Of a DNA stretch of 64,000 nucleotides, positions 1 through 64,000 are shown piece after piece (within the stretch, counting starts at the first letter, position 1; every line of letters starts with the position of its first letter). The notes below the pieces were generated by a model. The model was not told where the DNA came from and ran no database searches. It saw only the letters and a list, made by a program, of their open reading frames with translations. The position numbers were made by a program, and so were the translations under genes. The DNA lies in the IMG/VR virus record IMGVR_UViG_3300027792_000011; one strand, written 5' to 3'. Origin of the DNA: a virus.

Positions 1-1
1 A

Positions 2-976
2 GAGCTTCGCTTGTGCCTTGAGAGAGACGTGGGGGAAGACTTTGTCCAGATCCACTGAAGTCATGAGCGGCTTGATCTTTCCCCACTCTTCATCAGTTAC
101 GAGATCGTAGCGCCTTACCTGTAGTGAGGTCGTAGCACCATCACCAGACTTGAAGAGGGCCATCTTCACGTTCCACAGATTGAGCGGACTTGCGCTGCTA
201 CATTTGCTGCATTCATTGACTGCTCGCATGTAGCCGACATGTCCACATGATTTGCATTCTTGAACATCGAGCCGTATTGCCTCGAGCTCTCTTTTGTCTA
301 CTGGATCTCTTTCAAGATCACGATAGCAGACCCCACACTTCGGACATTCGTAGGCTGGTATAGAGATCTCTCCACCACAATTGCACGCTGCCGAAAGGGT
401 GAAGTCGACAAAGTCAGTCAGCTGATCTGTGAAGCTCGAACCAATGGGCCAGTACACTCGACGGCCAAACTGCTTCTCGACGCCAGCTTTGCAGTGTTTG
501 CATCCACGACCCTCACACTCAACGGGTGTTTTGTAGAACTTGCCCGTTCGGTCATTCTTCCGATCAGAATCCACAAGGTGAAAGTCTGCAAGCAGGATTC
601 CGTTGAAAACGTGAAGCTTCTTCGCCCACGACATACCGGAGTCCCTGCCCTTCTCCGACTCGTGGCAGCCGATGCAGGGCTTGTTGCCCACGTCTACTAC
701 CAGATTGCCCGCACTGTCACGCACATCAGCAAATCCAGCAGAGCATCTACCAAACTTGTTGGACGGCTTGTGATAGTGACGCATGATGAGCCCATACGGT
801 GACTCGAACTTGCGACTCCCCTTTCCGTTCTCCATTGAGATCGGCGTGACATAGTTGGCCTTGAACAGGAGGATGGGAGTTATCCTACCCGTTGATCCTT
901 CTTGAGGAGCAAACTTGTCGTTGAATGATCCGCCACCGAGACCAGAGGATTTCTTGTTCTTGACTGTACCGCGCAT
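2..976 (-). CDS. Cys-rich putative ssDNA-binding/replication protein (partial, runs off window; not in ORF track)
   Basis: ATG at 976 overlaps the primase stop (TGATG). Frame is open to the window edge (MRGTVKNKKSSGLGGG...). Several CxxC pairs (CIGC, CKHC, CPKC, CKSC, CSKC). SSB role is inferred only from its position after primase/helicase. Confidence 0.55.
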   Translation of the reverse strand, partial: MRGTVKNKKSSGLGGGSFNDKFAPQEGSTGRITPILLFKANYVTPISMENGKGSRKFESPYGLIMRHYHKPSNKFGRCSAGFADVRDSAGNLVVDVGNKPCIGCHESEKGRDSGMSWAKKLHVFNGILLADFHLVDSDRKNDRTGKFYKTPVECEGRGCKHCKAGVEKQFGRRVYWPIGSSFTDQLTDFVDFTLSAACNCGGEISIPAYECPKCGVCYRDLERDPVDKRELEAIRLDVQECKSCGHVGYMRAVNECSKCSSASPLNLWNVKMALFKSGDGATTSLQVRRYDLVTDEEWGKIKPLMTSVDLDKVFPHVSLKAQAKL

Positions 977-2019
977 CATGCGGGCAATGTTGTCTGCCTC
1001 TTCCATTTTTCAAACCTTTCTCTAGCGTTGAATGTCTCTCCCAAACCAAGTTTGTTTAGATCATCGGGTTGTTCGGCCCAAGACGGCAACGTCCAAACTG
1101 TGAGGTTGCTTACAGAGCGCGACAGCCACTTACCGATCCTCAGCATTCCTCTAATCCCGGCAAGGTTGTTGTCGTAGAACAGCACGACCCCACCACCAGA
1201 TACTTGGCAGATTAGATCATACTGCTCTTGCGACAATGCGGATCCCATAGTAGCTACTGTGTTCCAGTATCCATGCTGCAATAGCCAGATGCAGGCTTTG
1301 AAACCTTCCACCACGATTACCGGACTATCTGACACTGTCAGTAGTTGGTATGCGCGATGGGCATTCCATAAGTACTTGTGATTTTTGATCTCGTAGGAAG
1401 GAAAGAGGTCGTCAAATCCAGGACCAAAGTCACCAGTGACGAACCCTTCGTCTGTTCTCCTCCGGCCCCTATACACGAGGTATCTGGGCTTTGTGCTTCG
1501 GAGGGTTGATCGACCAGATACTCCTACCAGATTGCCGTAGACATCTCTGATTGGAAACGTGATTCGATCTTTCCCTCTGTCATAGCCTACGTCCAGTTCT
1601 CGGAGCAGTTTCTGATCAAAGCCTTGTTCCACTAGACCATCTGGGCGCCAATCGAAAACACCCAGTACGGATTCTGGAATAACTACTTCGGCCAGAAATG
1701 GATCGCTCCCAACGAACCTGTTCTTCTTCTTTTGTTGTTCGCGTTGCTGTCTTTTATGGATCTGAGGTGCCACCGGTTCAATCAGTAGATCAACTCGGCT
1801 ACGGGACACACCCAGTCCGCGGAGTAGTGTAGCTAGATTACCGCTACGATTGCAACCATGACATTTCCAGAGACCATTGTTGATGTTGATAGCAAATGAC
1901 GGATGATTGTCATCATGATCCGGAAATGGGCACTTTGCAGCGAGATTCTCTGATCCGCTCAGTTTTGGTCGGTCCAGATACGGCTCTATGATATTTGCGA
2001 TAGGACCAAGATCGCTCAT
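976..2019 (-). CDS. DNA primase (CHC2 zinc finger + TOPRIM)
   Basis: CPFPDHDDNHPS...WKCHGC zinc finger; RITFPIRD..G..VGVSGR; VIVVEG and YDNN TOPRIM motifs. Confidence 0.93.
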   Translation of the reverse strand: MSDLGPIANIIEPYLDRPKLSGSENLAAKCPFPDHDDNHPSFAININNGLWKCHGCNRSGNLATLLRGLGVSRSRVDLLIEPVAPQIHKRQQREQQKKKNRFVGSDPFLAEVVIPESVLGVFDWRPDGLVEQGFDQKLLRELDVGYDRGKDRITFPIRDVYGNLVGVSGRSTLRSTKPRYLVYRGRRRTDEGFVTGDFGPGFDDLFPSYEIKNHKYLWNAHRAYQLLTVSDSPVIVVEGFKACIWLLQHGYWNTVATMGSALSQEQYDLICQVSGGGVVLFYDNNLAGIRGMLRIGKWLSRSVSNLTVWTLPSWAEQPDDLNKLGLGETFNARERFEKWKRQTTLPA

Positions 2020-3542
2020 TTATTCCCAGGATCTCCGAATGCTATCAAGTCCGCATCAGCCGCGTCCTGATCGTATACGAGGTGGCCCGGCACTTTCACA
2101 CCGTGCTTTTCGTCATCGCTCTTCTTTTTGGCTTTCCTGCCCCTGCCCTTATTGGCACTACGTGGAGGCTCGTCGCCTATTAGCACATTCATTCTGTTTT
2201 CGGCTGTTGAAGCAGCGCTTTCTGGCTGAGCGACTTTCTTACCTGCGTTGGATATCCAGCAATTGAATTCCCAAGCAGTGCATGGAGAGATCGTAAGTAG
2301 CATGCCACCAGGTATGATTTCTCTTGCACCAGCTATTATGATCTCAATGCTCACCTTGCCATTTGCCAATGTAGCGCCCTTCTTGACTCTCATGATCAGG
2401 TCAGCTTCTTGACCAACGGCATCTGCATACGCAATGTCCTCTAGACTCTCTTCGTCGTGAGATCCACCTGATTCGTCTTCACCCTTTCGAGTACGCTGGG
2501 TTACTCCGATTACAGGCACATCTAGCTGCTGAGTCATGTGCTTCAGATCTTGAACAATGGCATACTGATCTTGCCACTTCATAGACCTCTTGCCTGATCG
2601 ATCATTCTTCATTCTATAGAATGAATCGACCACTATCAGATCAGGTTTGAACGCTTCGGCCTTGGCGAGTATGTGCGAAACCCCTCCACCCATCATATCG
2701 TCCTTGTCGGACGTGAACATGACAGATGGGCTATGATCGTCACGAGTCGATCGTTGCTCCTCTATCTTCAGATTACGCAGCGTATCGAAGTAGACATGCT
2801 CTTCTGCGTCAGTGAGCGTACGCTTCTTCAAACGTTCATAATCGATCTCTGCGATGCATGCTGAAACACGCTTTCTGAACTGAGCTGGAGGCATCTCGCA
2901 GCTGTATACCAGCACTCTACGTGCGCCAAAACCATAAGCGTGTGTTATGATCTTGGTAGCTATCCAGCTTTTCATGTGCTTCGGTCTGCCAAAGATGATG
3001 ATGAAATCCTGTTGCTGGATCCCACCAGTCTCTTCGTTCAATTTCTCCCATGGCCACGGTATACCAGAGATACCACCACTCTTCTGGCTCATGTAGTCGT
3101 TGATCATATCCTCTGCGCCATCAGCGAGGATTAGATCGCGACTTGTAGTGACCATGGTTTGAACTGTATTGATCTTTGCGCGAAGATGAGCGAGAGCCTC
3201 ATATGGTGATCTGGAGTCGATCATTTCAGAAGCTTCGTCACAGGCGTCTCTCAACTCCCTAGACATCACCTTCTTTCTGATCTCCTCACACAGCTCTGGT
3301 ATGGTTTCCCTTATCCTGTCCTTGTCGGGTAACGGACCGGGAAAACGCTCCTCAACAATACGTTTTGTGGGGACACGTCCGTAGTGTTGTTGGTTGTGAT
3401 AGTACTCCTTGAGGAACTTGAAGATCTCTCTCGCCTGTACGTTGGAGAACATATTCTGCGAAATGTTGTTGCGTAGTACTGTTCGCAGATCAGCAGTGGC
3501 AACGATCTTCGTTATGAGTCGTAGTTCATGATCGAAGGCCAT
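2016..3542 (-). CDS. DnaB-like replicative helicase
   Basis: GIPWPWEKLNEETGG, variant Walker A GRPKHMKS, YSCEM, Walker B LIVVDS, VIGVTQ, EADL; adjacent to primase. Confidence 0.88.
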   Translation of the reverse strand: MAFDHELRLITKIVATADLRTVLRNNISQNMFSNVQAREIFKFLKEYYHNQQHYGRVPTKRIVEERFPGPLPDKDRIRETIPELCEEIRKKVMSRELRDACDEASEMIDSRSPYEALAHLRAKINTVQTMVTTSRDLILADGAEDMINDYMSQKSGGISGIPWPWEKLNEETGGIQQQDFIIIFGRPKHMKSWIATKIITHAYGFGARRVLVYSCEMPPAQFRKRVSACIAEIDYERLKKRTLTDAEEHVYFDTLRNLKIEEQRSTRDDHSPSVMFTSDKDDMMGGGVSHILAKAEAFKPDLIVVDSFYRMKNDRSGKRSMKWQDQYAIVQDLKHMTQQLDVPVIGVTQRTRKGEDESGGSHDEESLEDIAYADAVGQEADLIMRVKKGATLANGKVSIEIIIAGAREIIPGGMLLTISPCTAWEFNCWISNAGKKVAQPESAASTAENRMNVLIGDEPPRSANKGRGRKAKKKSDDEKHGVKVPGHLVYDQDAADADLIAFGDPGNK

Positions 3543-3859
3543 CAGACTTCCTCATGCCATCTGATGTGTCCTTTGTTGAACGTGCGATGTCTTCCACCAC
3601 CAAGATCCAGCTTGACTCTGTACTTGTTGGACGAAAGTACAATGCCCGTATACAGATCCCCCTCGCTCAAGCAAATCCTGATCTCCTTATTGGATGGAAG
3701 CAGATCGATCATTTCCGGCTGTGCTCCTACATGCTGCTCGAGCTGGTTGACCTTCTTCTTGAGCTCTTTGATTCTCTCGTCGTGATGATTTAGGCGTGCC
3801 CCAACACGCAACCCATCAGGTGCATCTCCCATAGAACTACCTCCTTTGGAACCCTCCAT
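3542..3859 (-). CDS. Sm/Hfq-like small RNA-binding protein (putative)
   Basis: C-terminal IRICLSEGDLYTGIVLSSNKYRVKLD...TFNKGHI resembles the Sm1/Sm2 pattern of Hfq; N-terminal coiled coil. Confidence 0.5.
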   Translation of the reverse strand: MEGSKGGSSMGDAPDGLRVGARLNHHDERIKELKKKVNQLEQHVGAQPEMIDLLPSNKEIRICLSEGDLYTGIVLSSNKYRVKLDLGGGRHRTFNKGHIRWHEEV

Positions 3860-3943
3860 GCTAGTGCTACAAACTGTATCGTCAAGCCACGAGAACTGGT
3901 GGTCGAGCCCCCCGCTCGACCACTTCAGATGGTATGTGGGACA

Positions 3944-5101
3944 CTACCGATCGTACTTCTTGATCGATTCTTGGATGTACCTTCCAGCCAATTTCTCTAG
4001 CTCAAGCTGGCGGTCCCTATCGGATCTTATGGCCATAGCGACACGAGAGATAGTCTGTGCAATGTCGAAGGCTGTATTTGGTTCACCTTCTTGGTGCCAG
4101 GCGTTCTCGGCAGCCTCAATGATGTGCTTGGGCTGGCCACGGAGATAGTGCTTCAGATTGTCTAGTGGGTCTGAGATCACCACTTCGTGAAGCTTCGTTG
4201 CTTCATCAATGATCCTCTTCTTCCTCTCTGGAAGCTCACGGAACATGGTGATGAGCATGGTATCCAGATCGGTGTCGTCTACATTTCTGTGAGTCCTGTA
4301 GAGTAGTGGCCCAGCTTCCATTCCAGTGATCATACCGTTGGAGCATATGAACTTCACAAACCACGGGGCACCCATAAACGCGCCACCACCAACCTCACTG
4401 TTCTTGATCCTGATTCCGAAGAAGTAGTTGTCCCCCTCTGCGATAGGAATCTTTCCTCCGTGAACAGCATCAAATGGATCATCATACGTGAGGAAGAAGT
4501 GGGAGGCGTTTGGTTTGAAGGATACCATCTTGAAGTGCATACCCTTCAGATCGGACCCGATGCTCTGGTGCATGCGATCAAAGATACGAGCGTCTCTGAT
4601 CTCACTATATCCAGGACTGACGAACGCCCTTAGAACTCCGCTTGATCCAGCGAATTGTGGCTTCTCATCAGTGTCAAATGATCTAGCTATGATCTTACGA
4701 ATCAGTGGAGCGCCTCTGGCACGTAGATGATCAGTGACAGCTCGTTGAACTTGATCGACGGGAGTGCACTCAAAGAACTTGTCCCATTTCACTCCAAGCT
4801 CTGATCCAAGCTGTCTCTTTGACCACTCGTTCATCTCTAGAAGTCCGAATGGTGGTACAAATACCGATCCGGCCGTCATGAATCGCATTGAGTTCAGATC
4901 AATGACGTCATAGTCCAGATTTGGTGCACCAGGTACTCCACGTGCTCGAGCGCTTACGTGGTCTGGTATCAGCTTCAAGCTCTCGCGATGAGCAACCAGC
5001 GCATGGATCTTCTCAAAGCTGTGTTGGTTCATTTTCTGGACTGACCAGTCCAGAGCCGCCGAGACCCTCCGGGATATCGATTGGGTAGTCTCTGTTGTCA
5101 T
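3944..5101 (-). CDS. DUF932-like protein
   Basis: IKNSEVGGG...ICSNGM motif typical of the DUF932/DUF945 family; SD GGAGG before ATG 5101. Confidence 0.65.
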   Translation of the reverse strand: MTTETTQSISRRVSAALDWSVQKMNQHSFEKIHALVAHRESLKLIPDHVSARARGVPGAPNLDYDVIDLNSMRFMTAGSVFVPPFGLLEMNEWSKRQLGSELGVKWDKFFECTPVDQVQRAVTDHLRARGAPLIRKIIARSFDTDEKPQFAGSSGVLRAFVSPGYSEIRDARIFDRMHQSIGSDLKGMHFKMVSFKPNASHFFLTYDDPFDAVHGGKIPIAEGDNYFFGIRIKNSEVGGGAFMGAPWFVKFICSNGMITGMEAGPLLYRTHRNVDDTDLDTMLITMFRELPERKKRIIDEATKLHEVVISDPLDNLKHYLRGQPKHIIEAAENAWHQEGEPNTAFDIAQTISRVAMAIRSDRDRQLELEKLAGRYIQESIKKYDR

Positions 5102-5375
5102 TCGTCCTGCCTCCTTCGTCTGCAAAATGCAACTTCAACAGGTGATCCTCAATTGCATCACGTAGCTCTACGCACTTCGCATGAATGTCGTCCGGCCACG
5201 TTGTTGTCAGTGTTGATCTTCCCATGAGTACAGGTAACTCATTACCGGAGTGCAGGAACGCTACATCAACAACTAGGCTGCGAGCCTTTGGAGTTCCCTG
5301 AGTGATCGGTACTTCCAGAGTTATCTTCACGGCAGCTACTGCATTGATCCTACATTCTGACGAGGCACGTTTCAT
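5013..5375 (-). CDS. hypothetical protein
   Basis: ORF translationally coupled within the operon. Confidence 0.6.
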   Translation of the reverse strand: MKRASSECRINAVAAVKITLEVPITQGTPKARSLVVDVAFLHSGNELPVLMGRSTLTTTWPDDIHAKCVELRDAIEDHLLKLHFADEGGRTNDNRDYPIDIPEGLGGSGLVSPENEPTQL

Positions 5376-5716
5376 GCTGATTCCGTAACCAGTTCTTCGA
5401 GCATAGCCTGCATCTTAGGCTTGTAGTCCGCTATAGTCTTCTTGATGATCTTCTCACAGGCTTTGAGAGCGTGATCGATGCTCTTGTCATCCTGATTGCA
5501 TCTGATCTTCACCGAAGCAGTAGTGCTGAGCACGACGGCATTGTAGTCTCCACCAGCAATGCGCATGGAGAATTCCCTACCGGCTTCGGCATTGCCGTCT
5601 CCGAGAAGTATGTCTGTTGGAACTATTTCTGTCTTTGTTGGCATGATGATCGTCCTTCCTTCGTCTTTGTCACGAGACCAGAGATCCACTTCGACTGTGG
5701 CGTAGTTCATGATCAA
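5372..5716 (-). CDS. hypothetical protein
   Basis: ORF with 4-nt overlaps to neighbours. Confidence 0.7.
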   Translation of the reverse strand: MIMNYATVEVDLWSRDKDEGRTIIMPTKTEIVPTDILLGDGNAEAGREFSMRIAGGDYNAVVLSTTASVKIRCNQDDKSIDHALKACEKIIKKTIADYKPKMQAMLEELVTESA

Positions 5717-6147
5717 CCCAATTGAAACGGTTTCGGTTTGTGATCAATGCGCACTTGGTCTTTCACATCGACCACGGCTTTCTCGGCAATCCTGCCGTTG
5801 ATCATCCCAGCTCGTTGCATAGAGTCGAACTCTTTCGTGTTGACCTTGTACTCGATATGCACAAGGCGATCTCGTGTCTCTGGAACACCCTCAAATGCTT
5901 TCCACAGGTATGCTCCATCGAATTCTCTTCGTGGAATGACAGTAACCTGCATTCCAGCTGCGCCAATCCGTGTTTCGCGTACAGCGATCTCCAACTCCTG
6001 GAGTACTGCCTCTCTGAGCGTGGCGAGTTTTCTCAGCTCGTCGAAAACATCCGAATGATCTTCCTCGAAGTCTCGAAGATCTTGGTTGGCCTTTTCAAAC
6101 TTCTTTTCCAGTCTCATCACGCGGCGCTTTTCTACGTCGGTCATCAC
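5713..6147 (-). CDS. hypothetical protein (N-terminal coiled coil)
   Basis: coupled ORF; charged helical N-terminus. Confidence 0.7.
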   Translation of the reverse strand: MMTDVEKRRVMRLEKKFEKANQDLRDFEEDHSDVFDELRKLATLREAVLQELEIAVRETRIGAAGMQVTVIPRREFDGAYLWKAFEGVPETRDRLVHIEYKVNTKEFDSMQRAGMINGRIAEKAVVDVKDQVRIDHKPKPFQLG

Positions 6148-6800
6148 CAGTCCTCTTTTCCTTGTCCTTCGTAAAGTTTCTTTAGCTGATCAACGATCTT
6201 CCTTGCAAACTTTAGATCTTCCCAGAAGTCCATTACCATAGACCCTGGTCGTACCACTGGGTTTCTTAGTAGAGCCGCTGGATGATAGGTGGATATGACT
6301 GGGTAGCTGACGTTCTTGTAGAATCCAGGTACTTTTGCGAAGAACATCTCTCCCCGTGAGCTTTTGAGGGAGCTATTCACGCCAGTAAGACCATACAAGG
6401 CGACAGCGCCTAGGGCTACTATGAGTAATGGATCTACTCTATAGATCGTTTCCACAACTCTATCGTGACAGGCAGCTACTTCAGTGCTGTTGGGCTTTCT
6501 GATCACCTTGTTTCCCTCTTCTTCATTGTGAGGGAAACATGCGGTTACGTTGTCGATGAACAGATCTTCTCTCTTCCACCCAAGACGATCCTCAACAAAC
6601 TCGGTAAACAGCTCTCCTGATCTTCCTATGAACGGGTATCCAACTCTGTCCTCATCCGGACCTGGACCTTCGCCAAAGAACATGACATCGGCGTGTGGAT
6701 TACCGACACCAAGGACTACGTAGTTTCGATCCTCGTGCAGCTTGCATCGTGTACACGAAAGCCATGGAAGAGAGAATGCAAGCGGCTTCTCAGCTTTCAT
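6144..6800 (-). CDS. uracil-DNA glycosylase, family 4 (Fe-S type)
   Basis: [23 protein letters not shown]...[11 protein letters not shown]. Confidence 0.92.
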
Positions 6801-7318
6801 CTCCAGCTCGGCTTTCCGTCTTTGAGCATGTCTGTCAGATTGGGTCCTGTTCCCAGTCCCATCTTCTTCGCTGCTGTTTCCATACGCTTGATGTCTTCAG
6901 GAGTAGCCACCTGGAGATTGGCGGCTGCCATAGCATGCTGCACCTTGGCCGCATCGAGTTGCTTTGTGAACTCTGAGTACACCTTTTGAAACTCGTTGTG
7001 ACTTTCGACGCTTTGATCTTCTGGGAAATAGTACCAACGAATCAAAGCCCGCATCACGCGTACGCACTCCAGAAAGCACCAGTTCATAGTTCCTAGAACG
7101 GGCATCACGATCGGACCTTGTGGTCCGTTCACCTGCCTATTACCGATCGGGTAGCAATCGTATACCAGAGACATGCTCTGCTTTGCATTGCTGCTGAATT
7201 GGCCTTTCAGTTCATCGGGAGATATGAACGTGTCTCCAGCACGAGAACCGTCGATACGTCCAAGGAACGTGGGATCTCCAGCATTGAAAACTACTAGGAT
7301 CGGTTTGCGCTCTTCCAT
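6797..7318 (-). CDS. hypothetical protein
   Basis: coupled ORF in replication operon. Confidence 0.7.
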   Translation of the reverse strand: MEERKPILVVFNAGDPTFLGRIDGSRAGDTFISPDELKGQFSSNAKQSMSLVYDCYPIGNRQVNGPQGPIVMPVLGTMNWCFLECVRVMRALIRWYYFPEDQSVESHNEFQKVYSEFTKQLDAAKVQHAMAAANLQVATPEDIKRMETAAKKMGLGTGPNLTDMLKDGKPSWR

Positions 7319-8686
7319 CTACTTTACCTCAACCTTCATGCCCCACTCTCTGAAGTGGCCCATTAGCTTATAGCCCATGTTCTTCATGGGTCGAATGTTT
7401 ACGTGCCAGATCACTATGACCTTAGTTTTCTTCTTGTCCTTGAGAAAACGCTGTATACGCCCAACAGCTTGTTGAAGAACGTTTTTATTGCTGAACTCTG
7501 TGAGTATGATCAATGAATCTAACTTCTGCTTGTTCAGAGCTTCTTTGGCCATTGAGACAGTAGCGAAAGTAAGCTTGCTGTTCCTGAGTATCCCAAGTCG
7601 ATCATCAGGATCAATGCTGGCGTGTAGTACACCAGACCCCGGATACAGACTGTGCATGAAGTCGGCATGATCTTTAGAGAACGTGATCGCCATTATGTCT
7701 CTATCACGCTTGATACCCTCATCTATTATGGTTTTCGCAAACTCGATCTCTTCAGGTCTCATAGCAGCGTGATGGATAAGCCGAACTAGATGAACCTCTC
7801 CTCTTCTATCAGTACAGGCGTTGTACGTATCAGGATCATCCATGTCTAGCTTCGTGTACGACTTGAAAAAGGTGACGGATGGGATTACGTCCTGTTTCAA
7901 ATTCTTGTGAACGACATCACCGACGTGCCATAGGTAAAGAAGCTCTCCACCATCTTCACGTTTGACAGTAGCTGTTAGTCCGAATCGACTGCCGTAGAAC
8001 ATGTCGGCAGTCTTAGAGAACTCCTCCGCTGACAGGTGGTGTATTTCATCCCAGATGATCGTACCAAACCAAGTTGCCATTTCAGGTGGTATCTGATCGG
8101 CATACATGGCTAGTGTCTTCAGACTTGCTAGTGCTATTGGTCGCTTCCAGTTCCATTTGGATGGGTGACCTTGGATCCATCCCAGCTCATCGGGCACGAA
8201 GAGGAACTTGTTGATCTCAGCTATCCACTGCTTCAGGATATGTGTCTTGTCGTTGATGATCAGTGCTGGAACGTCTCTGTGTGCTATGTGATGAATTGCG
8301 ATCACTGTCTTTCCGATACCGCATCCCAGATTCAGTATTCCACTCCGTGTAGCAGCAAGATCCTCAAAGGCGCGCTTCTGATCATCTTTTTCCGGTCTTA
8401 CATAGTCAAGAACTACCCTGCTGCGGAATCCTACCTTCTCGTAACTAGAGGGGGTAAGATCCACAACAGGGTAGGATAGATCACTAACATTGATCTTCTC
8501 TCGTGGTATACCCAGATGACTAGGTGAGTCCTTCCACAAGTTCATGTAAACCACGTCGTTGTTGACCTGCACTGGTATGGTTAGGCTATTTCTGATCAAG
8601 TCGACAGAGATGTGCTTCTTAGGAAGCCAGAGCCATGTGTCTCTGTATGCGACGTCTGGATCTCTTATCGGCAGTGTGTAGATCAT
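7319..8686 (-). CDS. superfamily 2 helicase (UvsW/XPB-like)
   Basis: GCGIGKT, DEIHH, GLTAT, QAVGRIQR. Confidence 0.9.
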   Translation of the reverse strand: MIYTLPIRDPDVAYRDTWLWLPKKHISVDLIRNSLTIPVQVNNDVVYMNLWKDSPSHLGIPREKINVSDLSYPVVDLTPSSYEKVGFRSRVVLDYVRPEKDDQKRAFEDLAATRSGILNLGCGIGKTVIAIHHIAHRDVPALIINDKTHILKQWIAEINKFLFVPDELGWIQGHPSKWNWKRPIALASLKTLAMYADQIPPEMATWFGTIIWDEIHHLSAEEFSKTADMFYGSRFGLTATVKREDGGELLYLWHVGDVVHKNLKQDVIPSVTFFKSYTKLDMDDPDTYNACTDRRGEVHLVRLIHHAAMRPEEIEFAKTIIDEGIKRDRDIMAITFSKDHADFMHSLYPGSGVLHASIDPDDRLGILRNSKLTFATVSMAKEALNKQKLDSLIILTEFSNKNVLQQAVGRIQRFLKDKKKTKVIVIWHVNIRPMKNMGYKLMGHFREWGMKVEVK

Positions 8687-8711
8687 TTTGGACCTAAGAT
8701 GCTAGCACAGA

Positions 8712-9065
8712 TCATGGAAACTTCCACTTGCTAAAGAAGATCGCCATTTGCACACCAGTCTCTTTTAGACATCCAGCAGCGATATTCTTTCCTAGTCGAG
8801 AGATTGCGCTCTCCCCTTCTTTGGGGAGAACGTGGGAATCTGGAGGTAGGTGCACTGTCATTGAAGTAGAAGTAGTACGTGTTTCACCCTGTGTCCTCGT
8901 AGATTGAGAGGATGAGCCTGAGCTAGAGCTTCCACCGCCCTTACGTACCTTGTCTTCTTGTGCTTGGCAGCACAAAGCTTCTACTTGGCAGACATCGCAC
9001 TCTGGATCTCCAGAGTCCCATCGTGTGAAGCAGTCGGGGACATGCGTCCCTCGATAATACGGCAT
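8712..9065 (-). CDS. small Cys-rich hypothetical protein, first gene of replication operon
   Basis: SD AAGGAGG upstream of ATG 9065; CF...ECDVC...LCC cluster. Confidence 0.65.
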   Translation of the reverse strand: MPYYRGTHVPDCFTRWDSGDPECDVCQVEALCCQAQEDKVRKGGGSSSSGSSSQSTRTQGETRTTSTSMTVHLPPDSHVLPKEGESAISRLGKNIAAGCLKETGVQMAIFFSKWKFP

Positions 9066-9123
9066 GGTGTTTTCAGCCACCTCCTTTCCATTACCATTTA
9101 GTTCACTTCGCCAGTGCAAAGCC

Positions 9124-9149
9124 CTTATAGCCAAGAAATGTCCATCTTT
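9124..9149 (-). promoter_or_regulatory. phage promoter motif AAA-N17-TATAAG
   Basis: minus strand CAAA-gatggacatttcttggc-TATAAG upstream of the replication operon; motif recurs 11 times in the window. Confidence 0.6.
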
Positions 9150-9220
9150 GCCTCGACCTTTCGTGGTGGTAGACTGGAGACCAGAGTCGATAGAGTGGCT
9201 GAGTGCGGAGGATTGACAAA

Positions 9221-10441
9221 ATGATCGGAACCCCTGGGGCTGTATTTGATCCTTATGACGATGGGTTCGAGTCCCTTCAACGTATGATGCAGGGACGAAG
9301 TGTCCCTGACTTCATCAAGACGGCCTCGGTCCTAGATCAGGAGGATCTTCAGAGGCTTCCAGACCATGCCTTCGCGATGGTCGTGGTTGGTGATGGATAT
9401 AGTATGCGGAAGTATGCCTGCATTGATCCAGCACATGTGGCTGTCAATGTGATGTACTTTCTAGAGCACGCTGGTGATCTTCACGAAGGAGCGAGAGAGA
9501 AAGTAGCTCACAACCTTCTTCGAGCATGCAACCATTTCAATGTCACACCGCCGATTACCCTATCAAAAATGGCTGCAGGAAACAAAGTCCTGATCAAAAC
9601 TGATGGGACGAACATCACAGTCTCGAAACGTGAGAAGACTAGTGAGTTGAGTGGGACTTCGGTAATGCCTTACTCCGCTCGACCATCCCTTGCGAAGCTT
9701 TCAGGAGTTATTACTGATCCATATGTAACTCCAGGAGAACCTAATCCGAGAAGGGCGCAGCAGTACGATCCAGCTGTGTGTGCTCTCGACGATGGAACAC
9801 TTCCTCTCGCATCGTATGGTCAGGTAAAGGAGGCAATGGCCTTCTTCCATTCCTTCAACGGAGATATGCATCCAAGACAGCGACACGAGGTTTGCGTCAA
9901 GATCGCAACTCGTGCTGATGCGCTTGGCATTCCAGTTGACGATGTCATCAGGAAGTACGGTTCTCGTACCTTCGAGACCAGTGTTTTCTTGAAGTCGGCA
10001 GCATTGACCAGAAAGCAGATCTGGGCTGAGATGCGAAATGGGGAGGCTCCTCATCTGCTCGAGCAGCTTCTCGAAAAGCAGGCTAGTGCAGAGATAGCTC
10101 CAGAAGTCTTTGCCGAGGCTCTAGCGGAGCTTGATGTGACAACTGGTATTGATAGGTACTGGGATTCTTCAATACCTGATCCATGGTTCAGCACCTACGG
10201 TCATCACAAGCTAGCCGAGGCCGAAGAGTGGCGTTGGGTTCAGGGAACTGAGTACCTGACCAAAAACCAACTGCTCAACTTCATGAATAGTCAGCGTGGT
10301 AAGGAAGCGGTAACTAACGCTTTCAATGAGAAGATGGCAGAGGGTCTTCGGGACAAACCAACAGAGGTCTTCGACTCTCTCCCCATGGATACAAAACGCA
10401 CCATCGCTAGGATGGCGCAGCAACATGAATCAGGGCTATAG
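9221..10441 (+). CDS. putative head/virion protein with K-x-A sites
   Basis: SD GGAGG; IKTAS, SKMAA, VKIAT, LKSAA, EKQAS, HKLAE. Confidence 0.7.
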   Translation: MIGTPGAVFDPYDDGFESLQRMMQGRSVPDFIKTASVLDQEDLQRLPDHAFAMVVVGDGYSMRKYACIDPAHVAVNVMYFLEHAGDLHEGAREKVAHNLLRACNHFNVTPPITLSKMAAGNKVLIKTDGTNITVSKREKTSELSGTSVMPYSARPSLAKLSGVITDPYVTPGEPNPRRAQQYDPAVCALDDGTLPLASYGQVKEAMAFFHSFNGDMHPRQRHEVCVKIATRADALGIPVDDVIRKYGSRTFETSVFLKSAALTRKQIWAEMRNGEAPHLLEQLLEKQASAEIAPEVFAEALAELDVTTGIDRYWDSSIPDPWFSTYGHHKLAEAEEWRWVQGTEYLTKNQLLNFMNSQRGKEAVTNAFNEKMAEGLRDKPTEVFDSLPMDTKRTIARMAQQHESGL

Positions 10442-10478
10442 TAGATAAACCCGAGAGGAAAGGGTAGGAGGATCAGAA

Positions 10479-11372
10479 ATGAGCAGCAGGTCTTTTAGTT
10501 CAGAGAGGCCGGAGCATCCGCACCTTGTCCAGCCAGGAAAAGGTGGTGTGGGAGGAGAAGTTGGCGATCTTCGCAGGGATGTCGAGGACGCCTTCGTGGT
10601 GTTGGAAGCCGCAGTCGATGCCAAGGTGTCAGCGGCTCCAGTTCGCTTTGCGACCGCTGCCCCTCTTGGTGCCTGCACGGCAGCTGGAACTGGTGTTGGC
10701 AAGACGCTGACTCAGAATGCTGCGGCCATTGAGAACATCGATGGTACAGCTGTCCTGAAGGGCGATCGAATCCTGGTCAAGAATCAGGTGGTCGACAAGA
10801 ACAACGGTATCTACACCGTCACCACAGTCGGTACCGCTCTTGTGAAGCAGGTTCTGACACGAGCTGAAGACGCCGACAGCGATGCCGAAGTGAAATGCGG
10901 TCTCACCGTCAACGTCACCGCTGGATCAACAAATGCAGGAACCCGTTGGGTTCTCACGACTGCCAATCCGATCGTTCTCGACACCGATGCACTGACGTTC
11001 AGCGCAGAGGTTCCGAATATCCATCACACTCGACACGAGAATGGTGGAGCTGACGAGATCAGCGTGATTGGATTGTCCGGCCTGCTGGCAGACGGACAGA
11101 CGCCGCTTGCTCACGCCACTTCCCACTATCCAGGTGGAACGGATCCGGTGGCGAAGACTGGTAGAGCCACGGCCGTTGGTGCTGGTGATGTGGCTGTGGC
11201 GTTCGGTACGGCATTTGCGGATGCCAACTACACCGTGGCCATCACGTTCGAGGACACTGGTGGTGCCGCACTGGCTACCGGCTACATCAAAAACACCACG
11301 AAGCTGGCCGCTGGCTTCACCATCGTCGCTTCGGCTGCTGGAATCTTCCACTGGATCGCTATCCACGACTAG
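10479..11372 (+). CDS. fiber/decoration-like structural protein
   Basis: GDRILVKNQ....NGIY...LTRA.DAD fiber motif; two H..xH..GG.D repeats; C-terminal lectin-like beta domain (FGTAF...YTV...GFTI...HWIAI). Confidence 0.65.
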   Translation: MSSRSFSSERPEHPHLVQPGKGGVGGEVGDLRRDVEDAFVVLEAAVDAKVSAAPVRFATAAPLGACTAAGTGVGKTLTQNAAAIENIDGTAVLKGDRILVKNQVVDKNNGIYTVTTVGTALVKQVLTRAEDADSDAEVKCGLTVNVTAGSTNAGTRWVLTTANPIVLDTDALTFSAEVPNIHHTRHENGGADEISVIGLSGLLADGQTPLAHATSHYPGGTDPVAKTGRATAVGAGDVAVAFGTAFADANYTVAITFEDTGGAALATGYIKNTTKLAAGFTIVASAAGIFHWIAIHD

Positions 11373-11380
11373 GAGGTCCG

Positions 11381-12307
11381 GTGAGCGGTCATGAAGACAG
11401 GTTCATCGAGAGACTACAGAAGGTAGCAGGTTCTCCGGAGCTCCTGCCGCCACAAGAGGAAGAGGAGCAAGCTCCAGCCTCTGTGGAAACAGTTGCTCCG
11501 GAGGAACCTATTCCTCCTGTTGAAAAGCAGAGCTTCGTCCCGATCAGCACCAAGAACGTGTTCGGACACCACGATACTCACCCGCTCATACTCGATGCCA
11601 TCCTGCTAGACAAGTACGGCCCTATATGGCTCGATTGGGAGCCTGAAACGATCTGGTCAGAGATCAATGACGACTTCAAGCAAGTTGTCAGCGTTCACAA
11701 TAGGAACAAGATCCAAGCTGTAAGACTGTGCCATCTAGTAGATAGCCCATGGACGAACTGGGAAGTCTTTGTTCTAGTCGCGCAGGCATTCAACAATAAC
11801 GTTCCCAACTTCAGAACGCTTCAGCGTCCTACCATCGCTCAGATCACTAACGCAGCAACAATCATGAACAAGATCAAGAGCGAGAAAGAGGTCAAGTTCT
11901 CTGAAGAGGTATTCAAATTCATAGCTGCTTGCTTCCTGGATGAAGGCGTAGTGTACCTCCCGCACCCATTCCAGGATGGTCAGCGATGGTCCTCAGTTCC
12001 AAAGTACCGATGCTCGAAGTGCGGCAAGATCGACATTGATGACGGCAATGGGATGTGTGATAGCTGTGGTGCTCCTGATCAGTATCTTGCTAAAGAGTTG
12101 GAGCGGGACTATCGTACTGTAAAGGAAAGATACCAGATCATAGTAGTGGATCGTGAAAATAAGCCATCCGATCCGATCGAGCTGAATGAAACTCCAGAAG
12201 ATGTTCAGACTGCTAGGCTCCTAGTTGCTGATGAGTATACGAGAGATAGACAGCGGCAGCTCGAGGAGCAGATGAGGATACTGAGAGATGTCCGATCATA
12301 CGTATGA
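11381..12307 (+). CDS. hypothetical virion-region protein with Zn ribbon
   Basis: SD GGAGG; CSKC...CDSC; N-terminal LQKVAG. Confidence 0.7.
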   Translation: MSGHEDRFIERLQKVAGSPELLPPQEEEEQAPASVETVAPEEPIPPVEKQSFVPISTKNVFGHHDTHPLILDAILLDKYGPIWLDWEPETIWSEINDDFKQVVSVHNRNKIQAVRLCHLVDSPWTNWEVFVLVAQAFNNNVPNFRTLQRPTIAQITNAATIMNKIKSEKEVKFSEEVFKFIAACFLDEGVVYLPHPFQDGQRWSSVPKYRCSKCGKIDIDDGNGMCDSCGAPDQYLAKELERDYRTVKERYQIIVVDRENKPSDPIELNETPEDVQTARLLVADEYTRDRQRQLEEQMRILRDVRSYV

Positions 12308-13205
12308 CATGATCATGTCTGAGTCTATGCTCCATGAGCTTTACATGCTCAAGAAGCAAGCAGGAGTTTCGGCACGATGGGGCAATGTCATCGGTGCTGG
12401 ATTGGGGGCTATCGGTGGCGGGCTGCATGGAAGTAGAACGGCAGCACCAGGAGAAGAGACTGGTGGAGCGGTTCGAGGAGCTTTGCTTGGTGCCGGTGCT
12501 GGGGCTCTTGGTGGGCAATTCGCTACCAAAGCCGGACGCGGAGAAGCTCTCAGATTCGGACAGAGACAGCTTCATGGTATGACTGGCTACCTCCCCGGAA
12601 GGGGAATCCTTGGCGCTAAAGGTCCAGCACTGTCGCCAAAGGATAGGCTCAAAGCACTAGAGGGCATGGGATTTGAATTCCAGCATGGTACCAAGAAACA
12701 GTTACAGAAGCATATGACACAGGAAGTTGCTAAGGGTAAGATCACTAAGTATCTGCCACAAAACATTCAAAATTTCATGGCTTCTAGAAGTGCATCATCT
12801 GCTTTGGCTACTCGACAGGCCGCAGAAGAGGGTATGACTTCGATACCTGGCCTAGCTAGAGGTTATATGAGGGGTGGAGTCTCTGGAAAAGTAACACCAT
12901 GGCAGGCAACCAAGATGAACCTAAAAGCACCAGGACTAGCTATGGGTGTTGGGATACCTGCTGCAATGTCAGCACAGTCGATCAAAGAGTACAGAGAGAC
13001 AGGAGATAGACGGCAGCTTGCCTCAAATCTAGCTGGAAATGCCGGCTTTGCGCTAGGTGGAGCTCTTCCTATTACTGCTATGATGGGTCTTGGCGCAGCA
13101 GGTGGGGCAGCTGGGAGGCTGATAGGTCGTGGAGCTGAAGCGATAAGTCCATCACACGTTCCAGTACCTCCTGGTGGATATGCTGGCCAGGTAGCTCCTC
13201 GTTGA
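12288..13205 (+). CDS. Gly-zipper/membrane-active candidate cargo protein
   Basis: leader MLHELYMLKKQAG followed by GxxxG-rich hydrophobic segments. Confidence 0.65.
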   Translation: MSDHTYDMIMSESMLHELYMLKKQAGVSARWGNVIGAGLGAIGGGLHGSRTAAPGEETGGAVRGALLGAGAGALGGQFATKAGRGEALRFGQRQLHGMTGYLPGRGILGAKGPALSPKDRLKALEGMGFEFQHGTKKQLQKHMTQEVAKGKITKYLPQNIQNFMASRSASSALATRQAAEEGMTSIPGLARGYMRGGVSGKVTPWQATKMNLKAPGLAMGVGIPAAMSAQSIKEYRETGDRRQLASNLAGNAGFALGGALPITAMMGLGAAGGAAGRLIGRGAEAISPSHVPVPPGGYAGQVAPR

Positions 13206-13213
13206 GGTGATCA

Positions 13214-15124
13214 ATGTTTGATTTTGGCTATGGCGGTACCAGTCACTTTCAACCGGCGCATACCTACGGTCGTGTTAGAGGATCGTCAGTAACACAGGGT
13301 GTAGCCTACCCATCTCCGTTTTTTGATCTTGCACATACCTATCTCCCACCAACAGTCAAGCAGATGTTCAAATGGTGCAGGTACTATTACCTCACCCAAC
13401 CGCTCATAGCTGCTGTTGTGAACAAGATGGCGGAGTACCCCATAACTGATCTCGTGATCGATACGGACAACAAGGGTCTCCGCAATATGTGGGAGAAGTT
13501 CTTTGAGTCTGACATACAACTTCGTGCGAGACTGATCGACATAGGTCTTTACTTCTTTTGTTACGGTAATGTGCTTGCATCACTGATGCACCCATTCGTG
13601 AAGTGGCTGAAGTGCAAGTACTGCGGCCACACATTGATGGCGAAGAAGGCGACGTACAGGTTCAGATCGTATGAGTTCCACATGACTTGTGACAAGTGTC
13701 AGCAGACAGGTCATGCCCTAGTAGAAGATCAATACCTCCAGACGTCAGGTGGGACTAGGATCATTCTCTGGAACCCAGAAGACATAGACATCGTATTCAA
13801 TCCGATCACTCAGGATACGGTTTACTTCTACAGTCTTCCAATACAGACACTCAATGACATGGCTGTCGGGCGCAGAGAGGTCATAGAGCAACTTCCTCAG
13901 GTATTCATAGACGCAGCCAAGAAACGAAAGTCGATCACACTGAATAAGGACAACCTCTTTCATCTGAAGAGGTCCTCTGTTCTATCAGGTCCTAGAGATA
14001 CGGGTTGGGGAACGCCTCTAGTGCTTCCAGTTCTGAAGGACGTGTTCTACCTTCAGATCATGAAGAAGGCACAAGAGGCTATTCTCCTCGAGCGTATAGT
14101 TCCTCTGACTGTCATCTTCCCCCAGCAAGCAAGTGGCACGGCTGATCCGTATACCACGATCAATCTTGTGGACTGGAAAGACCACATCGCACAAGAGATT
14201 CAAAGATGGCGGCTGGATCGTAACTACATTCCAATCCTCCCACTTCCAATCGGCAATCAAGTCATCGGTGGCGATGGACGAGCGTTGCTCATGTCTCAAG
14301 AGATCAAGATCTGGAGTGATCAGATCATTGCCGGGATGGGTGTTCCGAACGAATTCATCTACGGCGGTCTCCAGTGGTCGGGATCAAACGTGTCCCTTCG
14401 CATGTTGGAGAATCAGTTCATGCGGTACCTGTCCGGGCTGTTGCTCTTCGTCAAAGACTTTCTGGTGAGGGGTATGGCTGCTCATATGGGCTGGCCGACA
14501 GTGGGTATCAGGTTCAAGCCATTCAAGATGGCTGACGATCTACAACGTAAGGCGTTCCTCTTCCAGCTCAATCAGGCTGGTAAGGTGAGCGACACGACAC
14601 TGATCAATGATACAGATCTGAATCCTGAAGAGGAGAACGAGCTGCTCCGTAAGGAGACCAAGACTCGTCTCGAATCTGTGAAAACTCAGCAGATCGCGGA
14701 GGCAGAGATCTCCGGCGAAGCTGGGGTGATCAATGCGAAGTACCAGGCTAAAGCCCAAACGATCATGATGCAGGAACAGCAACAGGCTGCAGCAGGTGCA
14801 CAGGGTACAGCCCCCGGTGAGCCTGGTGAGGATGTAGGGTCAGCTCCAGTTGCGCCGCCACAGGGACAGCAACCTAGTGGTCAAGAAGGCGGACAAGCCA
14901 CGCTAAATCCTCTACAGCAAGTAGTACAGCGTCTTCGCTCGTTGAGCCCTGAAGCACAACGTACTGTGCTAACAAGGATTGAGCAGAGTAACCCACAGCT
15001 AGCACGTCAGCTTCAAGCTCAATTCAATCAAGGAGGGGGAGTTGACCCATCGCCTAATCCAGCAGGTCAGCCTCTTCCTACGCAGCTCCCTCCACGTAGA
15101 GGAACAGAGTCTGCGATGATCTAG
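13214..15124 (+). CDS. portal protein
   Basis: YYY...PLI..VVNKMAEYP, HLKR......GWG.P, IIAGMGVP.EFI.GG...S portal-like motifs; Zn-ribbon insertion (CKYC..CDKC); Q/P-rich tail. Confidence 0.75.
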   Translation: MFDFGYGGTSHFQPAHTYGRVRGSSVTQGVAYPSPFFDLAHTYLPPTVKQMFKWCRYYYLTQPLIAAVVNKMAEYPITDLVIDTDNKGLRNMWEKFFESDIQLRARLIDIGLYFFCYGNVLASLMHPFVKWLKCKYCGHTLMAKKATYRFRSYEFHMTCDKCQQTGHALVEDQYLQTSGGTRIILWNPEDIDIVFNPITQDTVYFYSLPIQTLNDMAVGRREVIEQLPQVFIDAAKKRKSITLNKDNLFHLKRSSVLSGPRDTGWGTPLVLPVLKDVFYLQIMKKAQEAILLERIVPLTVIFPQQASGTADPYTTINLVDWKDHIAQEIQRWRLDRNYIPILPLPIGNQVIGGDGRALLMSQEIKIWSDQIIAGMGVPNEFIYGGLQWSGSNVSLRMLENQFMRYLSGLLLFVKDFLVRGMAAHMGWPTVGIRFKPFKMADDLQRKAFLFQLNQAGKVSDTTLINDTDLNPEEENELLRKETKTRLESVKTQQIAEAEISGEAGVINAKYQAKAQTIMMQEQQQAAAGAQGTAPGEPGEDVGSAPVAPPQGQQPSGQEGGQATLNPLQQVVQRLRSLSPEAQRTVLTRIEQSNPQLARQLQAQFNQGGGVDPSPNPAGQPLPTQLPPRRGTESAMI

Positions 15125-15170
15125 TAAAAAAGAAAAGGGTGGTGCCTCTCCAAATTCTGAGGCACCACCC
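15125..15170 (-). terminator. intrinsic terminator
   Basis: GGGTGGTGCCTC/GAGGCACCACCC 12-bp stem followed by a T-rich tract on the minus strand. Confidence 0.8.
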
Positions 15171-15208
15171 GTTTACTTCAACCATTTACCTATCGGCTGA
15201 CTACTCGA

Positions 15209-15301
15209 TCATTCGTCTTCTTGATCGAATAGCCACTCTCCAGCGCTCCCGGCCACTGTACTCAGATACGAGGCCACGAACGCTAGAAAGAATAGGTACA
15301 C
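15209..15301 (-). CDS. 30-aa hydrophobic peptide MYLFFLAFVASYLSTVAGSAGEWLFDQEDE
   Basis: SD (GGAGG/GGGAG) before GTG 15301; lies between a promoter motif and a terminator. Confidence 0.5.
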   Translation of the reverse strand: MYLFFLAFVASYLSTVAGSAGEWLFDQEDE

Positions 15302-15335
15302 ACTTACTCCCTTCCTCCTGTTCCCGGAGAGTGAC

Positions 15336-15455
15336 TCAATACAGCTCCTCCTCCTCGTCAGCATAGTCGTCGAGGAGATCATCCTCGACGCTATCCTCGA
15401 AATCTCCCAGCTCGTCACTCTCCGGGCACCCATCCAAGACGTCGTCTTCCCACAT
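15336..15455 (-). CDS. 39-aa hyperacidic peptide (20 D/E, no K/R)
   Basis: SD GGAGAGG before ATG 15455: MWEDDVLDGCPESDELGDFEDSVEDDLLDDYADEEEELY; below ORF-track cutoff. Confidence 0.65.
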   Translation of the reverse strand: MWEDDVLDGCPESDELGDFEDSVEDDLLDDYADEEEELY

Positions 15456-15499
15456 ATGCACCTCTCCCTAAAGCGGTAAATGGTTTCCCGCTCAATGAT

Positions 15500-15526
15500 C
15501 TTATAACTTGAGTTCTTGTGGTACTT
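15500..15526 (-). promoter_or_regulatory. phage promoter motif (AAG-N18-TATAAG variant)
   Basis: TGCAAG-N18-TATAAGATC upstream of the two mini-ORFs. Confidence 0.6.
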
Positions 15527-15613
15527 GCAGGTGATTGATAGAGTGAAAGTCAACAAGAACAAGCACCTCTTAGAGGCTAAGATCCTTGATGACTAGAGGT
15601 GATGGAGGAGCAA

Positions 15614-18600
15614 GTGGCTAGACTGGATCCAGCTGAAGGCTTTGAAATACTGAAGAACCGGGTAAAAGAAGCTGTAGCAGAATCATTCCCCCACGAAGGT
15701 GCCAAGAACATACTCGAGCTCGAGAGTATCGACGTACCAGACAAGCTCAGTGTCAGTAACGTAACAGATCAGAAGTCGGCTAAGATGAATGGACGTACGT
15801 GGGGCGTTCCAGTTCATGCAACGCTAGTTCTGAAGGACAAAAAGACAGACAAGATTCTAGATCGAAGCAAAATCAAGGTAGCTACACTACCCAAGATCAC
15901 TAATCGATATTCTTACATCGTTGACGGCTCAGAGTATCAGATAGACAACCAATGGCGTCTCAAGCCAGGTGTCTACACAAAGATACAGCAGAATGGAGAG
16001 CTGGATTCGTTCTTCAACATCCAAGGTCAGCCCCTACACATAGGATTCGATCCCAAGGAGAGATCGTTTGTGTTCAAGCATGGAGGCGCCCAGCCCCCAC
16101 TTTATCCGATCATGAGAGCACTTGGGCATAGTGATGGTGATCTGGAGAAGGCTTGGGGTAAGGACATACTCAATGCCAACATGACCGACTCGCGTGGCAA
16201 GTTACTGAACGTAGAGAAGCACGCTATCAACTTTGCCAATAGACTTGATCCAGAATCCGAGGTTGATTCGCTCGACAAAGCGTCCGAGGTCATCAAGCAG
16301 AAGTTTGGGGAGTCCAAGTTGCACCCCGATGTGACGAGTAGGACACTTGGTAAAGCAATAGATCGTATTACTCCAGATGCGGTACTCAGATCATCCCAGC
16401 GTCTTCTTGGTGTTGCCCGTGGTACTGAGAAACCAGACGTTCGTGACTCACTCATGTACAAAGAATTCCTTAGCGCGGAAGACTTTGTTGGTGAGAGGAT
16501 CAGGCAGAGTGCTCCAGTAATACAAAGAAGGATCGGCAACAATATTGATAGGCGCGATAAGATTCGTGACATCGTAGGCATGGATGTATTCCAGCGTCCG
16601 ATCAAAGAGTTCTTTTCCAAGGTGTCTCTCGCCTCTACACCAGAACAAACCAATCCACTCAAGATGATCTCCGGGCAGTTGCGCACTACTATTGCCGGTG
16701 AGGGTGGGGTCAAGGATGCTAACAGGATCACAGAAGATGCAAAGCTCATAGATCCTAGTCATTTCGGGGTGTTAGATCCTCTACACACTCCGGAGTCGTC
16801 CAAGACCGGCGTAAATTTACAGCTCTCTCTTGGTGCACGAAAGGTTGGGACCAGGGTAGAGATACCACTCATCAGCGTGAAGACTGGAAAAGTAGCATAC
16901 CTAGATCCTGGAAAGATCAACGATTCGATAGTGGCACTACCAGACTCTGTGAAGAGAATTGGTGATCGATTCGTACCAAAAGAGGGAACAACAGTTCTAG
17001 TTAGCGCAGTTGGCAACGAGATCAAACATGTGCCAATGAAGGATGTGGAGTATGTGGTTCCAAGATCCAGTCAGATGTTTTCTATTGCGACCAACATGGT
17101 TCCATTCATTTCCAGCGACTCTCCCAACCGGGCGACAATGGCTGGTAGACACATGGAGCAGGCGATCCCACTCAAGGACCCTGAGCCGCCATTGGTCCAG
17201 TCCGTTCTTGGTAAGAAAAGCTTCGACGAGCTGGTAGGATCGTATGCTTCTCATTCTGCTCCAATCAACGGCAAGATCACGCAGGTTGGCAAGGATGTGA
17301 TCCACATTCTAGGAGAGGACAAGAAATCGTACGCCGTCAACGTATACAATCACTACCCTGCCAATGACAAGAAGGGCATGATCCATAGTACTCCGCTAGT
17401 AAAAGCTGGAGACCGAGTAACAAAAGGTCAAGTGATCGCAGATACCAACTTCACCAAGAATGGTATCTACGCACCAGGAAAGAATCTGGAAGTAGCTTAC
17501 ATGCCGTGGCGTGGCTACAACTTTGAAGATGGTGTGGTGATCAGCGAATCAGCATCTCAGAAGCTTACCAGTGAGCATCTTCTCAAACCCGGTCTGTCTA
17601 CCAAGGAAGCAAAGCTCGTAAGCCCAAAGAAGTATCAAGCGTACTACCAGGATCGACTCAACAAGGAGCAAGCAGCAAAGCTGGATGAAGAAGGTGTGGT
17701 CAAACCGGGCATGAAGGTGAAGCCTGGTGATACTTTGATCGCTGCACTACAGGAGCAACAGCTCACTACGGAAGAGCAGAAGCTAAAGCTACTGCATAAG
17801 AGTCTGGTGAGGCCGTACAAGGACAAGTCAGTGACATGGGACGAGGACGTAGAGGGGGAAGTGGTCGAGGTAAACAAGAGGGGGAGCAGAGTGGACGTCC
17901 ACGTCAAGACAGCGGAACCGATGGACGTAGGAGACAAGATCGTAGGACGCCACGGCAACAAGGGGATCGTGACCCTGATCCTACCAGACCACGAGATGCC
18001 GAAGACGAAGGACGGGAGACCGATAGAGGTGATAATGAATCCGATCGGGACTCCGGGACGTATGAACATTGGACAAGTTCTCGAGACCGCAGCAGCTAAG
18101 ATCGCTAGGAAGACGGGACAGACATTCAAAGTCACCAACTTTGAGATCGAAAACAATCTCGAGCATGTAGAGAACGAGCTGAAGAAGCACGGACTCACGG
18201 ACAAAGAGACCATTATCGATCCGAAGACCGGAGTTGAGATACCAGGTATTCAAGTTGGTCCGCAGTACATCCTCAAGATGGAACACCAGGTTGGGAAGAA
18301 GATGGCTGCTCGATCGAGAGACGCCTACGATCGTAATCTCGTACCAAAGGGTGGCGGTCCTCACGGTGCGCAAGCACTTGGATCGCTAGGTAACTACTCC
18401 ATGTTGGCGCATGGATCGAAGGCGAATTTGCGTGAGATGATCACGTACAAAAGCGACAAATCCCAGGGCGGAGACAATGACGAGTTGTGGACTGCACTCC
18501 AGGCTGGAGAGATGCTGCCGCCTCCAAGAACGACATTTGCCTATGAGAAGTTCAACTCCTATCTGAAAGCGATGGGAGTGAACACAGAGAAAGACGGCAA

Positions 18601-21600
18601 TAGCCTCAATCTCGTTCCTTTGACCGACAAGCACGTGCTCGAGATGTCCAACGGAGAGCTCAAGGACGCTGGCCGCGTTGTGAAGATGCGGACGCTCCAA
18701 CCCGAAAAGGGCGGACTCTTCGATCAAAAGATCACAGGCGGTAGTGATGGTACCAACTGGTCCCACATTACTCTGTCGGCACCAATGCCCAATCCTCTTT
18801 TTGAAAAAGCGGTCATGAGCGTGGCGAATATCCGTGGCCCTCAGTTCGACAAGATCATAAACGGGGCAGCTGGTGTGACCAAGGACGGGATCATAATAGA
18901 AGGTACTGGAGCAAAGGGTGCTACGTACGGTCCAACAGCTATTGGCCACTTGTTGGCCAAAGTAGACGTGAAGAAAGATCTAGCTACCGAAGAAGCAAGG
19001 ATACAAGGATTGAAAGGTCAGCTGCAGAGCGAATCGAGACGAAAGGTCAAATACCTCAGAGCGCTGGACAAGCTCGGTATGAAGCCGACCGAAGCGTACA
19101 TGATGAACCATGTACCAGTGCTACCCCCCAACATGCGACCAATAGCACTCTTGGACGATGGAAGCTTGCAAACAGATGATCTCAACGAGATCTACAAGCA
19201 GCTTGCGATCGTCAACAACAAGCATGCCGAGTTTCCAGTAGGTACACCTCAATCCCTCAAGGCCCCTCTACAGGCTGACATCTACGATCACTTGAAAGCG
19301 CTCACTGGTCTAGGTGGCACACTGAATAGGAAGCATCCTGGCATACTAGATGTTCTGGCCGGAAGAGAAGGACCCAAGACCAGCTTCGTGCAGGACGTAC
19401 TTATCAAGCGCAAGCAGGATCTCACTATGAGGTCGACGATTGTCCCAGAACCTTCGCTCTCCTTGGACGAAGCAGAGATACCAAGGAAGGCAGCGAAGGA
19501 AATGTACAAGCCATTCATTGTTCGCGAGCTGAAACGTACTGCCGGAGCTACACCCCTAGCAGCTAAGAAGATGATCGATGAAGATGATCCTCTTGCTCGT
19601 AAAGCGCTAGATCGAGTAGTCGCAGAGAGACCAATCCTCTTGAAAAGGGACCCAGTTCTACATAAGTATGGCATTCAGGCTTTCAAGCCAAAATTGGTGG
19701 ATGGCAAGGCGATCAAGATCCATCCTTTGGTTTGTTCTGGTTTCAATGCGGATTTTGATGGTGATGCAATGTCTGCCTACGTCCCGATCACAGCTGAGGC
19801 AGTGAAGGAAGCTGAGCAGATGTTTCCATCTAGGAATCTATTCTCACCTGCAACTGGATCGGTTATGTACACTCCCGGTCATGAAGCACAGGTTGGTCTG
19901 TTCATGATGGCTGATGTTGGCAAGCATACGAATCTGCATTTCAAAGATCATGCTGAAGCTGAACAGGCAGTGAAAGCCAGAAAGATAAGTCCCAATGATC
20001 TGATCTTTATCGGCAGTGTGAAAACTACTTACGGTAGATCACAACTCAACAATCTACTTCCTCCAGAGCTGCAGGGAGGTAAGCTGCTGACTGATCTCAA
20101 CTTCAGGCTCACCAAGAGTGAACAAGAGAAGCTATTCAATGCTATGGCCAATATAGATCGTGCTTCGTATCCAGCCGCGATCAACAAGATGAAAGACTTT
20201 GGTAACGAAGCAGCAACGATGGGTGGCTTCAGCTTTGGTCTTAGCGATTTCAAAGTGCACAAAGACATTCGCGATCCAGCACTGAAGCTGGCAGAAACTA
20301 AGGCAGCTAAGCTCGATCTATCCAAGAAGGACCAGCTCAACAAGTACATCGACATCTACGAAGGTGCTATGAAAGAGATCGATGCAAAGCTCAAGCAGCG
20401 TATGGAAGATCCCAAGTACCAGACCAATCTTGTAAAGCTGGAGATCGCAGCTGGTATCAAAGGTAAAGGTCTTCGACAGCTAACTGCAGCTCCAGTGCTT
20501 TTCGTGGACGGTAAGAGTGAAGTGGTAACAAGCCCTGTGAAGAAGTCCTATTCAGAGGGTCTGTCCTCTGGTGACTATTGGACTGCTACCAGTGGTGGCA
20601 GGAAGGGTGCGATCCAGAGAGTTCAATCTGTCAGTGAGCCGGGATACCTTACTAAGCAAATGGCCAATAGCACTATGGACATGTTGGTTGCGGCTCACGA
20701 TTGTGGAACATCTAGAGGGATCAGTCTCTCAGTGGATGAGCCGGATGTCATAGGCAGGTACACAGTTGCTGATCTAAAATTGCATAGAGATCTTGTTCCT
20801 GCTGGTACTCTGATCACTCCTGAGATCATGACCAGAATCAAGAATGCTAAGATCGATAAGGTGGTTGTTAGATCACCTATGCGCTGTGTACACGGTAAAG
20901 GTGTGTGCGCAATGTGCATGGGTCTCAGTGAGAATGGTCGGCTAAATGATCTGGGTACAAACGTCGGTATCCTAGCTACCCAGTCGATTGGTGAACGTGG
21001 AACACAGCTTGCCATGAAAGCATTCCATAGTGGCGGTGTCTACGAAGGAAGAGAGGCTGCTTCTAAATCAATCGCAGCTAGTGGTCTTGATCGAGCTGTC
21101 AACATTCTGAATCTACCACAGAAGATCAAGGGCTCTGCGGTTCTCTCTACCGCCATGGGTAGAGTGAACAAGATCGATAAGGATCCAGCTGGTGGTGTGC
21201 GGATCAATATCAACGACAAGCAACACTACGTTCCAGCAGATCGTTCGTTGCTGGACAAGATTCGTGTTGGATCGCAGATCAAGAAAGGCGATCCTATTAC
21301 GGATGGTCCAGTCAATCCACACGAGCTGCTACCGCTGACCAACATGAGCAAGGTGCAAGGTCACCTAGCTGGAGAGCTGCACTCGATCTACGGTCAGTAT
21401 GGTATCAAGAGGCGACACTCTGAGCTTTTGGTGAAGGCACTGTCCAATGTGACCAAGGTAGAGAATCCTGGAGACCATCCTGATCTACTACCAGGAGACT
21501 TCACGAGCACCACTCAGGTCTACGAGTGGAACAAACAGAACTCGCAATCCAAACCTGTGCTACATACTCCAGTGCTACGCGGTGTGAAAACGATACCGCT

Positions 21601-21775
21601 AGATGTACAGGAAGACTGGATGGCTCGATTGAACCACGAGCATCTGAAGAGTACGCTTATTGAGGCAGCGCAGCAGGGATGGCAAAGCAATCTGCATGGC
21701 ATGAATCCGATCCCAGCTCTCATGCACGGAGCTGAATTCGGTAAGGGAACCAAGAAAGAGCCATGGGCGTACTAA
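15614..21775 (+). CDS. single-chain multisubunit-type DNA-directed RNA polymerase (beta + beta' fusion)
   Basis: beta motifs TPES..TG, YMPWRGYNFEDG, GDKIVGRHGNKG, NPIGTPGRMNIGQ; beta' motifs GGLFD.KI.G, R.P.LH, NADFDGD, GYL, Zn-site Cys, QSIGERGTQL.MK.FH. GTG 15614 follows SD GGAGG (ORF track start 15599). Confidence 0.95.
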   Translation: MARLDPAEGFEILKNRVKEAVAESFPHEGAKNILELESIDVPDKLSVSNVTDQKSAKMNGRTWGVPVHATLVLKDKKTDKILDRSKIKVATLPKITNRYSYIVDGSEYQIDNQWRLKPGVYTKIQQNGELDSFFNIQGQPLHIGFDPKERSFVFKHGGAQPPLYPIMRALGHSDGDLEKAWGKDILNANMTDSRGKLLNVEKHAINFANRLDPESEVDSLDKASEVIKQKFGESKLHPDVTSRTLGKAIDRITPDAVLRSSQRLLGVARGTEKPDVRDSLMYKEFLSAEDFVGERIRQSAPVIQRRIGNNIDRRDKIRDIVGMDVFQRPIKEFFSKVSLASTPEQTNPLKMISGQLRTTIAGEGGVKDANRITEDAKLIDPSHFGVLDPLHTPESSKTGVNLQLSLGARKVGTRVEIPLISVKTGKVAYLDPGKINDSIVALPDSVKRIGDRFVPKEGTTVLVSAVGNEIKHVPMKDVEYVVPRSSQMFSIATNMVPFISSDSPNRATMAGRHMEQAIPLKDPEPPLVQSVLGKKSFDELVGSYASHSAPINGKITQVGKDVIHILGEDKKSYAVNVYNHYPANDKKGMIHSTPLVKAGDRVTKGQVIADTNFTKNGIYAPGKNLEVAYMPWRGYNFEDGVVISESASQKLTSEHLLKPGLSTKEAKLVSPKKYQAYYQDRLNKEQAAKLDEEGVVKPGMKVKPGDTLIAALQEQQLTTEEQKLKLLHKSLVRPYKDKSVTWDEDVEGEVVEVNKRGSRVDVHVKTAEPMDVGDKIVGRHGNKGIVTLILPDHEMPKTKDGRPIEVIMNPIGTPGRMNIGQVLETAAAKIARKTGQTFKVTNFEIENNLEHVENELKKHGLTDKETIIDPKTGVEIPGIQVGPQYILKMEHQVGKKMAARSRDAYDRNLVPKGGGPHGAQALGSLGNYSMLAHGSKANLREMITYKSDKSQGGDNDELWTALQAGEMLPPPRTTFAYEKFNSYLKAMGVNTEKDGNSLNLVPLTDKHVLEMSNGELKDAGRVVKMRTLQPEKGGLFDQKITGGSDGTNWSHITLSAPMPNPLFEKAVMSVANIRGPQFDKIINGAAGVTKDGIIIEGTGAKGATYGPTAIGHLLAKVDVKKDLATEEARIQGLKGQLQSESRRKVKYLRALDKLGMKPTEAYMMNHVPVLPPNMRPIALLDDGSLQTDDLNEIYKQLAIVNNKHAEFPVGTPQSLKAPLQADIYDHLKALTGLGGTLNRKHPGILDVLAGREGPKTSFVQDVLIKRKQDLTMRSTIVPEPSLSLDEAEIPRKAAKEMYKPFIVRELKRTAGATPLAAKKMIDEDDPLARKALDRVVAERPILLKRDPVLHKYGIQAFKPKLVDGKAIKIHPLVCSGFNADFDGDAMSAYVPITAEAVKEAEQMFPSRNLFSPATGSVMYTPGHEAQVGLFMMADVGKHTNLHFKDHAEAEQAVKARKISPNDLIFIGSVKTTYGRSQLNNLLPPELQGGKLLTDLNFRLTKSEQEKLFNAMANIDRASYPAAINKMKDFGNEAATMGGFSFGLSDFKVHKDIRDPALKLAETKAAKLDLSKKDQLNKYIDIYEGAMKEIDAKLKQRMEDPKYQTNLVKLEIAAGIKGKGLRQLTAAPVLFVDGKSEVVTSPVKKSYSEGLSSGDYWTATSGGRKGAIQRVQSVSEPGYLTKQMANSTMDMLVAAHDCGTSRGISLSVDEPDVIGRYTVADLKLHRDLVPAGTLITPEIMTRIKNAKIDKVVVRSPMRCVHGKGVCAMCMGLSENGRLNDLGTNVGILATQSIGERGTQLAMKAFHSGGVYEGREAASKSIAASGLDRAVNILNLPQKIKGSAVLSTAMGRVNKIDKDPAGGVRININDKQHYVPADRSLLDKIRVGSQIKKGDPITDGPVNPHELLPLTNMSKVQGHLAGELHSIYGQYGIKRRHSELLVKALSNVTKVENPGDHPDLLPGDFTSTTQVYEWNKQNSQSKPVLHTPVLRGVKTIPLDVQEDWMARLNHEHLKSTLIEAAQQGWQSNLHGMNPIPALMHGAEFGKGTKKEPWAY

Positions 21776-22530
21776 ACACCAAGTTTCGTTTCGTCAGTGA
21801 GCAGAAGCTGGACGATCTCGGAATCCGGGATTATCAGCGCGGGGCACGACATCTTATCGCAGTGGACGATAAGGACAAGTTCGTCGGCTACGCAGGTAAG
21901 AACAAGGACGAGCTGGTGGGACTCTATGTGCGTCCGCCTCATCGGCGACAGGGAGTGGCTACACAGCTACTCGATCGTCTTGGAGGTATTCGTACCATAG
22001 AGACCGACACTGCAGACAAACGGGCTCGCAGTTTCTATCAGTCTCGTGGATTTTCTCCGACCGAATCTCATGGAAAGATATTGATCATGGCGAAGACCGC
22101 AATGCTCATTGGACTATCAGATGGGCTGTGCGAGGCAGATGACTATAAAGGTAAAACAATGAACGAGTATGATCAGATCATGTACCAATCCTTCTTTGAC
22201 GAGATGTCTGCTCTTGAGAAGCAAGGCATCCTATCAAAGCTGGCGGCAGCTCCAGGATTCCTAAGCCAGTTGTGGCGAGGTGGAAAGCAACTGGTCAGGA
22301 ATCCAGGAAGTTCGGGTACTGCAATGTCTAAAGCATGGCAACGTGGTGTCGCCAAAGCAGCTCCAGATGCTGGAGGATGGTCCAAAGGATGGTCTGGCCT
22401 GAAGGGTGTTGCTGGAACTCCACAAGGCAAGGCTGCGCTAGTAGGAGCAGGAGGAACACTTGCTGGGGCAGGTGGAGCTGGATATCTGCTAGGACGTGGT
22501 GGACAGAACCAGAATGTGTACGTGAGGTAG
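21763..22530 (+). CDS. GNAT acetyltransferase domain fused to a tagged Gly-rich amphipathic module
   Basis: LYVRPPHRRQGVATQLL acetyl-CoA motif, A.SFYQSRGF; then AKTAM, FFDEMSALEKQG; possible internal start at ATG 22159. Confidence 0.7.
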   Translation: MGVLNTKFRFVSEQKLDDLGIRDYQRGARHLIAVDDKDKFVGYAGKNKDELVGLYVRPPHRRQGVATQLLDRLGGIRTIETDTADKRARSFYQSRGFSPTESHGKILIMAKTAMLIGLSDGLCEADDYKGKTMNEYDQIMYQSFFDEMSALEKQGILSKLAAAPGFLSQLWRGGKQLVRNPGSSGTAMSKAWQRGVAKAAPDAGGWSKGWSGLKGVAGTPQGKAALVGAGGTLAGAGGAGYLLGRGGQNQNVYVR

Positions 22531-22533
22531 TAC

Positions 22534-23721
22534 GTGCCTAGAGCTCACCGCAACTCGATGATCCAAAGGGGTGTGAACCCCGTCGTGATCGAGGAGGGTA
22601 GGATCATCAACGTAGACATGGTCCATTGGACCGTTGATGTCCGAACCACCCATTCGCAGAGACAACTGCTAGACATGCAAGTTGGCGCACCCTATCTGCA
22701 CTTCGCTGCTGGTGAAGGCATCTATGCCATGCCGGAAGTGGGCGCCAAGGTCAAAACGTGCAGCCCTAGCGATAGTCCTCCGTTCATTCTTTGCTTCATC
22801 ACTACATTCGAGCGAGAGGGTCAACCTGCTTCAGACGAGGGAGAGGCCGCTACTCGTCCAACTGTCGAAACTAGTGAGAACGGTGATGCACCATCAGAGG
22901 TCACGTATCGATCAGGAAGACCAAAGCTCCAGCAAGGTGACATCATGCTTCGCTGCCGAGATGGTAACCAGATCTGGCTACATCGAGGTGGTGTGATAGA
23001 GATCGGTGCTACATGGATCGCTAAGCGGTTCTACATACCTCTTCTCAATACGATCAGAGACATTGCCGAGAATTGGGAGGCTCTGACTCTAGCCGGAGAT
23101 ATGACGTGGCATATCGAACGATCAGATTCCAGCCAACCAAGCGAATCACGTCAAGACGAAGCTACTTTCACTCTGCTAGCGAAGAACCTAGCTCAGGATC
23201 AGTATGCTACTGTCCTAGTCCGAGCTGGACATGTAGACGATACAAAGCGCTTCAGGATAGCTGTTGCGCCAAACGCGATAGACACCAGGACTGGGGATGT
23301 GAGAAGTGGCGCAGTCTATACCATGGACGTGGACGAGGAAGGCAGCCTCGACGTCACCATTGAGAAGGATGTAACGATCAATATCAATGGTGAGTTGGAT
23401 CAAACAGTCAACGGCAATGCACAGCTTACGTACAACTCTGATCTTACAGAAACAGTCAGTGGCAACCACGAAGAGACTATCAGTGGGAGACACAGGCTCG
23501 AGGCAGCCACTAGTGAGGAACGTATCAATGGATCCAAGACCATTACGTCTCCAATGATCAAGCTTGGTGGAGCTGGTGCTGCTACTCCTCTTGTACTAGC
23601 GAGCGTACCGGTGATCCAATTTCTTGGGTACCACACCCATGTGGTGGTCGGAAGTACGACGCAGGGTCCAATTCCTCCAGTGGTAGCGGGATTCAAAACT
23701 ACCAAGGTGAGCGGGGAGTGA
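22534..23721 (+). CDS. baseplate central spike (gpV/gp5-like)
   Basis: N-terminal OB-like region (MPEVGAKV), beta-helix repeats (TVNGN, TVSGN, TISG), C-terminal HTH (HxH) metal-binding tip. Confidence 0.75.
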   Translation: MPRAHRNSMIQRGVNPVVIEEGRIINVDMVHWTVDVRTTHSQRQLLDMQVGAPYLHFAAGEGIYAMPEVGAKVKTCSPSDSPPFILCFITTFEREGQPASDEGEAATRPTVETSENGDAPSEVTYRSGRPKLQQGDIMLRCRDGNQIWLHRGGVIEIGATWIAKRFYIPLLNTIRDIAENWEALTLAGDMTWHIERSDSSQPSESRQDEATFTLLAKNLAQDQYATVLVRAGHVDDTKRFRIAVAPNAIDTRTGDVRSGAVYTMDVDEEGSLDVTIEKDVTININGELDQTVNGNAQLTYNSDLTETVSGNHEETISGRHRLEAATSEERINGSKTITSPMIKLGGAGAATPLVLASVPVIQFLGYHTHVVVGSTTQGPIPPVVAGFKTTKVSGE

Positions 23722-24008
23722 TCATGTCATTGAATGCTACCAAACTGGAGAGAAGAATCATTAGCATCTTCCGGGCGACCGTACGTTCGCTGTATCCTGA
23801 TGTGGTGAGAAGCGTAACGGTTCGTGAGATTCCAAAAACTGATGGAACCATGGACCACGAGGTCACGGAGAATCGTGGCCCACTAGAAATAGAAGAGAAG
23901 CACCTTATCCCCCTGGCTCGGGCAATAGCCCAAGCTGTGGTAGAAGAGATCAAGTCGGGAGCTGAAGTGAATGACGCTGCAGCAGCCCAGACCTGGAGGA
24001 TCAAATGA
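23718..24008 (+). CDS. hypothetical protein downstream of spike
   Basis: coupled ORF; LARAIAQAVVEEIKSGAEV. Confidence 0.65.
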   Translation: MIMSLNATKLERRIISIFRATVRSLYPDVVRSVTVREIPKTDGTMDHEVTENRGPLEIEEKHLIPLARAIAQAVVEEIKSGAEVNDAAAAQTWRIK

Positions 24009-26080
24009 ACGATGTCCCGCTGTTCATTGAAGTAACAACGCCTGTCATCGAGAAGATCGCATTCGAGGCCAAGCTGTCTGAGAATGCCGACACCTGGCCC
24101 AAGGAGGTGCTTGACGAGCTGCTGAAGCAGCACCCCTACATGGGCGTCTATGACATCAGCCCGATCATGACAGAAGTGAACGGCGACCGAGGAGTTGGCA
24201 TCGGGTTCTTCCAGGTGAGCAATGCTTCTGCAACTGCTGCACTGGGTCCTGGTGGTGAGGCCCTTCGGACTATGCAAGGCGTCAAGACAGTTCGAGTCCC
24301 GATCATCATCAAAGACAACAAGCTTTGCTCGCTTGATGTCATGATGAAGGCAGATGGCAAGGCATCCCCTCTAAATGAACGAAGAGTACGTGAGGCCCTT
24401 CACAGACCTCAGCTCTTCGATGCCATCAAGAAATCTCCCGGTGATCAGTCGCTGGTAGAGAGTCTCTATCCACCTACTGCTCGTCAGCGTGGTATTCAGG
24501 CTGGTCAGGTCGTTGATGCTCCACAGATGAAGATCGGCTCTCACACTCACAAGCCGAGATTCCTCCTCAATGCCATTGCGCCAACCGTGCTCCAAGGTGA
24601 TCTGAACAAGGTAGCGTCGATACTCGAGAGTGACGAGAACCTTGCTAGATCCTTGATGCGCAATAATGTGACACGAGATGCCCTGGAGTTCATTGGTACG
24701 CTCGAAGCTACCACTGCTGCAGATGTCGAGAAGGTGGCTGCCAAGCTTGCAAGACCCGATGTCATCCAGGTCAGTCGTGATGGCGAAGTCTACAGACTGA
24801 AGATGGCCAATAGCCAAGACTTCCATCCGGAAGTAGTCGAAGCGGATCGACCTACAATGGCAGCCATTGCCGGTCAAGATCTAGTGACAAAGGCGGACAA
24901 GAGTGGCGCAGTCACTGTTACCACCGATCCAGTTGTAAGGGACATGCTCGAAGACGAGGTAGCAGAGGTCGTCACCAGATTCGGCGAGTACAAGGTCAAG
25001 ACCACTGATGGGAAAGAGCTGATGGGTTGGGTGTTCCCATCGGTCCTCGATTTTGATGGTACGTCGTTGCCGATGCAGCTCTTCACCAACGGAAGCAACT
25101 CCGCACTACAGTCTCAGATCGCCGGCAGTCTCATAGGCAAGAGCTCCAACATCATACGTGGCAAACCGGCAGGCTATGGATTCTTCTATCGAGTCACTGC
25201 TAGCGGTAGCGTACTCGCATTCATTCCGGTTGAGATCAAGTCGTCGTTTGGTGATCCATCTGGTGAAGGTTACATGATCCACACCATGATGGGTCTTCCA
25301 GCTACTGTGAGGTTCGCTCCCGGTAGTCGTCAGATCGTCAAGACTGGTCCAGAGGAGTATACGCTTCCAGCCGATGTTCGCTGGGCTCCTCTTGGGGATG
25401 CTGTTCCCCTTATGTCCAATCCAACCGAGTTTGCGAAGATAGCTAACCTGAAGGACGTTCACAATACGGTCAGGATCGTATCTGATAGGACTACGTGGTC
25501 CTTCCAGAGTGGACCCGGTCTCAACAAGGTGGCTCACAGATGGCGAGAAGGTCTCTCTGGTGAGAATGCCATGTTCATGGCGTGCTCCTTTGGTATGGAT
25601 TCAGCTACGGCAACTCGAGCACTTGTGAAGGCCGCCAAGAGTGGACGTGCCGAGGTGAAGGGCTGCAGAGAGATCCATGTGCACCGAGAGAAACTTGCTG
25701 AGGCACGCAAGGAAGCTGCGAAGTTGATGAGCGAGGTGCCGAAGAAACACCTGCTCCTCAAGGAAGCGGCCGGCTTGGATGACATGACGACAGTGGATCA
25801 TATACTGTCTCTCGGCTTCCTCAATCCGGAGAACACCAAGATCTTCATCAACTATCTTCCTGAGCTTGAAGAAACCGTGAGCAAGCTAGCCGAGCTGCTG
25901 GTTGCTGCACGTACGGGGATGAAGGATATTCCAGAAGATTCGATCAAAAGTGCAATGGAAAGACTGGATGAAGTGATCGTAGGGTTGAATGAACTGTTGC
26001 ATAGGGAGTACATTGACAAGACCAGTGCAGCAAAGCGTGACATTTTCACGCAGAGGCTGATAGGTATGGCCGGAGGATGA
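24005..26080 (+). CDS. large putative head protein with K-x-A sites
   Basis: SD GGAGG; IEKIAF, VEKVAA, FAKIAN, LLKEAA. Confidence 0.7.
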   Translation: MNDVPLFIEVTTPVIEKIAFEAKLSENADTWPKEVLDELLKQHPYMGVYDISPIMTEVNGDRGVGIGFFQVSNASATAALGPGGEALRTMQGVKTVRVPIIIKDNKLCSLDVMMKADGKASPLNERRVREALHRPQLFDAIKKSPGDQSLVESLYPPTARQRGIQAGQVVDAPQMKIGSHTHKPRFLLNAIAPTVLQGDLNKVASILESDENLARSLMRNNVTRDALEFIGTLEATTAADVEKVAAKLARPDVIQVSRDGEVYRLKMANSQDFHPEVVEADRPTMAAIAGQDLVTKADKSGAVTVTTDPVVRDMLEDEVAEVVTRFGEYKVKTTDGKELMGWVFPSVLDFDGTSLPMQLFTNGSNSALQSQIAGSLIGKSSNIIRGKPAGYGFFYRVTASGSVLAFIPVEIKSSFGDPSGEGYMIHTMMGLPATVRFAPGSRQIVKTGPEEYTLPADVRWAPLGDAVPLMSNPTEFAKIANLKDVHNTVRIVSDRTTWSFQSGPGLNKVAHRWREGLSGENAMFMACSFGMDSATATRALVKAAKSGRAEVKGCREIHVHREKLAEARKEAAKLMSEVPKKHLLLKEAAGLDDMTTVDHILSLGFLNPENTKIFINYLPELEETVSKLAELLVAARTGMKDIPEDSIKSAMERLDEVIVGLNELLHREYIDKTSAAKRDIFTQRLIGMAGG

Positions 26081-26083
26081 TGA

Positions 26084-26962
26084 GTGAGTGCCCACCCCGC
26101 GATCTACTACGCGAAGTTCTATCTATCACGTAGATCACATACATATGATGGGGTAGCCCAGCTTCTCTCTATCATTGGTCTTGGTGGTCTCAATGCCGAT
26201 GAGCTGGAGACCATCGACAAGATGATGGAGTATCCCAGTCCATTTCTGCCCGATAATCTACGTGATCGACCAAGTCAGAGCTTCTTGCGACACGAACAGA
26301 TCTATGATGCGTGGCATCCAGGTGCAGACATGAAGAGGGCTTTGTCTATCCTGGAAACGTCGAAGCTGAGACATCTGGTGGAGACATACATTCTGTCTCC
26401 CGTCAAACCAGAACAAGCTATCAAGAAGATCAACAAACAGTATACTGACGCTGACATCACAGTGAGGGCATACGATCTGTTCCAGCACTACTTCTGGAAC
26501 AGAGAGTCGATGAGTGGTGTGGAGTGGGGCAAGTTCATAGATGATCGTGATCAGACAAACAAAGAATGGCTAGATCTAGCCGTGAAGGTAAGAGGGCCTG
26601 GTGGCGTACAGGCATTGTTGTGGAAGACTAACAGCGGACCTCTCCGAGGAATAGAAGCTAATAGGGCGTTCACTGACGTACGGAACATCGCGTTCATGTG
26701 CGTTCAGCAGATAGCCATGCAGCGTCCGTCCAAGTACCACTCGGAGATGCTGCTCAACTACACTCGAGCGATGAAGATGTCACAGGAAGGGATCGATGCG
26801 AGCACCGATGCGGTACGAGATGTGGTGCACGCATTCAACTCGTTCAGGATGCGACACGCTGAGATCAATACCCCGTCCGTGCAGTTGTTGACCGGTGGCA
26901 ACTTCTCTGAAGCTGAAGGTGGACCTGACACAGAAGAAAGGCTTGACTATGACGATGTTTGA
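26084..26962 (+). CDS. hypothetical protein
   Basis: SD GGAGG; 292-aa ORF. Confidence 0.7.
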   Translation: MSAHPAIYYAKFYLSRRSHTYDGVAQLLSIIGLGGLNADELETIDKMMEYPSPFLPDNLRDRPSQSFLRHEQIYDAWHPGADMKRALSILETSKLRHLVETYILSPVKPEQAIKKINKQYTDADITVRAYDLFQHYFWNRESMSGVEWGKFIDDRDQTNKEWLDLAVKVRGPGGVQALLWKTNSGPLRGIEANRAFTDVRNIAFMCVQQIAMQRPSKYHSEMLLNYTRAMKMSQEGIDASTDAVRDVVHAFNSFRMRHAEINTPSVQLLTGGNFSEAEGGPDTEERLDYDDV

Positions 26963-27356
26963 TCGAGATGGAAGAAGACCAGAAGAGGTTCTCAAGCAGC
27001 ATGGTGGCGAGGCAAGGGAGATGTTCCAGAGAAACTACTTTGGTCATGGAGCTCCCAATATCAAGCCGATAGACATGCGGCATGTTGATATGCCCGGCTA
27101 CACAGTGGAGTTCGTGGTGAAGGGTGAAGATCTGATCATGCACTTCTTCCGTGCAGACGATTCTGGCTGGACCAATGAGTTCAGAAGTCAGATCTGGAAA
27201 GCGATGATGGAGGGGTTCAAGCTCCACGATCATCAAGAGCGCCTCATCATAGAATGGGTTCCGGAAATGTACAGTTGGTGCGTGACCGTGAAGAAACTTG
27301 CGATCGTAGCTTCACCAGATGACGATATTGTCCTGTCAGCCCTCCAACGAATATGA
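26949..27356 (+). CDS. hypothetical protein
   Basis: ORF overlapping upstream gene end. Confidence 0.6.
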   Translation: MTMFDRDGRRPEEVLKQHGGEAREMFQRNYFGHGAPNIKPIDMRHVDMPGYTVEFVVKGEDLIMHFFRADDSGWTNEFRSQIWKAMMEGFKLHDHQERLIIEWVPEMYSWCVTVKKLAIVASPDDDIVLSALQRI

Positions 27357-27362
27357 TAGGGC

Positions 27363-27581
27363 ATGCCCTCTAGCAAAAAGCCATCACAGGTCAAGCATGA
27401 GAAGAGATCTCAGTTGGGAAACTCTCCCTCGGCTGCTGTGAGCGGGAACACTCCAACAGTTCAAGCTTCCTCTCCGATGGGATCAAACACGGTTCCATCT
27501 GCGTACAACACGGTCACGAAAGTTGGGCAGGTGAAGTATGCGGCCTGGGCAGATGAGTTTGAGAAGATCATAGGAAGGTAA
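27363..27581 (+). CDS. small protein with C-terminal WADEFEKII tag variant
   Basis: TATGAT 5 nt before ATG (possibly leaderless); tag-like C-terminus. Confidence 0.6.
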   Translation: MPSSKKPSQVKHEKRSQLGNSPSAAVSGNTPTVQASSPMGSNTVPSAYNTVTKVGQVKYAAWADEFEKIIGR

Positions 27582-27584
27582 CCA

Positions 27585-28052
27585 ATGCCCGCTTGGATAC
27601 ATGATCGAGCTATGAAGCTCAAGAAGCAGATGGAAGACACCTATCCACCAGAGAAGGCCAAGCAGGTTGCCTTCGCTGTCGCAACGCAAATGGCCCACAA
27701 GACCGGCAAGAGTCCAAAGACTTTTGGTACGTCAGAAGGTAGATCGGAAGCCAAGGCCAAGTTCGACAAGCCGAAGAGTGAGTACAAGAAGACTGCCTCC
27801 GCGATCATGTTCGACGGCTTTTCAGATGAGCTGGAGAAGATCGCAATCTCTTTTCGACTTCCATCTGCGATAAGGAACGTTCCAGCAGTTACCAAAAATC
27901 TACTCACCAATGCTAAGACCGGTCTTGGGGCAGCAAAGACTAGTCTTGGAACACTGCCACGTAGAGCGTATACAGCAGCTCATTCACCGCAAGTGCAGCA
28001 CACTATGTACAATCTTGGTGATACTGCTCTACAGCTGGTAGCTCCACATTGA
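27585..28052 (+). CDS. tagged candidate cargo protein
   Basis: YKKTAS followed by FSDELEKIA. Confidence 0.7.
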   Translation: MPAWIHDRAMKLKKQMEDTYPPEKAKQVAFAVATQMAHKTGKSPKTFGTSEGRSEAKAKFDKPKSEYKKTASAIMFDGFSDELEKIAISFRLPSAIRNVPAVTKNLLTNAKTGLGAAKTSLGTLPRRAYTAAHSPQVQHTMYNLGDTALQLVAPH

Positions 28053-28089
28053 TTCTGGACAAGTATGATCAGCAAAGGAAGGTGACAGT

Positions 28090-28488
28090 ATGTATTGGCA
28101 TGTTACGCTTAGAGGATTTTCTGATGAGTTGCAAAAAATAGCTGTAGCACAATGGCGTACTATTGCGCGTGCAGTACCTGGTGCGGCAGAGCGTATGGGT
28201 GCACATCTTAGTCCAGGAGGTGCACTGTCTATTGAGCGTGCTGTTCCACTCAAGCGTCCAGGTATGATTGATGAGGCAGCGTTTTTGAAGCGCCGCGCAC
28301 TTCACCCTGATGCTGCTTCTGTTGTTAGAGAGGGGACAGGAGTGCTGGAAACTGGGGCTCGGGATTTCCCTTCACATACACACGGTACCCCAAGAGCACG
28401 TCAAGTACATGACTATCAATTCATGGGCCACCCACAAGAGTTTTCTGGGACAACTCCAACAACTCCTTGGTTTATGAGGCGCAAATAG
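28090..28488 (+). CDS. tagged candidate cargo protein
   Basis: SD GGAAGG; N-terminal FSDELQKIA. Confidence 0.7.
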   Translation: MYWHVTLRGFSDELQKIAVAQWRTIARAVPGAAERMGAHLSPGGALSIERAVPLKRPGMIDEAAFLKRRALHPDAASVVREGTGVLETGARDFPSHTHGTPRARQVHDYQFMGHPQEFSGTTPTTPWFMRRK

Positions 28489-28539
28489 GGAAGGTAACAA
28501 CCAGCAGCTCTCTTTGATGGCTCGAGTAGGTTGATGCAT

Positions 28540-28570
28540 AGCTAAGAAAATGCCGCAGAGGTTGCGGCAA
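28540..28570 (-). terminator. terminator with TTAGCT tail
   Basis: TGCCGCA/TGCGGCA stem + TTTTCTTAGCT. Confidence 0.7.
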
Positions 28571-28573
28571 GAA

Positions 28574-29233
28574 CTACTTGGGTGGGCACTCCAGATAGAT
28601 TTTGATCTCACCATGCCCATCGGGCATGATGTACCAGTCGCAGAAGTCATGCTTGCCCCTGGTGAAGGTCTTCACCAAACCAGGTTTGGCTCCATGAGCT
28701 GCTGCTTCGATCAAATCCATCAGAGCCTGTCCGTCCCCGATAGGAAGTCTCCTATTTCTAGGATTGTCCTCTTCGGTTGGGAACATCATTCGGTAGGAGA
28801 CTTGGAGTACACGTCCGTGTTTCTGCACTTCAGCGATCTCACGGTGTGCACTCCATAGTCCACCAGGTGTGAGCTGGAACTGATCTTGGTATAGCAGACT
28901 GATCTGCTTCATCAGATCATCCAACCAGGAAAAGTCGGCAGAGCCCATGATAGTGTCTAGTATGAGCCGAAACCTGCTGTTCGGACAGTACTGACACCAC
29001 TCTCGAAACCGATCGTCACTCTTCTTGGTCCACATGCAGCTATCACGAGGAACCAGGTGAGTGTCACCAGATCTTATCCTGGCTTTCGGTTCCGATACGC
29101 TCTTTGGAGATCTATTGAGATCGCGAGGACAAGCAACCCAAAGACCCTTTTGATCCAGTACCCACTGGCTGAGTCCTTGGGATGCCTTCCTCGGTTGATC
29201 AACTCCAGATGTCTTCTCCCTCGGCACTCTCAT
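28574..29233 (-). CDS. hypothetical protein (start uncertain)
   Basis: ORF ends just before the terminator. Confidence 0.55.
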   Translation of the reverse strand: MRVPREKTSGVDQPRKASQGLSQWVLDQKGLWVACPRDLNRSPKSVSEPKARIRSGDTHLVPRDSCMWTKKSDDRFREWCQYCPNSRFRLILDTIMGSADFSWLDDLMKQISLLYQDQFQLTPGGLWSAHREIAEVQKHGRVLQVSYRMMFPTEEDNPRNRRLPIGDGQALMDLIEAAAHGAKPGLVKTFTRGKHDFCDWYIMPDGHGEIKIYLECPPK

Positions 29234-30077
29234 CCTCCTCTGACGAGTCCGAGAACCAATACTTCTCCAGGAGGTCTCTTGCCTTCTCGTCCTTCACGAG
29301 GGCAATAGCACATTCTGGGTGCTCGCCATCTCGGAGGTCTATGCCATCCTGCCATCCTGGTTTGCTGTCAAAGCCAGCCAGTTTGACGGTGTCGTTGGCA
29401 GCGCGCTTCAACAGCGCGATGGGGAGTCCTGTTGGACCCTTCCGGACTGGGGCCAAATTGAACCCCATTGCGCTTATGATCTCACGCTGCTCTTTGGTGG
29501 TGTCACACCCGTCGGCGACACCCTTGATGAGAGTGTATGTCTGTTTGCCGACGGGATCGCTGGCGAAGAAGCATGGTTGCCACTCGCTCCAGTCTTTGCC
29601 ATTCGGTGGTACCAGGCCAAACATGGCCCAGTTTCCTCGAGTGTTCAGAACCATCCCCACACCACATGTGTCGATGGCTGTGCTCCTCCCGGAGCGGCCA
29701 GTGATGGTCACCTTTGGTCCGCGAAGGTGGCCATTGTAGATCATAAGAAGATCAAGCCGTAGCTTGACCTTCACCCCGTCCACGATCTTCATCCATGAGA
29801 CACCCTGGGTACGGGTCATCTCTTGGAACATCGAATCGGCCATTGCCACGTGTGCAGTCTTGACCATGGCGACTTTCGATCCGAGCACGCCTCCCTCTAC
29901 CTTTGCTCTCTTCAGGATTTCAGTAAGTCGTCTTCCCCCGTACAGTTTGAGAAGCCGGCGCGACTCACTCTCGGAGAACCCCATGCTGATCGCTTTCGCG
30001 ACCAGCTTTTCCTCTCGTGAGTCCTTTTCTTGCTCCTGCTCCTGCTGTACCACGTTCTCAGCTACTGCTGCTGCCAT
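29199..30077 (-). CDS. hypothetical protein in antisense cassette, acidic C-terminus
   Basis: SD GGAGG, own promoter motif. Confidence 0.75.
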   Translation of the reverse strand: MAAAVAENVVQQEQEQEKDSREEKLVAKAISMGFSESESRRLLKLYGGRRLTEILKRAKVEGGVLGSKVAMVKTAHVAMADSMFQEMTRTQGVSWMKIVDGVKVKLRLDLLMIYNGHLRGPKVTITGRSGRSTAIDTCGVGMVLNTRGNWAMFGLVPPNGKDWSEWQPCFFASDPVGKQTYTLIKGVADGCDTTKEQREIISAMGFNLAPVRKGPTGLPIALLKRAANDTVKLAGFDSKPGWQDGIDLRDGEHPECAIALVKDEKARDLLEKYWFSDSSEEDESAEGEDIWS

Positions 30078-30136
30078 AACCGATCTCCTCCATCTCCCTA
30101 GTCCATATCTAGGAAACTGATCACTGCCACATTTGT

Positions 30137-30162
30137 CTTATAGCGTTGGCACAGATCAATTT
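30137..30162 (-). promoter_or_regulatory. phage promoter motif AAA-N17-TATAAG
   Basis: CAAA-ttgatctgtgccaacgc-TATAAG. Confidence 0.6.
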
Positions 30163-30174
30163 GTAGCGTATATT
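30146..30174 (+). promoter_or_regulatory. sigma70-like promoter for terL (probably leaderless)
   Basis: TTGGCA-N17-TATATT, 7 nt before ATG 30182, no SD. Confidence 0.45.
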
Positions 30175-30181
30175 CGAGCAG

Positions 30182-31999
30182 ATGCAGTCAGAACAGATCA
30201 GCGATTACAAGGATTTTTACGTAGATGCCAAGCGAGCTATTGATACTGGAGTCTTCAACCAAGAGGTTGAGGACGAGATCGATCGTATCATGGCCGAGCT
30301 CAATGAAGAGGATGAGGAGATAGCTGAGCTATTCGAGGATGAGGATCAGATACTCACGTCCAAGAGACAGATAGAAGTACTCCCATCAGACTTCACAGAG
30401 TTTGCCATACGCATTCCGGTATCTGGTGATCTGGAGCCTTTCAGCTTCGATCACAGAAGGTACCTCAAGCCGATCTATGATACACCAGCAAGAAGGACAC
30501 TTCTGAAGTGCGCTCGTCAGACCGAGAAGTCGACATCACTTGGTAACAAGAGTCTTGCTTACTGTGGGATCAACTACGGCTTCAAGGTTCTCTATGTCAG
30601 TGCTACGGCAACGCAGGCACAGGTCTTCAGCGTTGATCGTATCAAGGAGCCATTGGACATCTCTCCAGAGATGAGCTTCCTGATCGATACCAAACTGAAT
30701 CAGAACGTTCTATTCAAACAGTTCAAGAATCGATCCCAGATCAGGATCAGGTACGCATTCCTCAATGCAGACCGAACTCGTGGCATTCCAGCGGACATGA
30801 TTCTGATCGATGAGATACAGGACATCTTCTTCAGCAACGTACCTGTCATAGAACAGTGCGCATCCCACTCACAGTGGAAGATCTACTGCTACTCTGGAAC
30901 ACCCAAGAGCCTAGACAACACGATCGAGGTGTACTGGTCCAACTACTCTACTCAGAACGAGTGGATCGTTCCATGTGAACGGCATGGTGTTCCGAGCAAA
31001 CCGAACACCTGGTTCTGGAACATTCTTGGGATCAAGAACATTGGCAGGAAAGGATTGATCTGTGCCAAGTGCGGTCAGCCTATTGATCCAATGCACCCTA
31101 TGGCTAACTGGGCATCCAGGCAACCAGTTACGGAAGAGAATGCGCATAGGGTAACGTTCGAGGGCTACCGTATCTCACAGTTGATGGTCCCTTGGGTAAA
31201 CTGGCAAGACGACATCATCATGGCGCTCGAGCGCTATGGCACAGCTAAGTTCCACAACGAGGTACTTGGTCTGTCATACGATTCAGGTATTCGTCCGCTA
31301 ACCAGAACACAAGTAAGATCATGCTGCAACAAGAACATCCGGCTTAGCTATGTCGTTGAGAATGCACAGAAGTGCTACGGTGGGGTATTCGTTGGCGTGG
31401 ACTGGGGGACCGGAGAGGCTGATTCCTATTCTGTGATCGCATTGGGTGGGTATATGGGTGGGGAGTTCCAGATCTTCTTCGTACACAGATTCATTGGTGA
31501 AGATCTAGAACCACAACGACAGCTACAGATGATCTCGCAACTGCTAGTGTCGGTTCAGTTCAAGCTCATTGGTGCGGACTACGGTGGTGGCTTTGATCGC
31601 AATGACTTCTTGCAGAGAAACTTTGGACCACTGCGTCTAGCCAAGTACCAGTATGCTGGATCACCTAAAGCGAAGGTGAAGTGGCAGCCCAAACTAGGCA
31701 GGTTCATCCTCCACCGTACTGAGGTCATGAGCGACATCTTCAACGCGATCAAGTACAAGAAGATAGCACTGCCCAACTGGGAAGACTTCTCATCTCCGTA
31801 CGCAGACGACATGCTCAACATCTTCAGCGAGTACAATGATCAGCTAAATATGATCCAGTACAAACTGAGCCCTGGAAAGAGTGACGATACTTTCCATGCG
31901 ATCTTGTACTGCTTCCTCGTCTCAATGCTTGCAAAGCCCAGACCCGACATCATCATCCCTCTCCATGCCGGCCACGTTGATTTCCGTAGACCAGGATGA
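30182..31999 (+). CDS. terL: terminase large subunit
   Basis: LKCARQTEKST Walker A, ILIDEIQD Walker B, YSGTP coupling motif, VGVDWG nuclease, DDTFHA. Confidence 0.9.
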   Translation: MQSEQISDYKDFYVDAKRAIDTGVFNQEVEDEIDRIMAELNEEDEEIAELFEDEDQILTSKRQIEVLPSDFTEFAIRIPVSGDLEPFSFDHRRYLKPIYDTPARRTLLKCARQTEKSTSLGNKSLAYCGINYGFKVLYVSATATQAQVFSVDRIKEPLDISPEMSFLIDTKLNQNVLFKQFKNRSQIRIRYAFLNADRTRGIPADMILIDEIQDIFFSNVPVIEQCASHSQWKIYCYSGTPKSLDNTIEVYWSNYSTQNEWIVPCERHGVPSKPNTWFWNILGIKNIGRKGLICAKCGQPIDPMHPMANWASRQPVTEENAHRVTFEGYRISQLMVPWVNWQDDIIMALERYGTAKFHNEVLGLSYDSGIRPLTRTQVRSCCNKNIRLSYVVENAQKCYGGVFVGVDWGTGEADSYSVIALGGYMGGEFQIFFVHRFIGEDLEPQRQLQMISQLLVSVQFKLIGADYGGGFDRNDFLQRNFGPLRLAKYQYAGSPKAKVKWQPKLGRFILHRTEVMSDIFNAIKYKKIALPNWEDFSSPYADDMLNIFSEYNDQLNMIQYKLSPGKSDDTFHAILYCFLVSMLAKPRPDIIIPLHAGHVDFRRPG

Positions 32000-32001
32000 T
32001 C

Positions 32002-32050
32002 AGCTAAGGAAAGGAGCCGAGAGAGGTAGGATCCCGGTTGGGTTCTCGGC
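32002..32050 (-). terminator. terminator with TTAGCT tail
   Basis: GCCGAGA/TCTCGGC stem + TCCTTTCCTTAGCT. Confidence 0.6.
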
Positions 32051-32391
32051 TAGAGATCGATGCAGATAGCACCGGCTTCGGCCTGCCTTATGAGAGGAAG
32101 TGCCCATCCGGAGATGTACTCTACGCAGATGTACTGAGCATCCAGGTGGCAATCGGCGGATATTACCTCTTCCGGCGTTTCGAGGTAGTAGGCCACATCC
32201 AGTTTTCCGTCGTGCATCACTCTGATCGTGAAGCACCCGTTCGCACCTCTACGTCCCAAGAGCTGACAACTCTTGGAACGGATTGGGCGAAGACGCCACC
32301 CCCGCTTACAGGGGTCTGTCTCTGCGGTGTGCCCACTTCCGGCCCACATAAACGCCGGTATCGTCGTGTCTACCTTGAACGTTTTCAGCAT
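32050..32391 (-). CDS. hypothetical protein (cassette)
   Basis: SD AGGAAGG, own promoter and terminator. Confidence 0.7.
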   Translation of the reverse strand: MLKTFKVDTTIPAFMWAGSGHTAETDPCKRGWRLRPIRSKSCQLLGRRGANGCFTIRVMHDGKLDVAYYLETPEEVISADCHLDAQYICVEYISGWALPLIRQAEAGAICIDL

Positions 32392-32413
32392 AACTGCCTT
32401 CCTTTCTACTGAT

Positions 32414-32440
32414 CTTATATACTGATCTAAGTGGGAATTT
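32414..32440 (-). promoter_or_regulatory. phage promoter AAA-N18-TATAAG
   Basis: GAAA-ttcccacttagatcagta-TATAAGATC. Confidence 0.7.
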
Positions 32441-32448
32441 CTATGATC

Positions 32449-32478
32449 AGCTAAGGAAATTTGCCTAGAAGTTAGGCT
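32449..32478 (-). terminator. terminator with TTAGCT tail
   Basis: GCCTA/TAGGC stem + AAATTTCCTTAGCT. Confidence 0.5.
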
Positions 32479-32722
32479 AGGTGGGACTATTGTAAAACTT
32501 TTCCATTTCTTCGATTACGGCGAGTTCTTCTTGAAATGTCAGACAGTGTTTCAAACTACCATATAGTGCGTATCCTGGTCTGTATATCAATGCAACTTGT
32601 CTGCTGCCATGGGAGTTGTTGACTAGCAAGCTGGCGCCTCCGTCTATTTGCTTGAACTCAGGTCTCAATCCAAAGCCGCAGATTCTTGAGCACCTCTTCA
32701 TGATTGTATGAAAGGGTGTCAT
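32477..32722 (-). CDS. hypothetical protein (cassette)
   Basis: SD AAGGAAAG; AT-richer than flanks. Confidence 0.65.
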   Translation of the reverse strand: MTPFHTIMKRCSRICGFGLRPEFKQIDGGASLLVNNSHGSRQVALIYRPGYALYGSLKHCLTFQEELAVIEEMEKFYNSPT

Positions 32723-32735
32723 AGTACTTTCCTTT

Positions 32736-32846
32736 CTATTGATCTGCAGAACGCTTCTTGAAGTACCGTACTACCCTCCATGGGATAGACGGAATGATTA
32801 TGGCCTCTAACAAGTCCAGAATACATTCGATGATCTTTTGCATCAT
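32736..32846 (-). CDS. 36-aa peptide MMQKIIECILDLLEAIIIPSIPWRVVRYFKKRSADQ
   Basis: SD AAGGAG directly after promoter; below ORF-track cutoff. Confidence 0.55.
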   Translation of the reverse strand: MMQKIIECILDLLEAIIIPSIPWRVVRYFKKRSADQ

Positions 32847-32866
32847 CGATTCTCCTTTCTACTGAT

Positions 32867-32893
32867 CTTATATACTAGATCAGCTCTATATTT
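32867..32893 (-). promoter_or_regulatory. phage promoter AAA-N18-TATAAG
   Basis: AAAA-tatagagctgatctagta-TATAAGATC; 24-bp identity (32853-32876) with 32400-32423. Confidence 0.7.
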
Positions 32894-33025
32894 TACCATG
32901 ACCAGGTAATGAAGAGAGCCGATCTTTTGATCGACTCCCTTCCGGACTCTCGTTGGAGTGCGGTGAGTAGGCGCTGGCCAGGCGCGGGTCAGGGGAGTAG
33001 GCCACTGTCTTCTCCCCTCCCAACT

Positions 33026-33496
33026 CTACTCGGCCTCGGCCTCAGCAGCCTCGTCCTTCTTCGTCGTCTTCTTCTCGGGCTTCTTCTTCGTCGTCTTCTC
33101 GGCCTCGGGCATTGGAACGCCCTGGGACCGTAGATACGCCTGCCCGAACTTGAGCGCCTCTTTGACCACGTCCGCCACCGCCTGCTGATTGCGGATGGCA
33201 TCGAGTGTCGCCTGCACCTCCTCCAACACCTCGTTGCCCATCTCGCAGAGGCGCCCCTCACGCTGATGGCACACCGCTGTGCCCCGAGCGAGGCCGACGG
33301 CCACGCCCGATGCGGCGCCGATCGCCACGTTCAGACCGGTGCTCCCAACCCCGAACGCCTGCTCGATCAGGATGCCGCCGGCGGCGCCCATTGCGCCAGT
33401 CTCGACGGCTTCGGTTGAGACCTCGATCCAATTGTTACGGAGAGTCGAGCCGATGCTGGTCTCGAACCGCGCTTCCTTCTTCTTTTTCTTAGCCAT
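33026..33496 (-). CDS. GC-rich gene for Gly-zipper membrane protein with Lys-rich ends
   Basis: SD GGGAGG; GAMGAAGG/GAASGVAVG segments. Confidence 0.7.
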   Translation of the reverse strand: MAKKKKKEARFETSIGSTLRNNWIEVSTEAVETGAMGAAGGILIEQAFGVGSTGLNVAIGAASGVAVGLARGTAVCHQREGRLCEMGNEVLEEVQATLDAIRNQQAVADVVKEALKFGQAYLRSQGVPMPEAEKTTKKKPEKKTTKKDEAAEAEAE

Positions 33497-33548
33497 GACA
33501 TGCACCTCCCGATACCGGGTAAGATTGATTTCTTTCCGGTTCAATGAT

Positions 33549-33575
33549 CTTATATACAGATCAATGGCTGGATTT
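33549..33575 (-). promoter_or_regulatory. phage promoter AAA-N18-TATAAG
   Basis: GAAAA-tccagccattgatctgta-TATAAGATC. Confidence 0.7.
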
Positions 33576-33580
33576 TCAGT

Positions 33581-34321
33581 TTAGGTGATCTGGAGGTGCC
33601 CTTTACGGCCTGTACTCTTCAACTGCTTGGCTAATTGATCGAAGATCTCTATATCAGAGGCAGCCATCCTAGCTAGAAGCTTTCTGGACGGTCCAAGCTG
33701 GGCTGATTTCTCTACGAACAGTACTGCGATCGTAGACAGGTTCTTCCTGCCGTAGTGGAGTAGATCACGAATACGTTGCAGATTCAGATCAGTCCCTAGG
33801 TTTCTGTTCTCAGCTACGTAACGTGTCATGTCTATGCACAGTCGGTAGAATGTACTCCAGCTATGATCTACGTTCATCATCTCGTTGAGCCGATCGATCT
33901 CCACCTCTGTGATCTTCATGAAGACTTCGGCGTACTTCAGCATCTCTTCGACAACCCAAGCATCCTGACCTGAAGCCAGCATGATGTTCTCGTACAGATT
34001 GTACAGATCAGTATCGTCCATGTGGATGAATCTGGATGCAGCTTGCCCACTCACCTCCAGGATCAGATTTATAGCGTTTTCGAGACGGTGAACCTTCTGT
34101 TCCAGGAAGAGCAAACGTCTAATCAACTCTCCCGGTTTCATTTCGCCGGCGATATTCAGTCTATGAATCTCTGCAAGATCTTCTTGGTGGACCAGGATGT
34201 TGTCTCCATCAGCTCTCCAACGCATGAGACCCTGATCCAAAAGGTCATGCACTTTTTTAGGTGTACACCCAAGAATTTTCGCAGCTTGAGACACTAGAAT
34301 GTACTTGACATCACTTCCCAT
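33581..34321 (-). CDS. excisionase-type helix-turn-helix DNA-binding protein
   Basis: VSQAAKILGCTPKKVHDLLDQGLM HTH followed by coiled coil; divergent from head operon. Confidence 0.7.
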   Translation of the reverse strand: MGSDVKYILVSQAAKILGCTPKKVHDLLDQGLMRWRADGDNILVHQEDLAEIHRLNIAGEMKPGELIRRLLFLEQKVHRLENAINLILEVSGQAASRFIHMDDTDLYNLYENIMLASGQDAWVVEEMLKYAEVFMKITEVEIDRLNEMMNVDHSWSTFYRLCIDMTRYVAENRNLGTDLNLQRIRDLLHYGRKNLSTIAVLFVEKSAQLGPSRKLLARMAASDIEIFDQLAKQLKSTGRKGHLQIT

Positions 34322-34393
34322 TAGATCTCTCGTGTGCTACGTTGATGGTATCAGAGACACGGCCGGACGTGTATCTCGAGAAGGAGACCGGCC

Positions 34394-35302
34394 ATGACGA
34401 GGGATCGACATATGATAGGAGCACAGGCAGCGCACTTCACGATGGCTGAAGGATCTCATCGTGAGGTACAGCCGGAGCGGCTCCAAATGCTTGGCAAGCG
34501 GGCTAGTGCCATGTTCGTCGAGCAGGGGATCCCGCTGACCGATGCTGTAGTTCGTGTTCTCTCAGAGGAAAGTGGTCTGAATCGCAATCATGTCCAACGT
34601 GTGACTGAATTTGCGAACAACTACGCCTTTGAGGGATTGTTCAACAAGGAAGCCAGTGATCATAGAGTCATTGACTTCGGAGAGCATGGACCAGCAGATA
34701 CGGCAGAGGTTCTGAAGGAGCTCAATTCAGTGGGTCGAGAGCAGATCAAAACGGCTGCAAGGCAGCCTACGATCAGCCGGCGCTTTGTTCCAGGACAAGA
34801 TAGCGCACAAGAGAGCTACGCTCTTACGAAGACCGCTGCCGCTGCACCAGCTTACCAGTATGTGGATCCGTATCGGGAGCTGGGAGAGCTGCGAGACGAC
34901 GTGAAGCGAGCAAAAGAAGAAATGCTCGAGAAGGTCAGTCAGGCTGGTCTGGAGTACGAAGCAGCTTGCAGATCGCTGTATGACCTGACCAAACAGGCGG
35001 TGCTGGGTGGATACTCTCCAGCAGATGTCACTGTTGCATTTCTGCAGACGGCCGTAGATCGGTCGCTGGTGAAGCTTGCTCTGAAAGAGATTGCACAGCG
35101 TATGGATCTGGATCAGATTCCGGCTGTGCCGATGACCAAGCAAGCTTCGGCTCGCCAGGTCAACCCAAAACACCCGCTCATGGGGGCCTTCAGTGCCTTC
35201 ACGAAGACGGCAGTAGACTACTTCGGCAAGATCAAAGCTGCTGAGGATCTCACGAAGCAGTACGGTGTTGTCGATCGAAAGCTGCGGGGTATGATCCAAT
35301 GA
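34394..35302 (+). CDS. putative head/core protein rich in K-x-A sites
   Basis: NKEAS, IKTAA, TKTAA, TKQAS, TKTAV. Confidence 0.7.
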   Translation: MTRDRHMIGAQAAHFTMAEGSHREVQPERLQMLGKRASAMFVEQGIPLTDAVVRVLSEESGLNRNHVQRVTEFANNYAFEGLFNKEASDHRVIDFGEHGPADTAEVLKELNSVGREQIKTAARQPTISRRFVPGQDSAQESYALTKTAAAAPAYQYVDPYRELGELRDDVKRAKEEMLEKVSQAGLEYEAACRSLYDLTKQAVLGGYSPADVTVAFLQTAVDRSLVKLALKEIAQRMDLDQIPAVPMTKQASARQVNPKHPLMGAFSAFTKTAVDYFGKIKAAEDLTKQYGVVDRKLRGMIQ

Positions 35303-35652
35303 TCGAGAAGTCAGCCCGCCTCATGGCCGCAGACCTGTTGGTGCGCAAAGAAAAAACAGCAGACGCTATGGGCACCATTGGTAAGGGCATTTCAGGGGCC
35401 GCCAAGGGTGTATGGAACGTTACGGGCGCAGCTACGCGTGGCGCCGCCGAAGAACTCGGCAAATACGGTCCAGTAGGCAAGATCGTTGGCGGTGGAGTCC
35501 GAGCTGCACCAGTAGTCGGAACTGTTGCTGCGGCAGACTATGCTGCAGGAGATCCAGCAGGTAAGCATCTTCGAGAGAAGCTCGATGAGTTTCGTGCTCG
35601 TCGTGCTATGCAACAGGCTGTGTACGATCCACAGTCGGGGATGATGTACTGA
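35299..35652 (+). CDS. Gly-rich amphipathic candidate cargo protein
   Basis: IEKSAR, KEKTAD, then Gly/Ala-rich helix. Confidence 0.65.
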   Translation: MIEKSARLMAADLLVRKEKTADAMGTIGKGISGAAKGVWNVTGAATRGAAEELGKYGPVGKIVGGGVRAAPVVGTVAAADYAAGDPAGKHLREKLDEFRARRAMQQAVYDPQSGMMY

Positions 35653-36122
35653 TGCGTGATCCAGTAACAGAATTCCTTGGCATTGAGAAGTGTGCCGGTT
35701 GGGGCGAGTTTGCTGGACAAGCCGCTGTCACCGCTGGTCTCATTGGAGTCGGTCACGTAGCAGACGAAGTGTATAGCAGAGTCAGCAATTCAATCGGCAG
35801 GGCTCAAGGGTTCAGACGTATGCTGGAGCATAATCCTGAGCTAGCCAAAGAAGATCGTGCGAAGGTACAAACGCTATACAACACTCTCCATAACGTGAGT
35901 CCATCACTCGCCCGTGATCCTCTAGTGGCAAACTCTTGGGTCAAGCGGATGATGTACCAGGATGAGTACGTTGATCCGAAGACTTTGAGTGATCTTGCCA
36001 CGGCAGAGCAGAGAATGGGTCAGGCCGCTGGCTATGGAGATAGATTCTCTGGCATGATGACGGAGGGAGTGAAATCCACTATTGGTGGGAGACAATTTCC
36101 GTGGATGCCTCAGAGGCCGTAG
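35652..36122 (+). CDS. putative head protein
   Basis: EFLGIEKCAG leader then hydrophobic segment. Confidence 0.65.
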   Translation: MRDPVTEFLGIEKCAGWGEFAGQAAVTAGLIGVGHVADEVYSRVSNSIGRAQGFRRMLEHNPELAKEDRAKVQTLYNTLHNVSPSLARDPLVANSWVKRMMYQDEYVDPKTLSDLATAEQRMGQAAGYGDRFSGMMTEGVKSTIGGRQFPWMPQRP

Positions 36123-36128
36123 TGCGCC

Positions 36129-38063
36129 ATGATCATCAAACAGTGTCAGTTTTCGGGATGTGATAACCACGGTGTTCATGTTCACCTAGTTCATCCTGGT
36201 TACGACAACGAGCAGCTAGTCAAAACAGCTGCCGCTTCTCCCCCGCAGCTTGAGATCATCCAACGACATTTGAAGAGTATGAGCCGTGCTGACGGAGTGC
36301 TCTACACTCTAGTGAGCGCTCTCGGTGCAGGTGAATACTGGGGATCGAATAGCAACGCGGACTGGTTCGGTACAGATGCTCTTCTGCATGTTCCTCCCGA
36401 CTGGGACTTGATGCCTGCCAATCAGCAGAGGTTGATGGGGCAGAGATGGCAGTGGGGCTACCCCACCTTCTACAATGCGTACGCGTATCAGCATCATGTG
36501 AACAAAGATCCAGCTCGAGCATTCGGCAACATCGAGTATGTCTTGTGGGACTCTCGGATGAAGAGAGTGCTCTTGATAGTTGGAGTAGATCGTCGCAAAG
36601 CGCAAGAGATAGGTGCCCAAGGTATTGTCGATCGAATTGAGAATGGGGAGTATCCAGATGTCTCCATGGGATGCAAAGTCCCATTCGACGTTTGTTCGAT
36701 CTGTGGGGATATGGATTTCCTTCGTCCATTCTTGGGCAAGCCCGCTGACATTGTGCGCATGCACAAGCAGAAGCCGATTCGGGGAGTCAGCACAACAACA
36801 GAAGAGTATTGTCAGCACCTAAAGTTCGAGCTGAACAAGATCTACCCAGATGGGCAACGAGTGATGATGCTCAATGTCCACCCGAGATTCTTCGATCTCA
36901 GTTTCGTATTCATTGGTGCCGACAAGACGAGCAAGATGATAGCTAAGTTGGCTGCTGGACAATGTCCAATAAGGTTGAGCGCACCGATCTGCAAACACGG
37001 ATGTACACAATGTAAGAACGGTGCTGTTCCCTCTCCACATGTGCATGAGGTATGGTCGAAGGAGAAGGCCGCATCTGATCACAGTTGGGAGATCATGACC
37101 GGAGCTCCAGTCGAAATGGATCATGACGATCGATTCTCTTCTACTCTCAAAGCTCCTTACGTAGCGAAGCCTCCAACCGTAACAGCTGAGATGGTCAAAG
37201 AAGCGTACGGGGATTATGGGCTCGAAGAGTTCGAAGAGGAACCTGGAGCTGCAGAACCGGTAGCCAACTACTTCAAGAAACGTATTGGCGGAAGAATGAT
37301 CAAGAAGTCGGAGATAGCCAAAAGGGTATCTTCGCACTTCGGAAGATCAATGCCTTCTATTGAACGTAGTGAGCAGGACATTCCACATCACATTCAGGAT
37401 GAGATGGCTGAAGATCTTCCTCATAGCCTCAGCTCTGCTGGTGGTCTAGGGATCGTTGTGAAGCCGCGAGAGTTCCAGAGGATGATGTTGATCTCTTCTG
37501 GACACCGTAACTTGGCAGAAGATCTCGATGGGCAAGGAGCATCCTTCTGTCCTGGTGCTCCTATGGATCGTGGGTTCGGAATAGCCGACAGAGTCATTCC
37601 CAGGATCCTGGAAGCCTTGATGCCTTTGATTCACGATCGTAGTTCCTTCGGTCCTGCTCTCCACAAGAGGATTACAATCGTCATCCAGAAATCTCCACAT
37701 GAGCACGAAGGGCACTCAATGCATCATGTAGGTGGAGATCTCATGGATAAAATCAGTAGTGCATATACGTCTTATAGACGTGGACTGATCTATAAGACCG
37801 CTAGTCTCGTTTCCCAGGCTTTGAATGAGAAACCAGAGATCTTGAATCAACTGTACGGTGGTGATCTGGTTCGAGCGTTCGGTGGGGGTCTTGTCAAAGC
37901 TGGGGGCAATGTGATGGAATCTTTGATTGGAGGCATGCTACCTTTGATCTACTTGAATCAGGCGCACTTTGGTGGACCTGTATCCGAGTACGTTCAAGGA
38001 CACCTCGATCTTGATGGGCTCATCAAAGCAGGTGGGCTCGCAACTTGCGGCGGGTTGGCGTAG
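36129..38063 (+). CDS. prohead maturation protease (HK97/assemblin-type) with Cys insert
   Basis: HH..KDP...G.I, VSMGC (putative catalytic Ser), CSICG, FFDLSFV..GAD; upstream of scaffold-like and capsid genes. Confidence 0.75.
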   Translation: MIIKQCQFSGCDNHGVHVHLVHPGYDNEQLVKTAAASPPQLEIIQRHLKSMSRADGVLYTLVSALGAGEYWGSNSNADWFGTDALLHVPPDWDLMPANQQRLMGQRWQWGYPTFYNAYAYQHHVNKDPARAFGNIEYVLWDSRMKRVLLIVGVDRRKAQEIGAQGIVDRIENGEYPDVSMGCKVPFDVCSICGDMDFLRPFLGKPADIVRMHKQKPIRGVSTTTEEYCQHLKFELNKIYPDGQRVMMLNVHPRFFDLSFVFIGADKTSKMIAKLAAGQCPIRLSAPICKHGCTQCKNGAVPSPHVHEVWSKEKAASDHSWEIMTGAPVEMDHDDRFSSTLKAPYVAKPPTVTAEMVKEAYGDYGLEEFEEEPGAAEPVANYFKKRIGGRMIKKSEIAKRVSSHFGRSMPSIERSEQDIPHHIQDEMAEDLPHSLSSAGGLGIVVKPREFQRMMLISSGHRNLAEDLDGQGASFCPGAPMDRGFGIADRVIPRILEALMPLIHDRSSFGPALHKRITIVIQKSPHEHEGHSMHHVGGDLMDKISSAYTSYRRGLIYKTASLVSQALNEKPEILNQLYGGDLVRAFGGGLVKAGGNVMESLIGGMLPLIYLNQAHFGGPVSEYVQGHLDLDGLIKAGGLATCGGLA

Positions 38064-38135
38064 GTCCCAGAGGACCGAGGAATCGTCCTCGCCTGTTGGT
38101 TCGGAACTAAACACTCAGTAAGGGAGAATAGATCA

Positions 38136-38993
38136 ATGAACGAGTTCCTGGCAGGCTACTATGGGACGGACGCTAACGGCGGCAATGGTGACGCGGACGC
38201 CCTCGAGAAGATGGCTCAACTCACTCTCCTGGTCAAAGAAGCTGAGGAGAATGACATCGACATCTCTTCGCTTTCGGACGAAGAGGCCATGCAGCTTGCG
38301 GAAGAGCTGTACGGCGATGATGGCTCCGATGCTGGTGAGCAGACCGGAGAAGAGGACCTCGAGAAGGAGGCGCAAGCCAAGTTCGAGGAGGCCGACTTCC
38401 TGGGTCGAGTGATGGCCCATTCCATGTGGCAAGAGCTCGACAGCATCCAGAAAGAAGCTGGTGCGGTTGGAGAAGCTGCCGGAAAGGCATGGAAGTGGAT
38501 GAGGGCCGCTCCCGGAAAAGCTCACAAGGCGACTCTTGGCCGCCTCGGAGAGGCAGCCGCTGAAGCAGCCGAGAAGGGCACTGCTGGAAGGATCGCTGCG
38601 CAGCCGGGCCGTATGAGGAAGCAATACGGTGTCGAGAAGGCCCGAAAGATGCGCAAGGGCGAGTTCACCGAATCAGAAGCAGCCAAGATCATGAGGCGTG
38701 GCCGACAGGCCAACATCGCTACGCAAGCCGGTGCTGCTACTCTCGGAACAGCAGCACTCGCCGGTGGAGGCGTAGCCGCACACAAGGCTCTCAAGAAGAA
38801 AGGCTCCGCTCTCAACTCCTTGATCGAGCAACGAGCCATCGAACATCTCGCCGCAGCCGGCTACGTTGATCAACAGGGCAATGTCTACGCTGCTGTCGAG
38901 AAAACAGCGGCCGACAATGACTTCAACATGATGGTCGACAAGGCCGCCCTCGAGCTCCTCGAGCAGAACGGCTACCCGGTTCAGTGGCGGTAG
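38136..38993 (+). CDS. scaffold-like protein with basic insert
   Basis: acidic N-terminus; LEKMAQ, LEKEAQ, IQKEAG, VEKTAA. Confidence 0.65.
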   Translation: MNEFLAGYYGTDANGGNGDADALEKMAQLTLLVKEAEENDIDISSLSDEEAMQLAEELYGDDGSDAGEQTGEEDLEKEAQAKFEEADFLGRVMAHSMWQELDSIQKEAGAVGEAAGKAWKWMRAAPGKAHKATLGRLGEAAAEAAEKGTAGRIAAQPGRMRKQYGVEKARKMRKGEFTESEAAKIMRRGRQANIATQAGAATLGTAALAGGGVAAHKALKKKGSALNSLIEQRAIEHLAAAGYVDQQGNVYAAVEKTAADNDFNMMVDKAALELLEQNGYPVQWR

Positions 38994-39009
38994 TCGGATA
39001 AGTCGGAAT

Positions 39010-39291
39010 ATGGAGCTGACCATGTTGCATGCCTTGGTAGATGAGATGACGAAGATCTGTGCAGTCTCGTCACCATCTATCAAGGCTCCACCTACTCCTG
39101 GTGGGGTGAACGGCAATATGAGCGCTAAGCCACAAGGACCAGTGCCCATAGGCAAGATCACCGGAAAAGCACTTGGTGGCACCAATCTGATGAAGACCAA
39201 CTACACTACTGCAAACACGAGAGCGCAGGCACCAGACATCGCTCTGACCTCTGAACAGAAGGCCCTTACGCCTCCGGTGGTCAGATCGTAG
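39010..39291 (+). CDS. small tagged protein
   Basis: LVDEMTKICA leader. Confidence 0.6.
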   Translation: MELTMLHALVDEMTKICAVSSPSIKAPPTPGGVNGNMSAKPQGPVPIGKITGKALGGTNLMKTNYTTANTRAQAPDIALTSEQKALTPPVVRS

Positions 39292-39305
39292 GGAGGTCCA
39301 ATATC

Positions 39306-40733
39306 ATGGGACAATCTCTTTCCAGACTGATCGAAGCCGCGCTCCTTGACGGCAACACCGGAGTGATGGAGAAGATCGCTCAGGAGGCCGAAGGCGAAAC
39401 AGCCGAGCACGAGAAGTGTGAAGAGTGCGGAAAGGCTGCTGTCGCTGGATCGAAGTTCTGCAAGGAGTGCGCATCCAATAAGGCCCGATCGGAAGAGAAG
39501 GCCAGTGGAATGAGTGAGGGAGAAGGTAGCGAGAAGACCTCTTCCGCCCGGATCGAAAAGCTCGCCTCGGCGGTGGAGTTCATCCGGGATAACTTCCTCT
39601 CGATCCAAATGCCCGTAGGTCGGGTGAAGATGGCGGCTGATACCCCAGCCGATGTCGGACCCGGTCAGGGCGCAAATGCACTGGAGACCAATCTCAAGAA
39701 AGTGACTCCAGGAGAAGCTCCAGAAGGATTCGGTGAGGCCAAGGCAAAGAAGCCGGCCATGACCGTTCCTCTGGAAGTTGGAGCGTCGCCAAACGCAGCG
39801 GCGACTGCAATCCAGACCGACGCCAACAATCCTCCAGGTGGACCAGGTGAGCAACCTCAGATGATCCAAACTGGCGGTACTGGTGGCGACAAGCCGCAAG
39901 CCAAGACTGCCAGCGTGAACCGAATCATGAATGCCATGATGAAGTCAGCGGCTACTGACGAAGAGATCGCAGCCATCCGCAGAGAAAGAAAGTCAGGAGC
40001 TTTGCTAGGTGGTGCCCTCGGTGGTGCTGCCCATGGGGCAGTAGCTGGGGGTGCTTATGGTGGTGGTCTACCTGGGGTACTTCTAGGGGGCGTTGGTGGT
40101 GCCGCCGGCGGCGCCCTTGGTGGTGCTGCCTACGAATCCGATTGGGGTAGGCGCCATCCGATTGCCAGGCATGCGGTGCCCATCATGCTTCTGGGTGGCC
40201 CAGTGGGCCACGCTGGCGCTCTAATCGGTGCCCATATGGCAGGCGATGAGCCAGAAAAAACAGCGGCAGATGATCAGGGCGAAGATCACAAGACGCTCGC
40301 CCCAAGAACGATGGATGCCACCACACCGGAAGACAAGCCCTCTGGTGTGGAACGCCCAGCAGAGGTCACCTCCCAAGAGAAGCATATCTCTTCGTCAGAA
40401 GCAGCGATCAATATGACGAAGCGAGAAGGCAAGGAGGTTCCGAAGAAGCGAATGGGCGATATCCTGAGTGAGCCGATGCTTGCAGCATCGACCGACTCAA
40501 CGCTTGGAAAAGCATTGGGACCTCAGGTAGTCAATCAGGCTGGTGCCAAGATCGCTGCGGCACAAGCCCGAGTCCTTTTGCAGAAAGTCGCATCGCAGAA
40601 ATGCACCTGCAATAATGCAGGCTCATGCGGATTCTGCAAGATCGCTTCAAAGATGGACCAGAAGCACACGAAGCAGGCTGGAGCTTTGTGGGAAGCTGGT
40701 CGCAACCCGAGCACCCGCGCTCGGTCGGTGTAG
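39306..40733 (+). CDS. scaffold/core-like polyprotein with ~12 K-x-A sites and Gly-zipper insert
   Basis: SD GGGAGG; EKIAQ, EKLAS, VKMAA, AKTAS, MKSAA, EKTAA, AKIAA, QKVAS, CKIAS, TKQAG. Confidence 0.7.
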   Translation: MGQSLSRLIEAALLDGNTGVMEKIAQEAEGETAEHEKCEECGKAAVAGSKFCKECASNKARSEEKASGMSEGEGSEKTSSARIEKLASAVEFIRDNFLSIQMPVGRVKMAADTPADVGPGQGANALETNLKKVTPGEAPEGFGEAKAKKPAMTVPLEVGASPNAAATAIQTDANNPPGGPGEQPQMIQTGGTGGDKPQAKTASVNRIMNAMMKSAATDEEIAAIRRERKSGALLGGALGGAAHGAVAGGAYGGGLPGVLLGGVGGAAGGALGGAAYESDWGRRHPIARHAVPIMLLGGPVGHAGALIGAHMAGDEPEKTAADDQGEDHKTLAPRTMDATTPEDKPSGVERPAEVTSQEKHISSSEAAINMTKREGKEVPKKRMGDILSEPMLAASTDSTLGKALGPQVVNQAGAKIAAAQARVLLQKVASQKCTCNNAGSCGFCKIASKMDQKHTKQAGALWEAGRNPSTRARSV

Positions 40734-40741
40734 GAGGCGCC

Positions 40742-41119
40742 ATGAAAAAGCTGAGTGCACAGAACGTGGTTGCCATCCTCTCCGAGGTACCCACTGCTCT
40801 TCGTAAGCTTGCATCAGAGCGAGACGGCTGGAAGGCCCGAGCAGCAAAGGCTGAGAGCCGGATTGCCGAGTACGAGCGAAGAGAGCAGGTCGAGAAGGTT
40901 GCAGCAATGATCATGGAGAAGAACCTGAGCAAGGGTCAGACCATGGACGAGCTGCGAACTACTCTCATGCAGAAAGCTGCTGAGGGAAAGCTCGGAGTGG
41001 TGGCCGAGGCAGTCAACATGACCGCACGGTCCAATCCACTTGGGTATCTGGGCGAGGACCGAACGACCGGCGGCAGTGGCCATGCTGAGTCAGCGTTCGA
41101 GAACGCTATTCTTGGCTGA
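40742..41119 (+). CDS. scaffold-like coiled-coil protein
   Basis: SD GGAGG; LRKLAS, VEKVAA; just upstream of decoration/capsid genes. Confidence 0.7.
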   Translation: MKKLSAQNVVAILSEVPTALRKLASERDGWKARAAKAESRIAEYERREQVEKVAAMIMEKNLSKGQTMDELRTTLMQKAAEGKLGVVAEAVNMTARSNPLGYLGEDRTTGGSGHAESAFENAILG

Positions 41120-41167
41120 AGCCTGGGTGAACGAACAAGGAACCTGAACCGAAAGGGAGAATGATCG

Positions 41168-41644
41168 ATGCCGTACGAGGCAACATTCCGTCTGCTCACT
41201 CCCGTGGCACTGGTGGAGAGGAAAGACTTCGTCATTTCCGATAGGAAGCTGCTCGAATTCGACAGCATCACTCCAGTTCCGTTGCTCATGGGTGAGTGGT
41301 GTACGCTCAATTCCGTCTACAAGCTCGACAGGGCAGCAAACCCTGGCGTGCCTCCTGGCCCATGGTGTCTCTTTGCGGAGCTCGGACGATCCGATACGCA
41401 AGGAATCGCCGAAGGCAAGGCTCCAGTGCTGTTCCACAACAGCTACTGGGCGGAAACCAAGATCTTCGCAGGGCACCCAGTGCTTGGTGCTGCTCTGGAA
41501 GTTGCGAACGTAACGTACCCGGCCGGCGTGACCCGGTCTGGTCTTCAAACCCATGGTGTTGGTACCAACCCCATTATCGGTTACGTGACGAAGGTCGATA
41601 CCGATAACGGTGGATGGCTCCAGTTCCAGCAGTGCATGTACTAG
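41168..41644 (+). CDS. probable head decoration/cement protein
   Basis: small beta-rich protein immediately before the capsid gene. Confidence 0.55.
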   Translation: MPYEATFRLLTPVALVERKDFVISDRKLLEFDSITPVPLLMGEWCTLNSVYKLDRAANPGVPPGPWCLFAELGRSDTQGIAEGKAPVLFHNSYWAETKIFAGHPVLGAALEVANVTYPAGVTRSGLQTHGVGTNPIIGYVTKVDTDNGGWLQFQQCMY

Positions 41645-41665
41645 AGGGAAAGGAGGAACAGAACA

Positions 41666-42796
41666 ATGACAACGAGAGCTCAAGTCCTGAACGACCTGTT
41701 CGTCCAGAACCTCGATAGCTACGAAGGCAAGGAGAAGGTCGCACAAGCTGGTGGTACCTTCATCCGAGATCGTCTTCGTGAAGTCGCGTTCTCCAGGCAG
41801 GTCATCCCGCCCGAGAACGTCACCAAAGCCGACTGCCAGCGCAGCACGCGGCACGACACCTTGGTCAAGATCATCGACGTGGAACCCCAGAGCAAAGCGA
41901 TGGCGATCACATTCCGTGGTCAGCCAAATGCTCGCTTCGTTCGAGGTTCTCGTGCGGAGATCCCCTTCTTCACCATTTCGTCAGAGAAGTTCGAGAAGGT
42001 GGAGCAGGAGCTGCTTGCCTACGAGATGCCGATCACTCGCATCATCGAAGACAACAGCGTGAAGGACATCCAAGAGATCGAAGACCGAGAGTTCTTGTTG
42101 CACATCGAAGCGGCTGTCCAGGCCATGCAGGCGGACGCAAACGGTGTTGCTGCTGCTCCGGCTCTCAACAACGCTGCCATCAATGGCGCCACTCCTCCGA
42201 AAGAGTTCTCAGTCCGCAAGGGCGAGCTCTGTCGGCAGGTTGGTGTGGCTGACAACTCGTACATCTGGCCGCTTCAGAGACCTGACCTGGTCAATATGCA
42301 CAAGCTGCTGGATGGGAACCGCTTGAGGGCTGAGAAGATCCTCATGACGGAATACGACTTCGACGACCTCAACCAGTGGACCGTTGAGGACTTCGGCTCG
42401 AAGCTCGAAGGTGAGACGGCTGTAGACGGTTACAAGTACTCCACGCTGCTCGGTCGTGCGTTCGTCCGAACGATCAAAACCGACATTCTGCGTCCGGGGA
42501 ACTTGTACGTCTTCACGTCTCCAGAGTTCTTGGGCAAGTTCTACGTCCTCAACAACACGAAGTTCTACATCGACAAGATCGCGAATCTCATCACGTGGCA
42601 ATCGTGGGAAGACATCGCAATGTCGATCGTGAACATTGCTTCGGTTCGCAAGATGGAGCTCTACTCCGGTGATGCGACGGCGCACAATACGGATTCGATC
42701 CGTACTGACGTCACGCCGAAGGACGAGGCCGATCTCGGAGCCGTGAACAACCGAGTCGATGCCGGCTTGGTGTTCCCACAGGTGAAGGTCTACTAG
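41666..42796 (+). CDS. major capsid protein
   Basis: 376 aa, strong SD, strong codon bias, follows protease/scaffold genes, terminator downstream; IQEIEDREFL spine-helix-like segment. Confidence 0.75.
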   Translation: MTTRAQVLNDLFVQNLDSYEGKEKVAQAGGTFIRDRLREVAFSRQVIPPENVTKADCQRSTRHDTLVKIIDVEPQSKAMAITFRGQPNARFVRGSRAEIPFFTISSEKFEKVEQELLAYEMPITRIIEDNSVKDIQEIEDREFLLHIEAAVQAMQADANGVAAAPALNNAAINGATPPKEFSVRKGELCRQVGVADNSYIWPLQRPDLVNMHKLLDGNRLRAEKILMTEYDFDDLNQWTVEDFGSKLEGETAVDGYKYSTLLGRAFVRTIKTDILRPGNLYVFTSPEFLGKFYVLNNTKFYIDKIANLITWQSWEDIAMSIVNIASVRKMELYSGDATAHNTDSIRTDVTPKDEADLGAVNNRVDAGLVFPQVKVY

Positions 42797-42830
42797 ATCC
42801 GCGCCTGCGCTGATCTTCGCGCTACTATTG

Positions 42831-42870
42831 AAGGGCGCGGCGTCAATCACCGGCGCCGCGCCCTTTGCTT
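42831..42870 (+). terminator. intrinsic terminator after capsid gene
   Basis: AAGGGCGCGGCG/CGCCGCGCCCTT stem + TGCTT. Confidence 0.75.
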
Positions 42871-42885
42871 CTCAGGAGGTTGATC

Positions 42886-43377
42886 GTGAGCGGAGTGTAC
42901 ATAGTAAAGAACATGTCGCGGGATATCCGAGCCAGGACCTCTCGAGTTCTTTCTCCTGGTCGTGGTGGGACGATCCAGCGTATCTGCGGTGGACGTATTC
43001 GGTTGGGTCGAGGTGACAGCGCAGTTCTGGGCGAAGATCAGCTCAAGGCCAACTACGATGAGCTGGCACGGCTTCAGAATCGTGGAGTGATCGAAGTCAG
43101 ATTCGGGAGCAGAAAAGGCCCCCTTGTATCTTTCAAAGACTACGATCACCAACCGGAAGTTGAAGTTGCCAAAACAGAGTCGTCGACGCCCCCACCTACT
43201 TCAGAAGAGACAGTTGATGACAATGTGTTGATCGAGATCGAAGAGACTGAACCAGAGAAGCCACTCGACAAGATGAACAAGCAGGAACTGATCCTCTACG
43301 CAGCAGAAGTGCTGGGGGAGAAGCCTGAAGAGTTGGAGCTGCTCACCAAGAAGCAGATTCTGGAGAAGCTTTCATGA
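42886..43377 (+). CDS. protein with C-terminal Rho-N/HeH-like domain
   Basis: SD AGGAGG before GTG; LDKMNKQELILYA...LTKKQILEKL. Confidence 0.6.
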   Translation: MSGVYIVKNMSRDIRARTSRVLSPGRGGTIQRICGGRIRLGRGDSAVLGEDQLKANYDELARLQNRGVIEVRFGSRKGPLVSFKDYDHQPEVEVAKTESSTPPPTSEETVDDNVLIEIEETEPEKPLDKMNKQELILYAAEVLGEKPEELELLTKKQILEKLS

Positions 43378-43667
43378 TCATATACAACCTCACGGATAGG
43401 ACTCCCCCGTGGGAGAAAACACCAAGAACAGCGCAGTCGATGAAGCTATTTGGTAAGCTGATCCCGGCTGGCGAGTTCATGGAGTTTTCGAGTTTTCCCC
43501 TCCGTGCGGTGACTGGTCTCATCAGTTCCCATACGATCAGTGTGGACAATCTTCCTGAGTGGTATCAGAAGATCGGATCCGACAAGAGGATGATGGAATC
43601 TGAAACGCCAGTGGTAGTTGAAGAGAGTCCAAAGAAGCGTTCTCGTAGGATCAGGGACGATCGATGA
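43374..43667 (+). CDS. hypothetical protein
   Basis: coupled ORF. Confidence 0.65.
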   Translation: MIIYNLTDRTPPWEKTPRTAQSMKLFGKLIPAGEFMEFSSFPLRAVTGLISSHTISVDNLPEWYQKIGSDKRMMESETPVVVEESPKKRSRRIRDDR

Positions 43668-44185
43668 CAACTCTTCAGGGCATGGATAACCCTCTGATAC
43701 CGGGGGCTACACAAACGTTCAATGTCTTCGTATCGCAGACACGTTTGTTCATGCGAGACTTTCCAGAACTGAATCGACTGGTAGCTGGCGAAGAGTCGAG
43801 CGATAGGATGATCGCGTTTGCGGCTACGGAGGCTATGAGCGACTTCAACTCAGAGCCTCCACATCTGGGTTTCTACACCTTCGACATGTTCGTGTCGAAA
43901 GGGTGGATACATCCTTTGCGGATTGGTACCATCAATGAACTTCTGCACATGGTTGGATTGCTTCAGACCAGGAACCATCTACCCTTTTCGGATGGCGGGC
44001 TCAACGTTGCTGTGAGCGACAAGACCCCTCTACTCCAGAGCTGGATCCAACTCTTCGGTGCGAAGTGGGAGAATTGGAAGCAGAAGACGAAGGTCGCGCA
44101 GAACATCTCCGGCATTCTCACTGGAGCAGGTGGTGTGTCTAGCGAACTGTTCGCCGTAAATGGATATTTTGGGACATACTATTGA
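43664..44185 (+). CDS. probable head-tail adaptor
   Basis: position after capsid gene; helical, RLFMRD.P..N.L, FSDGG.NV. Confidence 0.5.
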   Translation: MTTLQGMDNPLIPGATQTFNVFVSQTRLFMRDFPELNRLVAGEESSDRMIAFAATEAMSDFNSEPPHLGFYTFDMFVSKGWIHPLRIGTINELLHMVGLLQTRNHLPFSDGGLNVAVSDKTPLLQSWIQLFGAKWENWKQKTKVAQNISGILTGAGGVSSELFAVNGYFGTYY

Positions 44186-44212
44186 GTGATTTCAATAGGT
44201 TAGAGGTAGATC

Positions 44213-44683
44213 ATGGCAACTTGGAGAATCTGGAGATTCCGTACAGATCAGGACTTGTACGATACGCTGAACGGTGCGGTCGGCAGCGAAGTTGATGCCG
44301 AGAAGGGTCTTGATCTAGATGGCAAAACGCTCATCATCAATGTCGGTGGCGCCGGTGACAGAACTGTCAATTTCGCTCCGGCGTTGTCCAGGAAATGGAC
44401 CCCAGAGGAAGTAGTTGCCAAGATCAGTGCAGCACATGCCGACTTGACTGGCATTCCGAAATTGGTGCGAGAACCGGGAACAAGAGCTGGAATGAACCCC
44501 ACGTACCTTCGTCTCGTGAAGGATACTGGAGCCGTCATTACAGTTAGATCGACTGGAACTGCCAATGCTCTATTCGGTTATTCTATTACAGCTGACACGG
44601 TTGGGGTGCCCTATACCTTCAACGACGTGAAGTCTGTCTATATGAACGATAACAAGACCTGGTACGCAGTGACGTACAAGTAG
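44213..44683 (+). CDS. structural protein (beta-rich)
   Basis: resembles the inserted domains of the sheath (LDGKTLIINV...T..EVVAKI...GTANALFG). Confidence 0.55.
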   Translation: MATWRIWRFRTDQDLYDTLNGAVGSEVDAEKGLDLDGKTLIINVGGAGDRTVNFAPALSRKWTPEEVVAKISAAHADLTGIPKLVREPGTRAGMNPTYLRLVKDTGAVITVRSTGTANALFGYSITADTVGVPYTFNDVKSVYMNDNKTWYAVTYK

Positions 44684-44693
44684 GAGCAAGATC

Positions 44694-46550
44694 ATGTCTC
44701 ACACATTTGACAGTATGCTCAAAGAAGCTACCGCGCTGCCGTGGGCAATGGGCGCACGTCTCATGGTCGAGCTCCGCAGCACGGTCAGAATTCCTGAAGA
44801 GCCGAGGATGACCAAGTCTGCAGCTGCTGGTCTTGTGAAGATAGCACGCATTTGCAAGATGGCTCAGACTCCTGAAGAGGCGCAGCAAACCGTTCAGCAA
44901 CAAGCCATGGTCGATCCAAATGTCGTACAGGCTTTGGACTACCAGCAGGCGGAGAGTGAACGGCAGGCTATGATGGCCAAGATCCAAGAGCTGCAGATGG
45001 CTACTGAGGCCGCGCAGGCTCAGGCTCAGATGGCCGATCAGCAAGCTCAGGCTGCTACGCAACAGCAGGAGCAGTTGATGATGCAGGCACAGCAGGCCAA
45101 GCAAGAGCAGGTCAATGCTGTGATGGAGTCGATGCAGGCCAAGGATCAGACTCTCCAGGTCCAGGTATCTTCTCAGCAGCATCGTCAACAAGTTGCTCAG
45201 TTTGCCCAGCAGATGGCTGATCAACTCAAGCAACTAGCTACTACGAGTCCTGAAGAGCAACAGATGCAGGAGCAGGCCGCTGCTGAACAAGAACAGCAAC
45301 AGCAGGCGGCGATGCAGCAACAGCAGCAGGGACAAGAGCAGCCAGTAAAGAAGAAGACGAAGCAACAGCAGCAAGAAGCCCAGAACTCCCAGGAGAACGC
45401 ACAGAAGCAAACAGCACAAGCTGAGCAGGCAACTGCACAAGATCAGCAAGAGATGCAGGGAATGCAGGCTCAAGCCCAGCAACCACAACAGCCCCAAGTA
45501 CCTCCAATGGGAGGTCAACCGAAGATGGGATCAGCGAAGCTGCAGAAGATCGCTGCTAGGTTCAAGTTCGCTCGTATTCGGAAACAGGCTCAGTTCTCTG
45601 GCACCAATGAGGGGTACGGAGAGAGCCAAGGAGGATCGGGACAGCAGGGGATGTTCTCCTACTCCTCGATGGGGAAGAGAGAATCTCTTCCAGCAAAGCA
45701 GTTTGCGGCTTTGAGATCAAAGGTGAAGAAGCGAGAAGGTACAGGAAAGAGTAAGACTGGATCAGCAGAAGCTCAGGTTATTGGTATCGAGCTTGGCGTA
45801 GATTGGTCCAGGGCAAACTTCACACCCGCTGATCTCGCTAAAGGTATGAAGATCGAAGAGGAGCACGGATCGAAAGACTCTCGTGAGACTGCCAAAGTCG
45901 CTATCGATCACCTTCGAGAACGTGGAGACTACTACGATCTTCTAGCGAAGAAGGTTGAAGAAGCTCCCAAGACGGATGGCGGGGAATCAGCAGCCAAGGA
46001 GAAGCAAGAGCAACAGCAGGAAAAGCAAGGATCATTTGATCATAGAAGAGCCATGATGATCGCTCAACGAGTCAGGTTGATCAAAGAAGGTCAGCTAAAA
46101 AAAGTGTGTAGGGACTCTGCTGATATTGCGGAGTCCCACCAACTTCAACTCGTGAAGAGTGCTGCGAAGATGAAACTTCCAGTAGTAGAGAGTGGTGCGC
46201 ACAGACTCGGTAGGGCTGGTGCCTACGCAGCTCTTGGAGCAGCTCTTGGAGCTGCCTACGAGAAGTCGCGGCTACGGGCTCATGAGAAGAAGGTTGGACT
46301 TGACAAACCAACTCAAAAAGAGATTGATCTTGCTGGCAAGCTAGTGGGTGCCAAGGAGTTGGCCAAGAGGGAGCCAACTTACGCAAACAAGCTCCGTATT
46401 CATAACATCAAGTATAAGATCGACATGGAGAGGTTGGGGCGGGAACATCCGAATAGAGCAGCTTTGAGAGGAGCTGGTTTGGGTGCGCTTGGTGGTTTCG
46501 CGCTAGGGCCATTCGTTCACAGAGTAGCTGGAAAGATCATCAAGAGATAG
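44694..46550 (+). CDS. Gln-rich modular protein with DUF5661-like and Gly-zipper modules separated by K-x-A/K-x-G sites
   Basis: Q-rich coiled coil; KGMKIEEEH...AIDHLRE..DYY motif; LKEAT, TKSAA, VKIAR, CKMAQ, QKIAA, RKQAQ, VKSAA. Confidence 0.7.
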   Translation: MSHTFDSMLKEATALPWAMGARLMVELRSTVRIPEEPRMTKSAAAGLVKIARICKMAQTPEEAQQTVQQQAMVDPNVVQALDYQQAESERQAMMAKIQELQMATEAAQAQAQMADQQAQAATQQQEQLMMQAQQAKQEQVNAVMESMQAKDQTLQVQVSSQQHRQQVAQFAQQMADQLKQLATTSPEEQQMQEQAAAEQEQQQQAAMQQQQQGQEQPVKKKTKQQQQEAQNSQENAQKQTAQAEQATAQDQQEMQGMQAQAQQPQQPQVPPMGGQPKMGSAKLQKIAARFKFARIRKQAQFSGTNEGYGESQGGSGQQGMFSYSSMGKRESLPAKQFAALRSKVKKREGTGKSKTGSAEAQVIGIELGVDWSRANFTPADLAKGMKIEEEHGSKDSRETAKVAIDHLRERGDYYDLLAKKVEEAPKTDGGESAAKEKQEQQQEKQGSFDHRRAMMIAQRVRLIKEGQLKKVCRDSADIAESHQLQLVKSAAKMKLPVVESGAHRLGRAGAYAALGAALGAAYEKSRLRAHEKKVGLDKPTQKEIDLAGKLVGAKELAKREPTYANKLRIHNIKYKIDMERLGREHPNRAALRGAGLGALGGFALGPFVHRVAGKIIKR

Positions 46551-46554
46551 GGGA

Positions 46555-48018
46555 TTGAACATGCTAGATATGTTGCAGAAGCAGGCATCACAGGTCAAAA
46601 CAGCAGCAGACCAATTCAGAGATCTGATGCACAATCTAGACAAGCTAGCATTCAAACCTGATCCATTCCGTAGGATGGAAGGTATGGATCCCCTGCTAGC
46701 TGTCCGTGAGTACGATTCTCCGGTATACGTGCGGCATAGGACAACTCCAGGTGGAGTTGACGAGCTGCTCTCCGAACCACCGAAGAAGACAGTAGCCGAG
46801 ACCAATCGTCTCACGAGTGAAGCACAGGAACCTCCTCAACCGTCAGAGGATGGAAACGACAGTAGATCGGTTGCGAAAGACAACAAGTCGCTTGGAACGG
46901 TTGGCTATACTTGGGAGCAGAACAAGAAACCGGAGACCGTTCCAGATCTTGCTTCCATGAAAGTTCCAGGAACTGGTGGGACTGCTGCGCCCCAACCCAG
47001 TATACCGAAATCAGCAAGTAGATCTCGTATACAGAATGTGTTTGATCAAGATCTGATGGATCTAGTAAAGATGGGACTTGCTGGTCCAGCTCCTGTGATG
47101 GCCGGAAGTCCGACAATGTCACCAGCTATGAAAAATAAGCCGGTGATCGCAACTACTCCTACTCCTGACAAAGGCGCTCAAGCACCAGCAAAGAAGAAAC
47201 TACCAGGTTGGGTACTTCCAGCTGGAATAGCTGCTGGTGCCTTGGGGGTAGTAGGTCTTGGCGCCCTTGCTGGTAGATCAGCTAGAAAGTCCTTTGCTAG
47301 AGAGTTCGGTGGAGGCGGTGGAGGTCGTGCAGCTGCTGAGCACTATACATGGAACATTGGCGGTAAGGCTGGCAAGGGATCATGGGAGGACTACACCAAA
47401 GCCCGTCAGGCTCATCAGGCTGAGCGAGATACCTACTGGGCTGGGCAAAAGGCGAAAGCCGATGCCGATTTTGCTGCGTCAAGAGAGGCTCATAGAAAAG
47501 CCTATGAGGAAGGACGAGCTGCGCACCAGGCGAAAGAAAAAGCTAGGAGTGAACAGAAAACCAGTTGGGAAGACAAATGGGAGGATTTCAATAAGAGGTG
47601 GGGAAGAGGCGGATCAGAGTGGGGAGAAAGGACTCACTCCGGAAGAGCTGGAGGAGGTCAAGCTGGGTGGGGAAGTGGGGGAGCAGCTGTACCACACGAG
47701 GCGGATAGAGTCTGGGAAGAGACTAGAAAAGCTACGCAAGAAGCTGCAAACGAAGCCGCGAAAAGAGGTGAAGCCGCCAATCGTGACATGCCAACTAGAG
47801 AAGAAATGGCTGAAGCATTTCGTTTTTATGGACTTGATCTGAAAACCCATAAGAGAGCAGATGTCATCAAGAAGCACAAAGAGATCGTAAAAAAGTATCA
47901 CACAGACAAAGCCGGCGGAGGAAGCAGAGAAGAAGTGGCTAAGGCTAATACCATGTTTGAGAGACTGAAGAAGATCAGTTCTCTCAAACTTGTATACGAT
48001 CTGGGAATGGTTCGCTAG
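46555..48018 (+). CDS. modular protein with TM helix and C-terminal J-like domain (HTD)
   Basis: QKQAS, VKTAA, PKSAS; WVLPAGIAAGALGVVGLGALAG; AFRFYGL...VIKKHKEIVKKYHTDK.GG..EE..KAN. Confidence 0.7.
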   Translation: MNMLDMLQKQASQVKTAADQFRDLMHNLDKLAFKPDPFRRMEGMDPLLAVREYDSPVYVRHRTTPGGVDELLSEPPKKTVAETNRLTSEAQEPPQPSEDGNDSRSVAKDNKSLGTVGYTWEQNKKPETVPDLASMKVPGTGGTAAPQPSIPKSASRSRIQNVFDQDLMDLVKMGLAGPAPVMAGSPTMSPAMKNKPVIATTPTPDKGAQAPAKKKLPGWVLPAGIAAGALGVVGLGALAGRSARKSFAREFGGGGGGRAAAEHYTWNIGGKAGKGSWEDYTKARQAHQAERDTYWAGQKAKADADFAASREAHRKAYEEGRAAHQAKEKARSEQKTSWEDKWEDFNKRWGRGGSEWGERTHSGRAGGGQAGWGSGGAAVPHEADRVWEETRKATQEAANEAAKRGEAANRDMPTREEMAEAFRFYGLDLKTHKRADVIKKHKEIVKKYHTDKAGGGSREEVAKANTMFERLKKISSLKLVYDLGMVR

Positions 48019-48902
48019 TGCTCAACGTTGTCAACGTTCAGGTAAAGTCACTCGAACTGGATCACCTCGATGTGTACTGGGAGATCTCAGACTCATCGGA
48101 GGATGCTTGGGACTACACCTTCACCGTTGAGCGCAGTGAGTCTGCTATGGGTCCGTTTGATCAGGCAAGCGAGCCATTCTCCGACAAGTACTACTTCCGA
48201 GATTCCATCGTGAACCTCTACAGCAGGTGGAGGCAGCTCTGGTACAGGATCAAGGTCACCAGTAAGCTAACCAGTGAGTTCGTCTATAGTGCGTCAGCTA
48301 CTCAAGAACCAAGACCGTCTCTTGATGCCATTGAAGTACGTAGGCTCGAGCTCATTGCGTTTAGAGAGCACATCGGACGGCTAGTGTGGATCTTTCCAGT
48401 ACGTACCTTTGGGCAGCGATGCCCAGACTGCTACGACAAGAGAACTGGCAATCGTCGTAGATCACAGTGTCCAACCTGTTTCAGTACTACATACGTTCGT
48501 GGGTATCTGGATCCTATCGCGACGTATCTGCAAATCGATCCAAGTCCTAAGCATGTTGAGATGCTGCAGGTGGCTAAGACTGAGCAGTCGAACACTACGG
48601 GAAGGACACCCTACTTCCCGCCACTGAAGCCGAAAGATATAATCGTAGAAGCTGAGAATAGAAGGTGGAGGATTGAGAGGGTAAGTACTACGCAGCGTTT
48701 GAGGGCGGTCCTGCACCATGAGGTGGTGCTGCATGAGATCCCAAGAGCGGACATCGAATATTCGATTCCGATCAACATAGATGATCTCAGAAGATTGGAG
48801 CCCAGTCCGCAGCGTGAGTTCACGAACCCTCACAACCTTGAGAGCTTGGATGGAGCCGAGTTCATCAACAACCTTCTAACAGGACACGGTTTTGGAACAT
48901 GA
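48018..48902 (+). CDS. neck/head-closure-like protein (FN3-like N-terminus, Cys cluster)
   Basis: VYWE...VERSES..GPF...YRIK; RCPDC...CPTC; KDIIVE..NRRWRI. Confidence 0.5.
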   Translation: MLNVVNVQVKSLELDHLDVYWEISDSSEDAWDYTFTVERSESAMGPFDQASEPFSDKYYFRDSIVNLYSRWRQLWYRIKVTSKLTSEFVYSASATQEPRPSLDAIEVRRLELIAFREHIGRLVWIFPVRTFGQRCPDCYDKRTGNRRRSQCPTCFSTTYVRGYLDPIATYLQIDPSPKHVEMLQVAKTEQSNTTGRTPYFPPLKPKDIIVEAENRRWRIERVSTTQRLRAVLHHEVVLHEIPRADIEYSIPINIDDLRRLEPSPQREFTNPHNLESLDGAEFINNLLTGHGFGT

Positions 48903-49492
48903 TCAATTTTGCATCATTTAGTGACGAGCTGCAGAAGATTGCTGCTGAGCCTATTGTGGCTGATCCGATCAATAAAGAAGAACTAGTACGTCACTATCAG
49001 CAACTCGGCCGTATAGGTGGTGGAGTGGGTGGTGCTGCTCTTGGTGGTGGCGGGCTTGGACTACTCGGATCTAGAATTGCTGGAATACCTGGTGCCGTAG
49101 TTGGTGGCACAGTTGGTGCACTTGGTGGCGGTTACCTTGGTGGGAAGTACGTTGGTAGAGCTGCCAAAGGAATAGCTATGGGAACGCCTGAAGATGTATT
49201 CCAGGCACGTGCAAATCTTGATCATGCGGAGGACTTGTACGAACGTGGAGAGTTGGGAGATAAGGATCGTCTGCGAGCCACATTGATCGCGTCCAACGCC
49301 GCCAGAAAGGCTCACGGAAGAAAACCTCTAGAGTCTGACTTTCTATCTCGTGATCGACCAGGATCTTACGTAGTGGAAGGTAGAGATGTCGCGGTCAATC
49401 CTTATGGTATTTCTTACGCAGATCCATATGGATATAGACCGGGACCGGCACAAGTGACTTCTAGATATCGAAGAGTTCCTATGAGCGAGTAA
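48899..49492 (+). CDS. tagged Gly-zipper candidate cargo protein
   Basis: N-terminal FSDELQKIAA; GGAALGGGGLGLLG...GGTVGALGGG. Confidence 0.72.
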   Translation: MINFASFSDELQKIAAEPIVADPINKEELVRHYQQLGRIGGGVGGAALGGGGLGLLGSRIAGIPGAVVGGTVGALGGGYLGGKYVGRAAKGIAMGTPEDVFQARANLDHAEDLYERGELGDKDRLRATLIASNAARKAHGRKPLESDFLSRDRPGSYVVEGRDVAVNPYGISYADPYGYRPGPAQVTSRYRRVPMSE

Positions 49493-49905
49493 TGTACGAT
49501 CTTGTATCCATAGCTGCCTTCCGCGATGAGATGACCAAACTGGCGCAGGAGTCTGCTCAGCGCATTGATCCGCAGGCTATTGAGCTGCAACAAGCTCTAG
49601 ATCAGGAGCAGGGCCGGAGAACGATGAACCGGCAAGCTCTAGGGCAGTTCTTGAAGGACACTGCTATCGTTGCTGGTGGTGTTGGGGCTGGATATGGGCT
49701 AGGTCGGTTGTCAGTGGATGCTCTGACAAAGCTACGAGGGCCAGTATCAAGTCCATGGCGTCAAATGCTGTATGCAACATTTCCGGTAGTGGCAGGTGGT
49801 GCTGCTCTAGCTGTTCGTGGGAAGATGCGAGAAGAGCAAGATCGAAGGCTGGAAGAAGCATATCAGAGGGGTGTTCAGTCCGCAGGTAGTAGGGTGGGCA
49901 GGTGA
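49492..49905 (+). CDS. tagged two-TM candidate cargo protein
   Basis: N-terminal FRDEMTKLAQ; two hydrophobic Gly-rich helices. Confidence 0.72.
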   Translation: MYDLVSIAAFRDEMTKLAQESAQRIDPQAIELQQALDQEQGRRTMNRQALGQFLKDTAIVAGGVGAGYGLGRLSVDALTKLRGPVSSPWRQMLYATFPVVAGGAALAVRGKMREEQDRRLEEAYQRGVQSAGSRVGR

Positions 49906-50747
49906 GCGCAGTCATTCCGACCATAGCTCCAGAGACTCAAGGGAGTAGCTGGGCGGACAACCCGCTCGAGCACTTGATAAGGCTCTGTCTGATCTTTGCC
50001 CAAGAGCTGTGGAAGGAAGCGCCTACTGGTAACTTCAAGTGGGACCCCGACGATGCTGTCTCTGAGATAGTGATCACGGATGACGCTCCCATCGAGCCTG
50101 ATGTTATCGAGAAGAGGCCCGCCATCGTATCCGTCCGATCTCAGTGTGGATGGGCTGGTATCGGTCTAGATCAGCTCATGTCGTTGAGTATCAGAACTGG
50201 CGAGCGCGTTCACACAGATCTGATCTCCGGCAACATAACGCTGAACTGTCTCTCTAGGGTCAAGACAGAAGCCGAGTTGATCGCATGGGTGACTGCAAAC
50301 CATTTCTGGGTTTTGAAGTACATCCTCATGAAGCTCGGGTTCCACAAGATCGGAGAACAGATCCAGGTTCTATCCGCCTCTCCTCCTGGAGCTATCGTCA
50401 GTGGAGACACTGAAGGCGAGATCATAAATGTCCCAGTAGTTATCCCGTTCCACTTCCAGCACACTGTGAAGGTGAGCGAAGAGGGATTGCGGGTTCTGAA
50501 CAAGATCGAACAGACCATAACAGTTCAGATGACGAATCCATTCAAACCAACTACTCAACTCGAAGAAGGTGGTTGGGGAACCGGTCTGTACCAACAAGAT
50601 GGTAAGCGGGCCGAGTTCCAGAACATGAAGGGCAACATTAGACCCCCAACGTTTAGGGGGCGATCACTGCAGCCGATGAACTACATTGGTGGAGGAAAGG
50701 CGGATCCGCCTATCCAAGTGGTAGTCAAGATCGACGACGAGGAGTAG
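49902..50747 (+). CDS. probable tail terminator/completion protein
   Basis: directly upstream of sheath; RPAIVSVR and LNCLSR..EAE.IA motifs. Confidence 0.5.
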   Translation: MSAVIPTIAPETQGSSWADNPLEHLIRLCLIFAQELWKEAPTGNFKWDPDDAVSEIVITDDAPIEPDVIEKRPAIVSVRSQCGWAGIGLDQLMSLSIRTGERVHTDLISGNITLNCLSRVKTEAELIAWVTANHFWVLKYILMKLGFHKIGEQIQVLSASPPGAIVSGDTEGEIINVPVVIPFHFQHTVKVSEEGLRVLNKIEQTITVQMTNPFKPTTQLEEGGWGTGLYQQDGKRAEFQNMKGNIRPPTFRGRSLQPMNYIGGGKADPPIQVVVKIDDEE

Positions 50748-50752
50748 AGAAC

Positions 50753-53700
50753 ATGGCACAAGCAATCCCCGAACTTCCGCAGCCTGGTGTGCAGGTCGTC
50801 CAGGAGTACACGGATCAGACCCCTGTTATCGTGATCCCGACGCTGGTTCCGTGCGTGGTCGGGGTAGCGAAGGAGATCCGCGAGCTCTACAACTCGGACG
50901 GCACTCTCAACACAGATATCATTGTGGATGGTCCAGCACTTGCTGTGGCCCCCAACGATCAGACTAGCTACACGGTAATGGACGCGCTCACGCTCCAGCT
51001 TCGGGTCAATGGCGGGGTTCTCCAGACCTTTACCATGCCCACTGGTGCTACGCCGCCAACTACCATGACGGCACAAGAGGTGGCTATCGCCATCAACGGT
51101 GCAGCGCCTCCTCCGATCAACTTCGCAGCCTATGTGCTAGCGGAAGACTCGGATGGCGATGGTGTGGACGACAAGTGGTACCTCGAGCTCCGCTCCACCG
51201 CCACCGGAGAAGACACTTCCATCCAGATCGTTGGTGGGACTGCTATCACCAAGTTCGGTTGGGGTGAGGGGCAGACCTTCTACGGGCTTGGTGCCTACAT
51301 CCAAGATAGCGTGTACCTGAAGCAGTCCAGCTTCCCGGATCCCAGAGGCAACCTCGATGAGCTGAACATCGATGAGGACTCGATCCGAGTGTTCGTGGAC
51401 CTCGGTACTGCTCCAAGGGAATTCCTGCGAACAGAGTCGTTCCTTCGGCTGGGGAGCTACTACAACGTAGTTGGACCAGTGTACGGTGTTACACCAGTTG
51501 ATGATGGGGATGGAGACACTCTGACCCCGTACGTCGACTTCAAGAGCACTGGAGCATCGATCCCAAACTTCCAAGCTCTTGCTACTTCAGCCGCACTGAC
51601 TGGCATTGTCGATCTATCGACATTCCAGCCTCTGCATGGCAAGGAGCTGATCCTCCAAATTGACGGTGGTGGAAAGCAGACCATCAAGTTCTACGGTCAA
51701 CCGATCGTGTCCACCGACTCAACGGCTGGTGGTGGTTGGGACTTCACTGCCCCAGCTGGTGCGATCAATGGGCAGACGTTGAACCTTCTGGTCAACGGTG
51801 TGTCGCTTGTTGTGACGTTCGTTGCAGCTGCGTCCATAGCGGATGTCGTAACTCAGATCAATGCGGTTTCAGTGGCTACCTTCGGCGTCAACATCGCCTA
51901 TCGGTGCAATGCCGCTGGTGATTCAGCTCCTGCTGGTGTGTACGTGGGATTGTTCTATGGCGCCCAACCGGCTGTGAACATCGTCGCCAACACCGAGGTG
52001 CAGGTAGCTGCCAACGTTTCTACGGCCCACACCGAGATCATTGGTGATGCTCTAGCCCATACTCAGTTGCTCGGCAAGAATGCTGGAGCGGAGCCGGTAG
52101 ATGATGTTGTCGAACAGATCAACAACGTCTACCCATCTGGTGTTGCTTCGTGGAGCACCAACTTTCTCAAGCTGCAGAGCCTGACCTCTGGGTACGAATC
52201 GAAGATCGAGATCGATTCAAACAGCACGTCGCTTGGATCACCGCAACCTACCCCAACCACCAATCTTGGTATCAATGTTGGTCTCAACGGCTACACCTAC
52301 CATGGAAATCCGTTCCCAGTTCGTGTAGGGGATGCCATCTACGGTGATGGCGCCTACCTCGGCAACGTCAGTGAGATTCATCCCATGGCAACTCAGGGAC
52401 GGATCAAGCTGGATCGAGAAGTAGCTGTTTCTGGAAGGTGGCAGTACTGGTACTTCCTCGCTAAGAACCTGGATACCGTACTGAGCAGCCAGTGGGGCGT
52501 GACCGTTCCAACTCCGGACATCTACCTGGATACGCAGGGTAATGTGCACCTCAAGCACGACTTCTTGAGGGACATCTACGGACAACCTGTTTCGACAGCG
52601 GTAGTCATGCTCTACGTGATGTATACCGCTGTTCGACTGGATGTCACGGCAGCCTCTGCAGATCCAGCACTCTTGACGTTCAACAACATCAACGAGCTCG
52701 AGGCCGCGATGAGTCCGGTCACTCCGGAGAATCCGCTGGCCTACGGTGTCTTCTGTGCCCTTGGCAACTCGAATGGTGTGTCGGTCTCCTGCATCGGTGT
52801 GAGCGAGACCTTGGCCGACAAACCGTACGGAACGTTGGCAGCATTCCAGGAGGCGTTTGACTTCCTGCAGAGTTCGGAAGTGTACGGCATCGCCACCCTC
52901 ACCAGCGATCTCGACATCGCCATGGCGGCTCAGCAGCATGTCAATACTATGAGCGAGCCGACCATGAAGGGTGAGCGTGTTGCAGTCGTTCACCTAGGCC
53001 GGCCGACTCGGAAGGTTGATACCATCGTTGCTTCTGGCAATGATGGTGACACGATCGTCGGCACGCCAACCTATCTCGATACTGGCGTTCCGAATCTGTC
53101 ACAGTTGCTCCTGGATGCTGGTCTCAATCCAGCAACCTTTGGGATCACGGACGGTGTATTCCTCGATCTATCGGCTGATAGCTACAACTGGAACGTGATC
53201 GGACCGGTAGTTGGCGGTACGAGACTTCGGGTCAACACTATCTTCGCTCCGGGGCAGAATGACGATGGCTTCTACCACGATACCATTGGAGACTTCCCGA
53301 CTCTGATCAGTGGTAGCTTCTCGGTGAAGATCAGAGGAGCTGCTGTTGCTTCCAAGGACGAGGAAGTAGAGACCGTCTATGCGCGAGGTCAGGGATTCAG
53401 CGATAGGCGCGTATGGATGATGCAGCTCGATCAGCTCAAAGCGACCATTGATGGTATCGAGCAGCTGGTGCCTGGGTTCTACATGAACGCGGCCAAGGTT
53501 GGTATGGTTGGTGGGCAGCAGCCCTCTCAGCCCTTCACCAATCTTCCGATCGCAGTGTTCACCGGAGTCACTGGGACCAATGATAGGTACAACACCACGC
53601 AGCTCAATCAGATGGCTGCAGGTGGTGCTGACCTTACTGTGCAAGAGAACAAGAACGGTCCAATCTGGTCGCGCATGCAGGTCACCACCAAGCTGACGAC

Positions 53701-53995
53701 CATCGAACAACGAGAGCAGTCGATCGTGAGAGCGGTTGACTACTGCGCGAAGTTCTACCGAATGAGCCTCAAGGTCTACATCGGTAGATACAACATCACG
53801 CAAGGATTCCTCGACACTCTCAGCACAGTGGCCCAAGGCCTGGGGCGATGGCTAGAGGAAGAGGGAAAAGTAGTGTCGGGTGCAGAGCTGAACAATCTGA
53901 TCCAGGATGAGAACAATCCTGATACCGTTCTCGTTCAGGTCAGTATTGATCCACTATACCCGTGCAACTATATTGTGATCACGATCATTGTCTGA
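50753..53995 (+). CDS. contractile tail sheath protein (large, with inserted domains)
   Basis: N-terminal PGVQVVQE; C-terminal REQSIVRAVD...YIGRYNI...P.YPCNYIVITI. Confidence 0.88.
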   Translation: MAQAIPELPQPGVQVVQEYTDQTPVIVIPTLVPCVVGVAKEIRELYNSDGTLNTDIIVDGPALAVAPNDQTSYTVMDALTLQLRVNGGVLQTFTMPTGATPPTTMTAQEVAIAINGAAPPPINFAAYVLAEDSDGDGVDDKWYLELRSTATGEDTSIQIVGGTAITKFGWGEGQTFYGLGAYIQDSVYLKQSSFPDPRGNLDELNIDEDSIRVFVDLGTAPREFLRTESFLRLGSYYNVVGPVYGVTPVDDGDGDTLTPYVDFKSTGASIPNFQALATSAALTGIVDLSTFQPLHGKELILQIDGGGKQTIKFYGQPIVSTDSTAGGGWDFTAPAGAINGQTLNLLVNGVSLVVTFVAAASIADVVTQINAVSVATFGVNIAYRCNAAGDSAPAGVYVGLFYGAQPAVNIVANTEVQVAANVSTAHTEIIGDALAHTQLLGKNAGAEPVDDVVEQINNVYPSGVASWSTNFLKLQSLTSGYESKIEIDSNSTSLGSPQPTPTTNLGINVGLNGYTYHGNPFPVRVGDAIYGDGAYLGNVSEIHPMATQGRIKLDREVAVSGRWQYWYFLAKNLDTVLSSQWGVTVPTPDIYLDTQGNVHLKHDFLRDIYGQPVSTAVVMLYVMYTAVRLDVTAASADPALLTFNNINELEAAMSPVTPENPLAYGVFCALGNSNGVSVSCIGVSETLADKPYGTLAAFQEAFDFLQSSEVYGIATLTSDLDIAMAAQQHVNTMSEPTMKGERVAVVHLGRPTRKVDTIVASGNDGDTIVGTPTYLDTGVPNLSQLLLDAGLNPATFGITDGVFLDLSADSYNWNVIGPVVGGTRLRVNTIFAPGQNDDGFYHDTIGDFPTLISGSFSVKIRGAAVASKDEEVETVYARGQGFSDRRVWMMQLDQLKATIDGIEQLVPGFYMNAAKVGMVGGQQPSQPFTNLPIAVFTGVTGTNDRYNTTQLNQMAAGGADLTVQENKNGPIWSRMQVTTKLTTIEQREQSIVRAVDYCAKFYRMSLKVYIGRYNITQGFLDTLSTVAQGLGRWLEEEGKVVSGAELNNLIQDENNPDTVLVQVSIDPLYPCNYIVITIIV

Positions 53996-54020
53996 TCTAG
54001 GTCAGTTGTAGGAGGACAAA

Positions 54021-54773
54021 ATGCCAGGTCCCTTCTCAGGTTGGAATCCCCTCAACCACTATGTCCAGAATGGCATGGTTGACGGGAAGTTTGTTTCGGG
54101 CGGCCTTACTCTCATCGCTGCTGGTCCTCCCCGGCTATCACAGCTTGGGACAGGAGCTGGCGGGATGTCCATGGCCGCTTCCGCTCGTGATAGCGACATT
54201 GTCTATCCGATCGGTGTGACCCAGAACATCAATCACTCTCAGAACAAGACCTTCATGCGTATCTGGGAGCTTGGCTCAGAGAGATCATACTTCATCGGCG
54301 GCAGAACAGTGGGGCAGCTCGCTCTTTCGAGAGTGTACTATCACGGTGCATCTCTCCTGCGTGTGTTGTACGCATACTACCAGGACATGCTGCCTGGACC
54401 GGTTCAGGTACCTTGGATGTTCCCCAATCAGGGAGCATACAACATGGTAAACCAGCACGACGTGATCGTGCCTCCTGGATACGAGAACCTCTTTCTCAAC
54501 CTGGCGTCTGATCTGTTCAATCAACCCATTGGTCTCTTGGTCTACATGAGAGACTCGAATCTCAATACGATAGGTGCTGTATACCTCGAGGCGTGCTACG
54601 CTCCGAATCACACTTGGGCAACAGACGCTCAAGGAACCATCGTTCAGGAGACGGTGGCGATCCAGTACGAGCGAGTGATCCCGGTCAACGTAGCAGCTGT
54701 GTCGCTGGTCACTGGACTATCAGAAGCTGTTTCCGGTATCTCTAGCGGAGCGATGCCGTCTATCGCAGCGTAG
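54021..54773 (+). CDS. tail tube protein
   Basis: follows sheath; IGVTQNINHSQ...IWELGS...G.L.LSRV. Confidence 0.75.
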   Translation: MPGPFSGWNPLNHYVQNGMVDGKFVSGGLTLIAAGPPRLSQLGTGAGGMSMAASARDSDIVYPIGVTQNINHSQNKTFMRIWELGSERSYFIGGRTVGQLALSRVYYHGASLLRVLYAYYQDMLPGPVQVPWMFPNQGAYNMVNQHDVIVPPGYENLFLNLASDLFNQPIGLLVYMRDSNLNTIGAVYLEACYAPNHTWATDAQGTIVQETVAIQYERVIPVNVAAVSLVTGLSEAVSGISSGAMPSIAA

Positions 54774-54785
54774 GAAGGTTGACCT

Positions 54786-55949
54786 ATGGCAGTGTACTCT
54801 ACCAGAGCTGAGTGGCTCGAAGCACAGTCTCGAGATCACTTCCACAAGTTGGGATCGTTGACGATCAAGACGACTGATGCCCACTTCATGGGCAAGGTAG
54901 CAGCTCATGAGTTCAGCCCAGAGATCACAAAGACTGCCAGCTTCAATGCCATTCTTCTGGACATCATAGAGCGCAGCAAGCCAAATGGACTGATCAAATC
55001 GGCAGCTCTGCACGCAACTCTCAACGATGAGGGCATCTTGAAAGTTGCTTCGGAGGATAGCTACTGGACCGGCGCACAGGCAGTACATCACCTTGATTTC
55101 CTTTCAGGTGTCTACGATATCAATCCGGATATGGCCTGGCGTTTTGCTGCGAATGCGGGGCTTGCCAAGGAAGCAGGCATTGGAAACTTCGTTGGTGCTG
55201 CAGGCCGACTTTTGGGCAGAGGAGCTAAAGCTGGCGGAGGAGCACTACAAGCTGGAAGGCAGGCAGTAGGTCGAACAGCTAGTGGTGTGTCAAATTGGTG
55301 GAAAGGGACTGGTACCAAGTTCCTAGGTGATACAAGCCATTTGGGAACCAAGCCGTTGGGCCAAGCCTGGTCGCCGCTACCAGCGGGACAGCATGCGATC
55401 AATCCGAATACTCTAGCAAGCAATCTTGCGAACAAGAATCCGTTTCAGCGGGCTGCTCAGCGAGTTAGCAATTGGTGGTCAGGTTCAGTTCACGGAACAG
55501 CTGGAATGCAGGGTCCTGGAATCAATCCATTGCGTAGAGCGGGTCAGAATATTGCCTATCAAGCCGAGCGTGGTTTTGAAGCAGGAAAGGCCGGAGCCCC
55601 CATTCTTCAGCGAGCTCCTAAGCCCGCAGCTGCAGCTGCAGAGCACGCCGCTCCAGCAGCTAGTCAGGGAGCAGGTGCAGCAGGCCATGCAGTGCCGGCC
55701 GCTCCTGAAGCAGCTGCGGGAGCTGCCGGTCAAGTAGCACCAAGACAAAGTGCTGGAAGAGAAGCCTGGGAGACCACCAAGGCAATTGGCCGGGGAGCAC
55801 GTAACCTGGGCTATGCAGGTATCATAGGCGGAACTGTTCTTGGAGCAGCTGGACTATCAGCAGCAGGCAATCTAGTTCGTCCCAACCCCTCACCATACCA
55901 GTATGGAATGGGCGGCCCAACTCCCTGGATGTCCCCACAGCAGATGTAG
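54786..55949 (+). CDS. K-x-A-rich leader plus Gly/Ala-rich amphipathic candidate cargo
   Basis: GKVAA, TKTAS, IKSAA, LKVAS, AKEAG in the first ~130 aa; repeated VSNWW; C-terminal TM-like helix. Confidence 0.7.
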   Translation: MAVYSTRAEWLEAQSRDHFHKLGSLTIKTTDAHFMGKVAAHEFSPEITKTASFNAILLDIIERSKPNGLIKSAALHATLNDEGILKVASEDSYWTGAQAVHHLDFLSGVYDINPDMAWRFAANAGLAKEAGIGNFVGAAGRLLGRGAKAGGGALQAGRQAVGRTASGVSNWWKGTGTKFLGDTSHLGTKPLGQAWSPLPAGQHAINPNTLASNLANKNPFQRAAQRVSNWWSGSVHGTAGMQGPGINPLRRAGQNIAYQAERGFEAGKAGAPILQRAPKPAAAAAEHAAPAASQGAGAAGHAVPAAPEAAAGAAGQVAPRQSAGREAWETTKAIGRGARNLGYAGIIGGTVLGAAGLSAAGNLVRPNPSPYQYGMGGPTPWMSPQQM

Positions 55950-55992
55950 AGCTAAGACAAAGAGCCACGGGTTTCCGTGACTCTTCGTCTCG
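55950..55992 (-). terminator. terminator with TTAGCT tail
   Basis: AAGAGTCACGG/CCGTGGCTCTT stem + TGTCTTAGCT. Confidence 0.75.
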
Positions 55993-56008
55993 TTGGAGTG
56001 GGGGAAGG

Positions 56009-56266
56009 CTACGCGCGTACGATCTTGCGTCCGATCTTGCGTTCCTTTGTCAGAGCATCCACTAGTCGCTGCTTCTTCAGCGGGGTCGCGTTGGGGGTGG
56101 GCGGCTCGACCACGATGGTCAGCACGCCGTCCTTGGTCAACGAGGAGAGGTGGTCGATGAGTTTGTCCACTCCGTCGGCCATTTGGCGGTGGATGCTCAT
56201 GTACGCCTTTGCCACGTTGTTGAGAGCGTCCAACTCGGCCTTAGAAAACTCGAAACTGATGCGCAT
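56009..56266 (-). CDS. hypothetical protein (cassette)
   Basis: SD AAGGAG, own promoter and terminator. Confidence 0.75.
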   Translation of the reverse strand: MRISFEFSKAELDALNNVAKAYMSIHRQMADGVDKLIDHLSSLTKDGVLTIVVEPPTPNATPLKKQRLVDALTKERKIGRKIVRA

Positions 56267-56318
56267 TGGTGACTCCTTTCTTTTTCAAGGGAGAACTAGG
56301 TTCTCCGTCACCATAATA

Positions 56319-56345
56319 CTTATCCCATCTTATATGATCAGATTT
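56319..56345 (-). promoter_or_regulatory. phage promoter AAA-N18-GATAAG
   Basis: GAAAA-tctgatcatataagatgg-GATAAG. Confidence 0.7.
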
Positions 56346-56355
56346 TCGCTTTTAG

Positions 56356-56387
56356 AGCTAAGAAGAGCGCCCGAGAGGGCGTCTTCC
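56356..56387 (-). terminator. terminator with TTAGCT tail
   Basis: CGCCC/GGGCG stem + CTCTTCTTAGCT. Confidence 0.65.
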
Positions 56388-56399
56388 GGAGGTGCTCGG

Positions 56400-56600
56400 C
56401 TAGTTGGCCGAGTTCACCTCCTTCATCAGGTCCTTGCTCACCAGGTTGGCCAGTGCGATGAGAGAATTGATCGTATCCGCTGCGTCTTGCCACTCGGAAT
56501 CCGTTGGAGTTGAGTGGACCACCAACTTCTTTACGATCGTCTGAAGTTTCGCAACAGCCTGGAGCGACGTCTTGATCGTCTCTTCTTCTACTCGTGTCAT
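56400..56600 (-). CDS. hypothetical protein (cassette)
   Basis: SD AAGGAGG, own promoter and terminator. Confidence 0.75.
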   Translation of the reverse strand: MTRVEEETIKTSLQAVAKLQTIVKKLVVHSTPTDSEWQDAADTINSLIALANLVSKDLMKEVNSAN

Positions 56601-56654
56601 TTTGGTGACCTCCTTCTTTTTCGGGGGAGCATAATTGCTCCGATCACCAAGATA

Positions 56655-56681
56655 CTTATCCCATCTGTATGATCAGAATTT
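56655..56681 (-). promoter_or_regulatory. phage promoter AAA-N18-GATAAG
   Basis: GTGAAA-ttctgatcatacagatgg-GATAAG. Confidence 0.7.
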
Positions 56682-56690
56682 CACTTTTGG

Positions 56691-56746
56691 AGCTAAAAAA
56701 TGAGGGTGCAACAGAGTCCCGCTGCACTGTTGCATGACCCTCTCAG
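56691..56746 (-). terminator. long hairpin terminator with TTAGCT tail (possible ~55-nt sRNA)
   Basis: GAGGG..TGCAACAG/CTGTTGCA CCCTC + ATTTTTTAGCT. Confidence 0.65.
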
Positions 56747-56750
56747 AATA

Positions 56751-56777
56751 CTTATCCCATGATTAGGCTAGGATTTT
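56751..56777 (-). promoter_or_regulatory. phage promoter AAA-N18-GATAAG
   Basis: shares ATGGGATAAGTAT with the two neighbouring promoters. Confidence 0.6.
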
Positions 56778-57310
56778 TTCTCCCACCACTTATCAAGACT
56801 GATGGTTCCAGGTATGGGAGACATGTCTACAAACGATCCAGGCATCTGATGGCGGGGTTCTTCTAGTCGATCTGGGAACAGTTCCTCTAGCTCATCGTCA
56901 TCGCTCTGTGCTGGTAGCTGAGGAGCTTTCTGCTTTGGTGCTCGAGCTCCACCGGTTCTCATGTGCTCGAGGGCTATGTCTGCTATGGCCTGTGGTGGTA
57001 GATCCTTGCTCAGGACGCCGAAGAACTTCTCCAGCTCCTCGGCCTCCCACAACTCAGGCTCATTGAGAGCGGAGATGGCAAACTCTTCTGGGGTAGTGCC
57101 ATAGGTCTCCAGCAACTCATCTAGTGCTGGATCAGAAGAGGAGGGCTGCCGGGGCTCCTCCTCCGTCGAGGATAGAGACGGAGTGATGGGTGTGAGGAAC
57201 CCCGGCAGCGTAGACGGATCACATGGTTTGATATACTCCTGGATACGAGCCAGGTCGTCAAGAGGTGCTGCTGCTGAAGTCCAGAAGCTATTCAGTATCG
57301 GTGTCTTCAT
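56768..57310 (-). CDS. acidic Pro-rich hypothetical protein
   Basis: ORF; start uncertain. Confidence 0.55.
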   Translation of the reverse strand: MKTPILNSFWTSAAAPLDDLARIQEYIKPCDPSTLPGFLTPITPSLSSTEEEPRQPSSSDPALDELLETYGTTPEEFAISALNEPELWEAEELEKFFGVLSKDLPPQAIADIALEHMRTGGARAPKQKAPQLPAQSDDDELEELFPDRLEEPRHQMPGSFVDMSPIPGTISLDKWWEKKS

Positions 57311-57533
57311 CTTTGTCCAGATCAGCAATGTTCTGGTACATCCACCATCGAGCATCACTGTCCTCAGATGCTACCACCTGAAGACGCAATCGGTGCGCTT
57401 CGATCAGTACTTTGACTACCTCACTGGCGCTCAGCTTTATTCCGTAGTCCTGTCGAAGTCGCAGCTGTTCTTGAAGTAGCAGCTGTTCTTGTTCCGGTGT
57501 GAACTGCCACTGTACTATCGTCTTCTTTTTCAT
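57288..57533 (-). CDS. small hypothetical protein (possible ribbon-helix-helix)
   Basis: TIVQWQFTPEQEQLL...LSASEVVKVLI. Confidence 0.45.
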   Translation of the reverse strand: MKKKTIVQWQFTPEQEQLLLQEQLRLRQDYGIKLSASEVVKVLIEAHRLRLQVVASEDSDARWWMYQNIADLDKDEDTDTE

Positions 57534-57634
57534 CCTCAAACTCGAAGTGTACCCTCAATCTTGGTTGATCACCTTTCAATCGACGTTGAGCGTATTCCAG
57601 TGCCAGCTCTGCCAACGTCGTGAAAAGATCCTCG

Positions 57635-64000: not shown

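Follow-up and report, generated by a model that had tools for sequence, protein, structure and literature searches.

Among the closest known systems, phage T4 uses gp21, a 212-aa protease that cuts L/I-x-E sites and is encoded just 5' of scaffold-type and capsid genes; the unrelated proteins IPI-III and Alt carry a short N-terminal leader (CTS) ending in the cut motif, and site-rich core/scaffold protein is cut to small peptides (PMC9026906, PMC5694885). In phiKZ and SPN3US, N-terminal propeptides, some with multiple motifs, occur on the capsid protein and the portal as well as on many head and ejection proteins (PMC10052503). The proteases of these large myoviruses, phiKZ gp175 (S/A/G-x-E) and SPN3US gp245 (AXE), cut after Glu. 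Herpesvirus assemblins (UL26 / UL80a family) cut V/L/I-x-A then S at their release and maturation sites. In cultured phages, homologues of the protease domain described below are gp19 of Bacillus phage G (27% identity), for which an independent annotation gives head maturation protease (PMC12484599), and gp222 of Salmonella phage Arash (37% identity), annotated merely as 'structural protein'; the phage G and Arash papers describe no cleavage motif.

The window analysed here is a 64,000-nucleotide part of a complete 174-kb phage genome. Genes were called as the longest ORF, so that N-terminal residue numbers may be off, and are named below by their start coordinate (Table 1). About 17-20 head proteins of this phage carry a short Lys-x-Ala (K-x-A) motif, at which a T4-type head-maturation protease encoded by the phage itself most likely cuts. 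Measured against composition-preserving shuffles, K-x-A occurs 139 times in the 9-56 kb region of the window (88.7 expected, z 5.35) and ranks first of about 400 a-x-b pairs, with none in excess in the remainder of the genome (145 vs 145.8 expected). The arrangements A.K, KA, AK, K..A, K...A, R.A, K.S, K.G, K.V and K.L are all flat. Since solely the ordered K-x-A is enriched, the signal cannot be put down to a local abundance of Lys and Ala or to helix periodicity. The excess in head proteins is real and far above chance.

The original prediction had called the motif pervasive in 19 named proteins. All 19 contain it, and the counts made by eye are correct: the 39306 protein (475 aa) has 12, the sheath (1080 aa) has 1, and 54786 has 5 within its first 130 aa. 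For 18 of the 19 proteins, 92 sites were found against 49.9 expected; tail-like proteins are depleted (3 vs 7.7). Taken protein by protein, the enrichment is significant in just a handful, and many others have a single N-terminal site. The strongest are 9203 (11 vs 2.2 expected, p 0.0005, median spacing 31 aa; its start had earlier been placed at 9221), 24005 (14 vs 4.4, p 0.0005), for which no family or Atlas lead was found, 34394 (10 vs 2.3, p 0.0005, median spacing 27 aa) and 39306 (12 vs 5.7, p 0.0065). Sites at aa 4-40 are present in 19 of 39 region proteins (6.9 expected) and in 25 of 176 proteins outside the region (21.1 expected). In a polyvalent protein encoded outside the window, K-x-A lies in linkers and stays outside the helicase and NUDIX folds. 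Among the context and control genes, the portal (4 vs 2.2 expected, 1 strict) and the RNA polymerase fusion (19, none strict) are consistent with chance, and the terminase has 3 sites, none strict, conserved in 0 of 14 orthologue comparisons.

The fuller motif is hydrophobic-x-K-x-A then S/A/G/Q. In its strict form, [LIMFV]-x-K-x-A-[SAGQ], which was defined post hoc on this genome after inspection of the data, it is found 43 times in the region (6.3 expected) and 15 times elsewhere in the genome (10.0 expected). The recognition site most likely has L/M/I/F/V at P5, often E/Q/V/T at P4, Lys at P3, any residue at P2, Ala at P1 and S/A/G/Q at P1'. Nine proteins without other similarity share a tag F-x-x-E-L-x-K-x-A, placed at or near the N-terminus in eight; the pattern F..E[LMI].K.A occurs 9 times against 0.06 expected. 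By analogy with the T4 CTS, the leader F-x-(D/x)-E-(L/M/I)-x-K-x-A probably also serves as a capsid-targeting address. In sequence it is unrelated to the T4 CTS. The P5 preference, the shared tag and the clade-wide spread of the code had escaped the original prediction.

Table 1. Coordinates of the genes, predicted sites and control features in the window.
Feature	Position	Strand	Basis or content
412-aa site-rich protein	9203..10441	+	11 K-x-A
Two overlapping genes, 11381-12307 and 12288-13205	11381..13205	+	One N-terminal strict site each
Portal; context, not clearly substrate	13214..15124	+	Orthologue of Arash gp204 portal
Fused RNA polymerase beta-beta'; context and control	15599..21775	+	Pfam Rpb2/Rpb1 domains
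691-aa site-rich protein	24005..26080	+	14 K-x-A
155-aa ORF	27585..28052	+	K-T-A then S, aa 69-71; tag GFSDELE-KIA, aa 79-87
132-aa protein	28090..28488	+	Leader ...GFSDELQ-KIA then V, aa 10-18
Terminase large subunit; negative control	30182..31999	+	phrog_675
302-aa site-rich protein, predicted core/scaffold-type, chopped up	34394..35302	+	K-x-A count, conservation
Two small genes, 35299-35652 and 35652-36122, 5' of protease	35299..36122	+	N-terminal sites
Prohead protease fusion, 644 aa	36129..38063	+	AF2 model, fold matches
K32-T-A34 then A, predicted N-terminal autoprocessing site	36222..36230	+	Conservation
His122-His123 codons, candidate catalytic histidine	36492..36497	+	Conservation, spacing
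Ser179 codon (V-S-M-G-C), predicted nucleophile	36663..36665	+	Conservation
K273-L-A275 then A, predicted release site at protease-domain end	36945..36953	+	Conservation
K357-E-A359 site, disordered linker	37197..37205	+	22/32 homologues; pLDDT below 50
K556-T-A558 then S, C-terminal domain	37794..37802	+	16/32 homologues
285-aa protein directly 3' of protease gene	38136..38993	+	6 K-x-A, 4 in strict context
475-aa Ala-rich protein, predicted scaffold-like substrate	39306..40733	+	12 K-x-A
125-aa gene	40742..41119	+	K-L-A then S, aa 22-24, plus two sites
Major capsid protein	41666..42796	+	phrog_2522 major head protein
Capsid protein predicted site K24-V-A26 then Q	41735-41743	+	Conserved
618-aa Lys/Ala-rich protein (DUF5661)	44694..46550	+	N-terminal site cluster, aa 10, 41, 49, 55
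487-aa protein	46555..48018	+	Sites at aa 9, 15, 30
197-aa protein	48899..49492	+	Leader MINFASFSDELQ-KIA then A
137-aa protein	49492..49905	+	Leader ...AAFRDEMT-KLA then Q
Tail sheath 50753-53995 and tube 54021-54773; negative controls	50753..54773	+	phrog_279; Arash gp236, gp237 orthologues
387-aa ORF	54786..55949	+	Leader MGKVAAHEFSPEIT-KTA then S

The enrichment replicates in relatives. The strict motif occurs 10-25 times in each of the metagenomic relatives L003-L007 (1.3-3.4 expected) and 23 times in the Arash head module (2.8 expected), with 16 in the rest of Arash (14.7 expected). An unbiased a-x-b scan places K-x-A first in four of the five metagenomic relatives and in Vibrio phage D69, second in phage G and in the shorter Arash locus, and fourth in the annotation-defined Arash head module. 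Conservation in homologues had been set beforehand as a test, and K-x-A sites are conserved in 47.7% of orthologue comparisons, whereas the controls K-x-Z and Z-x-A give 22.2% and 18.3%, and all other pairs together 23.5%.

The original prediction also took the 36129 product for the prohead protease and the serine of VSMGC for its active residue, and both points find support. In the AF2 model (mean pLDDT 75) the product consists of a protease domain (about aa 35-262), a disordered linker (aa 263-401) and a helical C-terminal domain (aa 402-644). In structure comparisons T4 gp21 scores highest (5jbl; Z 14.2, rmsd 2.9 Å, 151/165 residues), with the herpesvirus assemblins next (Z 5.4-7.7). The assignment rests on predicted structure, since the domain has no Pfam or PHROG match and hhalign yields nothing significant against T4 gp21; the sole local match aligns GEYPDVS179 with T4 GWIPGVS140, the serine motif G-x-x-P-x-V-S being present in both. 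Within a family of 2183 representative clusters, Ser179 is kept in 133 of 135 representatives and in all 32 homologues, and inteins are inserted at residue 181/182 (VSMG|C) in 11 of 15 intein-bearing homologues. His122 and His123 are conserved in 132 and 135 of 136 representatives, and lie 56-57 residues from Ser179, compared with 55 from His85 to Ser140 in T4.

K-x-A sites bracket the protease domain and fill the linker, family-wide with a hydrophobic P5 and S/G/A at P1'. At K32, K-x-A is present in 31 of 32 homologues and 6 of 6 orthologues, Arash included, and occupies the exact column in 82 of 119 representatives, with many more offset by 1-2 residues. The K273 site, within the low-pLDDT segment 263-276, is kept in 29 of 32 homologues, 6 of 6 orthologues and 71 of 109 representatives. 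Cleavage at K556 is less certain because that site sits in a confident helix.

As in T4, the protease gene lies just 5' of scaffold-type and capsid genes, the rule has a P3-x-P1 shape, and unrelated proteins bear a short leader ending in the motif. The differences are P1 Ala instead of Glu (the residue after which the phiKZ and SPN3US enzymes, whose substrates' N-terminal propeptides are a parallel, also cut), P3 Lys instead of Leu/Ile, an extra hydrophobic P5, and a 644-aa fusion in place of a 212-aa protein. The assemblins share the protease-linker-C-terminal domain layout and the predicted cut after Ala before Ser/Ala, and the conserved domain-end site resembles their release site. Their P3 is however hydrophobic, the 36129 structure is much closer to T4 gp21, and only about half of the 36129 homologues keep a counterpart of their maturation site, near the C-terminus.

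Among the predicted substrates, the major capsid protein has E20, G21, K22, K24 and A26 invariant in 6 orthologues, and those of Arash and Vibrio D69 have ...K-E-A then G at aa 27-29. Several sites of 34394 are conserved, and its Arash orthologue gp220 has 10 K-x-A (3.0 expected). Sites 25, 34 and 77 of 38136 are kept in 3-4 of 4 orthologues. The gene at 40742, absent from the ORF caller's output, has syntenic 116-121-aa counterparts in relatives. Of the proteins with leaders, 28090 is unrelated to the other tagged proteins except for the tag, and the K69 site of 27585 is kept in 3 of 3 orthologues. The 44694 and 46555 proteins have total K-x-A counts not above composition (9 vs 7.8 and 6 vs 6.0). 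The single N-terminal strict sites of 11381 and 12288 are K14-V-A then G and K23-Q-A then G, and the N-terminal sites of the two small genes are K19-T-A then D (35299) and K13-C-A then G (35652, kept in 2 of 3 orthologues). The true start of 54786 is probably Met35 (nt 54888), in keeping with a database gene call of 353 aa; its five early sites are all strict, K71-x-A73 and K86-V-A88 then S are invariant in homologues, and its leader has a counterpart at the N-terminal end of P0127. This ORF sits 3' of the tail tube gene, in the tail block, where a prohead protease is not normally expected.

We consider it likely that the N-terminal domain of the 36129 product is the prohead maturation protease of this phage and that K-x-A forms the centre of the site this enzyme recognises; the original proposal that this protein cuts such sites in head proteins is supported, as an inference. 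By analogy with T4, phiKZ/SPN3US and herpesviruses, the prohead would take in the protease fusion together with the core/scaffold-type proteins 34394, 38136, 39306 and 40742, probably also 9203 and 24005, and cargo proteins with an N-terminal leader. The protease would cut after Ala, Ser179 serving as nucleophile and either His122 or His123 as base, and would release itself at A34 and A275. It would remove 26 residues from the major capsid protein and leaders of 10-40 residues from about a dozen proteins, and would chop the site-rich proteins to pieces of ~20-50 residues, able to exit the shell ahead of DNA packaging.

It is unlikely, though the best of the alternatives, that K-x-A is not cut and works as a docking or assembly signal, through which the protease fusion, the scaffold or the portal recruits proteins to the prohead. 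Statistical and evolutionary evidence cannot tell binding from cutting, and an address function is clearly conceivable for the shared leader. Virion proteomics of Arash, the only such data for the clade, gave 100% trypsin coverage of the predicted substrates gp221, gp223 and gp224, so uncut molecules were present in that preparation. It came from a single short sucrose gradient and also held many replication enzymes, and the full coverage therefore counts only weakly against cutting. An address would be needed once per protein and not 10-14 times at about 30-residue spacing; the placement of sites around the protease domain and throughout its linker is that of autoprocessing sites, and the small P1 and P1' residues fit the rule of the structurally related assemblins. 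In the same Arash preparation, gp206, the RNA polymerase orthologue, gave the most spectra of all proteins, and the polymerase subunits there may parallel the virion-packaged RNA polymerase of phiKZ/SPN3US.

Less probable still is cutting by another enzyme, either a host protease or an unrecognised phage one. The role of 36129 is deduced from its fold, and the relatives L005 and L006 carry Peptidase_C39 genes 5' of terminase. C39 peptidases, however, cut after Gly-Gly; no C39, S78 or ClpP family match and no other recognisable capsid protease family was found on the present phage contig; and motif sites stand on both sides of the 36129 protease domain. The motif is retained in phages of hosts as unlike as Salmonella and Vibrio and in phages from metagenomes, which favours an enzyme carried by the phage. 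Hardly credible, finally, is the reading that the enrichment has no specific function and follows from composition, secondary structure, repeats or common descent of the proteins: several proteins are Ala- and Lys-rich and the strict motif is post hoc, but this reading is already largely refuted by shuffles that keep composition, flat alternative arrangements, tagged proteins unrelated outside the tag, sites conserved twice as often as control tripeptides, and replication in six independent genomes in head modules only.

The preferred reading remains cutting by the phage's own protease. Head processing of the gp21 type is already known; what would be new here is the proposed Lys-x-Ala cutting rule. 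In line with the original remark on Lys-P3 specificity, no K-x-A prohead-protease motif was found described in the phage literature searched. The head modules of phage G and Arash are enriched as well, and the K-x-A code is common to a large phage group, most of it uncultured, to which Salmonella phage Arash belongs.

The window corresponds to bases 1717-65716 of contig C1, found within a 3.8-Mb draft bin. C1 is 173,992 bp long, has the same ~55 bases repeated at both ends and a GC content of 51%, as compared to about 60% in the other large contigs of the bin. Because of the end repeat and the deviating GC, C1 is a complete, circularly closed phage genome binned with a bacterium; as far as the contig shows, an integrated prophage state is not indicated. 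Within the window lie the head module and a portion of the tail module (see the table). Genes were called as the longest non-overlapping ORFs, so the start codons are approximate. The closest cultured relatives, Salmonella phage Arash, Vibrio phages D69, D148 and D181, and Bacillus phage G (one domain only), are all distant, and a megablast search of phage records with the protease-scaffold region gave no match. The gene order terminase, 34394, 35299, 35652, protease (36129), 38136, 39306, 40742, 41168, capsid protein is kept in five metagenomic relatives (loci L003-L007) and in Arash. The protease gene thus sits in the head module, beside the scaffold and major capsid genes. A Peptidase_C39 domain occurs in relatives (L005:978-1799; L006:1-1211) in the region equivalent to that of the GNAT acetyltransferase gene, once fused to GNAT. 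Another relative carries an IS605 OrfB/TnpB (Cas12f-like) gene (L004:2547-3758) inserted directly upstream of the terminase gene.

Features of the window and predicted protease substrates (proteins are named by their start coordinate)
Feature	Window position (nt)	Strand	Remark
Group 1 substrates, site-rich	9203, 24005, 34394, 38136, 39306, 40742	+	near the protease gene and ahead of the portal
Group 2 substrates	11381, 12288, 35299, 35652, 41666 (capsid protein), 44694, 46555	+	single site lying 10-40 residues after the start
Group 3 substrates	27585, 28090, 48899, 49492, 49902, 54786	+	tag F-x-x-E-(L/M/I)-x-K-x-A
Portal	13214	+	orthologue of Arash gp204
Fused RNA polymerase beta-beta'	15599-21775	+	2058 aa; Rpb2 and Rpb1 domains
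GNAT acetyltransferase	21763-22530	+	amid structural genes
Terminase large subunit	30182	+	
Prohead protease fusion	36129-38063	+	644 aa
Major capsid protein	41666	+	
Tail sheath	50753	+	
Tail tube	54021	+	
Lys-rich protein	58904-59794	+	296 aa; 14.5% Lys

The original prediction had singled out Lys-x-Ala (K-x-A) as a recurrent motif of the head-region proteins, and all the K-x-A counts given there hold on recount. Counted against shuffles preserving the composition of each protein, no gapped residue pair exceeds expectation as strongly as K-x-A, with 159 occurrences in the whole window vs. 112.1 expected. Of these, 139 fall in the structural region (window 9-56 kb) vs. 88.7 expected (z 5.35, rank 1), and the remaining 40,000 residues of the phage genome have 145 vs. 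145.8. The motif is depleted in the recognised tail proteins (3 vs. 7.7 expected) and stays at chance level in the terminase as well as in the RNA polymerase fusion. The proteins 9203, 24005, 34394 and 39306 are significant individually. The claimed enrichment of the head region thus withstands the control for composition. A local richness in Lys and Ala, or helical periodicity, could be proposed as its cause. Thirteen arrangements were tested (K.A, A.K, KA, AK, K..A, A..K, K...A, A...K, R.A, K.S, K.G, K.V and K.L), and the sole one to depart from expectation is K.A, solely within the structural region; these causes are therefore rejected.

The structural-region sites share a context not seen around K-x-A elsewhere. 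L, M, I or F stands two residues ahead of the Lys in 48% of them; E, V, T or Q stands directly ahead of the Lys, and S or A (also G or Q) follows the Ala. Among the sites with a hydrophobic residue at P5, S, A, G or Q is next after the Ala in 43 of 70. The resulting strict motif, [LIMFV]-x-K-x-A-[SAGQ], is found 43 times in the region vs. 6.3 expected, and 15 times vs. 10.0 elsewhere. Since this pattern was written after inspecting the present genome, it was tried on DNA that had played no part in its definition. In the head-module strand of the five metagenomic relatives, whose proteases are 43-65% identical to 36129, the observed/expected counts are 13/2.3, 10/1.3, 22/3.4, 25/2.9 and 10/2.0, and on the opposite strand the motif is essentially absent. 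For the head module of Arash, from portal to capsid protein, the counts are 23/2.8 vs. 16/14.7 in the rest of Arash. In an unbiased pair scan, K-x-A tops the ranking for four of the five relatives and for Vibrio phage D69; in Arash it comes fourth in the annotation-defined head module and second in the shorter locus L001. In the head module of phage G (L012, phage G 5122-29592) K-x-A takes second place, and for this reason this 500-kb phage may follow the rule as well. The portal encoded there, gp14, carries F-Q-M-A-K-Q-A followed by A at residues 14-21; gp19 of the same phage carries L-V-K-T-A followed by A, and next K-I-A followed by P, all before the protease domain.

In orthologue alignments, a K-x-A of this phage has a K-x-A counterpart in 47.7% of comparisons; control pairs from the same proteins reach 22.2% (K-x-other), 18.3% (other-x-A) and 23.5% (all remaining pairs). 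The sites are therefore conserved in homologues well beyond these controls, in line with the original prediction. Position is also biased: K-x-A lies within residues 4-40 in 19 of the 39 proteins of the region (6.9 expected) vs. 25 of 176 elsewhere (21.1 expected), and 17 of the 43 strict sites fall in the first fifth of the protein. The capsid protein leader is conserved up to E20-G-K-E-K24-V-A26, and the capsid proteins of Arash and D69 have K-E-A followed by G at residues 27-29. Modelled with AlphaFold from six orthologues, the capsid protein reached low confidence (mean pLDDT 31.8).

Some proteins with K-x-A were rejected as substrates. Neither the terminase nor the RNA polymerase fusion has strict sites, and the sites they do have are not conserved, the three of the terminase in none of 14 comparisons. 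Protein 58904, with KAAK/KTAK-type low complexity, is likewise set aside, since the motif context is missing around its 10 K-x-A. It is basic-looking and possibly DNA-binding. The RNA polymerase fusion gene adjoins the portal gene, and its Arash orthologue, gp206, is the protein with the most spectra in particle preparations, which suggests that the polymerase is packaged in the virion.

The enzyme proposed to read the motif is a relative of known prohead proteases at the level of fold, not of sequence, and does not belong to the curated Pfam families Peptidase_S77 and Peptidase_S78. Protein 36129 gave no match at E <= 0.01 in Pfam or PHROG and none by sequence among PDB chains, and PF04586 was not detected in the genome. 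Its own family is very large and metagenomic (931 matches in one search, 2183 representative clusters in another). An AlphaFold model built from 32 homologues has a confident N-domain (residues 1-262, pLDDT mostly 80-93), continues into a disordered linker spanning residues 263-401, and ends in a C-terminal domain that is helical. In VIA-align, model residues 1-262 superpose on T4 gp21 (5jbl_A) with Z 14.2 and rmsd 2.9 Å over 151/165 residues; the herpesvirus proteases are the next structural group (Z 5.4-7.7). The Foldseek probability is 1.00, and many of the matching viral models (BFVD) are annotated as prohead serine proteases. Judged by the model, the N-domain has the protease fold of T4 gp21, HK97 gp4 and herpes assemblin. 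Phage G gp19, homologous to this domain, was independently annotated as a head maturation protease (PMC12484599). No C39, S78 or ClpP protease was detectable on the phage contig.

The serine of V-S-M-G-C, pointed out in the original prediction, is Ser179. Among 50%-identity representatives it is kept in 133 of 135, and two adjacent histidines are retained about as often, His122 (132 of 136) and His123 (135 of 136); the histidine precedes the serine and both are conserved across the family. The His-to-Ser spacing is 56-57 residues vs. 55 in T4, where Ser140 and His85 form the catalytic pair. An hhalign comparison of the family alignment with T4 gp21 was not significant; its one local match, 14 residues around the serine, aligns G-E-Y-P-D-V-S179 with G-W-I-P-G-V-S140 of T4. 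Many homologues contain inteins with Hint and LAGLIDADG domains (P0023, P0024, P0032, P0033 and others), and some representatives have two or three insertions and reach 1691 aa. Of 15 homologues checked, 11 have the intein at residue 181/182 (V-S-M-G|C) and two at the invariant Asn74. Inteins favour catalytic centres, and the position at V-S-M-G|C fits this preference. In a subgroup of protease fusions (e.g., P0061-P0073), a Pfam PF18823 (InPase) domain follows the protease domain.

The protease domain is itself flanked by K-x-A sites. K32-T-A34, before the domain, is K-x-A in 31 of 32 homologues, and K273-L-A275, in a low-confidence segment at the domain end, in 29 of 32; both are K-x-A in all six orthologues including Arash. 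Among 50%-identity representatives the exact column holds K-x-A in 82 of 119 (K32) and 71 of 109 (K273), with many exceptions shifted by 1-2 residues, and the sites have L/F/M/I at P5 and S/G/A at P1'. Variants of the second site have K/H/Y at P3 and A/S/G at P1, and such sequence variation suggests that the rule has drifted somewhat across the family. Two more K-x-A sites lie in the disordered linker. By analogy with T4 gp21 and herpes assemblin, this layout is the one expected of autoprocessing sites that would release the protease domain.

The strict sites fall into three groups of proteins. If all sites of group 1 are assumed to be cut, the median fragment is 23-31 residues, small fragments that match the fate of the T4 scaffold and core proteins. 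Pfam and PHROG scans of most of the site-rich proteins returned no family, and the ESM Atlas gave no usable lead for 24005 and 39306. Group 3 shares the tag F-x-x-E-(L/M/I)-x-K-x-A, also carried by three further proteins of the genome outside the window, one of them sigma-like. In the genome, the tag F..E[LMI].K.A is found 9 times vs. 0.06 expected, and eight of the nine are at or near the N-terminus: seven at residues 7-19, and that of 54786 at residues 9-17 when counted from Met35 (nt 54888), the true start indicated by a database gene call and a distant homologue. The exception is 27585, with its tag at residues 79-87. In 49902 the site is followed by Pro and may be unused.

Paralogy of the tagged proteins could explain a shared leader. 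With 49902 left out and the leaders removed, however, the mature parts of eight of the nine proteins have no detectable mutual similarity (best E 0.23), and this explanation is therefore rejected. The same dissimilarity argues that the tag is a portable signal like the capsid targeting sequence (CTS) of T4: a short N-terminal leader that occurs on proteins otherwise unrelated, with the protease motif at its end. Similar tags are present in relatives. The leader here (...F-S-D-E-L-Q-K-I-A) is not similar in sequence to the T4 CTS (MKTYQEFIAE), and is an analogue, not a homologue. Searches with 48899 and 54786 found homologues in only 2-3 relatives each; two later sites of 54786 are invariant among its own homologues. 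The gene of 54786 follows the tube gene, a location that a head protease would not be expected to reach; the product may be a head protein encoded at that place, or the motif may serve a second purpose.

Outside the window, a polyvalent protein of 1560 aa (L021; G000:C1:132178-136860) combines a SNF2-type helicase with NUDIX and LigD-type phosphoesterase domains. Its K-x-A sites are confined to the N-terminal 357 residues and the linkers after 934; residues 358-934, the stretch with the helicase and NUDIX domains, have none. The Arash orthologues of two K-x-A proteins from outside the window, this helicase and the tagged sigma-like protein, were detected in particle preparations; that of the helicase part, gp217, is encoded in the head module.

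The Arash study reported 100% coverage for some predicted substrates, so uncut copies were present in the sample. The particles had been prepared by one short sucrose gradient and pelleting, digested with trypsin only, and reported as protein-level lists that include ligase, ribonucleotide reductase and other replication enzymes. Given this purification and these enzymes, the sample probably held proheads and free protein, and the full coverage is no test of the cleavage hypothesis. Coverage of the capsid protein (87%) and the protease (85%) is compatible with lost leaders and is no evidence for their loss. Since trypsin cuts within the motif, after Lys, standard tryptic searches would miss the predicted mature ends.

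Known prohead proteases cleave either after Glu, as in T4, phiKZ and SPN3US, or at a small number of idiosyncratic sites. The T4 enzyme follows the rule L/I-x-E, and herpes assemblin V/L/I-x-A followed by S. For the phiKZ and SPN3US proteases the rule is S/A/G-x-E or AXE (PMC10052503). The system described here is of the T4 type in fold, gene position and predicted logic (a P3-x-P1 rule, autoprocessing, a chopped scaffold and leader-tagged cargo), but its proposed K-x-A rule is unlike that of every characterised phage enzyme known to us or found, T4, phiKZ and SPN3US all cutting after Glu. The small residues predicted at P1 and P1', with Ala last in the motif and S/A/G/Q next in the same 43 of 70 sites, would fit the assemblin type, but the residue two places before the Ala is Lys instead of a hydrophobic one. 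Our literature search, which reached a minority of subscription journals, found nothing relevant on a K-x-A prohead motif; this agrees with the suggestion that a Lys-P3 rule is new to characterised phages, and a prior description is possible. Taken together, the head-specific enrichment, its replication, the site conservation and the protease fold make the assignment of K-x-A to the 36129 protease, proposed originally, a well-controlled inference, and we consider it likely that K-x-A is the recognition motif. That cleavage would occur after the Ala, as predicted from sequence, is put forward with less confidence.

More tentatively, and a little short of an even chance in our estimation, a T4-fold head protease with a Lys-P3/Ala-P1 rule and a portable leader of ~10-18 residues may jointly define the capsid-loaded proteins in phages of 170-220 kb that form a large group, uncultured for the most part. 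The protease family counts >2000 representative clusters and includes those of Arash, Vibrio phages D69, D148 and D181, and perhaps Bacillus phage G. The cargo would include the sigma-like factor and the helicase-Nudix-phosphoesterase polyprotein, the latter split into its individual enzymes and probably delivered along with the DNA. Protease processing of head proteins and targeting leaders are well-established mechanisms, and so the present findings extend a known theme and do not found one. They should be of interest to specialists in phage assembly and annotators of large uncultured phages, and two cultured systems, Arash on Salmonella Typhimurium and D69 on Vibrio, are open to direct test. 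If true, a clean Lys-x-Ala rule shared throughout the clade by an enzyme of T4 fold would amount to a new class of specificity, nearer to the herpesvirus Ala/Ser rule, and the leader would be a capsid-cargo address orthogonal to that of T4. For the group as a whole, the proteins packaged and ejected could then be read from sequence, and mature ends, scaffold-type proteins and likely capsid cargo would become predictable for hundreds of uncultured large phages without head annotation.

Follow-up and report, generated by a model that had tools for sequence, protein, structure and literature searches.

A portable leader on unrelated proteins of uncultured myoviruses and its possible role in loading and cleavage in the phage head

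The 64,000-nucleotide stretch of DNA analysed here (IMG/VR virus record IMGVR_UViG_3300027792_000011; hereafter the window) belongs to a complete myovirus genome (~174 kb), and several of its small ORFs share a short sequence, F-x-D-E-(L/M)-x-K-(I/L)-A. The original prediction took this tag for a portable signal that directs proteins into the capsid and is then cleaved off. The questions raised by the locus are whether the tag is a genuine and transferable signal, and which step of head assembly or other process it would serve.

The tag and its copies in the window

Each of the nine strings named in that prediction was located in its ORF on the + strand; the numbers attached to them are ORF starts and not motif positions, and the motif coordinates were mapped separately. 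A chance origin of the tag is excluded, because the strict pattern was observed 8 times in the phage proteome as compared with 0.085 times in shuffles, the core pattern matched 6 times in contig C1 (174 kb) and not once in the remaining 3.6 Mb of the bin, and 96 of 98 matches in related contigs fell on the coding strand. Its specificity to the phage is also supported. Five complete genomes contain 5-10 tags each, against an expectation of at most 0.2. As predicted, conservation is at the level of the protein: among 135 exact motif copies of distinct DNA sequence, each synonymous codon of the residues F, D, E, L, K, I and A is in use. A literature search found none of the motif strings.

A pattern scan of IMG/VR yielded at least 239 non-identical complete ORFs with the tag, which corresponds to an amphipathic helix of ~9-18 residues, typically located 4-11 residues past the initiator Met, with K-x-A as its last three residues. 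The logo built from 78 instances ends in K-[ILV]-[AGS], and Glu never occurs at P1. Of the 239 matches listed, 187 have Ala as the final residue, and Ile, Leu or Val precedes it. The residue after the tag is preferentially A, G, E, S or Q, as it is after the shorter generic sites described below; it is Pro in 0 of 239 and, roughly one time in four, bulky (V, L, I, F, M or K), again among the matches listed.

All copies in the window lie on the + strand. Canonical tags are found at positions 28117-28143 (aa 10-18 of ORF 28090-28488, 132 aa), 48917-48943 (aa 7-15 of ORF 48899-49492, 197 aa, with a Gly-zipper-like segment next) and 49519-49545 (F-R-D-E-M-T-K-L-A, aa 10-18 of ORF 49492-49905, 137 aa). 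Two tagged paralogues of genome G001 show homology to the cargo in ORF 28090-28488. The 48899 ORF occupies a slot of variable content, bounded by conserved genes (48018-48902 and 49902-50747), and the adjacent ORF 49492-49905, in which the tag is followed by a linker and a Gly-rich hydrophobic segment, has a positional orthologue in nearly all loci with both flanking genes. A variant ending in K-I-C-A (39034-39063, aa 9-18 of the 93-aa ORF 39010-39291) is located among scaffold-like genes upstream of the major capsid gene; its family comprises at least 29 non-identical members on the contigs of relatives, in which the N-terminal tag is canonical.

Three weaker instances are explained by a long variant with three extra residues preceding x-K-x-A/G. 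They lie at 12327-12362 (aa 14-25 of ORF 12288-13205, which encodes a Gly-rich protein directly upstream of the portal gene), 22192-22227 (aa 144-155 of ORF 21763-22530) and 38424-38459 (aa 97-108 of the scaffold-like protein encoded by 38136-38993). This variant is genuine. In G003 and G005, the orthologue of the 12288 gene has a tag of the short canonical form, as does the orthologue of the 38136 gene in L056, L063, L071 and L080. Across 37 orthologues of the 38136 protein, identity at this site (aa 104-108) is 100% for the I, 78% for the K and 89% for the A. ORF 12288-13205 falls outside the range 21763-49905 to which the original prediction referred. A further tag-like N-terminal leader, ending in L-Q-K-V-A and conserved in relatives, is present at 11402-11428 (aa 8-16 of ORF 11381-12307).

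The copy ending in K-I-I (27546-27572) is located at the C-terminus of the 72-aa ORF 27363-27581, for which no orthologue is present in G001, the closest complete genome. Such a position is atypical: the tag is followed by 31 residues or more in all but 2 of the 239 ORFs listed, and 27363-27581 is considered a doubtful gene or a remnant.

Proteins and gene arrays associated with the tag

An internal tag was found at 27819-27845, corresponding to aa 79-87 of ORF 27585-28052, where a small domain at the N-terminus and a generic K-T-A (aa 69-71) come first, and this order of domain, K-T-A, leader and tag recurs in G001, G005 and L175. In the product of 21763-22530, the tag separates an N-terminal GNAT acetyltransferase domain (aa 12-103) from a Gly-rich tail. 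Given these internal copies and others that follow an enzyme domain, the tag is not only a leader but also a boundary between modules; it may precede or follow domains, for example in ligase and GNAT fusions. The expected location near the N-terminus was found for the copies in ORFs 28090, 48899, 49492, 39010 and 12288, and not for those in 27585 (aa 79), 21763 (aa 144) and 38136 (aa 97). As the usual position it was upheld by the wider set, with the tag at most 15 aa from the nearest ATG in 208 of 239 ORFs (87%) among the matches listed.

The cargo of the 239 tagged ORFs listed falls into at least 129 BLAST clusters with no detectable similarity to one another, some of them enzymatic, as expected for a portable tag on unrelated proteins. 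Pfam searches with 91 representatives identified DUF5661, SNF2 helicase, LigD phosphoesterase with ATP ligase, and glyoxalase with GNAT, as well as MazG, InPase, DnaJ and Gly-zipper. The term 'diverse effectors' overstates the case for the window, where most cargoes are small Gly-rich or hydrophobic peptides and some copies are paralogous.

Runs of 4-8 consecutive tagged small genes were seen in L131, in L175 and, directly ahead of the portal gene, in L091. Tagged genes also neighbour portal, scaffold, capsid and neck genes. About half of them are located outside the main structural module, and those of C1 that lie outside it adjoin a second sheath-like gene and tail-fibre-like genes.

The short h-x-K-x-A motif and the phage protease

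As judged by the sequences, the tag is an extended form of a shorter motif, h-x-K-x-A, after which A, S, G, E or Q is the usual next residue. In the structural modules of five genomes, h.K.A[ASG] was observed 37, 35, 26, 30 and 29 times versus ~6 expected, an enrichment of 4-6 fold in 5 of 5 genomes. Outside the module it was unenriched in C1, G001 and G003, and slightly more frequent than expected in G004 and G005 (18 versus ~13). In scaffold-like proteins, K and A of the motif are about 80-100% conserved, as compared with 20-40% for the flanks. More than 300 generic sites have no F-x-D-E part, which is therefore dispensable for the existence of a site.

The nearest cultured relatives, Salmonella phage Arash and Vibrio phage D69, have the short motif, which is kept in their head genes at 28-39% capsid identity. 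In Arash, K-x-A sites are present in the capsid protein gp226 (putative cut after aa 28), the protease gp222 (putative cut after ~aa 33) and gp220-225. The 49-kb structural regions of these two phages include no extended tag, just two chance-like internal matches. The tag-bearing clade, whose phages stem from wetlands or sediments, has no known cultured members; the organism of the present bin may be its host. A gradation is seen at the slot at 48018-49902, where the small protein opens with the full tag in close relatives and with only h-x-K-[LT]-A in distant ones; the slot protein of D69 has a 12-residue leader ending in L-E-K-I-A.

Several head genes of the window include the short motif. 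The acidic scaffold-like protein (38136-38993, + strand) has six h-x-K-x-A sites, a second scaffold-like protein (39306-40733, + strand) has five, and in the major capsid protein (41666-42796, + strand) the residues at aa 23-26 are conserved as E-K-[IV]-A. The fused beta-beta' RNA polymerase (15599-21775, + strand), encoded beside the portal gene (13214-15124, + strand) and probably packaged in the virion, includes neither the tag nor an h-x-K-x-A site, and its N-terminus has no conserved K-x-A. Hence, the tag cannot be the sole loading route. A search for loci related to that of the 26084-26962 protein gave nothing.

The product of 36129-38063 (+ strand), assigned as the prohead maturation protease, consists of a catalytic domain (~aa 40-262), a disordered linker and a C-terminal domain (aa 413-505). 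Pfam and PDB sequence searches with this protein gave no match, and it was identified by fold search only. The AF2 model of 36129-36983 (pLDDT 77.5) matched T4 gp21 (5JBL) with a Foldseek probability of 0.99, and comparison with 5JBL gave a VIA Z of 8.5 and an rmsd of 3.1 Å over 139 residues; herpesvirus proteases came next, with Z ~5. Residues H122, H123, S179 and H212 are invariant in 29 full-length orthologues and nearly so in a 28-sequence domain alignment. The modelled fold thus identifies the phage as encoding a prohead protease of the T4 gp21/herpesvirus assemblin type, and the family is encoded in 7 of 7 complete tag-bearing genomes.

The protease itself has K-x-A sites at aa 32-34 and 273-275, which flank the catalytic domain, and K32 and A34 are invariant across 29 orthologues. 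In the full-length model, these two sites and a third at aa 357-359 are located in low-confidence linkers, and that at aa 554-558 is in a helix; no K-x-A segment is docked in the active site, and the linker is disordered. From the distribution of the motif, h-x-K-x-A is most likely the maturation cut site of this protease.

Two other processing routes were rejected. The tag has Lys at -3, a position at which signal peptidase I requires a small residue, and double-glycine/C39 export does not suit a tag that ends in Ile, Leu or Val plus Ala and not in G-G, G-A or G-S. PF03412 was found only on host contig C2, and C1 encodes no C39 peptidase or ABC transporter.

Possible functions of the tag and comparison with known systems

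The explanation that we favour, at somewhat better than even chances, is that the tag is a leader of the T4 CTS kind, which would load proteins into the head, end in the maturation site of the lineage and then be clipped off. Its established elements are the motif, its portability, N-terminal position, restriction to the lineage and link to the generic site, and the fold of the protease; cleavage, packaging and a targeting role of the F-x-D-E part are what we infer. The tag helix would dock the protein onto a component of the assembling prohead core, and the protease would cut after K-I-A, so that the cargo would be freed within the head and exit with the DNA. At an internal tag, the same cut would split a small polyprotein into its modules. 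Since proteases take up their substrates in the form of extended strands, a helical leader would need an exosite or another receptor. Several findings weigh against this explanation, namely the position of about half of the tagged genes beyond the main structural module, the many Gly-zipper or hydrophobic cargoes, which also fit a membrane role, and the bulky residue after the tag in about a quarter of the matches listed.

Alternatively, the tag may serve processing only, with the helical leader aiding or timing recognition by the protease through an exosite and with entry into the prohead set by other parts of the protein. The tag always ends in a generic K-x-A and has the same downstream preferences, and an internal tag, or one placed after an enzyme domain (ligase and GNAT fusions), looks like a polyprotein boundary. 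Double-glycine leaders guide C39 peptidases, and the E-L-x-x-I spacing of the tag, which we take to resemble that of such leaders, was counted on the same side. However, the F-x-D-E part is missing from the more than 300 generic sites and hence is not required for a site, the N-terminal bias and the variable arrays of small genes fit an address label better, and a C39 peptidase was not found on the phage contig; a function in processing alone is thus considered unlikely. A slightly smaller chance is given to an uncleaved amphipathic helix, by which small Gly-zipper membrane proteins and certain enzymes would be tethered permanently to the host membrane or to one shared partner, for lysis, superinfection exclusion or a replication compartment and not for the capsid. 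The Gly-rich hydrophobic segments in many cargoes and the half of the tagged genes beyond the structural module agree with such a helix, but the last three residues of the tag are the motif enriched only in structural-module proteins, positional orthologues shrink the tag to the bare motif, and portal, scaffold, capsid and neck genes adjoin tagged genes. Furthermore, the small Gly-zipper proteins gp213 and gp224 of Arash are on its virion list, though this list of 116 proteins with near-complete coverage is permissive and processing is not resolvable from it (PMC10585845). Common descent alone, in which the tag would be the best conserved N-terminus of one diverged paralogous family and not a transferable signal, would agree with the paralogy of some cargoes (28090 and the two G001 genes; the slot family) and with the tandem arrays, which suggest duplication. 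It is nevertheless highly improbable, given the 129 or more dissimilar cargo clusters, the unrelated Pfam folds in the cargo (SNF2, ligase, GNAT, MazG and glyoxalase) and the occurrence of the tag both before and after domains.

Loading into the head followed by clipping is also proposed in a more far-reaching form, held tentatively and at a little less than even chances. In a widespread family of uncultured environmental myoviruses of 175-210 kb, a defined helical label of 9-18 residues would be sufficient to load arbitrary proteins into the prohead and would be removed by a protease of the gp21 fold whose K-x-A specificity is new, and a large cargo that exchanges rapidly (membrane-active Gly-zipper peptides, helicase, ligase, acetyltransferase and pyrophosphatase) would be delivered into the host with the DNA and a virion RNA polymerase. 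If loading and clipping do occur, K-x-A would be the specificity of an uncharacterised branch of gp21/assemblin proteases, and a simple sequence rule would list which proteins are packaged and injected by an abundant and large phage family with no cultured member, among them enzymes that are candidates for early action and anti-defence. The tag would then represent a second, sequence-unrelated case of the T4 principle, unusually long and well defined, and the tag-protease pair could be reused as a protein-packaging tool or encapsidation handle. The motif is also helpful for annotation, as it points to the true start codons and the domain boundaries of genes that lack any other annotation.

Resemblance to two of the known systems is functional only. 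Encapsulin cargo-loading peptides are likewise short, portable and attached to unrelated cargo of an HK97-fold shell; they are mostly C-terminal and uncut. With double-glycine leaders, a helical peptide likewise directs a protease, and cleavage follows small residues. Herpesvirus assemblin has maturation and release sites of the form (V/L/I)-x-A followed by S. The phage system is similar in the protease fold and in a putative cut after Ala, with a small residue next and a hydrophobic one upstream, and differs in the Lys two residues ahead of Ala and in having dozens of putative substrates in place of a protease-scaffold pair.

In the giant phages 201phi2-1, phiKZ and SPN3US, propeptides are cut at A/S/G-x-E by gp175/gp245 (PMC10052503). 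As appears to be the case here, phiKZ-like phages combine a gp21-like protease and one short motif with many head and ejection proteins, and their propeptides hold several copies of the motif (PMC10052503). In contrast, the motif described here has Lys at P3, Ala at P1 and no Glu, and phiKZ-like phages do not have a single conserved leader helix common to unrelated cargo.

The tag has no sequence similarity to the T4 CTS, and the putative cut is after K-x-A and not at L/I-x-E. The tag is also longer than the CTS, has a fixed D-E...K polar pattern and occurs as an internal module boundary, and its cargo consists mainly of Gly-zipper peptides, together with helicase, ligase and GNAT enzymes. The internal proteins of T-even phages are diverse and have only the conserved CTS in common, which takes them into the scaffolding core (PMC3012670). 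Like the CTS of IPI-III and Alt, which is removed by gp21, the tag is a short N-terminal amphipathic leader on unrelated, fast-evolving proteins, and its end would be the consensus site of the predicted gp21-fold protease that the phage itself encodes. As in T4 internal-protein loci, the tagged genes are organised in variable arrays, and their cargo plausibly exits with the DNA (PMC3012670).

The phage genome and its relatives

The window corresponds to positions 1717-65716 of a 173,992 bp contig (C1; GC 0.51). The opening 50 bases of C1 are found again 55 bases before its end (55-bp terminal overlap), and the contig is therefore a complete phage genome, either circularly assembled or terminally redundant. 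C1 was binned with a bacterial MAG (3.8 Mb in total; GC ~0.59 in the remaining contigs), and may be mis-binned or a phage of that host. As judged by family searches, it is a myovirus, with genes for a portal (13214-15124), a large terminase (30182-31999), a major capsid protein (41666-42796), a sheath of 1080 aa (50753-53995) and, beside the portal gene, a fused β-β' RNA polymerase of 2058 aa (15599-21775). Capsid proteins 66-99% identical to that of C1 are encoded by >300 IMG/VR contigs, many of 130-210 kb. The sole cultured relatives, Salmonella phage Arash and Vibrio phages D69, D148 and D181, are all distant (28-39% capsid identity).

In C1, a single ORF directly after the portal gene joins the β-like and β'-like modules; in Arash, the two subunits are encoded by separate genes. 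RNA polymerase subunits were the most abundant proteins detected in Arash virions (PMC10585845), which suggests that a multisubunit-type RNA polymerase is packaged in the virion.

A leader shared by unrelated proteins

All nine strings in which the original prediction recognised a tag, F-x-D-E-(L/M)-x-K-(I/L)-A, are present at their places in plus-strand ORFs, and the three weaker ones proved to represent a real longer form of the tag, lengthened by three residues. The gene at 12288, just upstream of the portal gene, carries the long tag in C1 and the related genome G001, and the short canonical tag in G003 and G005; in four loci, the orthologue of the gene at 38136 is likewise short-tagged. 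Matches to the strict pattern number 8 in the 215-gene call of C1, versus 0.085 in residue shuffles, and those to the core pattern 6 in C1, versus none in the other 3.6 Mb of the bin. Further copies outside the window were located at C1 7429-7863 (minus strand), 89375-89653 (minus) and 165850-166290 (plus). The second of these, a 92-aa gene, shares a minus-strand operon with a second tail-sheath-like gene (phrog_15433, E 9e-87; C1 91923-93674), also outside the window.

Of 98 relaxed matches in related contigs, 96 fall on the coding strand. The logo reaches further upstream, where Met and 3-8 residues precede [IV]-x-[ML]-x-[AS], followed directly by F-[FWVSY]-[DE]-E-[LM]-x-K-[ILV]-[AGS], with hydrophobic positions spaced as in an amphipathic helix. 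Conservation at the protein level, as originally proposed, is borne out by the coding DNA: the exact motif was found in 135 distinct DNA versions, which between them use all synonymous codons, and the peptide is therefore under selection. An atypical copy lies at the C-terminus of 27363-27581. This 72-aa Ser/Pro-rich ORF, in which the tag-like string is followed by G-R and a stop codon 3 bases before the ATG of the next gene, lacks an orthologue in the closest genome and may have been left behind by recombination at a tag.

An IMG/VR scan with a degenerate DNA pattern for A-F-x-D-E-L-x-K-I-A returned at least 120 stretches, mostly from contigs of 130-210 kb; the matches listed, together with capsid-anchored loci, gave at least 239 non-identical complete tagged ORFs. 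Among the matches listed, the tag starts ≤15 residues from the nearest upstream ATG in 208 of 239, and 50-200 residues usually follow it. The claim that entirely different sequences follow the tag holds across related phage contigs, where the post-tag parts form at least 129 BLAST clusters. These cargo parts are mostly small and unannotated, with frequent Gly-zipper-like hydrophobic segments; Pfam searches of 91 representatives found DUF5661 (6/91), SNF2 helicase, glyoxalase plus GNAT, MazG-like, InPase, DnaJ and other families. The small DUF5661-type domain, the commonest family, recurs in 27585-27800, 44694-46550 (aa 362-419) and L175:3994-4419, with K-T-A and a full leader and tag often coming after it.

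The tag can also come after a domain, at residues 491 and 573 in two proteins that combine LigD phosphoesterase and ligase, and in the window after a GNAT domain or after a small domain with a K-T-A site. Loci L175, L091 (directly ahead of the portal gene) and L131 contain runs of 4-8 small genes in a row, every one of which starts with the tag. Five complete genomes carry 5-10 tags each versus ≤0.2 expected, about half of them in the structural module, which is a quarter of the proteome; copies elsewhere in C1 adjoin the second sheath-like gene and tail-fibre-like genes. In the 65-kb fragment L083 (IMGVR_UViG_3300034198_029092), several larger tagged proteins are adjacent, including an SNF2 helicase and, by eye, one with an NlpC/P60-like signature, making it a candidate cluster of packaged enzymes.

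A gp21-like protease and the K-x-A site

ORF 36129-38063 had no sequence match in Pfam or PDB. Modelled with AF2 from 28 sequences (pLDDT 77.5), its first 285 residues most resemble gp21, the capsid assembly protease of T4 (5JBL; Foldseek probability 0.99; by VIA, Z 8.5 and rmsd 3.1 Å over 139 residues), with a block of herpesvirus proteases next at Z ~5. H122, H123, S179 and H212, invariant in 29 full-length orthologues and nearly so in the 28-sequence domain alignment, would be the catalytic residues. K32 and A34, just N-terminal to the domain, are likewise invariant in the 29 orthologues, and another K-x-A comes after the catalytic domain's last strand; the full-length model places these sites in low-confidence linkers between this domain and a second folded one (~413-505). 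T4 gp21 processes itself at both ends of its catalytic domain. The protease family is encoded in all seven complete tag-bearing genomes examined, and in the capsid protein, E-K-[IV]-A is conserved at residues 23-26.

The generic site, hydrophobic-x-K-x-A, is 3-fold enriched in C1, mainly in head-module proteins. For h.K.A[ASG], the structural module of C1 holds 37 versus 5.8 expected, and the rest 11 versus 11.2; the modules of G001, G003, G004 and G005 hold 35, 26, 30 and 29 versus ~6, with little or no excess outside. In alignments of scaffold-like proteins, identity is 80-100% at K and A, versus 10-40% at the middle residue and in the flanks. Such proteins (C-terminal part of 38136-38993; Arash gp223; D69 19013-19822 in L202) contain repeated helical mini-domains of ~20-35 residues with K-x-A sites at their borders, an arrangement resembling a polyprotein of small units. 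The generic site also abounds in the head genes of Arash and D69, including the N-termini of capsid protein and protease.

A small protein is always present between the orthologues of 48018 and 49902. Its N-terminus is the full tag in close relatives; in distant ones, it is a leader with no more than h-x-K-[LT]-A at its end, and in D69, the 12-residue leader ends in L-E-K-I-A. One flank of this variable slot, 48018-48902, encodes a conserved protein of the neck region (294 aa), the orthologue of structural protein gp234 of Arash, with two CxxC pairs that likely form a zinc ribbon. The residue after the tag is preferentially A, G, E, S or Q and never Pro (0/239) among the matches listed, and the same five lead after 316 generic sites. 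By these observations, the tag amounts to the generic site with an upstream helix.

Interpretation and comparison with known systems

A leader that loads its cargo into the head and is then clipped off is, by a modest preference, the best explanation, given the parallel with T4 and the T-even internal proteins, which are highly diverse and conserved only in the capsid targeting sequence (CTS) that brings them into the scaffolding core (PMC3012670). The protease would cleave the leader after K-x-A, and the cargo would end up in virions. The F-x-D-E helix may provide targeting, the one basis for this being that more than 300 generic sites exist without it; that the leader only guides the protease is a doubtful alternative on our estimate.

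Against loading and clipping stand the half of tagged genes outside the main module, the largely hydrophobic, Gly-rich cargo and the lack of a named receptor for the tag. A permanent interaction or membrane helix appears a little less probable still than protease guidance, and mere paralogy, set beside the many cargo clusters, very improbable. The probable virion RNA polymerase also has neither tag nor generic site, and other loading routes must therefore exist.

Loading followed by clipping would match the T4 system point by point: as in T4, this phage has a gp21-fold protease, a single short site spread through its core proteins, and a leader that ends in this site on unrelated, fast-changing proteins. 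Literature searched by string gave no match to the motif strings. The principle itself is already known from T4, and the processing principle from phiKZ-like phages (PMC10052503); new here are the phage lineage, the long fixed tag and its use at internal positions, and the K-x-A specificity inferred for the protease.
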